Origin: Centroscyllium fabricii
Lineage: Eukaryota
Direction: 5' to 3'
DNA: 64,000 bases
Assembly (NCBI GenBank): GCA_051313645.2
Contig: JBNRSN020000039.1
Span: 6,820,001 to 6,884,000, forward strand
Shown here: positions 1 to 64,000 of the stretch, piece by piece
Numbering within the stretch: position 1 is the first letter of the stretch
How the letters are laid out: every line of letters begins with the position of its first letter
Position numbers and translations under genes: made by a program
Notes under the pieces: generated by a model
Databases searched by the model: none
What the model was told of the DNA's origin: nothing
The model's input: the letters and a program-made list of their open reading frames with translations, nothing else

Positions 1-1109
1 GTAACAATTCTCCTGTATGAAATTGCACATTGTCTGGGCGCGAATGCTCCTGTGCCAGTCTAAAGTGTCTCCAGTCTTCAGTTGTACATTAGCCTTGTCT
101 GCAATCGTCATGAGCACATCGACTCTTTCTCCACTCTGGGATTACTAACCAAACCCGGCACTTGTACTCTCTTCATCGAAGAAAGATCAGTGCGAGCGCA
201 AGTCAAGCTGTCTTCATCCTGGACCATGTTGACTGATATCTTCTGCATGGTTTATGTGCACGCACTAGTTCAGCTTTAGTAAAATTTGGCTCCACCTAAT
301 TTCTTAGCAATTAACCAATTCTGCTCAATTGCTAATAATTACTTTGCATACCGTCAGAACCTGCTCCTGACTTTTGCTCCTGGTTCTGTATATTTTTCCT
401 CCTGATTCGTCAGGATACACCTTCCTCTCGGCTGTTGTCCACATAACCCCCTCGTCATACACCGGCATCTGAGAAGACTCCTCTAAGCATAAACATAACG
501 TTGAATATTCCTATGTCCCCGTGACTCTGTCCACTGTGGATTCAAAGCACTCTGTGTTATTGCTGCCTCGAGCATGGATTCGAACCGTGACGACCACTCA
601 CCCATTCACACTTACTGTAGCTCTTACTCTCCTGTATTCTTAACAGTCCCACTTTTCTTTTTAGTATTCCTGCCTTTTGGTTTTGATGACATGTCTTCTC
701 TTATGATGGCCATTATCTAAATAGACTAGTTAATGGGATTATTCATCCTTCTGTGTTTAAAAAACGTTCATTTATCCTGCTTCCTTGTAGACCTCGGACT
801 CCTGGGGTATTTGTATTATTCCCTTCTCTTGGTTTATTTACTTACTAAATTCTCCTGTTTGTGGTTAGGAAACTTCCTTCACTCTTCATATTACTCACCC
901 TCGTCGATTTCATTATGGCCCCGCCCACCCCAAAGGTTAATCAACAGAATCGCAGGGAAATTTCTCAAACTAGATAGAAAATTGAACCCGCAGTGAGTGT
1001 TGCTCATTATTCTCCTATTTATCAGTAGAAATGATCCAATGCCCCCCCGTTCCCAAGTCAGATATCTTAATCCGAAAGCAATTTCCCTGTTTTTGTAAAT
1101 GCGGTTTCT

Positions 1110-1575
1110 AGATAAGAAAAAATAAACATATGTAGAAAGAAAGAATGAAAAAAGGAATAATTGAAAGAAAGAACGTTTAGAAAGGAATAAAAAAGAAAGA
1201 CAGAAAGAAACACAACAAGCAAGAATGTAAACACACAAGAAAGAAAAACATGAATTATAAAATAACGAATGAATGGAGGAAGGAAAATAAAAATGTACAG
1301 TTAGAAGGAAAGAAAGATGTAAGGCAGTGAGGAATTAAATCAGGGANNNNNNNNNNNNNNNNNNNNNNNNNNNNNNNNNNNNNNNNNNNNNNNNNNNNNN
1401 NNNNNNNNNNNNNNNNNNNNNNNNNNNNNNNNNNNNNNNNNNNNNNNNNNNNNNNNNNNNNNNNNNNNNNNNNNNNNNNNNNNNNNNNNNNNNNNNNNNN
1501 NNNNNNNNNNNNNNNNNNNNNNNNNNNNNNNNNNNNNNNNNNNNTAAGGCAGGAAGGGAAGAATGCAGGAAACAA
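1110..1575. repeat. GA-rich (GAAA/GGAA) low-complexity tract; homologous tracts at ~5060-5570, 7420-7870, 17440-17860, 20150-20530, 23220-23340, 28740-29115, 31810-31925
   Basis: Degenerate aaag/gaag runs that follow the conserved blocks. Confidence 0.9.
1347..1544. other. Assembly gap (N run)
   Basis: Run of n. Confidence 1.
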
Positions 1576-1610
1576 GAAAGGATCGGGCTGGAATCCTCTT
1601 CTGCCCCGTT

Positions 1611-2514
1611 AGGTTGTGTGCTGAGCCCCCTCCTCCACTCCCTCTTCACTCACGACTGTGCGCCTGTCCAGGGCTCCAACACGATCATCAAGTTTGCGGA
1701 CGACACCACGTTGTTTGGCCAGATCACCAACAATGATGAGTCAGCCTACAGGGATGAGATCCAGCGCCTGGTGGGATGGTGTGCCGACAACAACCTGGCA
1801 CTGAATACCAAGAAAACTAAGGAGGACTGGATGCAGAAGACACCCCCCCCCCCCATCTTCTTCCAATGGGCCGAGGTGGAAAGACTGTCCAGCTTCAAGT
1901 TCCTCGGGGTCCACATCTCGGAAGACCTCTCCTGGTCACTAAACACCTCCTCTCTGGTTAAGAAGGCCCAACACCGCCTGTACTCCATAAGGAAACTGAA
2001 AAAAGCGGGGCTGTCATCCGGCATCCTCTCCAACTTCTACCGCTGCACATTCGAAAGCATACTGACAAGCTGCATCACTGTCTGGTATGGAAATTGCACC
2101 ATCTCGGACCGGAAGACCCTACAGCGTGTAGTCAAATCTGCCCAACGAATCACCGGTACCCAGCTACCGTCAATGGAAATAATCTACCTCAAACGCTACT
2201 TACGGAGGTCTCTGAACATTATTAAAGACCCCACACACCCCAGCCACAGTATGTTCGCCCCCCTGCCCTCCGAGAGATGCTACAGATCAATTCGCACCCG
2301 CACAACTAGATTTAAGAACAGCTTCTTCCCCAGGGCTGTCAGCCACCTGAACTCTAAAAATCAACTCCGGTACCTGCACACCTGAAAATGTAATTTACTG
2401 TATGCAATTTGCATGTAATATATTTGCACTACTCTCGGGAGTGTCGAGTCTTCGTCTCGTTGTATTGTACTAGTACTCTGCAATGACAATAAAACTTGAA
2501 TTGAATTGAATTGA
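1611..2514 (+). mobile_element. 5'-truncated Rex1/Babar non-LTR retrotransposon (RT C-terminal half, 3' UTR, (TTGAA)n tail)
   Basis: ORF 1618-2385: LSPLLHSLFTHDC...IIKFADDTT...FKFLGVHISEDLSWS...NSFFPRAV. Ends caatgacaataaaac(ttgaa)n. Inserted inside a 60-bp monomer. Confidence 0.9.
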
Positions 2515-3895
2515 ATAGACATTCTCCAGTCTGAAATTGTACATTGTCCTGGACTGAAATCATTATGTGCCCCTCTACACTATATCCAATCTAAAATTGT
2601 ACATTGGCCTGGGCTGCAATCATCCTGTGCCTATCTACAATGTATCAAGTGTTAACTTGTACATTGGCCTAGACTGGATTTCTCCTGTGTCCCTGTACAG
2701 TTTCTCCAGACTTAAAGTGTACATTGGCCTGGGCTGTAACTCTCCCGTGCCCCTCGACACTTGATCCAGTCTGAAATTGTACGTTATCCTGTGTTCGAAT
2801 CGTTCTGCGCCCCTTTCCACTTTCTCCAGTCAGTGATTGTGCATTACCCTGTGCAGAAATCGTCATGTACCTCACTGCGCTTTCTGCTGGCCAGCATTGT
2901 ATATTGGCATGGTCTGCAATCATGTAGTACAACACAGGACTTTCTCCAGGCTGAAATTGTACATGTGCCTGCGCTAGAATTATCTTATACCTCCCCGTGA
3001 TTTCTCCGGTCTGAAATTGTACATTTTACAGTGATGGAAGTCTCCACTGCCCATCAAAATTAGCTCTTGCCTGCAATCGGACGTTGCGCTGCGTTAGAAT
3101 CTTCCTGTGCCCCCCTGCACTTCCGCCAGGCTGAAATTGTACTTTGGACTGGGCTGGAGTCCTCCGAAGCAATTCTGCACTTTTCTCCAGTCTGAAATTG
3201 TACATTGCCTTGGGCTCGAATCCTCCCGTGTAGCTCTACACTTTCTCCAGTCTCAAATTGCACCTTGTACTCTCCTGTGCAGCTGTACAGTTGCTCGAGT
3301 CTGAAGTTGTAGATTGGCCTGGGCTGGAGTCCGCTTGAACATATCTGCAGTTGCTCCAGTCTAAAAGTGAACATTGTCCCGGCCTGGAATCCTGTGCAGC
3401 TCTACAGTTTTTCCCGTCTGATATTGTACATTGGCCTGGTCTTGATTCGTACTATCACCCACTTTACATACTGCAGCCTGGCGTAATGCATGGCCCTCAG
3501 CTGGAATTCCCCTTTAACCCTATAAAATTTCACATATCTGCCAGTATACATTGTCCTCGGCTGCATTCGTCATGTGCCCCTCTAATAGTTCTCCTGTATG
3601 AAATTGCACATTGGCTTGGGCGTGAAGCCTCCTGTACAGTTTGTCCAGACTGAGTTTGTAAATTGTCCTGGGCTGTGATCCGCATGTGCCCCTCTACGTT
3701 TTTGCAGACTGAAATTCTACATTTGCCTCGACTTCAAAAGTCCTATACCCCTCTAAACATACTGCCATCAGAAACTCTTCATTTCCCTGGGCTGGCATCC
3801 TCCTGTGCCGCTCTACAATATCTCCAGTCTGAAACTGTTCATTGGCCTAGGCTACAATCCCCCAGTGTCACTCTACTCTTTCAACAGTCTGTAAT
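2515..3895. repeat. 60-bp minisatellite array
   Basis: Diverged monomers of consensus ~ctccagtctgaaattgtacattggcctgggctggaatcctcctgtgcccctctacacttt. Confidence 0.93.
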
Positions 3896-4169
3896 CAGGG
3901 CATGGAAGACAGATCAGAGCGAGCGCATGTAAAGCTGTCTTCATCCTGGACTCTGTTGAATAAGATCCTCTGCATGGTTTCTGTGCACGCACTACTTCAG
4001 CTTCACATATATTTGGTTTCAACTAATTTGTTAATCATTAAACAATTCCGCTCAACTGCTAATCAATATTTTGTTTACCGTCAGAACCAGCCCTTGACTT
4101 TGATCCTGGTTCAGTTTAATTTTCCATCTGATTCGTCAGTTTCCTCCTTCCTCTCGGCTATTGTCCATC

Positions 4170-4395
4170 TGTGGTAAACCACTAATCTGCCTGTACAGAA
4201 CATGTCTGGGCATGCTTAAACTGGCACCGCCGCTGGCTTCACTCCTAAGCCCCGGTATAAAGGTGATTTACCTCCAGTCCCCTGGCTTTAATGATCGGTC
4301 TACCAGCAGAGGCATGATCGTTTTCTTCTGTTAATAAAAGCCTACTTGTTAAAAGTTTATCTCTTTGACTTTTTGGAGTTTTTGATGGCACATCG
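4170..4395 (+). mobile_element. Solo LTR (226 bp), Gypsy family related to the element at 51.5-55.6 kb
   Basis: Starts tgtggtaaac and ends gcacatcg. 5-bp TSD ccatc (4165-4169 / 4396-4400). Contains TATAAA and aataaaagcct. Absent from the other macro-repeat units. Confidence 0.85.
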
Positions 4396-5570
4396 CCATC
4401 TAAACATTTTTTTTGATTCCTGAATCAGAGAAAAATCCTCTAAGCAGAATCTACAACGTTGATTATTCCTATGTCCCCGTGACTCTGTCCTGTGTGCAAC
4501 CATAAAACTCTGTGTTCGGGCTTCCTGGAGCATGGATACGTGCTGTAACTACCACTCCCCCCTCCACGCTGCTTGTAGCTCGTACTCTCCCTTATAGTTA
4601 ATATTCACCCTTTCCGTTTTAGTAGTCTCGCATTTTGGTTTTGCTGCCATATCTTCCCTTATAATGGTGATTCCCTCGCTATCCTGGTTACTGAGATTAA
4701 TGATCCTTCTGTGTTTAAAAACATTTCCTTTCTCCTGCGTCCATGTAGATCTCGGACTCTTCGGATATTTGTATTATTCCCAAATCTTGGTTTCTTGTTA
4801 TTACTCAATTCTCCTGTTTGTGGTTATGAAACATCCTTCACTCTTCGTCGCTTTCTTTATGACCTCCCCCCCCCCCCCCGCCGCACCCCGTATATTTTAC
4901 ACAGAATCACAGGAAAATTCTCAAACGAGAAAGAAGATGAACCCATGGAGAAAGTTGCTCAGCATTCTCCTCTGTATCAGTGGAACTGATCCCCTGTGCC
5001 CCCCGTTCCCATATCTGATAACAAAATCAAAAGCTGTTGCCCTGTCTTTGTAAAAAGAGATTTGTATATGAGAAGGATAACATATAAAGAATGAATGAGT
5101 GAAAAAAGGAACGGATGAAAGAAAGAACATTTAGAAAGGAATAAAAAAGAAAGACAGAAAGAAAGCGAACAAGCAAGATAGTGAACATGCAAGAAAGAAA
5201 CAAAGAAAATATGGAATAAAGAAAGAAAGTAGGATGAAAATAAAGAAAAAAGTAAGGAAAGAAAGAAATAAGGCAATGACGAATTAATGCAGGAAAGAAG
5301 GAACGAAGGAAGAAGGCAAGGCAGAAAGAAAGTAGGAAAGAGTGAATTAAAGAAAGGAAGAAAGAAATAAAGAAAAAAAGAACGAGGGAAATAAATCAGG
5401 CAGGAAGTACGGAATGAATGAAGAAACGAGGAGCTAAAAAAAGACAGTAAGTAAGTAAAAACATTGAGAAAGATCGAAGAAAAGAAATTATGAAAGTTAG
5501 ATTTAAAAAGAAAGAAAGAACGAAAGAATGAAACAAATGCCGGAAGGAACGAATGAAGAAAAAAGGAAAG

Positions 5571-6500
5571 GACAGGCCTGGTGTCCTCCAGTGGTATTCG
5601 GAAATTACTCCAGTCTGGAATTGTATTTTGACCTGGGCTGGAATCTTCCTGTGCGACTCTAAACATTCTCCAGTCTGAAATTATACATTGACCTGGGCTA
5701 GAGTTCTCCTGTGGCCCTCAACATATTCTCCAGCCTGATATTGTACGTGGGACTGTGGGGAATTCCCCATGAGTCACTCTGGACTTGCTCCAGACAGACA
5801 TTGTGCATTTACCTGTGCTGGAATCATGCTGTGCCACTCTGGAATTCCCCTAGCCAGAAATTGCACATTTTCTGGTGACGGTAGCCTCCGCTGCCCCTCT
5901 ATACATTCTCTTGCCTGAAATTGTACATTGTCCTGTGCTGGATTCCTGCTTAACCCCTCTGCGCATTCTCCAGTCCGAAATTGTACTTTGTTCTGGGCTG
6001 GAATACTCGTATGCACCTCTACACGTTCGCCAGTCTGAATTTGTACAGTGCCACCGTATGGTGTCCTACTTTGCCCCTCTGTACTCACTGCAGTCTGAAT
6101 TTATCAAGTGTCGTCGCCGGAAATTCTCCGTTACCACTTTAAACATTCTCAGATCTGAAAACGTACACTCTCCTCGGATGGATTCGTCAGACTCCCCTTT
6201 AATAATTCTCCTGTGTGATATTTTAAATTGGCATGGGCTGGAGTCCTGATGTGCCGCTCTACAGTTTCTCCAGTCTCAAGTGTACCTTGGCGTGGCCTGG
6301 ATTTCTCCTGTGCTCCTCTACCCTTTTTCAGACTGACATTCTATATTGGCCTAATCTGAAATCCTGCCATGCCCCTCTAAAACTTCTCCATTGTGAAATT
6401 CCCCATTGGCCTGGGCTACCGCTCTATACAGTCTCCTGTCTGCAATTTTCCATTGGCCTTGTCTGTAATCTTCCTGTGCCCCTCTACTCTTTCTCCAGTC
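5571..6500. repeat. 60-bp minisatellite array
   Basis: Same monomer family. Confidence 0.93.
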
Positions 6501-6535
6501 TGGGATTATGAACCAGCCCCGTCGATTGTACTCAC

Positions 6536-6581
6536 TGCATCGAAGGCAGATCAGAGCGAGCGCAAGTAGAGCTGCCTTCAT
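6536..6581 (-). other. Putative signal-peptide (leader) exon, MKAALLALALICLRC + 1 nt, phase-1 donor GTGAGT
   Basis: The minus strand reads ATG AAG GCA GCT CTA CTT GCG CTC GCT CTG ATC TGC CTT CGA TGC A|GTGAGT. Homologous ATGs at 217, 3944, 14600, 15464, 19290, 22254, 27905 and 30841. Confidence 0.55.
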
Positions 6582-6635
6582 CCTGGACCAGTTGAATGAT
6601 ATATTCTGCAAGGTTTCTGTGCGTGCAGTAGCTCA

Positions 6636-6745
6636 GCTTTATTAATATTTGGCTGCATCGTATTTGTTAATCATTAAAAAATTCCGCTCAATTGCTAATC
6701 ATTAATTTGTTTACCGTCATTACTGACCTTGACTTTTACTCCTGG
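6636..6745 (-). promoter_or_regulatory. Putative hepatocyte-type promoter: TATA-like stretch, two HNF1-like sites, FOXA motif
   Basis: gttaatcattaaa 6666-6678, gctaatcattaat 6694-6706 and tgtttac 6708-6714. TATTAATAAAG lies on the minus strand ~60 bp upstream of the ATG. The layout is conserved across units. Confidence 0.5.
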
Positions 6746-7869
6746 TTCTGTTTAGTTTTCCTTCTGTTTCGTAAGCGTAGTCCTTCCACTCGGCTATTGT
6801 CCCGCTAACCCCATTTTCATACTCTGGTATCTGAGAAGACTCCTCTACGTTTAACGTACAATGTTGAATATTCCTATGTCCCATTGACTCTGTTCAGTTA
6901 TGAATCGTATCCCTCGGTGTTACTGCAGCCCAGAGCATGTATTCGTACCGTGACCACCACTCACCCGCAATCCTGATTGTAGCTCTTACTCTCCTGTATT
7001 TTAAACATTCCCCATACTACAGCCTTTTGTTTTTGCTGAGATCTTTTCCCTAGTAGTGGCCATTCCCTCGCTATCCTGGTCCCTGGGATTATTCATGCTT
7101 CTGTTTTTAAACACATTTCCTTCCTCCTGCTTCCGTGTCGACCTCGGCCTTCTGGGTTCTTCGTATTATTACCTTTTCTCCATTTTTTCTGATGACTCAA
7201 TTCTCCTCTCTGTGGTTATTGAAATTCCTTCATTCTTCTTATTACTCAATCTCGTCCTAATCATTATGTCGCCACCCACCCCGAACGTTTTTACACAAAA
7301 TCACAGGGAAATTACACATGCATGTCCTCTCTATCAGTGGAGCTGATCCCATGTGCTCCCCCGTTCCCATATCAGATATCCTAAACAGAAAGCTATTTCC
7401 TTTTTTTTGTAAAAGCTGTTTGTATATAAGAAGCAAAAAAATATAAAGAAAGAATGAATGAAATGGCGTTTAGAAAGTAATAACAACGAAATACAGAAAG
7501 AAAGAGAACAAGAAAGAAAGTAAAAATGCAAGAAAAGAAACAAAGAAAATAAGAAATAAAGAACGAAAGTAAAAGAAAGAAAAATAAATGTAAAGAATGC
7601 AAGAATGAAAGAAGTAAGGAAGTGAGGAATTATTACAGGAAGCAAGGAACGAATGAAGAAAGAAAGGAAGAAAGATAGAAAGTAGTAAAGAGAGAAGGAA
7701 CGAAACGAAGGTAGAAAAAAAGAAAGAGAATGAGAGAAATAAATAAATAAATAATGACCGAAAGAACGAAGGCAGGAAGAATGTGAGTAAGATCGAAGGA
7801 AAGAAAGAAAGTAAGAAAACGAAAGAAATACGTAATGCAGGAAGGAAATAATGAAGGAAATAGGAAAGG

Positions 7870-10710
7870 ACCGTGCTGGAGTCCTTCTTTGCAGCTCTAT
7901 ACATTCTCCAGTATGAAATTAGACATTGTCCTGAGCTATAATCCTCCTGTACCCCTCTGCCCTTTTTCCAGTCTGAAATAGTACATTCTCCTGGGCTGAC
8001 ATCCTCTTGTGTCCCTCGACACATTCTCCTGCCGCAAATTATTCATGCTCCTGGGCTGCAATCTTCCCGTGTCCGTATACACCTTTTCCAGTCTGAAATT
8101 CTACATTTGCCTGAGCTGGACTTCTCTTTTCCACCTCTGCACATTCTCCAGTCAGAAATTGTGCATTGTTCGGGACTGGAATCGTCCTGTGCCGCTGTAG
8201 ACTTTCTCCAGTCTGGAATTGATCATAATCCAGTAGGCCCATCTACAAATTGCCGAGTATGAAATTATATATTGGCCTCAGCTGGAATCCTCATCGGCCC
8301 CTTTACATTTTCTCCCATCTTAAATTGTAGATGTTCTCTCCTGGGACACTCCTGTGCCCATCGACAATTTATCCAGCCTCAACTTGTCCATTGACTTGGG
8401 CTGGAATTATCCTGCGCCCCTCTTAATTTGCTGCAGTCCGAAATTGTACGTTGTCCTCGGCTGGAATCCTCCGGTGCCCCTTTACATTTTCCCCTGTCTT
8501 ACTTGTAAATTGGCCTCGGCTAGAATTTCCTGTGCACCTCTACATTTTCGCAATTCCGAAATTGTACAATGGCCTGGGCTGGCATCCTCTTGTGTCACTC
8601 TAGATTTTGTCCATAATGAAGTCGTACATTGGACTGAGCAACAATGTACTATGCCGCTCTAAACTTTCCCCAGCCTGACACTGTATATTGGCCAGTGCTG
8701 CAATTCACCCGAGCACATCTACAATATCTCCAATCTAAAATTGTGCACTGGCCTGGGCTGGAATCATCCTGTGTCCCGCTAAATTGTCTCCAGTCTCAAA
8801 TTGTACCGTGGCCTGAGCTGGAATACTCCTACGTCCCTCAGAAACTTCTCCCATCCGTAATTGTGCATTCGCCTGGGCTGGAAACCTCCTGTGCCCCATT
8901 TCAATTCCTCCATTCTCAAATTGTTTAATGGCCTGGGAGATAAACCTGTTCTGTGACTCTGGATTTGCTAAAGACTGAAATTGCACATTGTTCACTGCTG
9001 GAAACAATTTGATATTTGCTGGTATTTTATCCAGTCCGAAATTGAACATTTTCCGGTGTTGGAATATGCCACTGTCCCTCTATACTTTCTGCAGTCTGAA
9101 ATTATACATTGGTCTGGGATGGTATACTCCTGTAAACCTCGGCCCTTCCACCAGTCTGAATTTGTAATTTGGTATGTGCTGGAGTCCTCCTGTGCACCTC
9201 TAAACTTACTGCAGTCTGAAATTTACATTGCCCTAGACTGCAATGCTCCATTTCACTCTACATATTCTCCAGTCTGAAATTGTACATTGGCCTGTACGAA
9301 AATCGTCCTCTGCCACTCTGCACTTTTTCCAGTATGAAATTGTACATTGTCCTGTACTTTAATCGCCCTGTGTCCCTCTGCACTTTTTCCAGCATGGAAT
9401 TGAACATTGTCCTGTACAATATTCGTCCTGTGCCCCCATGCACTTTCTCCAGTCTGAAATTGTACATTGGCCTGGGCTGGAATTCTCCTGTGCTACTCTG
9501 AACCATCGCCAGGCTGAAATTGTACATTGGCCTGTGCTGAAATCCTCCTGAGCCCCTTTGTACTTTCTCCAGTTTGAAATGGTATATTTGCTTGGCCTAG
9601 AATTCTCTTGTGCCACTCTGTACTTTCTCCACTTTGAAATTGTATATTTGCTTCTCCTAGATTTCTCTTGTGCCACTCTGGATTTTCGCGAGACTGAAAT
9701 TATATTTTTTCCCCGGCTGGCAAACTCCTGTGCTGCTCAAAACATTGTCCAGTCTGAAATTGTACATTGGCCTGTTCTGGAATTCTCCTTTGGCACTTAA
9801 CTTGTTCTCCAGTCTGAAATTGTACATCGGCCAGTGCTGTAATAATCCCATGCGCCTCTACACTATCTCCAGTCTAAAGTTGTGCATTGCCTGAGCTGGA
9901 TTCATACTGTTCAACTTTACATTTTCTGCAGTCTCAAATTGTACATTTGCCTGGGCTGGAATCCTCCTGCGTTACTCTGAACATTCTCCCATTTGTAATT
10001 GTTCATTAGCCTGGGCTGGAATCCTCCTGTGCCCCACTTCAATTTCTCCATTATTAAATTGTATAATGGCCTGTGATGGAATAACTCTTCTGCCACTCTG
10101 TTTTTTCTAAAGACTGACATTGCTCATTGTCCTGTGCTGGAGCAATCTTGTGACTTTCTAGAATGTATCCAGACTTAAATTGTACATTTTCCGGTGATGG
10201 AATTCTCCGCTGCCCCCCTATAATTTCTACAGTCTGAAATTGTATATTGGTCTGTCCTGGAATCCTCCTGGACGTCACTAAACTATCACCATTCTGAAAT
10301 GGTACATTTGACTGTGCTGCAGGCATCCTGAGCCCCTCTCTACTTTCTCCACTCTAAAAGTGTATACTGGCTTTGGCTAAAATTCTCTTGTACCACTCTG
10401 GACTTTCTCCAGACTAAAATTTGACATTTTCCTTTGAAGGAGTCGTCCGCTGACCCTCTGTACCTTCTCTTTCCTCAGGTTGTATAATTTCCTGGTCTGG
10501 AAACCTCCTTGACACCTCTGCACTTGCTCCAGTTCTAAATTATACACTTTCCAGAGCTGGAATACTCATGTGTCCATCTAAACTGTCTCCAGCTTCAAAT
10601 TGTAAGTTGGCCTGGGCTGGAGCACTCCTGAGCCCCTCTACACTTACTGCAGTCTGAGCATGTACATAGGCCTAGGCTGAAATAATCCTATGCCTGTCGA
10701 CCCTATCTCC
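7870..10710. repeat. 60-bp minisatellite array
   Basis: Same monomer family, roughly 47 monomers by length. Confidence 0.93.
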
Positions 10711-10877
10711 ATTTTTTTTGCTGACATCTCCTCCGTTATAATGGCCATTCTCTCGCCATCCTGGTTAATGTAGTTATTCAACCTTCCGTGTTTCATCACA
10801 TTTCCTGCCTCCTGCTTCCAGGTAATCTTCGGCCTCCTGGAATCTTCATATTACTCATTTTTCTTAGTTTCTTGTTA

Positions 10878-11758
10878 TTCAATTCAATTCAATTCAATTC
10901 AAGTTTTATTGTTATTGCAGAGTACTAGTACAATACAACGAGACGAAGACTCGACACTCCCGAGAGTAGTGCAAACAAAACAAACAAACCACATAAATAA
11001 ATTGCATACAGTAAAGTTCATTATCAGGCGTGCAGGTGCCGGAGTTTCTTTTTAGAGTTCAGGAGGCTGACAGCCCTGGGGAAGAAGCTGTTCTGAAATC
11101 TAGTTGTGCGGGTGCAAACTGCTCTGTAGCGTCTCCCCGGAGGGCAGAGGGGCGAACAGACTGTGGCTGGGGTGTGTGGGGTCTTTTATAATGTTCATAG
11201 ACCTCCGTAAGCAGCGTTTGAGGTAGATGCTTTCCACTGACGGTAGCTGTGTACCGGTAATTCGTTGGGCAGTTTTGACTACCCGCTGCAGGTTTTTCCG
11301 GTCCGAGATAGTGCAATTACCATACCAGACAGTGATGTAGCTTGTCAGTATGCTTTCTATTGTGCAGCGGTAGAAGTTGGAGAGGATGCCGGATGACAGC
11401 CTGGCTTTCTTCAGCTTCCTAAGGAAGTACAGGCGCTGTTGGGCCTTCTTAACCAGAGAGGAGGTGTTTAATGACCAGGAGAGATCTTCCGAGATGTGGA
11501 CCCCGTGGAACTTGAAGCTGGACACCCTTTCCACCTCAGCCCCTTGGATGAAGATGGGGGTGTGTCTTCTGCTTCCAGTCGTCCGGAAGTCCACTATGAT
11601 CTCCTTCGTTTTCTTGGTGTTAAGTGCCAGGTTGTTGTCGGCACACCAACCGACAAGGTGCTGGATCTCATCCCTGTAGGCTGACTCGTCGTTGTTGGTG
11701 ATCTGGCCAACCACCGTGGTGTCATCCGCGAACTTGATGATCGTGTTGGAGCCATGGA
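10878..11758 (-). mobile_element. 5'-truncated Rex1/Babar retrotransposon, same family as 1611-2514
   Basis: ORF 11100-11765 (-): IIKFADDTTVVGQI...KTKEIIVDFR. (ttcaa)n tail at ~10878-10902; the 3' UTR closely matches the first copy. Confidence 0.92.
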
Positions 11759-12031
11759 TACTCAATTCTCCTGTCTGTGGTTATAAAACTTCCTTCATTT
11801 TACTTAATACTCAAACACTTCGTCTTCATTATGAACACGGCCCACCCCATAGGTTATTACACAGAATCACAGGGAAGTTACTCAAACAAAACGAAAATTG
11901 AACCCACCGTGCATGCTGCTCATTTTAGTCCTCTATGACAGTGCAACTAATCCCCTGTGCCGCCCCCCCCCCCCCCGTTCCAATTTCAGATATCCTAAGC
12001 AGAAAGCTAATTACCTGTTTTTGTAAAGCGG

Positions 12032-12579
12032 NNNNNNNNNNNNNNNNNNNNNNNNNNNNNNNNNNNNNNNNNNNNNNNNNNNNNNNNNNNNNNNNNNNNN
12101 NNNNNNNNNNNNNNNNNNNNNNNNNNNNNNNNNNNNNNNNNNNNNNNNNNNNNNNNNNNNNNNNNNNNNNNNNNNNNNNNNNNNNNNNNNNNNNNNNNNN
12201 NNNNNNNNNNNNNNNNNNNNNNNNNNNNNNNNNNNNNNNNNNNNNNNNNNNNNNNNNNNNNNNNNNNNNNNNNNNNNNNNNNNNNNNNNNNNNNNNNNNN
12301 NNNNNNNNNNNNNNNNNNNNNNNNNNNNNNNNNNNNNNNNNNNNNNNNNNNNNNNNNNNNNNNNNNNNNNNNNNNNNNNNNNNNNNNNNNNNNNNNNNNN
12401 NNNNNNNNNNNNNNNNNNNNNNNNNNNNNNNNNNNNNNNNNNNNNNNNNNNNNNNNNNNNNNNNNNNNNNNNNNNNNNNNNNNNNNNNNNNNNNNNNNNN
12501 NNNNNNNNNNNNNNNNNNNNNNNNNNNNNNNNNNNNNNNNNNNNNNNNNNNNNNNNNNNNNNNNNNNNNNNNNNNNNNN
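12032..12579. other. Assembly gap (N run)
   Basis: Run of n. Confidence 1.
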
Positions 12580-12597
12580 AATGAAGGAACAATGAAA

Positions 12598-14520
12598 GGC
12601 CCCGAATGGAATCCTCCTGTGCCTCTCTAGCCATTTTCCAGTCTGAAATTGTATATTGTCCTGGGCTGAAATCTTTCTGTACACCCCAACACTTTCGTCA
12701 GTCAAAAATTGTGCATTGGCCTGGGCTGGCATCATCCTGTGCCCGTCCACACTTTATCCAGTCTGCAATTATACATTGACCTGGACTGGATTTCTCCTGT
12801 GTCCGTCCACACTTTAACCAGTCTGAAATTGAACATTGACCTGGAATGGATTTCTCCTGTGCCCCTATATACATTATTCAGTCTTACATTGTACATTGGT
12901 CTTTGCTGGTATACGCCTGTGCCCATTTTCAATGTCTACCGTCTTAATTGTACATTGGCCTGGGCTGCATTCCTTCAGTACAACTCTACACTTGATCCAG
13001 TCTGAAATTTGACGTGGTACTGGTGTCGAATAATCCTGTGCCACTTTGCACGTTCACCAGTCCGTAATCCTGCATTAGCCTGTGCTGGATTCGTCCTGTG
13101 CCTCTCTACACATTCTCAATTCTAGCATTGTATATTCGCATGTTCTAAAATCTTGCAGTGCAACACCCGACTTTCTCCAGTCAGAAATTGTACATTTGCC
13201 TGTGCTAGAATCTTCTTATGCCTCTCGGGAATTTCTCAAATCTGAAATTGTACATTTTCCAGTGATGGAATCCTCCGCTGACCCTCCACACGTTCTCCTG
13301 CCTGAAAGTGGACATTAACCTCGGCTGGAAACTTTCTGTGCCCCTCTAAACTTTCGCCCGGCTGAAATTGTACTTTGGCCTGGGCTGCAGTCCTCCTGAT
13401 CACTTCTAAACCTCCTCCAGTCCGAAATTGTAAATCTGTGCAGCTCTAAACTTTCTCCACTGTGAATAGGTATATTGTGCTCGGCTGGAGTCATCCGGTG
13501 CAGGTCTACACTTTCTCCAGTCTGTAATTGTACACTGTCCTGGGCTGGAATCGTCCTGTGCAGCTCTACACTTTCTCCAGTCTGTAATTGTACATTGTCC
13601 TGGGCTGGAATCCTCATGTGCAGCTCTACACTTTCTGCAGTCTGAAATTGTACGTTGGCCTGGGCTGGAATCCTCCTGGTCACGTCTGCACCTTCTCCAG
13701 TCCGAGATTGTATATCGGCCTGGGCTGGAATCCTTTTGTGCAGCTCTAAAATTTCTGCAGTCAGAATAGGTACATTGTCCGGGGCTGGAATAATCCTGTG
13801 CAGCTCGACACATTCTCCAGTCTGTAATTGTACATTGTCCTGGGCTGGAAACCTCATGTGCAACTCTCAATTTTTTCCCGGCTGAAATTGTTCTTTGGCC
13901 TAAGCTGGTGTACTCCTGATCACTTCTACGCATTCTCCAGTCCGAAATTGTATATCGCCCTGGGCTGGAATCCATCTGTGCAGCTCTAAACTTTCTCTAG
14001 TCTGAAATTGAGCATGGTCCGGGGCTGGAATCGTCCTGTGCAGCTCTAAACTTTCTCCAGTCTGTAGTATACATTGTCCTGGGCTGGAATCCTCCTGTGC
14101 AGCTCTAAACTTTCTCCAGTCTGAAATTGTACATTGTCCTCGGCTGGAATCCCCCTGCGCACATCTACACATTCTCCAGTCTGAAAGTGTACCTTGTCCT
14201 GGGCTGGAATTCTCCTGTGCAGCACTGCAATTTCTACAGTCTGAAATTGTACATTGCCCGGGCTGGAGTCCTCCGGTCCCCCTCTTTACATAAAGCAGTC
14301 TGAAGGAATGCACTGTCCTCCCGTGGAATTCAGCTTTACCGCTCTCCACTTTCACATATCTGAAAGTATACATTGAGCCCCTGTAACATTTCTCCTGTAT
14401 GAAATTGCAAATTGGTCTGGGCGTGATTCCTCCTGTGCCAATCTGCAGTTTATCCAGTCTTGAGCTGTTAATTGGCCTTGGCTGCAATCGTCATGTGCCC
14501 CTCTACACGTTCTCCAGTCT
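12598..14520. repeat. 60-bp minisatellite array, most homogeneous part at ~13440-14270
   Basis: Successive 60-nt lines from 13501 to 14040 stay in register (cagctctacactttctccagtctg...), which fixes the period at 60 bp. Confidence 0.96.
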
Positions 14521-14554
14521 AGGATTATTGACCAACCCCGGCGCTTGTACTCAC

Positions 14555-14600
14555 TTCTTCGAAGACAGATCAGTGTGAGCACAAGTAAAGCTGTCTTCAT
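14555..14600 (-). other. Putative leader exon copy MKTALLVLTLICLRR with intact GTGAGT donor
   Basis: Homolog of 6536-6581; open frame with a GT donor at 14554. Confidence 0.5.
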
Positions 14601-16160
14601 CGTGGATCCTGTTGAATGATACCCTCGGCATGGTTTCTGTGTACGCACTAGTTCAGCTTTAGTAATATGTGTCTGCACCTAATTTATTAACAATTAACCA
14701 ATTCTGCTCAATTGCTAATCATTACTTTGCTTACCGTCAGAACCTGCCCTTGAATTCTGCTCCTTGTTCTGTATATGTTTCCTACTTATTCGGCAGGATA
14801 CTGCATCCTCCCGGCTGTTGTCTATCTAACCCCCTGCGCATGCACACGTATCTGAGAAGACTCCTCTAAGCAAAACCTACAACGTTGAATATTCCTAGTC
14901 CCCGCGTCTCTGACCAGTGTGAAATCAGGGCATACTGTGTTATTGCTGCCTAGAGCATGGATTCGAACCGTGACTATTACTTCCTCCTCCGCCCTAATGT
15001 CGCTCTTACTCTGCTATATTCAAATGTGGAGGTACATTGTCCTCGGATGGATTCGTCATGCTCCAGTGTAATATTTCTCCTGTGTGAACTTGTACATTGG
15101 CATGGGCTGCAGTCCTGCTGTGACCCTCTACAATATCTCCAATCTGAAAGTGTACCTTGGCCTGGGCTGGAATTCTCATGTGCCCCTCTACTCTTTTTCA
15201 GACTGACATTCTATATTGGCCTCGTCTAAAATCCTCCCAAGCCCCTCTAAAACTTCTCCATTATCAAATTCTCCATTGGACTGGTCTAATATCCTGCTGT
15301 ACCACTCTGTAGTGTCTCCTGTCTGAAATTGTTCATTGGCCTTGTCTGTAATCCTCCTGGACCCCTCTAATATTTCTCCAGTCTGCGATTATGAAGCAGC
15401 CCCGTCGTTTGCACTCACTGCATCAAATGCAGATCAGAGCGAGCGAAAGTACAGCTGCATTCATCCTGGATCCAGTTTAATGATATCTTCTGCATGATTA
15501 TTGTACGCGCACTAGTTCAGCATTATTAATATTTGGCTGCACCTTATCTGTTAATCATTGAACAATTCTGCTCAATTGCTGATCATTAATTTGTTTATCG
15601 TCATTACTTGCCCTTGAATTTTACACAAGACTTTTACACAAGATTCTGTTATGTTTTCCTCCTGATTCGTCAGCTTACTCCTTCCTTCGGCTATTGTCCC
15701 TCGAAACACCTTTTCATACTCTGGTATCTGAGAAGACTCCTCTAAGTTTAACGTACAATGTTGAATATTCCTATGTCCATTTGACTCTGTCCAGTTTGGA
15801 ATCTTATCACTCGGTGTTAGTGCTGCCGAGACCAAGGATTCCTACCGTGACGACCACTGCCCCTCCACCCTGCTTGTAGCTCTCAATCTCATGTATTCTC
15901 AACATTACCCGTTTTCTTTTTAGTATTCCTGCCATTTGGTTTTGCTGTCATCTCTTCCCTTCTATTGGCTATTCCCTCGCTATCCTGGTTACTGTGATTA
16001 TTTATCCTTCTGTGTTTAAGCACATTTCCTTCCTCCTGTTTCCGTGTAGACCTCGGCCTCCTGGTTTCTTCGTATTATTACCTTTTCTCCATTTTTTGTT
16101 ATTACTCCATACTCCTGCCTGTGGTTATTGAAAATCCTTCATTATTCGTATTACTCATCC

Positions 16161-17238
16161 TTGGGTTGGCAGATAGAAAACAGAGAGTTGGAATTAACGG
16201 CATGTTTTCTCAGTGGCAGGCGGTGACTAGTGGGGTACCGCAGTGGTCTGTCCTGGGACTCCAGCCGTTTACAATATATATTAATGATCTGGAACAGGGA
16301 ATTGAATGTAATATCTCCAGATTCGCGGATGACACCAAACTAGGAGGGGGGGCGGGCTCTGAAGAGGGTGTCAGGAAGTTACAGGGTGATTTGGATAAGT
16401 TGGGGGACTGGGCAGAGCGATGGCAGATGCACTATTATGTGGATAAATGTGAGGTTATCCACTTTGGGGGCAAAAACAGGAGGATAGATTATTACTTAAA
16501 TGGCAATAGATTGGGAGATGGGGAGGTGCAAAGAGACCTGGGTGTTCTTGGACACCAGTAGCTGAAGGTGAGCACGCAGGTGCAGCAGGCGGTTAGGAAG
16601 GCAAATTGTGTGTTGGCCTTCATATCAAGAGGGGTCGAGTATAGGAATAAGGATACCTTACTGCAGCTGTACAAGGCAATGGTGAGACCACACCTCGAGT
16701 ATTGTGTACAGTTCTGGTCGCCTCGCCTGAGGAAGCATGTTCTTGCCATGGAAGAGGTGCAGCGGCGTTTCACCAGGCTGATTCCTGGAATGGCAGGAAT
16801 GACCTACGAGGAGAGACTATGCAGTCTGGGCTTGTACTCGTTGGAGTTTAGAAAATTGAGAGGCGATCTCATTGAGACGTATACAATTCTGAAAGGCCTG
16901 GATAGGTTAGATTCAGAGAGATTGTTTCCAATGGCGGGGGAGTCCAGAACCAGGGGCCACGGTCTAAGAATAAGGGGTAAACCATTTAGGACAGACATGA
17001 GGAAGAATTTCTTCACTCAGAGAGTGGTGGGCCTGTGGAATTCCTTGCCACAGAGGGCGGTGGAGGCCAGCTCATTAAACATATTCAAGAGGGAATTGGA
17101 TATATTTCTTCAAGCTAAAGGGATTAAAGGTTATGGAGAAAAGGCGGGGACGGGGTACTAGCTTGCTAAAGATCAGCCATGATCTCATTGAATGGCGGAG
17201 CAGGCTCGAAGGGCTGAATGGCCTACTCCTGCTCCTAT
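16161..17238 (+). mobile_element. 5'-truncated CR1 LINE (shark HER1-like 3' end) inserted in macro-repeat unit 6
   Basis: SGVPQWSVLG...FADDTKLGG...VRPHLEYCVQFW...FFTQRVV. 3' UTR gatcagccatgatctcattgaatggcggagcaggctcg... with a (ctatgatt) tail. One in-frame stop near 16560. Confidence 0.93.
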
Positions 17239-17860
17239 CTTCTATGATTCTATGATTCAATGATTGTCCTATTCATTATGACGCCACCCATCCCGAAGGT
17301 TTTTTTAAACAAAATGACAGGGAAATTACGCATTGATGTTCTCTCTATCAGTAGAGCTGACCCCATGTGCTCCCCCGTTCGCATATCAGATATCCTAAAC
17401 AGAAAGCTATTTCCAAGGGTTTTGAAAACGCTGTTTTTATATAAGAAACAAAAATATACAAAGAAAGAATGATTCAAAGAGCATTTAGAAAGTAATAACA
17501 ACGAAAGACAGAAAGAAAGAGAACAAGCAAGAAAAAACCAAATAAAATAAGAAATATAAGAACGAAAGTAGAAATGAGAGAAAGAAAAAAGTAAAGAAAG
17601 AAAAAATGTAAGAAATAATGCAGTGAGGAATTATTGCAAGAAGGAAGGAACGAACGAATAAAGAAAGAAATAAAGATAGAAAAAAGTAAAGAGAGAAGGA
17701 AGGCAACGAAGGATAAAAAAAAGAAAGAGAGAAATAAACAAAAAAGAATGACCGAAAGAAAGAACGAAGGAAGAATGTAAGAAAGATCGAAGGAAAGAAA
17801 GAAAGAAAACGAAAGAACGAAATAAGGCAGGAATGAAATAATTAAGGAAATTAGAGAAGG

Positions 17861-19210
17861 ATCGGGCTGGAGTCCTCCTTTTCAGCTCTACACATTCTCC
17901 AGTCTAAAATAATACATTGGCCTGGGCTGCAATCATCCGGTGCCCCTCTAAACATTCTCCAGTCTGAAATTGTACATTGTCCAGGGCTGCAATCATCCTG
18001 TGCCCCTCTGCACATTTTACAGTCTGAAATTGAACATTGGCCTGGGCTGCTGTCATCCTTTGCCCCTCTCAACATTCTCCAGTGTGAAATTGTACATAGT
18101 CCTTGGCTATAATCGTCCTGTGCCCCTCTGCACAGATTACAGTCTGAAATTGTATATTGTCCTGGTCTGACGTCATCTTGTGCCCCTCTAATCTTTCTCC
18201 AGTCTGACATTGTGCATGGTCCTGGGCTGGATTCTTCCCCTGACCCTCTAAACTTGCTCCAATGTAAAACTGTATATTGGCCTGGGCTAGAAACCTCTTG
18301 TGCTACTTTGGAATTTCTCCAGACTGAAATTGTAATTTTTTCTGTGCTGGAATCATCTTGTCCCACTATGGTATTTCACTTGCCCCAATGTGTACATTTT
18401 CCTCCATGGCACCTCTATAAATTCTCTTGCCTGAAATTGTACATTGGCCTGGGCTAGAATCCTCCTTAACTTCTCTGCACAGTCTCCAGTCTGAAAGTGT
18501 ACATATGCTGGACTGGAATAATCCTGTGCACCTCTACATTTTCTCCAGTCTGAAATCTAATCTTGACAAGAGCTGGAGTCGTCCTGAGCACCCTTCCATT
18601 ACGGCAGTATCAAATTATATATTGGCATTGGCTGTAATTCTCCTATGCCCCTCTGTCCCTATCTCCAGTCTGAAATTGTACTTTGTGCAGGGCTGGAATA
18701 CTCCTGTGGACCTCTACACGTTCTCCGGCCTGAAATCATACATTGTGACGATATGCAGTCCTACTGACCCCCTCTCTACTTACAGCAGTCTGAGGTTATA
18801 CATTGGCCTCGGCTCAAATTCTCCTTTACCCCTCTACACTTTCTCATATATTAAATTGTACATTGTTCTGGGCTGGATTCGCCATGCGGCCCTGTAACAG
18901 TTCTCCTGTCTGCAATTGTAAATTGGCCTGGGTTCGAATCTTCCTGTAACCCTCGACATTTTCTCCAGTCTGAAATTGTACATCGGATGGGCTCGATTCC
19001 ACCTGTACACCTCTACTGTTTCTCCATTATCAAATTGTACATTGGCTTCGCCTAGAATCTTTCTCTGTCCCTCTAAACATTCTCCATTTTGAACAGCTTC
19101 ATTTGACAGGGCTGGAAACGTGTTGTGCCCCTCCAAAACTTCTCGAGTCTGGAATTGTTAATTGGCCTTGTCTGGAATCATCCAGTGCCCCTCTACTCTT
19201 TCCCCAGTCT
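17861..19210. repeat. 60-bp minisatellite array
   Basis: Same monomer family. Confidence 0.92.
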
Positions 19211-19375
19211 GCGATTGTGAACCAGCCCCGTCGGGTGTACTCAGCAGATCGAAGACTGATCAGAGTGAGCGCAAGTGAAGGTCTCTTCATCCTGGATACA
19301 GTTGAATGATATCCTCTACATGGTTTCTGTGCGTGCACTGAATCAGCTTTAGCAATATGTGGCTGCACCCAATTT

Positions 19376-19388
19376 GTTAATCATTAAC
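19376..19388. promoter_or_regulatory. Perfect HNF1 consensus GTTAATCATTAAC (also at 27991-28003)
   Basis: Exact match to GTTAATNATTAAC, ~86 bp upstream of the leader ATG at 19290 (-). Confidence 0.55.
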
Positions 19389-21439
19389 CGATTCTCTCAT
19401 TTGCTAATCATGAGTTTGTTTACCATCAGAACCAGCCCTTGCCTTTTGTTCCTGTTTCTGTTTATTTTTTTCCACCTGATTTGTCAGGTTACTCCTTTCC
19501 TCTCGGCTATTGCCCATCAAACCACTTTCTCATACTGTGGTATCTGGGAAGTGTCCTCTAATCGTATCACACAAAGCTGAATATTCTCATGGCTCTGTGA
19601 CGCTGTCTATTGTGGAATCATAACACTCTGTATTATTGCTGGCCGAGTATTGGTACACTGGCGACCACTCCACCCTGCTTGAAGTTTTTACTATCTTGTA
19701 TTTTTAACATTCCCCCTTTTCTTTTTAGTATTCCTGCCTTTTCTCTTTGTGACATGTCTTCACTTATAATGGCCATTCCCAAGATATCATGGTTACTGGG
19801 ATTATTCAAATTTATGTAATTCAACACATTTCCTTCCTCCTGTTTCAGGGAAGTCTCGGCCTCCTGCGTTCTTAATATTATTCATTTATGTTGGTTTGTT
19901 ATTATTACTCAATTCTCCTGTCTGTAGCTATAAAACTTCCTTTATTCTTCTTTTTACTCATTCACGTCGTTTTCATTATGACGCCACCCACCCCGTAGTT
20001 TATTACACAGAATCACATGGAAATTATTCAAACGCGAAAGACAACTGAATCCACAATGAGTGTTGCTCATCATGCTCCTCCCTATCAGTAGAGCTGATCC
20101 AATGTGCCCCGAATTTCACATATTACATACACTAATCATAAGTTATATCCCTGTGTATAGTATGAATATAAGAAGCAATGAATGAAATAAAGAACATTTA
20201 GAAAGGAATCAAACCGAAAGACAGAAACAGAGAACAAGTTATAAAATAAAAAATGGAAGAAAGAAACATGAAACTAAGGAGCAAAGAAAGAACGTAGGAA
20301 GGAAACAAAGAAAAATGTAAAGAAAGAAAGCAAGATATAAAGAATAAGGCAGTGAGGAATGAAAGCAGGAAGGGATGTTCGAAGGAATAAAATAATACAG
20401 TAGGAATGTGAGAAGGCAAGAAATGAGGTAAGAATGAATAAAATAACGGAAGAAAGAAAGAAAGAGAGAAATAGAAGGAACGACGGAAATAAATCAGACA
20501 AGGAAGTAAAGAATGAATGAAACAAGAAAGGACAGGACTGGCGTCCTCCTGTGCACCCCTACACTTACTGCAGTCTGAAATTGTACATTGGCCTAGATTG
20601 GAATCCTGCGGTGGCCCTGTACAGATTCGCCAGCCTGAATTTGTAAGTTGGCTTTGGCTCGAGTCCTCCTGTGCAACGCTACACTTACTGCAGTCTGAAA
20701 TTACACATTGGTCTGCACTGGCATGCTACTGTGCCCATCTAGAACTTCTCCAGTACGAATTTGTACATTGACCTGAGCTGGAACTTTCCTTTCTCCAGTC
20801 TTAAATTGTAATGTGATTGTTCTTGACTACTCCTGTGCCCATCTACACTTGCTGCATTCTGAAACTGTACGCTGTCCAGGGCTGGAAAACCATTGCGCCC
20901 CTCTTCAATTTCTCCAGCCGAAGATTGTAAAGTGGCATCAGCTGGAATCCTCCTGTGCACCTCTACACTTTCTCAAATCTGAAATTCTATATTAGCCTGG
21001 GCTGGCAACCTATTGTTCCACTCTGGACATTCTCCAGACTGAAATTGTACATGTTCCGGTGGTGGAATACTCTGCTACCCCTCTGTACGTTCTCCTGTCT
21101 AAAATTGTACATTGGCCTGTGCTGAAGTCCTCCTGTGCACCTTTACAATCACTGCAGTCTGAAATTGTACATTGGCTTAGACTGTCATTCTACATTTCGC
21201 TCTAAATGATCTCTGGTCTGAAATTGTACATTGGCCTTAGCTATAATCATCCCGTGCCCCTCTGCACTTTCTCCAGTCTGAAATTCTACATTGTTCTGGG
21301 TTGGCATCCTCTTCCGCCCCTATACAATTTATCCAGTCCGAAATTGTACGTTGTCCTCAGCTGGAATACTCCTGTGCCACTCTACACTTACTCCAGTCAG
21401 CAATTCTACTTTGGCCTGGGCTGGAATACTCCTACATAC

Positions 21440-21835
21440 GAACATAACAAATAGCAGCAGAAGTAGCCCAATCGGCCCCTCGAGCCTGCTCCACCATTCA
21501 CAAGATTATCGCTCATCTTATCATAACCTGAAATCTACTTTCACTCTCCATCCCACCCGTACGCATGTGATCTCCCGGGAGAGGCGAAACGGCAGAAAAA
21601 TAAACGAATGGCAAATGTGGGAAAAAAAATCTGGGGAGATCATTTCCGACCCCTCTTGGCGATCGAAACTCGTCCAAAAGTTCACATGGCCGATCTAAAC
21701 CTAGCCTTAAATCCACTTTCCTGACGGCTCACCGTAATCCCTAATGCCCTTTACATCGCGAAAGCTGTCTCTGCTTGAAATACATTCAATTAGTAGTTTC
21801 CACAGCTGTCTGGGGCAGACAATTCCACAGACATG
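21440..21835 (-). mobile_element. Degenerate CR1-type 3' end fragment(s) (duplicate at ~30027-30422)
   Basis: gaacataacaaatagcagcagaagtagcccaatcggcccctcgagcctgctccaccattca resembles the reverse complement of the CR1/HE1 3' UTR. Confidence 0.6.
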
Positions 21836-21908
21836 CCAATTCAATTCAATTCAATTATTATTGTCATTGCAGAGTACAAGTACAATACAATGAGACGAAG
21901 TGTAGTGC
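21836..21908 (-). mobile_element. Extremely 5'-truncated Rex1/Babar 3' end (duplicate at ~30424-30495)
   Basis: caattcaattcaattcaattattattgtcattgcagagtac...gagacgaag matches the Rex1 tail at 10878-10950. Confidence 0.8.
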
Positions 21909-23341
21909 ACGCGCCCCTGTAACATTTCACGTATCTGCAATTATACATTGACCTGTGCTCGAATGCTCCTGTGCCCATCTACCCAATTTCAGACTGAGGT
22001 TCTGCATTGGTCTCGACTGGAATCATCCTATGTCCCTTTAACATTCTCCTTTCTGAAATTCTAAATTGGCCTGGGCTAGAATAATGCTTTGCCGCTCTAA
22101 ATTTTGTCCATTGTGAAAATGTTAATTGGCCTTGGCTGGAATCCTCCTCTGCCCCTCTACTCTTTCTGCAGTTTTAGATCATGAACCAGCACCGTCGGTT
22201 GTACTCAATGCATTGAAGACAGATCATAATGAGGGTAAGTACAGCTGCCTTCATCCTGGATCCAGTTGAATGATTCCTCTGCATGTTGTCTGTGCGCGCA
22301 CTAGCTCAGCTTTAGTTATATTTGCCTGCACCTCATTTTTTAATCATTAACCAATTCCGCTCAATTGCTAATCATTAGTTTATTTAAAGACATAACCTGC
22401 CCTTGACTTGTACTCATTTGTTCTGTTTATCATTTCTCCTGATTCGCCAGCTTACTCCTACCTCTCGGCTGTTGTCCATCTAAAACCCTTCTCACACTCC
22501 GGGATCTTAGAATAATCCATTATGGGTAACGCATAACATTGAATATTCCTATGTACCCGTGGCTCTGTCCAGTTTGGAATCATAACATGCCTTGTTAGAG
22601 CTGCCTAGAGCTTGGATTTGTACCGTGAAGACCACTCCCCCTCCACCCTGCTTGTAGCTCTTAAACTCATGTATTCTTAACATTCCCAATTTTCTTTTTA
22701 ATATTCCTGCCTTGTGGTTTTGCTGACATGTCTTCACTCATACTGTCCATTCCCTCGCTATCCTGGATCCTGGGATAATTCTTCCTTTTTGTGTTTCATC
22801 ACATGCCCTTTCTCGTGCTTGCGTGTAGATCTCGGGATCCAGGGTCCTTTGTATTATTACTTTATCTTGGTTTCTTGCTGTTATTCATTTCTCCTGTCTG
22901 TGGCTATATAACTTCCTTCATTCTTCTTATTGCTCACCCGCATCTTTTTCATTATGGCCCCTACCCAATCTGTAGGTTTTTACACAGAATCTCAGGGAAA
23001 TTAGAGGGAAGGCGCATGGAGCGTGCTGTGGTAGGCCCCAGGCCTCAGACCCGATGTTTGAAACTTGGACTTGAAATTACACAAAGGGGAAAGACAATTG
23101 AATCCACAGTGAGTGATGCTCATTATTCTCCCGTCTATCAATAGAACTGATGCCAAGCCCCCCACCCGCGTTCCCATATTTATTCTTCTGGTCAGAAATC
23201 TCATCGCACTTTTTGTAGAAGCTGTTTCGATATAAGATAGAAAAAGTATAAAGAAGAAATAAATGAAGGAAGGAAAGATTATAAGAAAGGGCATAAAAAG
23301 AATAAAAACGAAAGACAGAAAGAAAGAGAACAAGCAATAAT

Positions 23342-23976
23342 GGGCCAGAATTTCCTGAATAATGGGCCAGAATTTCCTGTGCTCCAGAGGAGATGCACAC
23401 TCACGAAGGGGCGTCCGAAATGACCCTTGGGTGTGCAGCACGGGGGATGCCCTCGAACGGGAATTTCCTGTGCTGATGGGCAAGGCCCGTCAGCATCCAA
23501 CGCATGAAGACCTTGCACTGACGATTTCCTGTCAGAACGGGTGAAAATGCGTGTGTCAGCAGGTGGGCAAGTCGCTCTGGAGTTGCACATCTGAAAAGCA
23601 GTCGTAGCTGTGTGCCTGTGGTGCGTGCAGAACGGGAAAAAGCACTCTCATAGCGTTAAAAGGTAAGTTATTTGTTGATGTGATTCACATTCCTCTCATT
23701 TACACTTCACACTACAGCCGACGGCAGACTTTGTTAGCAGTTAGTTTATTATACAGTGCACGCTGAATAGCCTGCTTCTCTGTCAGAAAGAGAAATACTT
23801 AAGAGACGGTTTGTTTACTGACTTCATTTTAAAATGTGAAACTCTCACCTCGATGGAAGGGCGAGCTCCCCCAGATTTGCCGTTGTTACATTTCTCAGCC
23901 GGGCTGGAGACGCTGGTGGCTTCCTTTAACTGGGTCTCACGTTTTGAAACAGTTTTGACTCCCTTGGTTTGGCTTC
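23342..23976. mobile_element. Possible non-autonomous DNA transposon (MITE-like), truncated in copy A and longer in copy B (~31929-32900)
   Basis: Begins gggccagaattt (locally duplicated as a 22-bp unit) and terminates the GA tract. Copy B has a degenerate ...gatcagagccc end near 32900. No coding signal. Confidence 0.35.
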
Positions 23977-24323
23977 AGGTGTCAGAGAGTTGCCATTTAG
24001 CTTAAACTCGGTAGAGGTCGGTTCGGCAAAGAACTTGACTCAGCAAGGTTCCCGGCGATTTGGAAAACTGTTAATGTAACGCCCTTAATTTAAGAAGGTA
24101 GTAGATAAAATGTTGTAAACTATAAATCAGTTAGCCTAACACCTGTGGCTGGTAAAATGTTGGAGTCCATTATTAAGGAAACTGTAGCAGGTCATTTGGA
24201 TAAACATAATTTAATAGGACAAAGTCAGCATGGCTTTACGAAGGGGAAGTCATGTTTCACAAATTTGCTCCAGTTCTTTGAAAATGTAAAATACATTTGG
24301 GAAACATGGTAACCAGTGGATGA

Positions 24324-25244
24324 TTCCATGGTTCCGGTTCTGGCGGACGGCCGCCATCGGGCGGCCGTCCCCTCCTCGTTGGGTTTGTTCGTCGTGTTCC
24401 ACCGCCGTTCGACCGTCGGCGGCGCCGGGTGAGAGCCGGTGGGATGCGGGGTGCAGTGGGGCCCCGGGACGCCGCTTCGGTTCGGCCTCGGTCCGGAGTT
24501 CGGACCTCCGGGGTGTCGGGCCTGCGGGCGCAGGAGCCTGTGTCGGGAGATGGAGCTCCGCAAAACCTGGGTCGGGAGCTCCGCAAAACCTGGGACGGGA
24601 GCTGGAGATCCGCAAAACCTGGGTCGGGAGCTGGAGATCCGCAAAACCTGGGTCGGGAGCTGGAGATCCGCAAAACCTGGGTCGGGAGCTGGAGATCCGC
24701 AAAACCTGGGTCGGGAGCTGGAGCTCCGTGAGCCTGTGTCGGGAGCTGGAGCTCCGTGAGCCTGTGTCGGGAGCTGGAGCTCCGGGGGCCTGTGTCGGGA
24801 GCTGGAGCTCCGGGGGCCTGTGTCGGGAGCTGGAGCTCCGGGAGCCTGTGTCGGGAGCTGGGGCTCCGTGGGCCTGTGTCGGGAGCTGGAGCTCCGTGAG
24901 CCTGTGTCGGGAGCTGGAGCTCCGGGGGCCTGCGCCCGGAGATCGGAGTTCCGTGGATTCGGGAGTCGGACTGAGAGCGGCCACGCTAGGAACAGTGGCA
25001 GAGCGAATTGACTGGGCGAGAGAGGACAATTTTACCAACGGTTGAGTGGCCAGAGCAGGAACGGGATACTCGATCTTGGCGCCGTAATTTGGCTGACGTC
25101 TTGCGGGCTCGTTCGCGCTGGGCAGCTTAAGTGTTGCGCGGTTGTTGTTGTTGCACGGTGTGTCGGGTAGCAGTAAGCATTTCGTTGTATGGTGTTTGTT
25201 CGCTGTACAATGACAAATAAATTGAACTTTGAACTTTGAACTTT
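24324..25244 (+). mobile_element. Non-autonomous retroposon (921 bp) with internal 28/29-bp GC-rich VNTR and Rex1-like 3' end
   Basis: Flanked by gatga (24319-24323 / 25245-25249). Ends caatgacaaataaa...(gaacttt)n. The empty site is seen in duplicate copy B near 34280. Confidence 0.85.
24535..24935. repeat. GC-rich minisatellite, 29-bp (gggtcgggagctggagatccgcaaaacct) and 28-bp (gtgtcgggagctggagctccgtgagcct) units
   Basis: Near-perfect tandem units read directly from the sequence. Confidence 0.95.
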
Positions 25245-25827
25245 GATGAAGTGTATTTAGACTACCAAAAGGCATTAGACAAGTTGCCACACAAAAGATT
25301 ACTGCTCAAGATACTAAATCACGGCATCTAGTGTAATATACTGCCATGGGTGGAAGATTGTTTTTTTATTAGGCAGCAGAGGGTTGGGACAAATGGGTCA
25401 TTTTCGGGTTCGCAACCAGCAACTGGTCTTGTTCCGCAGGGGTCAGTGCTGAAACCCTAACTCTTTACTATCTATATTATATATTTGCAGGAATGGGCCA
25501 AGTGCAATAAATCAAAGTTTTCAGATGATACAAAGATGGCAGGTAAAGTCGTGAGTGGTGAGTAGATAACAAAAATGCAAACAGATATAGGCAGGCTTAG
25601 TTAGTGGGTTGAGATATGGCAGATATAATACAGTACTGGAAAGTGGGAGGGTATGAATTTTGGAAAGTAAAATCCTGAACCAATGTATTGGCTTAATGGA
25701 AAGAAACTGCAATGTACAAAGGGGTCTGGGGGTCCTGGTTCATGAAACACAAAAAGTTAATATGCTGGTGCATTTGGTGATCAGGACGGATAATGGAATG
25801 TCAACTTTTATTGCAAGGGGGATGGAA

Positions 25828-26808
25828 TGTCACAGATGGCATTCCCCTTTAAGGAATCCATTTTGGAATTCTTTGTTTTGTTCTCTGTTTTGGTTCATTA
25901 TACCTCAATTACCTGTGCACATACCTGTGTGTTCCTCGTTCTCTATACCTGCATTCTTATTGGTTAGCACTAATCTATCTAGTCGGCTTATAAGCTGGGT
26001 GCTGAGACCAGGCAGTGGCCGGATCATTCTACTTACTACTCATTACTACGAACTACTGGAAGGAGTGGTTGCTGTCTGAGCTCCTGGAGAGGCAATGTGT
26101 TTGGGCATTCCCCTGCCTTGTAGATGATGTATTCTCTTCTGGAAACTCGGGTAGAGTGAGTCTTAGCTGTGGAGCGGAATTCGGAGAACTACGGTTGTCT
26201 ACATTCTGGACATTGCACTCTACCACCTGAACTCAGGTTTGGACATTCCATTAGTTAAGTAAGGGCGTTCCCCTGCTAAGTAGATCATGTATTCTCGTCC
26301 TGTGAACTCCGTTGGGTTGAGTCCCCGCGGTGGAGCGGACTTTGAAGAAATCCTGGTTCTACTTCCTGGACATTGGTCGTTATCACCCGAACTGAGGTTT
26401 GGACATTTCAGTAGTGTATGTGGGGAGTTTCCTTGTTTGTGAAGATGGATTCTTCCTTTGAAGACTCCGTTGGAGTGAGTCCCTGCTGTAGGGAGGACTC
26501 GGGAGAATTCCTAATTCAATAGCCTGGACATTTCTCTCTACCACCTGAACTCAGGGTTGGACATGTAATTCACAACACTATGATGCTCTTGACTGAGTAT
26601 CATTCCACGCACAAAGGAAAGTCTTGTACCAGTTCGGAAAGGAACCTGTTTTCTGTTTGTAACTATTTGTATGCCATTTAATTATGTATTGTAACTTTTT
26701 GAATGTATGCATGTATGTTTTTTATTACAGTTTTGTATATAAAGGAATTTAAGGACCTAGACAGTTTTATCAGTGTCTTGCATTTGGGCCCCACACCCCA
26801 CCGTTACA
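25828..26808 (+). mobile_element. Solo LTR (981 bp) with three internal ~160-bp repeats
   Basis: tgtcaca...cgttaca termini; TSD tggaa/tggag (perfect tggag/tggag in copy B). Interrupts CR1 coding sequence. Confidence 0.85.
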
Positions 26809-29800
26809 TGGAGTGTAATAACAGGGTGTTCTTGCTGCAGTTGTACAAGCTAATGGCAAGACCACACCTAGAATACTGCGTACAGTTTTGGTCGACATTT
26901 TTGGGAAAATACATACTTGCATTTGAGGCACTGGAAATAAGGTTCACTGGATTAATTCCGGGGATGAGACGGTTGCTATATGAGGAGAGGGTGTGTAGAT
27001 TGGGCCTATACTCTTTGGAGTTCAGAAGAATGAGGGGCGAACATATTGAAACATATCAGAACGTAAGGGGGCTTGATCAGTGGATGCAGAGAGGATGTTT
27101 CCAGTCTGAAAGTGTACATATGCTGGACTGGAATACTCCTGTGCACCTCTACATTTTCTCCAGTCTGAAATCTAAACTTGACATGAGCTGGAGTCGTCCT
27201 GAGCACCTTTCCCTCACGGCAGTATCAAATTATATATTGGCATTGGCTGCAATTCTCCTATGCCCCTCTGTCCCTATCTCCAGTCTGAAATTGTACTTTG
27301 TGCAGGGCTGGAATACTCCTGTGGACCTCTACACGTTCTCCAGCCTGAAATCATACATTGTGACGATATGCAGTCCTACTGACCCCGTCTCTACTTACAG
27401 CAGTCTGAGGTTATACATTGGCCTCGGCTCAAATTTTCCTTTACCCCTCTACACATTCTCATATATTAAATTGTACATTGTTCTGGGCTGGATTCGCCAT
27501 GCGGCCCTGTAACATTTCTCCTGTCTGCAATTGTAAATTGGCATGGGTTCGAATCCTCCTGTAACCCTCGACAGTTTCTCCAGTCTGAAATTGTACATCG
27601 GATGGGCTCGATTCCACCTGTACCCCTCTACTGTTTCTCCATTATCAAATTGTACATTGGCTTCGCCTAGAATCTTCCTCTATCCCTCTAAACATTCTCC
27701 ATTCTGAACTGCTTCATTTGGCAGGGCTGGAAACGTGTTGTGCCCCTCCAAATATTCTCGAGTCTGAAATTGTTAATTGGCCTTGGCTGGAATCATCCAG
27801 TGCCCCTCTACTCTTTCCCCAGTCTGTGATTGTGAACCAGCCCCGTCGGTTGTACTCAACAGATCGAAGACTGATCAGAGTGAGCGCAAGTGAAGGTCTC
27901 TTCATCCTGGATACAGTTGAATGATATCCTCTACATGGTTTCTGTGCATGCACTGAATCAGCTTTAGCAATAAGTGGCTGCACCCAATTTGTTAATCATT
28001 AACCGATTCTCTCATTTGCTAATCATGAGTTTGTTTACAATCAGAACCAGCCCTTGACTTTTGTTCCTGGTTCTGTTTATTTGTTTCCACCTGATTTGTC
28101 AGGTTACTCCTTTCCTCTCGGCTGTGGTATCTGGGAAGTGTCCTCTAATCGTATCACACAAAGCTGAATATTCTCATGGCTCTGTGACGCTGTCCAGTGT
28201 GGAATCATAACACTCTGTATTATTGCTGGCCGAGTATTGGTACCCTGGCGACCACTCCACCCTGCTTGAAGTTCTTAATATCTTGTATTTTTAACATTCC
28301 CCCTTTTCTTTTTAGTATTCCTGCCTTTTCTTTTTGTGACATGTCTTCACTTATAATGGCCATTCCCAAGATATCATGGTTACTGGGATTATTCAAATTT
28401 ATGTAATTCAACACATTTCCTTCCTCCTGTTTCAGGGAAGACTCGGCCTCCTGCGTTCTTAATATTATTCATTTATGTTGGTTTGTTATTATTACTCAAT
28501 TCTCCTGTCAGTAGTTATAAAACTTCCTTTATTCTTCTTTTTACTCATTCACGTCGTTTTCATTATGACGCCACCCACCCCGTAGTTTATTACACAGAAT
28601 CATATGGAAATTATTCAAACGCGAAAGACAATTGAATCCACAATGAGTGTTGCTCATCATTCTCCTCCCCATCAGTAGAGCTGATTCAATGTGCCCCCAA
28701 TTTCACATATTACATACACTAATCATAAGTTATTTCCCTGTGTATAGTATGAATATAAGAAGCAATTAATGAAATAAAGAACATTTAGAAAGGAATCAAA
28801 CCGAAAGACAGAAACAGAGAACAAGTTATAAAATAAAAAATGGAAGAAAGAAACATGAAACTAAGGAGCAAAGAAAGAACGTAGGAAGGAAACAAAGAAA
28901 AATGTAAAGAAAGAAAGCAAGATATAAAGAATAAGGCAGTGAGGAATGAAAGCAGGAAGGGAGGTTCGAAGGAATAAAGGAATAAAGTAGGAATGCGAGA
29001 AGGCAAGAAATGAGGCAAGAATGAATAAAAGAACGGAAGAAAGAAAGAAAGAGAGAAATAGAAGGAACGACGGAAATAAATCAGACAAGGAAGTAAAGAA
29101 TGAATGAAACAAGAAAGGACAGGACTGGCGTCCTCCTGTGCACCCCTACACTTACTGCAGTATGAAATTGTACATTGGCCTAGATTGGAATCCTGCGGTG
29201 GCCCTGTACAGATTCGCCAGCCTGAATTTGTAAGTTGGCCTTGGCTCGAGTCCTCCTGTGCAACGCTACACTTACTGCAGTCTGAAATTACACATTGGTC
29301 TGCACTGGCATGCTACTGTGCCCATCTAGAACTTCTGCAGTATGAATTTGTACATTGACCTGAGCTGGAACTTTCCTTTCTCCAGTCTTAAATTGTAATG
29401 TGATTGTTCTTGACTACTCCTGTGCCCATCTACACTTGCTGCATTCTGAAACTGTACGCTGTCCAGGGCTGGAAAACCATTGCGCCCCTCTTCAATTTCT
29501 CCTGCCGAAGATTGTAAAGTGGCATCAGCTGGAATCCTCCTGTGCACCTCTACACTTTCTCAAATCTGAAATTCTATATTAGCCTGGGCTGGCAACCTAT
29601 TGTTCCACTCTGGACATTCTCCAGCCTGAAATTGTACATGTTCCGGTGGTGGAATACTCTGCTACACCTCTGTACGTTCTCCTGTCTAAAATTGTACATT
29701 GGCCTGTGCTGAAGTCCTCCTGTGCCCCTCTACAATCACTGCAGTCTGAAATTGTACATTGGCTTAGACTTTCATTCTACATTTCGCTCTAAATGATCTC

Positions 29801-32800
29801 TGGTCTGAAATTGTACATTGGCCTTAGCTATAATCATCCCGTGCCCCTCTGCACTTTCTCCAGTCTGAAATTCTACATTGTTCTGGGTTGGCATCCTCTT
29901 CCGCCCCTATACAATTTATCCAGTCCGAAATTGTACGTTGTCCTCAGCTGGAATACTCCTGTGCCACTCTACACTTACTCCAGTCAGCAATTCTACTTTG
30001 GCCTGGGCTGGAATACTCCTACATACGAACATAACAAATAGCAGCAGAAGTAGCCCAATCGGCCCCTCGAGCCTGCTCCACCATTCACAAGATGATCGCT
30101 CATCTTATCATAACCTGAAATCTACTTTCACTCTCCATCCCACCCGTATGCATGTGATCTCCCGGGAGAGGCGAAACGGCAGAAAAATAAACGAATGGCA
30201 AATGTGGGAAAAAAAATCTGGGGAGATCATTTCCGACCCCTCTTGGCAATCGAAACTCGTCCAGAAGTTCACATGGCCGATCTAAACCTAGCCTTAAATC
30301 CACTTTCCTGACGGCTCACCGTAATCCCTAATGCCCTTTACATCTCGAAAGCTGTCTCTGCTTGAAATACATTCAATTAGTAGTTTCCACAGCTGTCTGG
30401 GGCAGACAATTCCACAGACATGCCAATTCAATTCAATTCAATTATTATTGTCATTGCAGAGTACAAGTACAATAAAATGAGACGAAGTGTAGTGCACGCG
30501 CCCCTGTAACATTTCACGTATCTGCAATTATACATTGACCTGTGCTCGAATGCTCCTGTGCCCATCTACCCAATTTCAGACTGAGGTTCTGCATTGGTCT
30601 CGACTGGAATCATCCTATGTCCCTTTAACATTCTCCTTTCTGAAATTCTAAATTGGCCTGGGCTAGAATAATGCTTTGCCGCTCTAAATTTTGTCCATTG
30701 TGAAATTGTTAATTGGCCTTGGCTGGAATCCTCCTCTGCCCCTCTACTCTTTCTGCAGTTTTAGATCATGAAACAGCACCGTCGGTTGTACTCAATGCAT
30801 TGAAGACAGATCATAATGAGGGTAAGTACAGCTGCCTTCATCCTGGATCCAGTTGAATGATTCCTCTGCATGTTGTCTGTGCGCGCACTAGCTCAGCTTT
30901 AGTGATATTTGGCTGCACCTCATTTTTTAATCATTAACCAATTCCGCTCAATTGCTAATCATTAGTTTATTTAAAGACATAACCTGCCCTTGACTTGTAC
31001 TCATTTGTTCTGTTTATCATTTCTCCTGATTCGCCAGCTTAATCCTACCTCTCGGCTGTTGTCCATCTAAAACCCTTCTCACACTCCGGGATCTTAGAAT
31101 AATCCATTATGGGTAACGCATAACGTTGAATATTCCTATGTACCCGTGGCTCTGTCCAGTTTGGAATCATAACATGCCTTGTTAGAGCTGCCTAGAGCTT
31201 GGATTTGTACCGTGAAGACCACTCCCCCTCCACCCTGCTTGTAGCTCTTATACTCATGTATTCTTAACATTCCCGCATTTCTTTTTAATATTCCTGCCTT
31301 GTGGTTTTGCTGACATGTCTTCACTCATACTGTCCATTCCCTCGCTATCCTGGCTCCTGGGATAATTCTTCCTTTTTGTGTTTCAACACATGCCCTTTCT
31401 CGTACTTGCGTGTAGATCTCGGGATCCAGGGTCCTTCGTATTATTACTTTATCTTGGTTTCTTGCTGTTATTCATTTCTCCTGTCTGTGGCTATATAACT
31501 TCCTTCATTCTTCTTATTGCTCACCCGCATCTTTTTCATTATGGCCCCTACCCAATCTGTAGGTTTTTACACAGAATCTCAGGGAAATTAGAGGGAAGGC
31601 GCATGGAGCGGGCTGTGGTAGGCCCCAGGCCTCAGCCCCGATGTTTGAAACTTGGACTTGAAATTACACAAAGGGGAAAGACAATTGAATCCACAGTGAG
31701 TGATGCTCATTATTCTCCCGTCTATCAATAGAACTGATGCCAAGCCCCCCACCCGCGTTCCCATATATATTCTCCTGGTCAGAAATCTCATCGCTCTTTT
31801 TGTAGAAGCTGTTTGGATATAAGATAGAAAAAGTATAAAGAAGAAATAAATGAAGGAAGGAAAGATTATAAGAAAGGGTATAAAAAGAATAAGAACGAAA
31901 GACAGAAAGAAAGAGAACAAGCAATAATGGGCCAGAATTTCCTGAATAATGGGCCAGAATTTCCTGTGCTCCAGAGGAGATGCACACTCACGAAGGGGCG
32001 TCCGAAATGACACGTGGGTGTGCAGCACGGGGGATGCCCTCGAACGGGAATTTACTGTGCTGATGGGCAAGGCCCGACAGCATCCAACGCATGAAGACCT
32101 TACACTGACGATTTCCTGTCAGAACGGGTGAAAATGCGTGTGTCAGCAGGTGGGCAAGTCGCTCTGGAGTTGCACATCTGAAAAGCAGTCGTAGCTGTGT
32201 GCCTGTGGTGCGTGCAGAACGGGAAAAAGCACTCTCATAGCGTGAAAAGGTAAGTTATTTGTTGATGTGATTCACATTCCTCTCATTTACACTTCACACT
32301 ACAGCCGACGGCAGACTTTGTTAGCAGTTAGTTTATTATACAGTGCACGCTGAATAGCCTGCTTCTCTGTCAGAAAGAGAAATACTTAAGAGACGGTTTG
32401 TTTACTGACTTCATTTTAAAATGTGAAACTCTCACCTGGATGGAAGGGCGAGCTCCCCCAGATTTGCCGTTGTTACATTTCTCAGCCGGGCTGGAGACGC
32501 GGGTGGCTTCCTTTAACTGGGTCTCACGTTTTGAAACAGTTTTGCCTCCCTTGGTTTGGCTTCATGTCGGGCAGGACGGGACTGGATCCAGCCTGCAGCG
32601 GTGCCCCGGAGGGAGACAACGGTCAGCGCTTTTGAGCAGCTTTCACAAGGGCGCGACCAGATCGGAGTTTGCCCACACACAGCCTGGTAACTGTTGGCTG
32701 GATCAGGGTTGCTGCAGATAACTCTGTAGGTTTCAGCCTTGAGAAACTGCGAGCCCAGCACAGACTGTTTAACATTCAGCCTCACAAGGCTTCGACAGGA

Positions 32801-33039
32801 GACTTCCCAACTTAGAAGTGGTAATTTTGTCCCGGACCCGACGCTGAAGTTCATTAGTGGCAAGAATTGACTGGGAATATCGGCTGCAAGATCAGAGCCC
32901 CGATTTGCCGACCCACACTCGCCACTAGTGAGGGGTCATACCAGGACCAGAGCCTTGTAAATTACTCCTGGAATTCTCAAACAAAGCACAATCACAGAAA
33001 GGAAGACATATCGGAAGCAGTGGTGTGGAAAGTGACATC

Positions 33040-33990
33040 GAAAGTGAAGATGCGGCGGAGATGCTGAAACTAGAATAATGTAATAGAGTCTTTACAGGAA
33101 GGCAGCAGCGAGGAAGTGCAGTCCAGGTAGCTGCTGGAGGCGGTGGGCTTGTAGAGGATGTTTTTCAAAAGTGATACGCCAGAAATTTAGATGTATAATT
33201 CAGGGAAGGGAAGTGTCGGAGATCAACCATGTACTGGTGATGGAAGGGTCGAAATTTGAAGTAAGCTGAATGGAATAATGTAGCTCAGCAGGAAATAGAA
33301 CTGAGGTGGCGGACCTGAGTAGGACTGGAACAACGAGTGCTCTAGATATCCAGTGAACAGGCAGGCATAGCTAGCGCCCATGTACGTTCGCGTAGCAACA
33401 CCTTTAGTTTGGAGCAAGTGAGTGATGTCAAAGCAGAAGTTGTTGAATGTGAGAACAATTTCAGCCAGGCAGAGGAGGCTGCTGCTGAATGGGAACTAGT
33501 GGGGACTCTGTACAATCCAGAAACGGAGCGCACAGAGGCCGCCGAGGCGGGGCATGGAGGAGTAGAGCGATTTGATTGCCATGGTGAACAGAAGACGTTT
33601 GTGGCTGGGAAAATGAAAACTGTTAAAGGGACGGAGGGCGTCGGAAGAACGGCAAAGGTAAGTGGGGAGAGAATGGGCAAGGGGAGAAACAACGACGTTG
33701 AAATAGGAAGAGGTAATGACCGTGGGCCAAGAACAAGCTGAAACGATTGTCTACCTGTGCAGTCCTGTTTGTGGACATTGGGACGGAGTTAGAAGCTGGC
33801 TCTGCGTGGTTGTGCGATTATGGGGTTTGTGGCCTTAGGGGGAAGATCCCCAGAGGAAATTAGGTCAATGACAGACTCAGAAACAATGTTTTGAGTTTTG
33901 ATGGTGGCATCATGGTACAGGCGGTGGTAGGAGCAGGTGTCAGATAGTTGCCATTTAGCTTAAACTCGGTAGAGGTCGGTTCGGCAAAGA
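33040..33990 (-). mobile_element. Degenerate Penelope-like element RT fragment
   Basis: LQTKGVATRTYMGASYACLFTGYLEHSLFQSYSGP resembles the Penelope RT motif QxxGxAMGxxMGPSYACLFxGY. Confidence 0.8.
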
Positions 33991-34004
33991 AGAACTTGAC
34001 TCAG

Positions 34005-36290
34005 CAAGGTTCCCGGCGATTTGGAAAACTGTTAATGTAATGCCCTTAATTTAAGAAGGTAGTAGATAAAATGTTGTAAACTATAAATCAGTTAGCCTAA
34101 CACCTGTGGCTGGTAAAATGTTGGAGTCCATTATTAAGGAAACTGTAGCAGGGCATTTGGATAAACATAATTTAATAGGACAAAGTCAGCATGGCTTTAC
34201 GAAGGGGAAGTCATGTTTCACAAATTTGCTCCAGTTCTTTGAAAATGTAAAATACATTTGGGAAACATGGTAACCAGTGGATGTAGTGTATTTAGACTAC
34301 CAAAAGGCATTAGACAAGTTGCCACACAAAAGATTAGTGCTCAAGATACTAAATCACGGCATCTAGTGTAATATACTGCCATGGGTGGAAGATTTTTTTT
34401 TATTAGGCAGCAGAAGGTTTGGTCAAATGGGTCATTTTCGGGTTCGCAACCAGCAACTGGTCTTGTTCCGCGGGGGTCAGTGCTGAAACCCTAACTCTTT
34501 ACTATCTATTTTATATATTTGCAGGAATGGGCCAAGTGCAATAAATCAAAGTTTTCAGATGATACAAAGATGGCAGGTAAAGTCGTGAGTGATGAGTAGA
34601 TAACAAAAATGCAAACAGATATAGACAGGCTTAGTTAGTGGGTTGAGATATGGCAGATATAATATAGTACTGGAAAGTGGGAGGGTATGAATTTTGGAAA
34701 GTAATATCCTGAACCAATGTATTGGCTTAATGGAAAGAAACTGCAATGTACAAAGGGGTCTGGGGGTCCTGGTGCATGAAACACAAAAAGTTAATATGCT
34801 GGTGCATTTGGTGATCAGGACGGATAATGGAATGTCAACTTTTATTGCAAGGGGGATGGAGTGTCACAGATGGAATTCCCCTTTAAGGAATCCATTTTGG
34901 AATTTTTTGTTTTGTTCTCTGTTTTGGTTCCTTATACCTCAATTACCTGTGCACATACCTGTGTGTTCCTCGTTCTCTATACCTGCATTATTATTGGTTA
35001 GCACTAATCTATCTAGTCGGCTTATAAGCTGGGTGCTGAGACCAGGCAGTGGCCGGATCATTCTACTTACTACTCATTGCTACGAACTACTGGAAGGAGT
35101 GGTTGCTGTCTGAGCTCCTGGAGAGGCAATGGGTTTGGGCATTCCCCTGCCTTGTAGATGATGTATTCTCTTCTGGAAACTCGGGTAGAGTGAGTCTTAG
35201 CTGTGGAGCGGACTGTGGACATTGCACTCTACCACCTGAACTCAGGTTTGGACATTCCATTAGTTAAGTAATGGCGTTCCCCTGCTAAGTAGATCATGTA
35301 TTCTCGTCCTGTGAACTCCGTTGGGTTGAGTCCCCGCGGTGGAGCGGACTTTGAAGAAATCCTGGTTCTACTTCCTGGACATTGGTCGTTATCACCCGAA
35401 CTGAGGTTTGGACATTTCAGTAGTGTATGTGGGGAGTTTCCTTGTTTGTGAAGATGGATTCTTCCTCTGAAGACTCCGTTGGATTGAGTCCCTGCTGTAG
35501 GGCAGACTCGGGAGAATTCCTAATTCAACAGCCTGGACATTTCTCTCTACCACCTGAACTCATGGTTGGACATGTAATTCACAACACTATGATGCTCTTG
35601 ACTGAGTATCATTCCACGCACAAAGGAAAGTCTTGTACCAGTTCGGAAAGGAACTTGTTTTCTCTTTCTAACTATTTGTATGCCATTTAATTATGTATTG
35701 TAACTTTTTGAATGTATGCATGTATGTTTTTTATTACAGTTTTGTATATAAAGGAATTTAAGGACCTAGACATTTTTATCAGTGTCTTGCATTTGGGCCC
35801 CACACCCCACCGTTACATGGAGTGTAATAACAGGGTGTTCTTGCTGCAGTTGTACAAGCTAATGGCAAGACCACACCTAGAATACTGCGTACAGTTTTGG
35901 TCGACATTTTTGGGAAAATACATACTTGCATTTGAGGCACTGGAAATAAGGTTCACTGGATTAATTCCGGGGATGAGACGGTTGCTATATGAGGAGAGGG
36001 TGTGTAGATTGGGCCTATACTCTTTGGAGTTCAGAAGAATGAGGGGCGAACATATTGAAACATATCAGAACGTAAGGGGGCTTGATCAGTGGATGCAGAG
36101 AGGATGTTTCCAATGATGGCTTAAACTAGAACAACAGGGCATAATCTTAGCACACGCGGGTGCCCTTTCAAACCGGAGCTGAGGAGAAACATCTTCACTC
36201 AGAGCATGATTAATCTGTGTAATTTGCTACCCCAAAGAGCTGTGGCAGCTGCAAAATGTAATATCTTTAAAACCGATTTATTATCCGGGT
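34005..36290 (+). mobile_element. Old degenerate CR1 LINE (copy B)
   Basis: Duplicate of 24045-27099 without the VNTR retroposon; extends to an FTQS..NL.N.LP-like C-terminus. Confidence 0.85.
34862..35817 (+). mobile_element. Solo LTR, copy B
   Basis: TG...CA termini with perfect TSD tggag (34857-34861 / 35818-35822). Confidence 0.87.
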
Positions 36291-37004
36291 TGAGCACTGG
36301 GCGATGCGTGTTACTGATACAAGAGGAGACGAAAACCTGTTTTAAATTATCCAGGGTACTCCGGCACGTGCCTATCAACCACGACCCGTACAGCACGCAT
36401 ATCTCGCTCTGTGCTGCCGAGTGCAAAGCATTTATGCCTTCCCCTAATAAAGCATTTACCGTTTTGGCATGTCTTTCCAGCTCAGCTATATATTTTTTTA
36501 ATGGACTGCCAAAGACTTGTCCTCGTGTAGCTCTGAGTTTATCACGTTATTTTCGTCACTTAAAATGTAATGTAACTGGGTATTAGACCATTTATCTGTG
36601 TTTATTACTCTATGTCGTCCAAACGTTTTTATGTCAGAGGACTTTTGTTAAATACTGTTAAATCGTCATTGCAAATAACCCTTCTTTGTCTCTCGGGCCT
36701 ACTGTCATACACAATGTGGGTGAGGAGAATTCTGTATTATCTACATTAGTGAAGACGGACTCATAAAGGAACCAGAACATCACATTTAACAGTGCCTATT
36801 ATTGTATTGTTGTCTCCCTGTGACAGCACTCAGGTAAGTGTACTCCATCAGGTTTATAGTCACTGAGGATACCGCGTATTGTACTCCCTGGTAGAGCATA
36901 TTTGCAGTTGTTACTAATACCAATTCATTCCCTGGTCCCGTGGTGCTGACGAGGCACCCCTCTCTGTGCAACCTCACTATATGGGTCATGGGCAGTGGCT
37001 TTCA

Positions 37005-37328
37005 GGGGCGGCACGGTGGCATAGTGGTTAGCACTGTTGCCTTACAGCACTGGAGACCCGGGTTCAAATCCAGCCTCGTGGTACTATCTGTGTGGAGTTT
37101 GCACATTCTGCCCGTGTCTGCATGGGATTCCTTAGTGTTAGGGGGATTGTATATTTGCGGTTACGGGGATAGTGTGAGATATGTGTCGGTGTAGGCTCGA
37201 TAGGGATCGAGGGATTTGGGGAGAGGGCAGGGGCGGGGAACTGGGTTTGGATGATCAGCCATGATCTCATTGAATGGCGGAGCAGGCTCGAATGGCCGAC
37301 TCCTGCTCCTATCTTCTATGTTTCTATG
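37005..37328 (+). mobile_element. HE1-like tRNA-derived V-SINE
   Basis: A box tggcatagtgg, B box ggttcaaatcc, V-domain gtgtggagtttgcacattct, and a CR1-derived tail ending ctatgtttctatg. Confidence 0.9.
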
Positions 37329-37599
37329 TTACAATTTCGGTGGTTTTAACTTGGATCCAAACGTACGGGACAATGCCTGCATGCATTTCTTTCCTACTTC
37401 CTTTCATTTTTGATGACAATCTTTCTTTAGATCCAGCTTTTCTCTCTTTCTTTCTCTCTCTCATGTCATAATCTTTCCCTTCCTCGTTCGAGATGTTAAT
37501 GGTTCTGTGATTCCCATTTACCCCTCCTGTAGACACAATTTTCTATACTTATCCCAATGAAATCTGCTTTTCCCTTGCACCTTCATAACTATTGTCATT

Positions 37600-37820
37600 T
37601 AAACTCAACTGCATTCCATCCTGTCACAGACCCGCTGCTTCTGTTCCTTCGTACACTCCACGCTGATCCTGTCTCTGAACGTATTTATATACTGTTGTAT
37701 CTCCAACTATTTTCCATTCCTGATGAAGGACATCGACCTGAAACTTTAGCTCTTGTTCTCTCTCAACTAATGCTCCCTGACCTGCTGAGTATTCCTAACA
37801 TTTTCTGTTTTTATTTCAAA
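37600..37820 (+). mobile_element. Penelope-type terminal fragment with degenerate minimal hammerhead ribozyme core
   Basis: CTGATGA (37720-37726), aggacatcgacct, GAAAC (37740-37744), followed by atgctccctgacctgctgagtatt...cattttctgtttttatttca. Confidence 0.6.
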
Positions 37821-37999
37821 ATAATTGACCCACTCTTGTTGTATATCAGAAACCTTTAGTAAATCAATATGCACAAAAACAGCTATATTTTCTGTTCAAA
37901 GAATCTCTTTTATATTTTCAAAGAACGGCGCTATGTATGAGTAAATCCACGGTAAATGAAATAGTGTGCGAGGTTTTTTACTTTTGCTTGGACTGTTAC

Positions 38000-38800
38000 C
38001 GTACGATGGCATCGAAAGAAACCTGATTGAAGAGATTTGTTTAAGTAATTGTCTGAAGGAGGCGCACCGCTGGGAGGCAGCAATATGTTGAAGGGAACAG
38101 GCGATAAAACGTAGGATGGAGAAGGGGTTTCCGCTTGTACGGACAGAGCGAATGAGGGTGGATTTTTGAGGAAGGAGTGTCAGTATCGCTTTTGAAAGAA
38201 GGGAGCAGAAGCTGACAGTGGGGCGACGTGTTAAGTATCAATCAACATGATGGCCAGAAACAGAAGTTTGTGTATTAGCAGTCGAGCAGAAATAAGCTCA
38301 ACACAGCAACAGCTGTGTCGCATTGACATGAACATGTCGAATGGAGTTCGAAGACCGACAGAAACTCAATTGGAAAAATAATCGTTTCTGTGCCAGTAGC
38401 CAGTGAGCCTTGAATTGGTTTGGTGTGAGGGGATCGAAGCTTATTGTCAACACAGCCAGGCGAACAGATGATCTCAATGTTAGTGGCAAAGATGTCCACG
38501 AGCTCCTTGCACTGAATTTTGGAGGTGAAGGTGGAGGACGCAATGCAGAGCGGTTTAAAGTGACTCTTGTTGTTAGAGATGGGATGCGGATGTCAGCCAT
38601 GCATTCGAGGTTGGCCTTTGAGGAAGCGTCGCTTAGAAGAAAGAAAGGCTTGTTATATGTGTCCCGCCAAAATCCAACTGTGCAGCAGATACGCTCCAGT
38701 ATCCGCCCCTTGGACTTGGGGCAGGACAAGTAGGACATACCATGCACTTCTGACTGGGAGCGATTGAATAGCGGTCGTGGCGATGAGCAGATATTTCACC
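38000..38800 (-). mobile_element. Degenerate L2 LINE ORF2 fragment
   Basis: The minus-strand peptides KSKGRILERI and CKELVDIFATNIEII resemble the L2 ORF2 region between APE and RT. Confidence 0.55.
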
Positions 38801-39295
38801 AAGCATTACAATCGATTTTGGCCTCTTTTGTGCGAAACATCTTTTTTCTGCAAATTCAACTTTATTAACTTTGTGAGATTATCTGGAGACAATAGATCCC
38901 ATGTGTTGATCCATTGGTGATTTACATTGTGTGTCATAACATCCTTGCCTGAGTTTGTAATCACGGTGCAGAACCTGCTATTAATTATTATTGCTGCGGT
39001 ATAGAGGATGGATTTCAAAAATGTTGATGGTGTGTTAGCTCTATCTTCAGAAATCCAGCAATCAAATTAACATCAGAATCTTTCAAGACAAATGCATGAT
39101 ATTATGTCGTACATTATTTATACTAATTCACTAACGTTAAAATTCACGTTTAAGTGTCCAGCCATTAGAAAAGATAACCCCAAATTTCGTTGAAGCTCAT
39201 TAATCCGCGATTTGCCCTTCTCAATCCGCCAAAGTGTCTTGTAAATTTGTAAACGCGGCTCGAGGTCGATGTTACTCAGTGCTGGTGAACATTCC

Positions 39296-39547
39296 AAAGT
39301 GCAAAGTCGAAAGATGTGCGGGTTAGGTTGATTGGTCATGAGAAATTGACCCTAAATGTTAGGGGTTTGAATATGTGGTGTTTCGGGGATATGTGTCGGT
39401 GCAGGCTCGACAGGGATCGGGGGATATGGGGGCAAGGCAGTGACAGGTTACTGGGATTGGATGATCAGCCATGAACACATTGAAAGCGGAGCAGGGCTGA
39501 ATGGCCTACTCCTGCTCCTATCTTCTATGTTTCTATGTTTCTATGTT
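39296..39547 (+). mobile_element. 5'-truncated HE1-like SINE
   Basis: aaagatgtgcgggttaggttgattgg...gatcagccatga...cctactcctgctcctatcttctatgtttctatg. Confidence 0.85.
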
Positions 39548-39557
39548 TACGATTCAG

Positions 39558-39962
39558 CTGTGATTCAGTGCCTAGCACTCCTCACCTCTGAATTAGAAAT
39601 CTTTGGGTACAAGACCCAGACAGGAGCACAAATAATCTATACTGATATTCCAAAGCAACACTGAGGGGCTGCAAAGTTTTCAGATGTGCCTAACTTCGGA
39701 TGACCGTTAAGCCAAGGCCCTGTCTGCCCTTTCCTTAACAAATCCACCTCAGCGGTATCAAAGCAGTGCAGGTGAGTTATCTCTGGTGTTCCGGAGAATA
39801 GTTATCCTTAAATCACAAACGCAACAAAGCTTGTTGTGTGCAAATTGGCTGTTGCCTTTCCTACAATATAACATTGACTAGACTTCCAAAGTTATTCATT
39901 GGCTGTAATGCACTTTGGGACGTCCTGAGCTGGTGAGAGGCGCGACAGAAATGCAATTATAT
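39558..39962 (+). mobile_element. SacSINE1/AmnSINE-like DeuSINE (degenerate)
   Basis: ttcggatga..cgttaagccaaggccctgtctgccc core and an L2-type tail gtgcaaattggctg...ttcattggctgtaatgcactttgggacgtcctgag...aaatgcaa. Confidence 0.7.
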
Positions 39963-39966
39963 TCTC

Positions 39967-40860
39967 TTATAATTTCCCATTTAATGTAAACAAATATCTC
40001 ACCCCCTTTTTCAGCTCCTCCCTGAATTTCCTCTGTGTTAGTCCATATATACACGTGTTCGTGCAGGAACTGAGCAGATGCAGCATAAATCCAACCTGCT
40101 GAGTGATGTATGTCGGATTACTGAGATATTTGTCTGTGTAATAATAGTTTACCACTGGCCAGTTCACCGAATGCACAACATACGTCATCCACAAAAGTAT
40201 GAAATTGGCAGAAATAGTGAAAAGCAAGATCATGGATTTTCTACGATTCTTAATCTCAGCATCATTCTGATTCTCACTGCTGTTGCGGAGTCTCGTGCGG
40301 ATTCTATTTGCAGCTATAACATGTCTGACAGTCAGCGCGTTTAATAACATTATTAAAAGGATTGGTAATAAGGGGGTTATGATGCTGTCAATCCATTCGT
40401 ATGCCCTCCACCATGGGGAAGTCATATAATCAGCTGTCGGAACACAAAAGCCAGGGCACGTTGTCAATGATATAGGCAGGTTCCATTAAATAGAAAAAGG
40501 GAACACTCCTCAAACAGCTCACCACAAACACGGTTGTGATAACCACGGTCGCTGATCTCTCGGTGCAATAATTTGATTGCAGCTTCTGAAAGCAAATAGC
40601 TACAAAACGATCAAACGTGAAGGCGACAGTAAACCAAACAGAACAGTCTACAGTAACAATGTAGGCTACAAGATCCACAGTGCAGACCGGGGTCAGAGAG
40701 AGGAAACTAATTGGCAAATACATGCTACAAATCCGATGTAATATCACATCGATGATAACCACCATTAGATCCGCCGCTGGCATGGTCACAAGGTAGCGAG
40801 TGATGCACTTGTAGAGACCGCACTTTCCACGGGACAGGATCACAATCGCCACCAGACTCA
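39967..40860 (-). pseudogene. Class A GPCR, GPR139/GPR142-like family expanded in cartilaginous fish; large coding exon with one frameshift
   Basis: Acceptor tttctttcag| then LVAIVILSRGKCGL...CSVWFTVAFTFDRFVAIC...LLSSCTNTCIYGLTQRKFREEL. The frame changes at ~40450 (NVPW/FCVP). The first exon was not identified. Confidence 0.85.
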
Positions 40861-41239
40861 CTGAAAGAAACAGGAAACATCAAATTTTCCTCCAGAGTGT
40901 CCCAACGTGTTTTTCTTTGAAAAAAGACCAGTTGACTTCCATGAATAATATATTGGGATATCATTTTTTAATTCCGAATTAAATATAATTGATAATTTAT
41001 AAATCTGCTTACTGGCAGGCAGATAAATCTGTCCCACATATTGTTACTGATGGTGAGGGTAAAATGAAAACTTGTTTGAGATCAGATAGAAAAAATGATC
41101 GTGAGCTAAAACGTTATTGTGAGATTTCTGGAGAAATGTGGAAGGCTCAGCCGCTCATTTTTCTTGTATTAGTATCTGCAAATAAAAATATCTGCGAATA
41201 AACTTGGCATTTTCGTATTATCTTCTGATACGCATGGCT

Positions 41240-41765
41240 TGTGCACTCTCACGTTGTTGGGCGATTGTCTGTGTAGCATGGAATACATTCTATCACATTG
41301 CTGTGTTATAATCTGTACAGCATGTAATATACTCCCTCACAATGTTGGGTTATTATCAGTGCAGAAAATAAATCACACTCACAATGATGGCTTAAGGTCT
41401 GTACAGAATTTAAATCACTCTTAAACATTGTTGAGTTATGGTCTTTACCTCATTTAGAGCAATCTCTCACATTTTTGGGTTATGGTCTGTACAGCATTGA
41501 TATCGCTATCTCATATTGTTACGAAGTTGTCTGTTTAGCACGCAGGTCACTCTCTCACTTAGTTGTATTCGCAGCTGTACAGCACGGAGATCGCTCTCTC
41601 ATGTTGCTGGGCTGTTGGTTATACAGCATGGAGATAACCCTCTCACATTGTTAGATTATGATCTGCACCACATGATGGGTTGTGGTCTGTAAAGCATGGT
41701 GATCACTCACTCACATTTTAAGATAATGAACTGTGCCGCATGGAGTGAACCCTCTCGCCCTGTTG
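41240..41765. repeat. Degenerate 44-bp minisatellite, ~12 copies
   Basis: ctctcacattgttgggttatggtctgtacagcatggagatcact-like units at ~41246, 41290, 41334 ... 41640. Confidence 0.8.
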
Positions 41766-41964
41766 AGGCAAATGGTAGAGTGCTATACCGTCTCGGTGGT
41801 TCGTAAAAATGAACGGTATGGGGTCGGCCGCCTGTGATATGCAGCGCCTGATATTCTGATCCAGTGACTGATATCAGCTGCTACCTTTATTGTGTCCCCG
41901 ATTCAAGACGACCCTATTTATATAATTGCAGAAGGTAAAAATCTCCACCTTTCGTTTTCATACA

Positions 41965-43900
41965 TACATACACGATAGGAGCAGGAGCAGGTCATTGCTC
42001 ACTTGAGCCATTTTCGCCATTCAATGCCATCATGGCTGACCGCCAAATTCAGTACCTTGTTCCTTCCGACGCTCCATATCCTTCGATCCCTTTAGCTTCA
42101 AGACATATATTTAAATCTCTATTGAGCATTTTCACTTAATCGACATCTGCGGTCTTCAATGCTGGGGAATTTCACAGATTCACCACTCCCTGGGTCAATA
42201 AATATTTCCTGATCTCTGTCCTAAATGGCTTAATAATAAGAGTATCGTTCGATTATGACACCTGGGTCTGGACTCACCAACCATCAGAAACATTATTCCT
42301 GCATCTCGTTGGTCTAGACCTCTTAAATTTTCCATATTTCAATGAATCACATCTCCGACTTCTAATCTTCAGCGTGTATCAGGTCAATCGACACAATCTC
42401 TTTTCATACGTCATGCCTGCCATTCCAGATATCAGCCTGGTGAATCTTCCCTTCAAGCCCTCTAAGCAGACAAGGCGACAAAAGCTGCACAAAATACTCA
42501 AGCTGTGGTCTCACAAAGGCCCTGTATAACTGCAGATCGGCATCCTTGTCCATGTACTGAAACAATATCGCTACGATGGTTAAAGTGCCATTTGACTTTC
42601 TAAACGGCTGCATGCATACCTTCAGCGAATGGTGCACAAGGGCACAAAGGAATCGTTTCAATTCTCGTTCTTCAAATCTATTGCTTATCAGATAATATTA
42701 TGCCTTCCTACTTTTGAGACCAAAGCGGACAACCTCGAAATTATCCACGTAATATTGCACCTGGGATGATTTTGCCCAATCACCGAACCTGACCAACAAA
42801 TGCTGAAGTTCCTCTGCATCCTCCTCACAGCACACTTTCCCACCCGGCATTGTGTACTCTGCAAAGTTGGAGATACTCTCGTCCAGATCGTTAACATATA
42901 TTGCGAAAAGCTGGGGTTCAAGGACCGATCCGTGCGGTACAACACTAGTCACTGCCTGTAACATGGAAACATACACGTTTATTCCAATACTTTTCCCCCA
43001 AACCCATGTCCCTTAACGTTACGCAATAATATTTTATGCAGGCACTGAGGGAGGGCCTTTTGATTGACCTAATACACCTCATCCCCTGGTTAACCCTTAT
43101 CTATTTTACCAGTTACGGCCTCAAAGTGCTCCAGTAGGTTCATCAAGCTCGAATTACCCTTTGTAAATCCATGTTATCTTTGTCCGATTATGTCATTTTT
43201 TCCAAGTGTTCAGCTATAACATATTTAATAATGTACTGCAGCATTTCCCCACCACCGATGCCAGTCTTGATGGTGTGCAATTGCTCATTATCTCTCTGCT
43301 ACCTTTTTTAAATAAAGGGTTAAAATTCGGTACCCTCCGATCCATGGGTACTGTTCTATATGCTACCGGATTTTTGGAAGATATATACCAATGCATCTAC
43401 TATTTCTAGGTTCATATCCTTAACTACCCTAGGAAGTAGATTATCAGACGTTGGGATTTATTGGCCTTCAATCCCGTCAATTTCCCTAGCACCATTTCCC
43501 TACAAATTCTGATTTTTCTCAGTTCCTACCTCTCATTAGAAATGTTTCCACCCCGACATCTCTGGGAGGTCAATTGTACCCTCCTTTGCGTAAACAGATT
43601 CAAACTATGTATTTAATTGTTCTACCATACCATTTTACACATTATAAATACCCATGATTCTAAGTGCAAGGATCCTACGCTTGACTTCAACAATCTTTAA
43701 CACTTCTGATTCGTATAAAAGATTTAACAGTCAGATGGTATGTTCGATGAAACCTTACTCTAATACCCGATTTTCCCGCGCTTAGTTAATCGCTTTGACG
43801 CCGTTTGCTACACGGGATCCTTAGGTTCTGCTTTTTCTGTGCAATTTAAACGTCCTCTACTTGGATATTATGCGATCCGTAATTTCGCTTGTTAGCTCCG
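41965..43900 (-). mobile_element. Old degenerate CR1 LINE
   Basis: VTSVVPHGSVLEP, VRPQLEYFVQ, PLFKKGSR...LASVVGK; the 3' UTR is at ~41965-42090. Confidence 0.85.
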
Positions 43901-43989
43901 ATTGAGTTACACGTTTTTTTTTAGAATTATGCCAAAGATGTAAATGTTTTAACAAATCTTGATGTTTAATCTGGTTTCTGGCTGATATC

Positions 43990-45700
43990 CTTGATGGAGG
44001 TGTCAAAACGCCTAACCAAGTTCATCACGCCATTCCGACGTTATTGTTTCCAAAGACTGCCCTTTGGAATGTTATCCGCCCCTCAACATTTCCAGTGTCG
44101 CATGTCACGCCTCGTTGAGGGACATGATGGTGCCTGTTGACTAACGGAAGATGTGTTGGTGTTTGGCGCAACCGAAGGACAGCACAGTCAGCAACTTTTT
44201 GCAAGTTTCGGTCGATTACAGCATACTCTTAACTCCAGATGTGAAATCAACAAAACACAGGTGAAATTTCTCGGCCAATTCATCGACGGGACCGGGGTCA
44301 GAGATGATCCTGACAAAGTCAATGCCCTCACAAACATGGCCATGCCAAGAAATGTATCTGAAATACGCCGCTTCATCGGACTGGTAAATCACTTAGGCAA
44401 ATACATTCCTATTCAAGCCGATAAAAGCAAACAACTCCTGGATCCCCTCAACAGGCAGACCTCATTGTATTGGGGAACGCAGCAGTCCCAAACTTTCACG
44501 GAGATAAAGGTGGACATAACCACCCCGCCAAGTTTTGCACTGTATAACACCACTACACTCACTAAAGTGTCAGCTGATGCCTCAGCGTTTGGCTTTGGTA
44601 CAGTCCTTTTACAAAACAGATCTGACACTGACCAGCACCCTGTAACCTTTGCTTCACGAGCCCTTTCAAAAACAGAGCAGTGCTTTCTGCATATTGAAAA
44701 AGTGTCCCTGGCCATTACTTGGGTTTGTGAGCGATACATAGACTTTCTAAAAGGCATGACCTTCCAGGTCGAGACGGTTGACAAGCCCCTCCTTCCACTA
44801 TTGGTATCTATCTAAAAGCTTGCACGTGTTGTCACCCCGCATTCGGCATTTTAGGATGCGATTCATGCACTTTCACTTCGCTATATCACATGAGCCAGGG
44901 AAGAGCAAACTACAGCCGACGTCCTCTCCAGAGCTCCCTACCCGCCATTGCTGGATGATTCCTCCGAGGTGAAGTGCATGTAGAATAATGTAGACTCAAC
45001 AAACACTGCACTACACATTACCGAGAAAAGTCTGGCTGCACTTTGTCAAGAACAGGAAACGGATGAACTACTTCGTCAGGTATTCACATACTGCCATATG
45101 TTTCAGCTGACCTCAATATTGCAAAAGGATTGCTGCTACAAGGGTGCCGGTTGGTCATTCCAGCATCAAAGCAGAAAAACATTCTGGGCAATCTGCATGA
45201 TGGCCATCAAGGGATCTCAAAATGCAGAGCACGAGCCATGAGTTCTGTCTGGTGGCGTGGATTAAGCGTTCATCTACAACGTAAAGTATAACAATGCCCG
45301 GGCTGGCCAGACCTCCACAATTTTTCAGACAAAGACATCAAATCTAAATTAAGACCACCCGCCAACATTAGCAGTCCCCAGAGATCAAAGCCCTTGTGTC
45401 CACTACTTCCAGGTGACTATGTGTGCATATGGGTCTTCCGCAAAAGAGGCATTGTGCAAGGAAATGGAAACACCACAAGATAGTATCTGGTTGATATCCA
45501 GGGCCAGATTGTTCGCAGGAACCGCAGACACCTGTCACTTACACTGAAGCCCCCTGACACTGATGAGCCATCCATTCGCGATGACTAAAATTGGATTGCG
45601 GGTCCTGGAACGCACCCAACCTCTGGGGATTCCCCACCTCCACAGGGTTCCAGTCGATACCCGGAAAGGGTCCGAAATAATCCTTCTTAACTTCAGGATT
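43990..45700 (+). mobile_element. Gypsy (Mag-like) pol fragment: RT, RNase H, partial integrase
   Basis: FITPFRRYCFQRLPFG...APQHFQ; VSADASAFGFG...FASRALS; LHDGHQGISKCRARA...VWW. Confidence 0.85.
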
Positions 45701-46125
45701 TTGCAACATTAATAGCTGAGGAAATTAGACACCTTAATTCTACATTCTGGGTCAGACTATTACTCCAGCTATTTGGTAAGGGTTCAGGCAGTCGCCTTTT
45801 CCCTCCAAGATTACTCCGCTGGCAATACTGTTTTTTTACAAAAAAATGTAAAAAGAAAGCATCAGAGATGTAATTTTTGTTAGAGTTGTTATGTTTGTTA
45901 GAGTTTTTTTATTTCTTAAGCAAAGTAAAAGAAGTAATGATTTGAAAATGTTAACAGTGATGGAAAAGTATTCCTTTGTATTCAGCGTCTCTTTAGAAAG
46001 GGAGACGTGGTGATGGTTACATAGAAACATAAAAAAGCCAGAAGAGAGCGGCGCCGAGGGGCGGACCTGTGGGGAAACAGGAGAGGTATAAAAAGAGCCC
46101 GAGGAGGCAGTTAGGCCACCAGAAG

Positions 46126-46425
46126 TGAGCGGCGGTGAAGGGGAGCAGCGGCGGCGAAGGGGAGCGGCGGTGGCGAAGGAGAGCGGCGGCGGCGAAGGGG
46201 AGCGGGAGCGGTGGCGGCGAAAGAGAGCGGCGGCGGCGAAGGAGAGCGGTGGTGGCGAAGGAGAGCGGCGCTGGCAAGGGGGAGCGGTGGCGTCGAAGGG
46301 GAGCGGCAGCGGCGAAGAAGAGCGGCGGCGGCGAAGGAGAGCGGCGGCGGCGAAGGGGAGCGGCGGCGGCGAAGGGGAGCGGCAGCGGCGAAGGAGAGCA
46401 GCGGCGGTGAAGGAGAGCGGCGGCG
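46126..46425. repeat. 19-bp GC/purine-rich minisatellite in the CR1 5' UTR, bracketed by ~45-bp direct repeats (46031-46075, 46468-46512)
   Basis: agcggcggcggcgaagg(a/g)g units; the flanks read aaaaaagcc(a/g)gaagagagcggcgccgaggggcggacctgtgggga. Confidence 0.9.
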
Positions 46426-46737
46426 GTGCACGGGAGGAGCAGAGGCAGCAACTTGGCGGGCTTTTTTAAAAAAGCCGGAAGAGAGCGGCGCCGAGGGGCG
46501 GACCTGTGGGGAAGCAGAACTCTGGACTGGTGATCTTTAAGTAGGGAGTGTAACAGGAAGGGGAGGGGCCTTTATACTGGTATCGGTATATAGGGGGAGC
46601 AGAGGCTAAACCCGAGTCACTACGTAGTAGTGACCCCCACCCATCCTCCTCCTCTAACCTTTAGGGGTGAACTGAGGAACTCAAGACAAACTAAGGTCAG
46701 ACTTTTAATACATTATTTCCTGGGAATTTGTGAGGGG

Positions 46738-47727
46738 ATGGCAAGGAGAATGGGAAAATGCTCCTCCTGCAACATGTTCCAGGAGGGGTGGGGGAAGGGG
46801 AGCCAGGCTGGAAAAATCTGTAAAAAATGCATCCAGCTACAGCGCCTTAAAGCCAGAGTAAAGGAGCTGGAACAGAACCTGAAGGATCTCCGGGTCCTGA
46901 GGGAGGCAGAGGAGGACCAGGTCCATGATGGGGAAAGGGAAAGGAACCTGGGGGAACCTAAAATCATTAAGGAGGCAGAGGAAGGCACAAAGCAACCAGG
47001 GGGGACGGTAAATACACCTGTGCAGAAGGGCAGGCGGGAGTCGGCGAAAAGGAAGGGGAAGGATGGGTCGAGGCCCTCAGGGGACATTCCCCTCGGCAAC
47101 AGGTATGCAGCCCTGAATGATGAAGAGGGGAGAGAACTAACAGGGGGAGACCGAGGGGACGAGAACTCTGATACCAGACCAGAAGAGGTGGTACAAAAAG
47201 GAGGAGGGGGAAGGCTGAGAGCAATAGTTATTGGCGACTCAATGGTGAGAAGGATGGAGAGGAGGTTTTGCGGGAGCAAAAGGGACTCGAGGATGGTCTG
47301 TTGCTTCCCAGGTGCCAAGGTCCAAGACATCTCGGACTGTGTTGACAGCACTCTAAAAGGGGAGAGCAAACAAGTGCAGGTCGTGGTACAAATAGGTACG
47401 AACGATATAGGGAGGAAAAAGGAGGAAGACATCAAGCGGGAATTTAAGGAACTAGGGAGGAAACTGAGAGACAAAACGAACAATGCCACGATTTCTGGGA
47501 TCCTACCAGTGCCACGGGATAGGGTGTGGAAAAACAAAAAAAGAATACGAATAAACGCATGGCTACAGGATTGGTGCAGAAGGGAGGGCATGAGTTTCTT
47601 GGACAATTGGGGATCGTTCTGGGGAAGGTGGGATCTGTATGACGAGGACGGCTTGCACCTGAACCGAAGGGGCATCAACATTCTGGGTGGGAAACTCGCT
47701 TCGGCCATAAAGGGGGATTTAAACTAA
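46738..47727 (+). CDS. CR1 ORF1 protein: CxxC...CxxC zinc finger, coiled coil, SGNH/GDSL esterase domain
   Basis: CSSC...CKKC, IVIGDSMVR, QIGTNDI, DGLHLN; uninterrupted frame. Confidence 0.88.
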   Translation: MARRMGKCSSCNMFQEGWGKGSQAGKICKKCIQLQRLKARVKELEQNLKDLRVLREAEEDQVHDGERERNLGEPKIIKEAEEGTKQPGGTVNTPVQKGRRESAKRKGKDGSRPSGDIPLGNRYAALNDEEGRELTGGDRGDENSDTRPEEVVQKGGGGRLRAIVIGDSMVRRMERRFCGSKRDSRMVCCFPGAKVQDISDCVDSTLKGESKQVQVVVQIGTNDIGRKKEEDIKREFKELGRKLRDKTNNATISGILPVPRDRVWKNKKRIRINAWLQDWCRREGMSFLDNWGSFWGRWDLYDEDGLHLNRRGINILGGKLASAIKGDLN

Positions 47728-50620
47728 TTGGCCAGGGGAATGGGAAAACGGGCAGGGAAACAGAGGGGAGACCAGGGAACAACGAGGAAAAGGGGGGAGA
47801 ACCATGGACACAGGGAAGGGAAAGGGGTCTGAAATGCGCCTACTTCAATGCAAGAAGTATAAGGAACAAGGCAGGAGAGCCAAGGGCATGGATGGCGACA
47901 TGGGATTTCGATGTGGTGGCCATTACAGAGACATGGCTGGAGCAGGGACAGGACTGGATGCTTGGGGTTCCGGGATACAGAAGCTTCTGGAAGAGCAGGG
48001 GGGGGAGGAAAGCGCGGGGGGGAGTAGCACTGCTGGTCAAGGACAACGTGACAGCTACAGAAAAACACTTTGAGGGGGACACACGAACGGAGGTAGTATG
48101 GGCGGAGCTTAGAAATAGGAAGGGGGCGGTAACGTTAGTGGGCGTCTTTTATAGACCACCAAATAGTAACAGGGAGGTGGAGGAGGAAATTGCGCGACAA
48201 ATAAAGGAAAGATGTGGGGGATAGAGGGTAGTTATCATGGGAGATTTCAATTTCCCTAATATAGACTGGAATCAAGGAAGGTCAAAGAGTGCAGATGGAG
48301 AGATTTTCTTACAATGCGTGAAGGAAGGTTTCCTGACACAATACGTGGAGGAACCAACAAGGGGGGGGGGGGCAACGTTGGACCTGGTTCTGGGAAATGA
48401 TCCAGGCCAAGTGGTAGAACTGGGGGTAAGGGAGCACTTTGGGGACAGTGACCACAACTCGGTGACGTTCACAATAGTAATGGAGAAGGATAGGAGCATG
48501 AGGCAGGGTAAGGTATACAGCTGGGGGAGGGGAAATTACGACAGGGTTAGGCACGATTTAGCTAACACCAATTGGAAACGGGAATTTGCTGGGAGAGGAA
48601 CGGAAGAAAAATGGAGAGTGTTCAGGGAGCAAATTATGAAAGCCCTGGATAAGCATGTCCCGAGTAGGATGGGAAGCAAGGGCAAGATGAGAGAACCGTG
48701 GATCACGAAAGAAGTAGAACAATTAGTAAAAAAGAAGAAGGAAGCTTATGATAGAATGAGAAAACAGAGTACAGAAGGGGCGGGTAGGGAGTACAAAGAA
48801 GCAAGGAAAAAACTGAAGAATGGGCTAAGGAAAGCAAAGGGAGGGCATGAGAAGGCATTAGCGGGAACGATAAAGGAGAACCCTAAGGCTTTCTATGCTT
48901 ACGTAAGAAATAAAAGGATGACTAGGGTAAGAGTAGGGCCGATCAAAGACAGCAAGGGAGAAATGTGCACGGAGTCAGAGGAAATTGGGGAAACACTAAA
49001 TGAATCTTTTGCGTCCGTGTTCACAAGGGAGAGGGAAATAAAAGTAGAGGGGGTGTACAAGATACAAGGGGAAAGGATGGGGGAAGTAAATATTCAGAGG
49101 GGGGAGGTATTAGATATTTTGGAGAAACTGAAAGTAGACAAATTCCCGGACGGGATATATCCAAGGATTCTCTGGGAAGCGAGGAACGAAATCGCAGAGC
49201 CACTGACCTCTATCTTTAGTTCATTGCTATCCTCGGGGATAGTCCCTAAGGACTGGAGAGAGGCGAATGTGGCTCCCATATTTAAAAAGGGGAGCAGGGA
49301 CGTGCCAGGGAACTACAGACCAGTCAGCCTCACCTCCGTGGTCGGAAAGGTGATGGAAAAGGTCCTGAGGGACAGGATCTACGACCATCTAGAAAGGGGC
49401 AAATTAATCAGAAGCAGTCAGCACGGATTCGTTAAGGGAAATCGTGCCTGACCAACCTGATAGAATTCTTTGAAGAGGTGACCAAGTGTGTGGACGAGGG
49501 AAAGGCGGTTGATGTCATATATATGGACTTCAGCAAGGCGTTCGACAAGGTCCCGCACGGTCGACTCATGAAGAAAGTAAGGAGTTGCGGGGTAAACAAC
49601 AAAGTGGTGGGATGGATTGAGAACTGGCTGGCTCAGAGGAAGCAGAGGGTAGTGGTAGAAGGCCAATACTCGGGCTGGAGACCGGTCACCAGTGGGGTAC
49701 CACAGGGGTCGGTGTTGGGGCCACTACTGTTTGTAATCTTCATCAATGACTTGGAGGAGGGGACTGAGGGGTGGGTCAGCAAATTTGCGGATGACAGAAA
49801 GATTGGGGGAGAAGTGGATGAGGAGGAAGGAAGTAGAAAGATTCAGAGGGATATAGATAGGATGCAGAGCTGGGCCGAAGAATGGCAAATGGAGTTCAAC
49901 ACGGGGAAATGCGAGGTGATGCACTTCGGTAGGGCAAATAGGAAGAGGGAATATAGGGTCAACGGCAGGGTCCTGAGTGAAGCAGAGGAGCAAAGGGATC
50001 TGGGAGTATATGTACACAGATCATTGAAGGCTGCCACCCAGGTGGACAAGGCAGTAAAAAAGGCTTATGGTGTATTGGCCTTCATCAACAGGGGAATAGA
50101 GTTTAAGAACCGGGAGGTCATGCTACAGCTTTACAGGTCACTGGTGAGACCACACTTGGAGTACTGTGTGCAGTTCTGGGCACCGTACTACAGGAGAGAT
50201 GTGGAGGCGCTGGAGAGGGTGCAGAGGAGATTCACCAGGATGCTGCCGGGAATGGGGGGAAAGTCATACGAGGAGCGGTTAAGGGAGCTGGGACTCTTCT
50301 CCCTGGAACGGAGAAGGAAGAGGGGGGACTTAATAGAGATGTTTAAAATGATGAAGGGGATCGATAGAGTAAACGTGCAGAGACTGTTTCCCCGGGTGGG
50401 AAGAACGACAACAAGAGGGCACGAGCACAAGATTCAAGGAGGAAGATTCAGAAGGGATGGCAGGGGCAAGTTCTTTACGCAGAGAGTGGTCGGGGAATGG
50501 AATAGGCTACCATCTGAAATAGTGGATGTGGACAGTCTGGGTGCTTTTAAAAGGATGATAGACAGGTACTTGGAGGGGAAGGAAGAGCAGGGGGGACAAG
50601 AAAAATCAGAGACGGACTAA
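47728..50620 (+). pseudogene. CR1 ORF2 (APE endonuclease + reverse transcriptase) with about three lesions
   Basis: VVAITETWL, MGDFNFP, GDSDHN, GNYRPVSLTS, DFSKAFDKV, GVPQGSVLGP, KFADD. Frameshift at ~47880, stop at 48222-48224, frameshift at ~49440. Confidence 0.92.
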
Positions 50621-50680
50621 AGGCGGCACTACATTGAGGGCCCAAGGCCCTGTACAGTGCTGTATGTTCTATATGTTCTA

Positions 50681-51067
50681 TAAACTAGGAGCAGGAGTAA
50701 GCCATTCGGCCCTTCGAGCCTGCTCCGCCATTCAATGAGATCATGGCTGATCATCCAAGCCCAGCACCCCGCCCCTGCCCTCTCCCCATATCCCTCGATC
50801 CCCTTCGAACCTACACCGACACATATCGCACCCTATCGCCGCAACCCCACATATTTAACCCCCTAACACTAAGGGTCAATTTATCCTGGCCAATCAACCT
50901 AACCTGAACATCTTTGGACTGTGGGAGGAAACCGGAGCACCCGGAGGAATCCCACGCAGACACGGGGAGAATGTGCAAACTCCACACAGATAGTACCCGA
51001 GGCCGGATTTGAACCCAGGTCTCCAGAGCTGTGAGGCAACAGTGCTAACCACTTTGCCACCGTGCCC
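50681..51067 (-). mobile_element. HE1-like V-SINE; its tail remnant lies at ~46019-46031, split off by the CR1 insertion
   Basis: The reverse complement reads gggcacggtggcaaagtggttagcactg...ggttcaaatcc...gtgtggagtttgcacattctccccgtgtctgcgtggg. Confidence 0.92.
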
Positions 51068-51204
51068 AGTAGGGGACAACAGAGGCTAAACAGAAAGTGA
51101 AAGTGATAAGAAACAGTGGCTGCTCCCACAAGCTGTCTATGTCTCGATGTGTTAAACACTTGACAGAATATGGATGGCGGCCTTCGTGCAATGGAAACAA
51201 CGTT

Positions 51205-51445
51205 TCACTGCCATTTCCTCACCCCCATTATAAATTCTCCCAACTCTGACTGTGAAGGATCTACATTTGCCTGCGCTAGTGTTTTCCTTTTCGTATACAT
51301 ACATAAGCTTTTACAATCCGTTTTTATATGTTTCGCCATTTTCTGCTCATATTCCATTTTTCCCTTCCTTTATCAATTGATAAATTATCCTTTGCTGATT
51401 GCAGAAAAATCACAATCCTCAAGCTGCCCGCTTTTTACTGGCAAG
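51205..51445 (-). mobile_element. Degenerate CR1 fragment
   Basis: Similar to 43620-43830 (cattataaat...aaggatc...tttacaatc). Confidence 0.55.
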
Positions 51446-51451
51446 CTGATA

Positions 51452-54400
51452 GTGCCCAGGGTTCTTAGTGAATAAAAGCCTCAGTTGTATACTCAACGTC
51501 GCCTCGATTATAATTGATCACGCATCAATTTTATTCACTAAGAGTTTTGAGATAAACACTGTATTGAAGCTATCCACCTTGGCACTCGTCCCGAGTGCCC
51601 CAGAGGTGCCGAGCAGCTTTTCCCACTGGCTTACCTGCTTTGAGTGATTCCTGGCGACCCTCGCCAGCACTTCCTGGATGGACACCCATAAACTCTTGCG
51701 GCTGCATTCACGGCTCCAACACCGGGTGTTCCAACTCATCAAGGTAATGACCTCCTACTCATCGGCGATGGCCCTCCTCAAGGAGCAGTACGAGCGGCCG
51801 ACTAACACGGTTTATGCCAGGCATCTCCTGCTGACTCGCAAACAACGGACCAGTGAGCATTTTGCTGGCTTTGTGCGGGCCCTGATGGAGCTCAGCAGAG
51901 CCTGCAACTGCAAAACAGCCTCGGCAGATGAGTACAGGGAGCTGCTATTCCGAGACGCCATCGTCGCCAGCGTACAATCGGACTACACCCGGAAGAGACT
52001 GCTGGAACTTGCAAAACTGTCCCCAAAGAAGGCCACAGACATCGGACTCACTCTCGAAGGGGCGGAACAGATTATGTAGTCGTAAGCGCACATGGCCACC
52101 CCATGGACCTCACGGGAGCCACCAGCGTGGAACACGCCAGGCCCGACGCATTATGCCGCACCACTTTTGACTCACCCCATGAATGGCCCGACCACCACGG
52201 CGATGCCCCGTAGCCAGAAGTGCTATTTCTGTGGACAAGTGATGCACTCCAGACAACACTGTCCAGCGAAGGGCGCTACCTGTACTCGATGCCAGAAGAA
52301 GGAACACTATGCGAGCATCTGCAAGTCGTCCCCCAGGCCCAGCAGCGCCGCATGCGAACTGACATCACGGCCATCTTGGATAACACCCACCATGTGCGTC
52401 TCATGGGAGCAGCCATCTTGGATGGCTGCAACCAAAGACCGACCCTGCTCCCTGACTGGCTGCGAAGAGCCACCAACTGCGGTACTGGCTTCCGTTACCT
52501 TGGACCAGTCTGGGCCCCACCCCCTCACGAAGTCGATGATGGACATTAAGGTAAACGGCTGCACCACGAACTGTCTGTTTGACTCGGGGAGCAAGACAAG
52601 TTTTTTCCACTACGATACGGTGCGCCGCCTCTCGCTCTCCACTTGGGCCATGCACCAGCGCATTTCCCTCGCTTCCAAATCTCAGACCGTTGATATCGGT
52701 GGTTACTGCATGGTAACCCCTGTCGGCGAGTGGCGCAGTGTACAAGGCTTTCAAACTCCTGGTTCTACCCAACATCTGCGCGGCCATCCTCCTGTGGTTA
52801 GACTTCCAAACCCATCTTAATAGCGTTACGATGGTGTACGGGGGGCCGCTCCCCCCTCGCTGTCCGCAACCAGAAGCCCTCAAACCTCCACTGCCCGCCG
52901 TCTGCAGCCTCTCGACCCTCAATGGAGCCCCTCCCCCACTGTTCGCTAACCTCACCCCAGAGTATAAACCCATAACCACTAAGAGCAGGAGATACAGTGC
53001 TTGGGAGAGGGCTTTCATCAAGAACGAGGTACAGCGGCTCCTGAAGGAGGGGGTGATTGAGGATAGCACCATCCACTGGGGGGCCAAGTATTCGTTGTTA
53101 AGACCGTTGAAAAGAACTGATTAGTTATCAACTACAGCCAGACCAACAACGGATTTACACAGTTGGACGCGTACCCACTCCCCCGCATATCTGACATGGT
53201 CAATCAGATTGTGCAGTACAAGGTGTTCTCCACCATTGACCTAAATTCGGCTTATCACCAACTCCCCATCTGCACCGCAGACCGCCGCTATACTGCCTTC
53301 GAGGCTAATGGCCGCCTCAACCACTTCCTCGGTGTCCCCTTCGGGGTCACCAATGGCGTCTCGGTTTTCCAACGGGAGATGGACCGTATGGTTGACCAGC
53401 ACGTGCTGCTGGCCACGTTCCCTTACCTAGACAATGTGAGCATCTGTGGACATCACCTGCAGGAACATGACGCCAAACTTGAAAATATCTTTGCACTGCC
53501 CAACTCCTTAACATCACCTAGAACAAGGAAAAATGCATGTTCCGCACAATACAGCTGTGTTGTTGAAAACGGGGTCATTGGACCCGACCCAGACTGCATG
53601 CACCCCCTCATGGAACTCTTCCTCCCCCATTGCCAGAAGGCCCTGAGAAGATGCCTGGGCTTCTTCTCCTACTACGCAAAGTGGGCCCCTAACTTTGCGG
53701 ACAAGCCCGCCTGCTCCTTAAGTCCACGTCCTTTGCCCTAACGACGGAGGCCCGTATGGCCTTCGACCACATCAAGCGGGACATCGCTAATGCCACCTTG
53801 CATGCGGTGGACGAAACCACCACATTTCAGGTTGAGAGCGATGCGTTCGATTTTGCCCTGACTGCCACCCTTAACCAGGTGAGCAGACCCATGGCGTTCT
53901 TCTCCCGGACCCTCCAAGGCCCCGAAACTAGACACTCCTCGGTCGAGAAGGAGGCACAGGCCAGTGTGGAAGCTGTGCGCCACTGGAGGCATTACCTGGC
54001 CGGTCAACGGTTTACCCTGCTCACTGACCAGCGCTCAGTTGATTTTATGATCAGCAACCAGCAGCGGGTTAAAATCAAAAATGACAAGTTATTGAGGTGG
54101 AGAATTGAACTCTCCACCTACAACTACGATATCTTGTACTGGCACGTGATGCTCAACGAGCATCCAGACGCCCTGTCCAGGGGAACATGCGCCAGCATGC
54201 ATGTGGATCGACTGCGGTCACTCCACAACGTCCTCTGCCACACCGCGCGTCACCTGGTTCTTCCATTTTGTCAAGACCCACAACCTGCCCTACTCCATTG
54301 AGGAGGTCAGGACCTTGACCAGGGACTGCCAGGTCTGTGCCGAGTGCAAACTGTACTTTTACAGGCCAGACAGGGCACAACTAATCAAGGACACCCGTCC

Positions 54401-55583
54401 CTTCGAGCGCCTCAGGACCGATTTCAAGGGACACCTCCCCTCCCCCGACCGCAACGTGTACTTTCTCACCATTATTGATGCGTACTCATGTTACCCCTTC
54501 GCCGTCACCTGCCCTGACATGACTTCGGCCACGGTCATCAAGGCTCTGCACAATACTTCGCCCTGTTCGGGTTCCCCAGCTACATCCATAGCGACCGGGG
54601 TTCCTCATTAATGAGCGACGAGCTGTGACAGTATCTGCTCCCTAGTGGAGTCGCCACGAGCAGGACTACCAGCTACAATCCCCGTGAAAAGGGACAGGTG
54701 GAGAGAGAGAACGCTACAGTCTTGAAGGCCACCTTGCTAGCCATAATGTCCAGGGGCCTTCCAGTCTCGTACTGGCAAGACGTTCTCCCGGATGCACTCC
54801 ATGCTATCCGATCCCTCCTCTGCACTGCCATAAACGCCACCTCTCATGAAGAAATGTTTGTCTTCCCCAGGAACTCCACATCGTTGACATCGCTCCCATC
54901 CTGGCTGACGTCCCCAGGAGCCGTCCTGCTCCAGAAACACGTCAGGAGCCATAAGACGGACACCCTCATCGAAAGTGTCCAACTCCTCCACGCAAACCCC
55001 CAATACGCCTACATTGTGTATCTGGACGGGCGGGAGGACACCATTTCTATACGGCAACTCGCCGCCTCTTGCGATCCCCGATGCTGCTGAGCCCCGCACC
55101 ACCCCCTTTTACAACCCACAACCCCCCGGTAGGCGCCTGAGTCCGATCTTTCTCCCCTAGCCCCTGTACACTGCGCGCTGAATTCAGGGGCCCAGCCGCC
55201 GACCACCGACTGCCCACGTTCGGACGAAGTCGTGGAACCAGCACCGCAGTCAGAGCCACGACGATCACAGAGGCGTACCAGACAGCCTGAAAGGCTCATG
55301 TACACTTGATTTGTCTCACTTCACCCCGCTAGCCTCATTTTTGAAGAATGGGTGAATATGGTAAACAACTGTTTTATATAGTTTCCCCTTGCCTGTGTGT
55401 ATCCATGCCCGGGTATGACTGAGCCTGACTCCGCCCATAGCCTACCTGATAAAGGCCAAGCTCCGCGAGCCTGGCTCATTACAAGGATTCGTCAGTCAGT
55501 CTAAGGATGTCCAGGGTTCTTAGTGAGTAAAAGCCTCAGTTGTATTCTCAAACCTCGCCATGAATATAATTGATCGTGCGTCA
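51452..55583 (+). mobile_element. Gypsy LTR retrotransposon (Mag-like), near full length, disabled; partial 5' LTR 51452-51527, 3' LTR 55357-55583
   Basis: Double zinc knuckle CYFCG...HCPAKGATCTRCQKKEHYASIC, protease LFDSGS, RT DAYPLPRI...PFGVTNG...YLDN, RNase H, integrase HHCC and DFKG. A purine tract gaagaatgggtgaa precedes the 3' LTR. Confidence 0.93.
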
Positions 55584-56187
55584 CCACCTCGGCACGATCA
55601 GTACTGAAGGAAGACGGTTGCAACTCAAACACTGGAGAGCATTGGGTAAGAAAACATTTGCAAAGTCCTGGGTCTCAGTCATACATGAGTGGCGCTAGCA
55701 TTTGGGGCTCTCGAGCTTGAGGAGGGGTAGATCGGTCTGATGATGAATGAGGTTGTGGGCGAGGCTGAAGCTGCTGCAAGGTATCCAGCACCTGTTGCAC
55801 AGACTGTGCTGTTGGTATTCAACCAGTAGCTGTTCGTGTTTTCCTAACATGGCTCCCTGAGTCTATGAAACAGTTGATCGGAATTTCTCTGTCTCTTCTG
55901 GGTCCATGTTAAAGGCTTAGTATTGCTGACACAGTTCCCCAGGATATCTGGACCCACTTGAAGAGACCACACGGCGGGTAAGTGGTCTACGTCGGACATT
56001 ACAAGAGAAGACAAGAAGAGGCTCAGCAGCCACTGTTTACACGGTACATGGAAACACAAAGCAAAATAACAGAGAGACAATGCTCAAAATAAACATAGCC
56101 CATAAGCCAAAAGTACTAACGAGTATTAGAGTGTCCATGAGTTCAAAACTGATCACTGAGTCCTAGAGAGACAGTGTTTATGTACTC

Positions 56188-59100
56188 GGGGACTTGCCTC
56201 TTGAGAGCTGGCCGAGGCGCCAGTCAGCTCTGCCAGGCTTAGCGGAGCATCCAGTTGCTTGGCGCCCTCCGGACCAACCTTCGGCAGATCCTCCCACAAA
56301 ACTCCACGCGCATCCTCGCTGGATGGATCCAGAGAGAACCGAGCCCCGTAATAGGACCGGGCCTCCGCGCTGATCCCCTACGGATACGAGACCAGAGATC
56401 CGTCGTCGGCCAGCAGCCCCAAGAGCTGCTTACGGACCCCTCGCCTTTTTTCCAGCGAGTAGAAGAAGGGTGAGCCGTGGTCCAGATCTGCAGAAACTGG
56501 ATCCGCGACCTCACGAACGTGCCTCGTGACCTGACGAGCTGCAGGTCCTTCAGCGCGCTCTTCTTCTCTTCGTACACCTTCCGCAGGGCCGGGTCCCCAA
56601 CGACCTGACCAAGACGGGACTCCAGGTCGTGCACCTCCTTCTCCAATCATCCGACCTGGGCGTTTCACCCCTTGGATACCCTCTCGCGTACTCCTGACAG
56701 AAGAGATGGACATGAGCCTTGTGCACGTCCCACCATACCCTCAAGGGGGGGAAGCCCCCCTGCTTCCTTCTCCAGTCGGCCCAGAACCAACGGAACGAAT
56801 CCCCGAAACGCACGTCCTCCAGGAGCAGGTTGTTAAAATGCCAGTGTGCGGACCCCCCCACACCCCCACACCACGTGCGTGCAATGGAGCGAGCTCCGTC
56901 CACACCAGGTGGAGGTTCGTGCATGGCACCAGCCACATGGAAGCTGGCCGAATGCAGGAGACGTACGCACGAGATATGTAGAGGCAGCTGATTCTGGACC
57001 CTCCTCCAGACCTCACTTGTGTGAAGGCGCTGGTGATGGGATGCAGATTCCGCCAGATGTCCACCAAGTCGAAGGAGCCGACCAGGTCCCTCAACTTCTC
57101 TTACGCTGCTGGGCTGCACGGGCAACCCGCACAGTCCCTCGCCTCGAGGGTGCAATTAAAATACCCCCGAGGATGATGCACTCGCCGACGTCAGCAGAGC
57201 CCAGAAGAGCGGACACTTCTTCAAAAGGGCGTACAGGTTCACTAGATGGAGCGGCACGCCCCCCCAGGCGAACTGTGACCAGGAGCAAGTGGCCCGGCAC
57301 GTGCTCCTGGACCCCCAAGATCTCCGGCTGAAAATTCGGGGCCAGCAAGATAGCCACCCCGCTGGAATTGTTGGAGATGTGACTCATGCTGACCCCTCCT
57401 TGCCACTCCAGGAGCCACGTGTCCTCGTCTCCCACAATGGTGTGCGTTTCTTGCAGGAAGCACAGCGCATACTTCACGTCCTGGAGGACCGAAAAATTGT
57501 TAAATCTACGGCTCGCCTCCCTGCTGCCGTTGATGTTGTGGCTGGCTATGGTTATCTTCATGTCAGAAGCATAGTGCTACCTAAACCTAACGGGGGGAGG
57601 TAGCGCAGTCCGTGGACAGACGCCACTCCCTCAGTAGCACAGTGTGGAACTTCCTGAAGTGACGCAGATCGGGCTTTTTAACGGCAGCGCGGATGGATAT
57701 GATGAGCAGCGCCACCTCCGACGACCTGTCGAGGGCCAGCCGGATCTTATTGCGGCGACCCAGGCGCCTGGCCACAAATTCTCGGAGCACCGCGACGGGG
57801 CTGAGAGGAGACTCGGTGAAGGGCACGAGGTCTTCCATCGCCACGTCGGCGACGGACTCCATATCATTCTCCCCGCCCAGCACCGAGTCCCCGTCCTCCT
57901 CCGGGAGGTCGCCACCAGCGTCTGACCCTTCCGCCGCGCAGGGCGCAAATAACGGGTCGGCCGCACCGTACGGCCCTACCTCTGTCCCGATCCAACCCCC
58001 AGGATCAGCTGCAGAGGAGTCCTCCCTGGGCTCCACCAGGGGTGCCGTGCCAGAGGGCAGCGGCGGTTCGGGACCCCCGTCTGCCTCATGCGCCGCAATG
58101 TACAGAGAAACGGGGAAGAGAACAAACCCCATCTCCTCCAGCACGTTCGGCGCTGACGTCAGAGACGGATTGAAGGAAACGTACCCCTCCACGCCACCAG
58201 CCGCTGACCCAGCGTGTGGGGCATCCTGATTAAAACCCTCGACGAGGTCGAGCAGTCCCAGGGCGAAATCCGGTTCAATTGGGGCGAGGTCTGCCTCATC
58301 TAACTCGCCCACCCCTGATCCCAGGACGCCCTAACCGGCGAGGTGAGACGTTTCCGATTTTCATCGTGAGGGTTTTCTGGTTGTTCTGCATCACACCCCC
58401 AAGGGCAGGGCCACGTCCCCATCCCATGTAGGCACGAGCGGAACGGACTTAACCTCCCCACTCTCCCGCAGGACAGGCGACACCTGCCGGTCGTTAACGA
58501 CGATGGTGATGGTGGGAGGGGGCGCGACGCTCGATGACTCCTCTTCACGGCCCTCCTCCTCACCCAGGGAGTCGGAGTCGTGCCTCCGTTTTGGTCTGGG
58601 GCGACCCTGAGGGAGGGTGACCTCCATATTATCTAAGGCTACCCCCTCCTACGTTCCCCCTGGCCGAATGGGTTTTTCGGGCCCTTTGGGCCCGAGCCCG
58701 GCCGCAGGTTTTGATTTTTTCGCCAAGGCAGTGGCGGCCGCAGGCTCGGACTCGGGGCCCTCACCGCTCCCGCATGGACCCACCAGACCACTGATATATT
58801 CGGGCGTAAGTTCTGGCAGGTGCAGCAGTTGTCCGTCCCCTACGAGGGGACCCACCCTACGATGTTTGGTTTTTCACCGCGCCTTCCTTCCGACCAGATG
58901 CGCTCCAACCCTCTGCCAGAGGCCGTGATGTCATTGGCCTCCGACGACGCCCGCGCATCCGACGCCCGAGATGCGTGGACAGACTCTGGGGGAGAAGCGG
59001 CGGCGGCGCCAGCCTCAGTGCACTAGATATTTTGGAGGACTTGGAGGCGGGCCACGTTCCTCCTGATATGCCCCACCTCCTTACAGGCATGGCACCGCAC

Positions 59101-60357
59101 GCCATCTCACTTCCAGAAGACACGATAGGCGGTCCCATCATAGAGCATGGGGAACGCACCGTCGGTGTCCTCCTACGGTGCCAGCTGCATGAACAGCTGA
59201 CGCCGGAAGGAGAAGATGTGGCGAAGGCTGTCCTCCCGGAATCTGAGCGGGATGAGGGTTATCGCGGAACTCACCTCCCCATGTTGTCGTAGGTGTGGGA
59301 GGAGGAGCTCACCGGGAATATAGGGCGGGATGTTGGAATGTACAACCCTCTGCATGACGGCCTCGGACGGGAAGGCCCCACTTGTTTGAACCGCCTCAAT
59401 GTGCATTGTGAAGCCAGGGCCCAGCGCCAATTTCAGCGACTCGATGGCTTTGACAGTGAGCCGGACGTCACCCTGCCCGAAGCACTGAACCAGATCTTTT
59501 GGCGCCATCCAGCCCACTCCTCCGCCATCGAGCAGGTCCCTGACTCTAGTCACCTTGCCAGGCACAGCCCTATGTTCCACCAGCCAACCGAACCCGCGGT
59601 CGTGGAGATGCGGATTCCTGACCAGTGGCTCTCGAACGAGAGCCGCCACCCCTGACGGGAGAGACATGCGCCTGGAGGCGACGCTGTTCCAAACCCAGAG
59701 CAGTTCCTGGAAGAAGCCAGGCAGTTCCCGAAGGCTGGCACGTGTACCGCCCACTTTCACAAACAGGAGCTGCGTGTTGTAGTTCAGACCATCCAGCTGG
59801 CAGAATAAATACATCTCCAGCGCACCCCGTTTATGATGATCCTCGACGTAGATGTATCTCTGCCCAGGCTCAGTCCAAACCAGGTCTTCAACGATGTTTA
59901 ATTAGATGACGACTTCACCTAGGCACATCCAGCTGTCCCAGGTCAGGCAATAGAAGGGGTGTTTTTAGTGGTGTGTGTGGCTTAGTTTTTACAAGAGACA
60001 CACACACCCCTTGACGTTCCGGCCTTCTTTTCTTCTTTTCTTCTTTTCTCCCCCCCCCCCCCCCCCCCCCACCTACAAAAACAAAGTATTTGGGAAAGTG
60101 CACCCAACAACAACACCGACCTTCTGAATGTTGTTCTCCCTCCTTCCGAAAAGTTGGTGGTGATGATTTTCTTCACCCCTCTCTTCCTCTCCCGAAATAG
60201 AGGCCAACTGGGGAGGGAGCGATGGGAAGGCCTCACTGATGGTGTTTGCTTGATTCGTGGCCTCTCTTTCCTCTCCTCTGTCCTCTCTTCCGAAACTCCT
60301 CTGCAGCTGATGTTGTGGCTGTTGGCTGATGGCTGATGGAGATGGTCTCCCTACTGC
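56188..60357 (-). mobile_element. Tx1-type (L1 superfamily) non-LTR element, rearranged and 3'-truncated
   Basis: ORF2 APE MKITIASHNINGSR...LCFLQETH (from 57561) and VWWDVHKAHV; ORF1 SNIPPYIP...FRRQLFM plus a zinc knuckle near 59100. Confidence 0.85.
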
Positions 60358-60499
60358 GAGAAAGAGACAAACAAAGAACACAACTGCACAACACCAAGAC
60401 GTACTCACAAGCAGCAGAGCGCCAGGAGTTCAAGACTAAGCACTGAGTCCTAAAGAGACAGGGATTAAGTACTCTAGACAACGAGTCCAGGTGTGAGAG

Positions 60500-61186
60500 A
60501 AGTTTCTCTGAGAGGTGATGCAGTCTGCTGCCATCTGTCTTCGGGGATGTCTCATGATAGATACAGGCAGGGGAAGTACCCTTATGTTGACAAATCAACA
60601 ATTAAGGCTGAACCTGACCAATGGGCACAGGGGGAACGGTACCACTTAGCGGGCATTAGCAGACGGGATTCTGACGGTTTGCCAGTTGAGAGCAATGGGT
60701 TGGGTGCACCCCACGCAAGTCGAATGTAAACCTGACAGAAGAGGGTGCCTTGTGTTTGTATTGGTAATACCAGGGATGGCATCCAAAGCCCAAGGCCGAA
60801 ATGTGTACCGACGTCAGAATATTAGGGTAGTGAAGGACGGAATATGTTACCAAATGCTGTAAAAATTAAAGGAAATTTGACTGCAACGAAACTGGAGGGA
60901 TGTTTTACTAGACATGCTATCACTGTATATACGCACAGTTTTGGACACAGTCCAGAAGCACAATGTGGGTTAAACACGACTGATGCCAATCACTATATTA
61001 ACAGTGCCATGGAGGCCCTAAAGGCGGATTTAAAACTCACTCAAGTGGAATGTGGCAGGAAGAGAGAATATTGTGTTACAACTAATTTGAAAATGTTTAA
61101 ATATGCCAATCTACCTTGTGATAATCCAAGTTCAGTGTCCTTCTTCACTCCTGAAATCCCGGTATGGATCGGACACAAGGAATTGT
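60500..61186 (+). pseudogene. Possible endogenous retroviral envelope-like fragment
   Basis: Two offset frames give GCLVFVLVIPG...VYRRQNIRVVKDG and LEGCF...QCGLNTT...EYCVTT...PC...FFTPEIPVWIG. The Cys spacing recalls fish/reptile ERV env. Cut by an LTR. Confidence 0.4.
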
Positions 61187-64000
61187 TGTGACATTAGGAG
61201 GTAGGACCCAGTAGCAGAGATGAAGCAATGATCCACAGACGCCGGTGTAGAGCAAATCAGGGATCTTTACTGGAGAGTTCTCGACAGTACAAAACAACGC
61301 AACTTAACTAGAGAACATACCAGACTCGCAGCTAGAGATCAAACACAGGACACTTCAGCACACAGAAAACAACTCAAGATTCCGCAATAAGGCAGAGCAA
61401 GCATATCAATTAAAAGAGTGTCGTACCAAGCTTGACATAAGACAACTGAGATTCAGTTAGCCTCTGTTGAGGTCTTCCGTGATAGAAGACACTTGAGAGT
61501 AATCTAGCCTCTGTTGAGGCCTTGTACGCTAACTTCCGCCCTCTGGTGGTCAGACAGAGCCATGACAGAAGCCCTTCCCCAGGAGCAGTTCCAGCCACAG
61601 ACCCAGGGTGACCACCACGCAGCCTGTTGAAATCCCGAACGAGTCTGTTTGTGCGGCCCCTGCCGTGGTCTGGTTCTCGTGTCTGGGCCACTCTGACTAT
61701 GGTCTCTATACTCAAGATCATGGGGACCACAATGCGGGAGCAGATGATGATTGGCTCGGGGACATTCCTCTCGTTAGAGGGATCGTGTAGCAGAGAAAAG
61801 GCATCTGCCTTCTGGTTATTGGACACTAGGCTATACGCAAGTGTGCAGTCGAATCTGTTTAAGAAGAGAGCCCATCTGGCCCAGCGGGCGTTCAATCTCT
61901 TGGCTTCTTGGAAGGAGATCAGCGTTTTGTTGTCGGTCCAGATCACAAAGTGGGGAGGCGCCCCCTCCAGCCAGTGTCTCCACTCCTCAGGTGCCAACTT
62001 AATTGCCAAGTGCTCTCGGTTCCCTATATCGTAGTTGTGTTCAGTGGGTGAGAATCTCTTGGAGATGAAGGCACATGGGTGAAGTTTCTGGTCCCTATCA
62101 TCTTGCTGTCGAAGGACCATCCCTGCTCCAACATCAGAGGTATCAACCTCCACAGGGAACGGGCGAGAATGCTCAGTGTGGACGAGGATGAGTGCAGGGG
62201 TGAAACGTCTCTTAAGCTCCTCAAATGCACTTTCAGCCTCAGGGGTCCAGTGATAGTTGGTCTTTGAACCCCGGGTTCCTTCGAGCGAGGCGCTGCCACA
62301 GAGCCAACGTTGTGTATGAAACGCCTGTAGAAATTAGCAAACCCGAGGAACCACTGAACATGTTTGAGGGAGGAGGGGCGGGGCCAGTCGGTGACTGTCT
62401 TGACATTTCCGGGGTCCACTTGAATGACCGTGGTAGATATGATGTGGCCCAGACATGAGTTTCATGACACATGGAACTCACATTTCCCTAATTTGATGTA
62501 TAGCTGATTCAGTAGGAAGCGTTTTTGGACTTGGCGGACATGCAGGCTGTGGTCTTGGAGGGACTTGGACAAAATGACGATGTTATCAAGATAAATGCAG
62601 AATAAGCGATTCAACATGTCTCTACGAGTGTCATTGACCAACGCCTGGTGAGTTCAACAACCCGAATGGCATAACCAAGTACTCTTCGTGGCCAATAGAG
62701 GTGTTAAAGGCTGTTTTTCACTCTTCTCCCTCTCTGATTCTCACCAGATTGTACGCATTGCAGAGATCCAGTTTGGTGAAGATTCCGGCCTCTCGGGCCA
62801 TCTCCATGGCAGAGGACATCAGTGGCAGGGGGTAACGATTTTTAATAGTGATTTTATTCGGCCATCGGTAATCAATGCAGAGACGCAGACCACCATCCTT
62901 CTTTCCCAAGAGGAAGAAGCCTGCGCGAGCTGGAGAAGTTGAGAGACAAATGAAGATTGCCTTCCAGAGGCTCAGGTACGTAGTTGTCCATGGTAGCTGC
63001 TTCGGGCTCAGAGAGGGATTAACGACGGCCCCGGGGTGGAGTGGAGCCCTTTCGGAGATCTATGGCACAGACATTGGGGCGATGCAGGCTAACGGTGGTG
63101 GCTCTCCTTTTACTGAAGGCCTCTCGGAGGTCAGAGTATTCAGGAGGAGGCGCGGAGAGGTTTTGAGGATCAATGGATGCAGGTGGAGGACATGGAGAGA
63201 ATCTTCGTTGGGGTTTCGGGCAATCGGTCTGGCAGGTTTTGCCCCAGTGGCCCAGGAAAATTGGGGTAATGCTGCACTAACCAGGGGTAACCTATAACTA
63301 GGGGGTTCTCGGGATAGGTGATAAACAGGAGGCTAAGGGTCTCTGAGTGGTTCTCCCCAACCTGCAGTTGAAGGGGTTTGGTCTGGAATCTTACATGGTT
63401 GGAACCCATGGAATGTCAATCGAGGGCTTGTACCTGCAGGGGGATGGGGCATTCCATGCAGGGGATTTGTAATTCTTTGGCTAGCGTTTGATCGATGAAG
63501 TTGTTGGCAGCCCCGGAGTTGATGAAAGTTTGAACGTGGTGCTGGTGGTTGTTCCAATGGAGAGTGGCTGGCAGTTACAGATGGTTTCTAGTTGGAATGC
63601 AGGTCAGTGCACAACTCGTCAGTGTTGCCCTTTGCCCTGATGAGCCTCGGCTTTTTCCTGTCAGCTCAGGGCAAGTTGAACAGAAATGGCCGAGGCCTCC
63701 GTAGTAGGCACAGCACCCCTTAGGCGTGCGGCATTCTCGTTGCTCTGGGCTCAGGCACATGCGACCAAGTTGCATGGACTCCTCCGGTTGGGGCTCAGGG
63801 GGCTTAGGGAGCTCGGGAATCCAGGAGACTGAGGAGGTGTCTGGGGGACGCTGTCTTACTCATTCTCGGATGCGGTTATCGATTTTGATTGCCAGGGTTA
63901 TCAGCTGCTCTCGGTCTTCTCCCAGATCTCGAGAGACCAGTTCGTCCTTGATCGAGTTACAAAAGGTCATGGTGGAAGGCGGCGATCAATGTCTCTCGAT
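61187..64000 (-). mobile_element. Sushi/chromovirus-like Gypsy LTR retrotransposon, degenerate, integrase largely deleted; 3' LTR 61187-61567; runs off the window
   Basis: gag MQLG...[29 protein letters not shown]...KNRYPLPL, RNase H EVDTSDVGAG...EEWRHWLEG. The minus-strand LTR runs TGTCATG...TGTCACA after a purine tract ggggaaggg. Confidence 0.9.

Follow-up and report, generated by a model that had tools for sequence, protein, structure and literature searches.

Secreted single-domain Ly6/uPAR proteins of the SLURP1/PATE type are encoded by three coding exons, the typical arrangement for genes of the family, with the signal peptide in exon 1; their mature domain opens with LxCxxC, closes with CC-x4-CN, has ten cysteines and is not followed by a GPI tail (PMC4839075). 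Plethodontid modulating factor (PMF), a salamander three-finger pheromone, also has three exons, the first encoding approximately 90% of the signal peptide, and its coding part evolves very fast beside non-coding sequence that is about 98% identical (10.1101/2022.01.04.475003). Snake three-finger toxin genes have three exons and two introns, and exons II and III diverge while the introns and the cysteines stay (PMC2474615). A different arrangement is found in UGT1, GCNT2 and protocadherin, in which tandem first exons with their own upstream regions, some of them dead, share downstream exons and the cassettes undergo birth and death (PMC1885805).

The window analysed here is a stretch of 64,000 nucleotides of Centroscyllium fabricii DNA, and it also has tandem first exons ahead of common exons. 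With a probability of about 75%, we read its array as the duplicated 5' end of a three-exon Ly6/uPAR gene, in which a surviving cassette would splice to exons 2 and 3 and the product would be secreted and under strong positive selection. As a gene model with a predicted signal peptide, the locus shares all of the SLURP1/PATE features listed above, except that its single exon 2-3 pair is preceded by some eleven repeats of exon 1 and the promoter region. PMF differs in being of the eight-cysteine type and in multiplying as many whole isoforms. The snake toxins multiply by whole-gene duplication, and their sequences resemble this locus only at the motif level, through weak hits in Pfam (E 0.075) and, across the C-terminal motif, in PDB (E 0.036 at best). 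In contrast to UGT1, GCNT2 and protocadherin, the variable exon here encodes just a leader, predicted to be removed from the protein, the majority of cassettes are dead and hypervariability lies in the shared exons; instead of several functional variable exons with distinct mature domains, we found leaders only, two of nine intact.

The sequence-only reading took the array for amplified copies of the 5' part of a secreted-protein gene and expected the downstream exons to the left of the window. The flank beyond position 1, which it proposed to inspect, bears this out, as Ly6/uPAR exons 2 and 3 were located there on the same (minus) strand. Exon 2 (C922:6799733-6799855, 123 nt, approximately 20.1 kb before base 1) has an AG acceptor and a GTAAGT donor, is in phase 1 at both ends, and encodes the end of the signal peptide, then LKC, with five cysteines. 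The coding part of exon 3 (C922:6798946-6799061) also has five cysteines and the CC-x4-CN end, followed in all three copies of the locus by a stop 5-6 residues past CN and no GPI tail. Both exons are intact with clean phase-1 splice sites; the ten cysteines have the same positions in all three loci, and the LxCxxC start and CC-x4-CN end of the LU domain are both present. As a genomic model with consistent phases, the layout of a signal peptide in exon 1 and a mature domain in exons 2 and 3 fits the family. When the phase-1 donor is joined to the phase-1 acceptor, LKC is immediately preceded by an A-x-A-like cleavage site, and the predicted signal peptide has a basic start, a hydrophobic core (9-residue mean 3.3) and small residues before LKC. 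The protein is predicted to be a small, secreted three-finger (Ly6/uPAR) protein.

The closest sequences found are proteins of bichir, reedfish, sturgeon, arowana and bonefish (XP_039620971.1, XP_028672808.1, KAK1151930.1, MGH0174716.1, XP_029113326.1, KAG9356032.1), which are GPI-less and carry automatic names ('CD59 glycoprotein-like', 'UPAR/Ly6 domain'). They have the same cysteine spacing, a similar proline-rich exon-2 end, a similar leader and the CN end. Those of bichir, sturgeon and arowana, retrieved with an exon-2 profile, have basic-hydrophobic leaders of about 19 residues before LKC or LRC. Over its 15 residues, the peptide of cassette 6581 shows 67% identity with the bichir protein, in an alignment that sets its last four residues across a gap, and exon 3 matches the sturgeon homolog at 18 of 34 residues (E 7e-9). 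Three of four full-length homologs pass Toxin_TOLIP, and the top Atlas matches are LU clusters (0.86), at the level of a lead. Single exons each score under the Pfam cut-off: exon 2 alone, only half a domain, matches UPAR_LY6 with E 6e-4 and 20.6 bits (curated cut-off 24.8), and a single-exon match of the cobra type reaches 13.7 bits (cut-off 25.3). A word-indexed protein search with the exon-2 alignment gave 12 candidates, none at E 0.01, and a PDB search with exon 2 gave five weak, unrelated matches. A PF00021 family search of the same genome, too insensitive for split exons, found three weak matches elsewhere and none at the locus. No cartilaginous-fish homolog was present among the eight of ten matches that were looked up. 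True CD59 is GPI-anchored; an identity with CD59 was rejected, as the locus protein has no GPI tail and the homologs score 28-31 bits with the CD59 profile, under its cut-off of 33.9.

Within the window, all nine ATGs listed by the sequence-only reading lie on the minus strand at its positions and open the peptides that it gave. Its stops in cassettes 217 and 15464 are present, and GTGAGT follows exactly 46 nt past the ATG in 6581, 14600 and 15464, the other six donors being GA, CT or TT. ATG, open frame and donor coincide only in 6581 (6530..6581; 46 coding nt, GTGAGT at 6535, implied intron 1 of 26,680 nt) and 14600 (14549..14600; GTGAGT at 14554, implied intron 1 of 34,699 nt), both intact in all three loci. 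Cassette 3944 (3899..3944) has an open frame and has lost its donor here; it is intact in the other two locus copies, which keep GTGATT. The remaining cassettes are dead: 217 (172..217) has two stops and no donor, 15464 (15419..15464) a stop at codon 14 with the donor kept, and 19290 (19245..19290, with a weaker hydrophobic core) and 22254 (22209..22254) have lost the donor. Cassettes 27905 and 30841, also dead, lie in 27097..32567, which is 97.5% identical over 5.5 kb to 18482-23980. The nine-fold amplification is therefore real as a count of cassettes, with seven independent lineages, since these last two arose recently by repetition of 19290 and 22254. Rather than a macrosatellite, the structure is better described as part of a gene duplicated in tandem, intron 1 of which contains a 60-bp minisatellite.

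An alignment shows that the cassette copies have a common upstream block; no second exon was found within the units in an alignment of the microsatellite and block. The promoter-like block of cassette 6581 (6582..6710) contains a TATA-like AT stretch approximately 60-70 nt upstream of the ATG and two palindromes (6666-6678 and ~6694-6706) that we take to be HNF1-like sites from the motif consensus; a perfect site of this kind lies at 19376-19388. The minisatellite arrays, all on the minus strand, follow each donor between 2519 and 30760 (for example 2519-3895, 5608-6500, 12598-14520, 17864-19200 and 20535-21433). A tenth unit (7876..12031) consists of an array (7876-10694) and block fragments (10712 to 12031), with promoter and exon deleted, and an eleventh of the same type lies left of the window. 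This unit, the nearest to exon 2 (C922:6801096-6818750, minus strand), with a TTTC microsatellite, the upstream block, a 60-bp array and retroelement insertions, has lost its own promoter and exon 1 by a deletion with the same junction as in the tenth unit. Because the homolog leaders match in the same register and exons 2 and 3 lie downstream, each unit is, as judged from these comparisons, a duplicated 5' end composed of promoter-like block, exon 1 and the start of intron 1 with its minisatellite, exons 2 and 3 being uncopied. A scan for hydrophobic phase-1 leader exons in the 84,145 nt upstream of exon 2 gave five candidates; the two best, and the sole ones with a GTGAGT donor, are cassettes 6581 and 14600, which argues against chance. 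On the plus strand, a hydrophobic frame of the upstream block was rejected as it has stops throughout all eight copies examined.

The whole locus is present three times on the contig, and its copies differ by 0.6-2.5% in non-coding DNA. In exons 2 and 3, pN is 0.16-0.27 in five of six comparisons, against a divergence of 0.003-0.009 in intron 2 and 0.006-0.025 locus-wide, so that these exons change roughly 10 to 30 times faster than the neighbouring DNA. Among their 77 codons, 35 have amino-acid-changing differences and two silent differences only, and the pooled excess of pN over pS is significant (Fisher p 0.003 and 0.010). All ten cysteines and all splice sites are kept across the three loci, and there is no stop or frameshift in any of them. 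Between loci B and C, which are 99.2% identical over 93 kb and may be alleles rather than separate loci, exon 3 differs at 15 of 114 nt and intron 2 at 2 of 671 (p 1e-11), suggesting very recent selection; exon 2 is nearly the same (2/120 nt, p 0.11 versus the intron), and the excess of pN over pS in exon 3 on its own synonymous sites is not significant (p 0.18). Public runs, which cover the intron too, contain three variants of exon 3 together. Fast exons with every cysteine kept are typical of three-finger proteins engaged in arms races, as in venoms and pheromones, and here they likely mark a working protein in such a race. As the proximal deletion and the dead cassette 217, in identical state, are common to all three loci, selection would have acted with the upstream cassettes as the sole possible source of a leader.

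The sequence-only reading had offered a pseudogene array or a bank of alternative promoter/leader cassettes, and neither is sufficient by itself: most of the array has decayed, the gene supplied by it is probably alive, and a regulated bank of several promoters goes beyond what was found. A maintained bank, in which two or three intact cassettes are each used, by tissue or for dose, with common exons as in UGT1 or protocadherin and only the leader variable, is unlikely. It would account for the survival of 6581 and 14600 in three loci and of 3944 in two, for the invariance of the ATG in nine lineages (27 of 27 positions unchanged, where nearby sequence has changed by about 11%), and for the proximal HNF1-like site being the least changed block besides the ATG (12/144). 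However, seven of the nine window cassettes are broken, two or three survivors are about what we estimate from neutral decay at 11% per site, and the conserved ATG partly reflects how copies were found. Purifying selection is not evident in the cassette exons, where pN (0.126) is not under pS (0.074); 6581 has three differences and the dead cassettes two to eight, so it is not clearly better conserved. In public runs, the 6581 exon and donor are covered in four of four, with no listed differences.

That the whole locus is now a pseudogene, its exons having diverged while alive or been overwritten from paralogs and no cassette being used today, is quite improbable given the undamaged exons of all three loci and the divergence of exon 3 between B and C. 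In its favour, a 27-35 kb first intron full of dead donors and retroelements makes an awkward gene. The family does also leave wrecks, as the related C1045 locus has four exon-2 copies and one exon 3, and neither a leader exon within 175 kb upstream of the exon-2 copies nor an HNF1-like site within 200 kb was found there. We give very little weight to translation past the donor into the array as a secreted 20-residue cysteine/tryptophan repeat protein: the ATG is in frame with the D-W...C reading of the array and one stretch of 196 codons is open (13409-13996), but across 153 monomers this frame has a pN/pS of 0.84 (the other two frames 1.23 and 1.06), stops make up 2.7% of codons, and stops and frameshifts hit every copy. 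With no homolog among seven candidates and no Pfam family, the array was rejected as coding sequence. Equally remote is that the block belongs to a transposon's non-coding portion or to a satellite and contains a hydrophobic frame by chance. The region is retroelement-rich, but all 31 block matches and the 150 listed (of 178) array-translation matches fall within three clusters on one contig, and the downstream gene body and homolog leaders refute this reading.

Under the duplicated 5' end model, a burst of unequal crossover would have copied the 5' end (copies 20-25% apart), after which a four-unit block doubled (13-19% apart). With promoter and exon 1 gone from the unit adjacent to exon 2, an upstream copy would have taken over, leaving the other cassettes to decay neutrally; later the whole locus would have been copied into two or three loci and the mature-protein exons diverged fast. 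This history is deduced, while the order of the duplications, cassette anatomy, matching splice phase, intact exons 2 and 3, family and substitution pattern are observed. The gene is likely alive, positively selected and driven by an upstream cassette that has survived, with an intron of 27-35 kb to be spliced out, and at least one cassette should therefore be in use. Cassette 6581 is most likely the live first exon, otherwise 14600, splicing past the dead copies to exons 2 and 3. The putative HNF1-like sites could indicate expression in an epithelium of the liver, gut or kidney/genital duct. The finger loops would be expected to bind a partner that itself changes fast, for which a microbial or parasite target comes close to even odds; a reproductive one is possible, a skin or spine secretion target improbable, and something else takes the remainder. 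Identifying this partner would lead to an immune or reproductive interaction that is not yet known.

It seems that the gene no longer has its original promoter and first exon and survives by means of a duplicate, which would make it a clean example from nature of a promoter relay following partial duplication. Whether it is also an inverted variable-first-exon locus, with several live cassettes feeding one hypervariable exon set for more dose or tissues without multiplying the mature protein, is doubtful; such a locus would represent an undescribed, very strongly positively selected family of secreted three-finger proteins in cartilaginous fishes, whose evolution would parallel in fish that of salamander PMF or of the snake three-finger genes. 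In the openly accessible literature searched, there was no precedent for the locus or its layout, nor a three-finger case this fast in a shark or ray. Gene finders would likely miss or mis-model the gene, since its first exon is concealed within a repeat array and separated from exon 2 by 27-35 kb. Another Ly6-like gene in the same genome has the identical layout, with a 49-nt phase-1 leader exon 967 nt upstream.

The nine predicted exon-1 copies of the window are real. On re-reading, the nine minus-strand ATGs, their peptides, stops and splice donors all match the sequence-only reading. Its main proposal, that the array is the amplified 5' end of a secreted-protein gene with downstream exons left of the window, was upheld by inspection of the flank beyond position 1, where two minus-strand exons are present beyond one further unit. 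The unit order on the minus strand is a TTTC microsatellite, a block of ~1.1 kb, the ATG exon (46 coding nt; hereafter a cassette, named by its ATG position), the donor and a 60-bp array. Cassettes 27905 and 30841 lie within a duplicate of 18482-23980 at 97.5% identity, and a tenth unit (7876-12031) has neither promoter nor exon. The stretch separating the recent duplicate blocks (23976-27103), which includes a GC-rich 28-bp tandem repeat (24575-24932), recurs at 97-98% farther right in the window (33934-36112). The block has 31 matches in the 7.2-Gb genome, all on contig C922 and in three clusters: A, the window (G000:C922:6820001-6884000), B (6.37-6.43 Mb) and C (5.86-5.92 Mb). The three locus copies, at 5.86-5.92, 6.37-6.43 and 6.80-6.85 Mb, are spaced 431 and 507 kb apart. 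B and C are 99.2% alike across 93 kb, and could be alleles rather than separate loci.

Both downstream exons are on the minus strand and in phase 1. Exon 2 (C922:6799855-6799733; 123 nt) has canonical AG/GT sites, and exon 3, from C922:6799061 to a stop at 6798946, has a canonical splice site. Jointly they encode ten cysteines, an opening LxCxxC motif and a closing CC-x4-CN motif. PMC4839075 gives the same two motifs for the Ly6/uPAR domain, and three exons for its genes, the first encoding the signal peptide. Judged by cysteines, motifs and exon layout, the locus very probably belongs to this family. Pfam UPAR_LY6 matched exon 2 by itself at E 6e-4, under the cut-off, and LU clusters rank first in the Atlas, where the match is at lead level only. 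The stop falls five residues past CN, so the product would have no GPI tail. For this reason, and because none of four scanned homologs passes Pfam CD59, identity with CD59 was rejected; three of the four pass Toxin_TOLIP. A toxin is not supported here.

A search of 1.84 billion proteins with a profile of six exon-2 copies gave 10 hits at E 0.001. Eight were looked up, two long many-repeat proteins being omitted; of the eight, six come from ray-finned fishes and carry automatic names, and two are unnamed. Complete homologs, ~92 residues long when counted from the likely start, stop at CN and open with cassette-like leaders in identical register; exon 3 is identical to a sturgeon protein at 18 of 34 positions. 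In a separate Ly6-like gene of the same genome (G000:C1488:187695878-187695976), an intact 49-nt phase-1 leader exon precedes exon 2 by 967 nt; its exon 3 was not found within the locus examined. Scanning 83-90 kb upstream of each exon 2 for hydrophobic phase-1 leaders gave five candidates in A and four each in B and C. In every candidate other than the family cassettes the donor is a weak GTAATA, and the A candidates of this kind sit within retroelement sequence. The homolog leaders, the separate gene and the scan's lack of a strong alternative together argue strongly for the cassette as exon 1 of the Ly6/uPAR gene, with a predicted splice to exon 2. Regarding the 60-bp array, pN/pS is 0.84, 1.23 and 1.06 in the three frames (153 of 180 monomers, leaving out the 27 of the recent duplicate), a protein search found no homolog, and clusters A, B and C contain every one of the 150 matches listed out of 178; the array is thus intron 1 sequence.

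Cassettes are 20-25% apart on a near star-like tree, with 3944 farther owing to an insertion. The closer pairs (13-19%: 6581/15464, 217/14600, 3944/B-6409810, plus two deletion units) fit a possible later doubling of a four-unit block. Orthologous cassettes differ by only 0-3% across A, B and C, so the array is older than these loci. The proximal unit, next to exon 2, has an identical promoter-and-exon deletion in all three, as cassette 217 has identical stops. ATG, open frame and GT donor occur together in two of nine cassettes in A, three of eight in B and three of eight in C (25 catalogued). Against the column majority in nine independent lineages, exon 1 differs at 8/108 silent and 34/270 replacement sites, and the UTR, promoter motifs and donor by 8-15%; purifying selection thus leaves no signal here, the ATG alone being invariant (0/27). 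A palindrome ~86-98 nt upstream of the ATG, whose consensus we take to be HNF1-type, occurs six times in the window, where 0.16 matches would be expected, but all six descend from one ancestral site.

Exons 2 and 3 have changed rapidly. Non-coding divergence is 2.3% (A-B), 2.5% (A-C) and 0.6% (B-C), and intron 2 has 6, 6 and 2 differences, respectively, per 671 nt. In five of six exon comparisons pN is 0.16-0.27 and pS 0-0.09, the exception being B-C exon 2 with just two differences; exon versus intron tests gave p <=1e-10 in five of six. For pN versus pS, pooled p is 0.003 (A-B) and 0.010 (A-C), and 0.18 for B-C exon 3. Amino-acid changes affect 35 of 77 codons, concentrated in the first loop and throughout exon 3, and two codons are changed silently only; every cysteine is fixed. 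With a paralogous locus on contig C1045 as outgroup, the changes lie mostly on the B/C side. In public runs X1 and X2 (from a single study with no more than two samples, which may have been the source of the assembly itself), exon 3 forms three contigs (0-1, 19 and 25 differences) and intron 2 one collapsed contig, so the exon-3 variants are not assembly errors.

Since the proximal promoter was lost before this divergence, the gene probably drew on a cassette farther upstream. From the sequence, we put at roughly 85% the probability that the Ly6/uPAR gene is alive through a cassette of the array. Takeover by a single survivor is probable, rather than several cassettes kept in use. Cassette 6581 would be favoured: it is the closest to exon 2 of the cassettes that are intact in every locus, carries two HNF1-like sites and a strongly hydrophobic leader (3.29; 14600 has 3.28), and is intact in four of four runs. 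The chosen cassette would splice across a predicted intron 1 of 26,680 or 34,699 nt to exons 2 and 3. The product may be a binding protein that an HNF1-driven epithelium secretes, with host defence a somewhat likelier role than reproduction.

Fast-changing exons beside conserved non-coding DNA, as at this locus, are described for salamander PMF (10.1101/2022.01.04.475003) and viper three-finger genes (PMC2474615). Tandem first exons, some dead, precede shared exons in UGT1 and GCNT2, as PMC1885805 reports; the likeness to such clusters is architectural only. One uPAR/Ly6 fragment is tabulated from shark skin mucus in PMC10707392. No description of this locus was found in the main text of open papers.

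In the C1045 paralogous locus (G000:C1045:1366900-1497000) the upstream block together with exon 2 occurs four times, followed by a single exon 3. The locus has no 60-bp array, and a leader exon was sought there and not found; three exon-2 copies are without the third cysteine and the fourth without an acceptor. Multiplying exon 2, this partial duplication differs in kind from the window array, and the family seems to tend towards partial duplication in tandem. Long young satellite arrays lie on both sides (G000:C1045:1350001-1358000 and 1514000-1550000). The window also contains a frameshifted single-exon rhodopsin-type GPCR (39970-40879, minus strand; Pfam 7tm_1). A relative with an open frame is present at C922:6782472-6783446, and more flank the other locus copies and the C1045 paralog; they are presumably similar to the GPR139-like receptors expanded in cartilaginous fishes. 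Four broken retroelements, recognised by open frames and with class names that we assume, occupy the right of the window: a near full-length CR1-like LINE (46594-50620, plus), an LTR-type element (51648-55090, plus), a second LINE (56239-59901, minus) and a second LTR-type element (61410-63859, minus).

Follow-up and report, generated by a model that had tools for sequence, protein, structure and literature searches.

Tandem copies of a probable fossil HNF1-type promoter and leader in Centroscyllium fabricii

Introduction

Does a run of HNF1-like palindromes, each set at a fixed distance upstream of a signal-peptide-like frame, mark living promoters, or was a single gene start copied and then left to decay? 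We asked this of a 64,000-nt stretch of Centroscyllium fabricii DNA (GCA_051313645.2, contig JBNRSN020000039.1, positions 6,820,001-6,884,000, forward strand), referred to below as the window. The initial annotation had read upstream of each leader a hepatocyte-type promoter module, made up of two HNF1 sites and forkhead, TATA-like and HNF4-like elements, and had proposed both a real gene start and a multimerised liver enhancer. We find that the locus is probably a fossil: the HNF1 promoter and leader of a putative secreted-protein gene, amplified in tandem and now drifting.

Results

Organization of the array

The window from 1 to 31.9 kb is a head-to-tail array with a unit of 2.6-3 kb. On the minus strand, a unit runs from a distal unique region through a promoter-like module, a leader and an array of 60-bp monomers to a pyrimidine (TTTC) tract. 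The promoter module is kept in nine units (A, B, C, D, E, F, G, F2 and G2), and a tenth, H, is without it. The units and their principal interruptions are as follows; copy C is itemized further below.

135..1337, minus strand: copy A; ATG at 217, stop at codon 5, HNF1 site at 303 (3 mismatches), donor lost
3887..5110, minus strand: copy B; ATG at 3944, HNF1 site at 4030 (1 mismatch), donor deleted, 231-bp insertion in the distal part
10690..12031, minus strand: copy H; promoter and leader lost by deletion, with a Rex1-like LINE fragment inside the unit (10879-11758)
14516..15021, minus strand: copy D; ATG at 14600, leader open, donor intact, HNF1 site at 14686 (2 mismatches), distal part truncated
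15380..16158, minus strand: copy E; ATG at 15464, stop at codon 14, HNF1 site at 15550 (2 mismatches)
16160..17240: CR1-like LINE inserted at copy E
19206..20200, minus strand: copy F; ATG at 19290, exact HNF1 site at 19376, leader less hydrophobic, donor lost
22170..23330, minus strand: copy G; ATG at 22254, HNF1 site at 22339 (1 mismatch), donor lost, stop at codon 27
27097..32567: recent duplicate of 18482-23980, 97.5% identical, holding F2 (ATG at 27905, HNF1 site at 27991) and G2 (ATG at 30841, HNF1 site at 30926)

The copies share a common descent. Since F2 and G2 re-duplicate F and G, the nine promoter copies amount to seven independent lineages, which are 75-87% identical over the promoter. 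A tree of eight of the nine copies, with B left out, is nearly star-like and pairs A with D and C with E. All copies lie on one strand, head to tail, and none is dispersed within the window; they are spaced 0.9-8.6 kb apart, that is, not side by side. On the left, the side toward which transcription would run, the array continues beyond the window.

Several other features accompany the units. The insertion in copy B (4167-4395, 231 bp) lies upstream of the promoter; its plus strand has a TATAAA and also an AATAAA that resembles a poly-A signal. Two Rex1-like LINE fragments in the array, at 1667-2519 (plus strand) and 10879-11758 (minus strand), are 87% identical and in opposite orientations, and these insertions give a relative date for the array. 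They carry (ATTCA/TTGAA)n tails, and short tails of this kind are also present at 21837-21889 and 30424-30474. A nested, recent segmental duplication, 97-98% identical, links 18482-23980 with 27097-32567, 25245-27103 with 34280-36112 and 23976-24322 with 33934-34283; it could instead be an unresolved assembly haplotype. In G and G2 the GAAA tract is cut by an insertion, at whose edge there is an exact 22-bp tandem duplication (23336-23379 and 31923-31966). The assembly gaps at 1347-1544 and 12032-12579 both fall at unit GAAA tracts, so unit lengths there are uncertain.

The rest of the window holds a single-exon rhodopsin-family GPCR at 39967-40900 (minus strand) with one frameshift near 40480-40430, both halves of which match 7tm_1; we take it to be GPR139-like. 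A nearly full-length CR1-like LINE at 46594-50620 (plus strand) has ORF1, endonuclease and reverse transcriptase in a few long frames, its ORF1 being presumably esterase-like. Broken retroelement frames follow at 51648-55090 (plus strand), 57000-59900 (minus strand) and 61410-62461 (minus strand), which we take to be a gypsy-type LTR retrotransposon and a Tx1-like LINE. Translations of the window also contain what we presume to be Penelope-like remnants. Further tandem repeats occur at 24575-24932 (28 bp), 26103-26564 (160 bp), 41246-41650 (44 bp) and 46129-46426 (19 bp).

HNF1 sites

Copy C shows the anatomy of the promoter most fully. Its parts, from the end of the unit to its distal region, are the following.

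5117..5570, plus strand: (GAAA)n-rich tract closing the array of copy C, the pyrimidine tract of the leader strand
5609..6493, minus strand: 60-bp minisatellite array after the leader; 14 monomers with 3 spacings that break the frame, and 4 stops when read in the frame of the leader
6530..6535, minus strand: GTGAGT, splice-donor-like site in phase 1
6536..6581, minus strand: signal-peptide-like leader beginning at the ATG at 6581, MKAALLALALICLRC, 15 codons and 1 base
6582..6637, minus strand: presumed start-site region and 5′ UTR
6638..6648, minus strand: AT-rich stretch at the TATA position, no exact TATAWAW
6666..6678, no strand assigned: proximal HNF1-type palindrome, 1 mismatch, 85 bp upstream of the minus-strand ATG
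6694..6706, no strand assigned: second HNF1-like site, 2 mismatches
6708..6714, plus strand: forkhead core TGTTTAC, exact
6724..6739, minus strand: nuclear-receptor-like element, with TCAAGGTCA at 6724-6732
6746..7480, no strand assigned: distal unique part, about 75% identical among copies, no convincing coding frame

We compared the proximal palindromes with the HNF1 consensus GTTAATNATTAAC, as given in a report on the PCSK9 promoter (PMC2781434). The exact palindromes annotated at 19376-19388 and 27991-28003 are indeed there, as are the one-mismatch sites at 4030, 6666 and 22339; a further one, at 30926, had been missed. The sites of copies D and E have two mismatches and that of copy A three, and eight of the nine copies thus carry a site with 0-2 mismatches. 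The spacing of about 85 bp to the leader ATG also holds, at 85-86 bp in 9/9 copies, with the start site itself inferred.

In a shuffle control, the window gave nine HNF1 matches at up to two mismatches against a mean of 2.19, and none of 100 shuffles reached nine. These nine are the eight first sites plus the second site of copy C, all inside copies of one unit; the matches are therefore not independent, and the excess is inflated by copying. The pairs 19376/27991 and 22339/30926 are duplicates within the 97.5% identical 5.5-kb block, and the two exact sites are one recent duplication. Outside the array, 31.4 kb of the window contains no match at up to two mismatches. Across the copies, the column majority of the site is a perfect palindrome. 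By base composition, the chance of such an ancestral site is 2 × 10−5 to 5 × 10−5 per 200 bp, 3 × 10−4 to 7 × 10−4 per 3-kb unit and 6 × 10−3 per window.

Other promoter motifs

The remaining parts of the annotated module fared unevenly. A second HNF1-like site is present 27-28 bp further upstream, close to the 28 bp described, but with two mismatches in copy C only and three to four elsewhere. The forkhead core TGTTTAC is exact in four of the nine copies (4072, 6708, 19417 and 28032). As for the TATA-like stretch some 60 bp from the ATG, the sequence there is AT rich, but no copy of the nine has an exact TATAWAW at that position. The HNF4-like motif, which we took to be TGRACTTTG, is found at up to one mismatch in copy B alone (4094), and its 50 matches in the window against 42 expected are at chance level. 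TCAAGGTCA at 6724-6732 is presumably an NR5A/ERR-type half-site; this pattern, assumed by us and picked after viewing the alignment, fits five of the nine copies and reads better than HNF4. The HNF4 and TATA parts are weak. Since HNF1 also works in kidney, gut and pancreas, the label "hepatocyte-type" is too narrow.

Leader and splice donor

The leader ATG has an A at −3 and is followed by a basic residue and a hydrophobic run (shown for copy C in the list above), then by GTGAGT in phase 1. In a control of ATGs outside the array, a simple hydropathy rule scored 3/1055 as signal-like, and 0/1055 also had a phase-1 donor. The donor GT is kept in copies C, D and E only, and E has a stop in its leader. 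An open leader together with the GTGAGT donor is therefore seen in two of the nine copies, C and D, and only these two combine the ATG, basic residue, hydrophobic core and phase-1 GT donor of a leader exon; each of the other seven lacks an open frame, the hydrophobic core or the donor. Eight of the nine copies, C being the exception, have a further ATG in good context, 30-31 nt before that of the leader and out of frame in six. Were the AT-rich stretch to serve as TATA, this upstream ATG would sit only a few bases from the cap and could be skipped. Some copies have an acceptor-like site after the pyrimidine tract.

Taken back to the ancestor of the unit, the proposal of a real gene start is well supported: a signal-like ATG that leads to a phase-1 GTGAGT is preceded, at 85-135 bp, by a near-perfect HNF1 palindrome, a weaker second site and a forkhead core. 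A once-real HNF1 promoter and leader is likely because the ancestral site is improbable by chance in a 3-kb unit and the leader is rare among control ATGs. This evidence is one observation copied nine times.

Conservation of the motifs

Among the outcomes that would count against it, the initial annotation had named motif columns no better conserved than their flanks, and this is what the alignment gave. Over seven independent copies and 55 motif columns, pairwise identity was 0.797 against 0.807 for base-matched proximal columns (p = 0.64), in a weak test (sd 0.03) that would miss one or two live copies. The proximal HNF1 site has 1.43 mismatches per copy, with 1.44 expected at the local divergence, and ranks 304th in conservation among 774 windows of 13 bp. 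The spacer between both HNF1 sites (0.886) is better conserved than either site. In the leader, identity at codon positions 1, 2 and 3 is 0.71, 0.82 and 0.85; the third position is the most conserved, which is the opposite of purifying selection. The promoter motifs show no sign of maintenance and decay at the neutral level.

One difference runs along the unit. Conservation is higher in the proximal 260 bp (0.808) than in the distal 500 bp (0.755; 13 versus 25 blocks, block permutation p = 0.005, five full-length copies), and this holds for non-CpG bases too. The difference fits past constraint after duplication, and could also be ongoing constraint, conversion or alignment quality.

Measured against an active HNF1 promoter, then, the array has the palindrome within about 100 bp of the inferred start; its motif columns are not conserved, it has no canonical TATA, and the window holds no intact downstream gene.

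The 60-bp repeat and its frames

When the leader ATG frame is read on, it enters the 60-mers as 20-residue repeats with two cysteines. A natural example of the repeat frame, RKCRAAHEDSSPGQCTITDW, lies within 13409-13996 and has two cysteines and basic residues. These read-through frames stop within 4-82 codons in all nine copies, and the 175 monomers together contain 108 stops and 36 frame-breaking spacings. The majority sequence of the ancestral array has four stops in 110 codons, with monomers past the first not pairing reliably. Monomers are 78% identical to the majority and 64% to each other, alike within and between arrays. The leader-adjacent monomer is orthologous between units (0.79), which indicates that the 60-mer array is older than the amplification of the unit.

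No frame showed excess amino-acid identity among 93 indel-free monomers. Stops in the leader frame were slightly fewer than in permutations (44/500 as low), but this deficit is not specific, because it is stronger still (0/500) in a plus-strand frame that contains a stop by design of the repeat itself. With neither an open frame nor excess amino-acid conservation in any one frame, we did not find a coding tandem repeat under selection. A hidden exon in the distal region or leader was sought in 42 frame tests, without a convincing signal; the lowest values, 2/300, 2/300 and 3/300, came from frames with 4, 2 and 3 majority stops, and the unit yielded no exon under selection that is linked to an acceptor. 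An origin of the 60-mer from the CTISD segment of Rex1 was rejected (best E 0.23 by blastn and 8.5 by nhmmer), and a degenerate monomer beyond the GAAA tract was unsupported (best E 5.1). Where the monomers at 2525-30753 depart from their majority, transversions are frequent: C>A is 0.116 versus 0.103 for C>T, and G>T is 0.110 versus 0.082 for G>A, all on the leader strand, which is unusual for neutral vertebrate DNA.

Searches for homologues

At the curated cut-off, Pfam gave no match for the repeat frames, the leaders or four distal-region frames (copies A, B and G). A word-index protein search returned no homologue of the repeat frame among 7 candidates near its length and 75 longer ones, nor of a possible second-exon frame at 894-1097 among 26 candidates. 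A HMMER profile of the repeat, run against 1.84 billion protein representatives, gave 23 matches at E ≤ 0.001. We regard these as periodicity artefacts: the eight inspected share only a 10- to 20-residue periodicity, and none has a similar leader. Of the 23, 22 were scanned with Pfam and fell into unrelated families or none, and three of ten looked up had names, all hypothetical. A profile search of the PDB with the repeat returned no match. In the ESM Atlas, the best hit for the repeat (0.89) is unnamed. The leader frame of copy D reached 0.85 to a PAN/apple domain, with 119 shared features against the 170 expected of true members; this likeness is a weak lead. The exact 21-base core of the repeat is absent from the metagenome contigs and viral contigs searched, and Rfam and a tRNA scan gave no matches in the sequence. 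We found no description of the locus or family in the literature searched, which included few subscription papers; species annotations could already name the gene. Since no homologous protein was found, the case for a gene origin is that made by the motif statistics.

Discussion

The observations probably describe a fossil HNF1 promoter and leader. The ancestor would have been the proximal promoter and leader of a vertebrate secreted-protein gene, transcribed from here, driven mainly by HNF1 and helped by a forkhead site, in liver, or in kidney, gut or pancreas. The 2.6-3 kb unit would then have been amplified head to tail to at least ten copies, and the proximal 260 bp was perhaps held briefly after amplification. 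Later, the copies would have drifted and gained LINE insertions and deletions, with one block re-duplicated recently; most present copies are presumably silent. What followed the leader in the ancestor allows two answers. It may well have been spliced at GTGAGT, with the 60-mers as intron; a reading straight into a protein of 20-residue two-cysteine repeats is only slightly less likely.

The layout has parallels among known loci. The albumin gene has a minimal promoter to −84 that holds HNF1 and TATA (PMC12786076). As in albumin-type plasma-protein promoters, HNF1 here lies close upstream of the TATA position and of a signal-peptide start; unlike them, this is a tandem set of nine copies, with no canonical TATA, no motif conservation above background and no identified gene body. 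Arrays of unprocessed pseudogenes, as a general class, share the head-to-tail copies, neutral decay, LINE insertions, deletions and nested re-duplication, but here each unit holds a 60-bp minisatellite in register with the leader, and no parent gene was found. If read through, the unit would resemble what we take to be the class of secreted repeat polyproteins and peptide precursors, with a signal peptide and then in-frame 20-residue repeats with two cysteines and basic residues; it differs in having no homologue in Pfam, the PDB or the protein representatives searched, no selection signal and all frames broken.

Copy C, and perhaps D, could still be a live alternative promoter and leader exon, joined by splicing at GTGAGT to a gene body that would lie past the rest of the array, left of the window. 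The UGT1A cluster would be the precedent: its tandem HNF1-bearing promoters have unique first exons (PMC10659769). Both loci line up similar promoters that carry HNF1 sites, and each promoter has, in the array putatively, a first exon and a donor to itself. In UGT1A, the first exon accounts for about half of the enzyme; here, in contrast, the exon would be a leader-only cassette of 46 nt, broken in seven of nine copies, with no common exons within the window. Copy C does keep the fullest motif set (the proximal HNF1 site with one mismatch, the best second site with two, exact TGTTTAC and the half-site), the most hydrophobic leader and the donor, it is free of the upstream ATG, and the array leaves the window on the side toward which it would be transcribed. 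Two-mismatch HNF1 sites can function: in PCSK9, a site with 11/13 matches is essential to the promoter (PMC2781434). But copy C was singled out after the fact, its branch (0.088) is no shorter than the branches of broken copies (0.084 for E), the unit has no acceptor-linked exon under selection, and two intact leaders among seven lineages is what drift at about 12% divergence would probably leave. We therefore consider a live cassette unlikely.

Rather improbable, too, is a macrosatellite without gene ancestry, whose copies inherited a palindrome like that of HNF1 and a hydrophobic ATG frame from a single chance origin. A single ancestral event is all this reading needs; no homologue was found, the leader, motifs and repeats are without selection, the TATA and HNF4 parts are poor, and scanning 64 kb for many motifs gives many chances. 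It requires, however, several rare items in the right order within 190 bp: a palindrome improbable even for the whole window, a signal-like ATG, a phase-1 GTGAGT seen behind none of the control ATGs, a second site and a forkhead core.

The annotated multimerised liver enhancer, acting today on a nearby gene through HNF1 and FOXA, is unsupported and highly improbable. HNF1 could bind those copies whose sites are near the consensus, and the proximal blocks are slightly more conserved than the distal ones; yet the motifs are no better kept than their flanks, the copies stand kilobases apart, most leaders are broken, and no target is in view because the only non-mobile gene seen in the window is the frameshifted GPCR.

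Least plausible is the capture of a promoter and leader by a non-autonomous mobile element, for example one of the rolling-circle type that contains a mini- and a microsatellite: the near star-like divergence and the minisatellite and microsatellite anatomy resemble what we presume of such elements, but the copies lie head to tail on one strand with none dispersed in the 32-64 kb region. Contig numbers also speak against a high-copy element, although they are no copy count and miss more diverged copies: at 80% likeness or more, 6440-7480 was matched by only 35-48 contigs in each of four DNA runs, which come from one study with at most two samples, and no more than seven of these contigs had a variant letter in the promoter columns, close to what the paralogues in the window would give.

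With the fossil promoter and leader as the preferred reading, the finding as it stands is modest: a familiar, textbook kind of promoter in fossil form. It carries a caution, that repeated motifs in tandem copies count once, and it illustrates that comparing motif columns with flanks tells inherited from maintained sites. What makes it useful is where it points: this promoter with its leader would be the 5′ end of a gene for a secreted protein that has no match in any protein collection searched. There is a slim chance that they are the remnant, or in copy C a live cassette, of a new HNF1-driven secreted-protein gene in a cartilaginous-fish-like vertebrate, with an intact, expressed form in this species or a relative. 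Such a gene would be either a precursor of 20-residue two-cysteine repeats without a relative among the 1.84 billion representatives, or a set of alternative first exons, each no more than a leader, that supply a gene beyond the left edge of the window. Should an intact copy prove to be expressed, the nine promoters would offer a natural series for the decay of an HNF1 site, and the locus would represent a new family of proteins of plasma, kidney or gut in a vertebrate lineage that is under-annotated.
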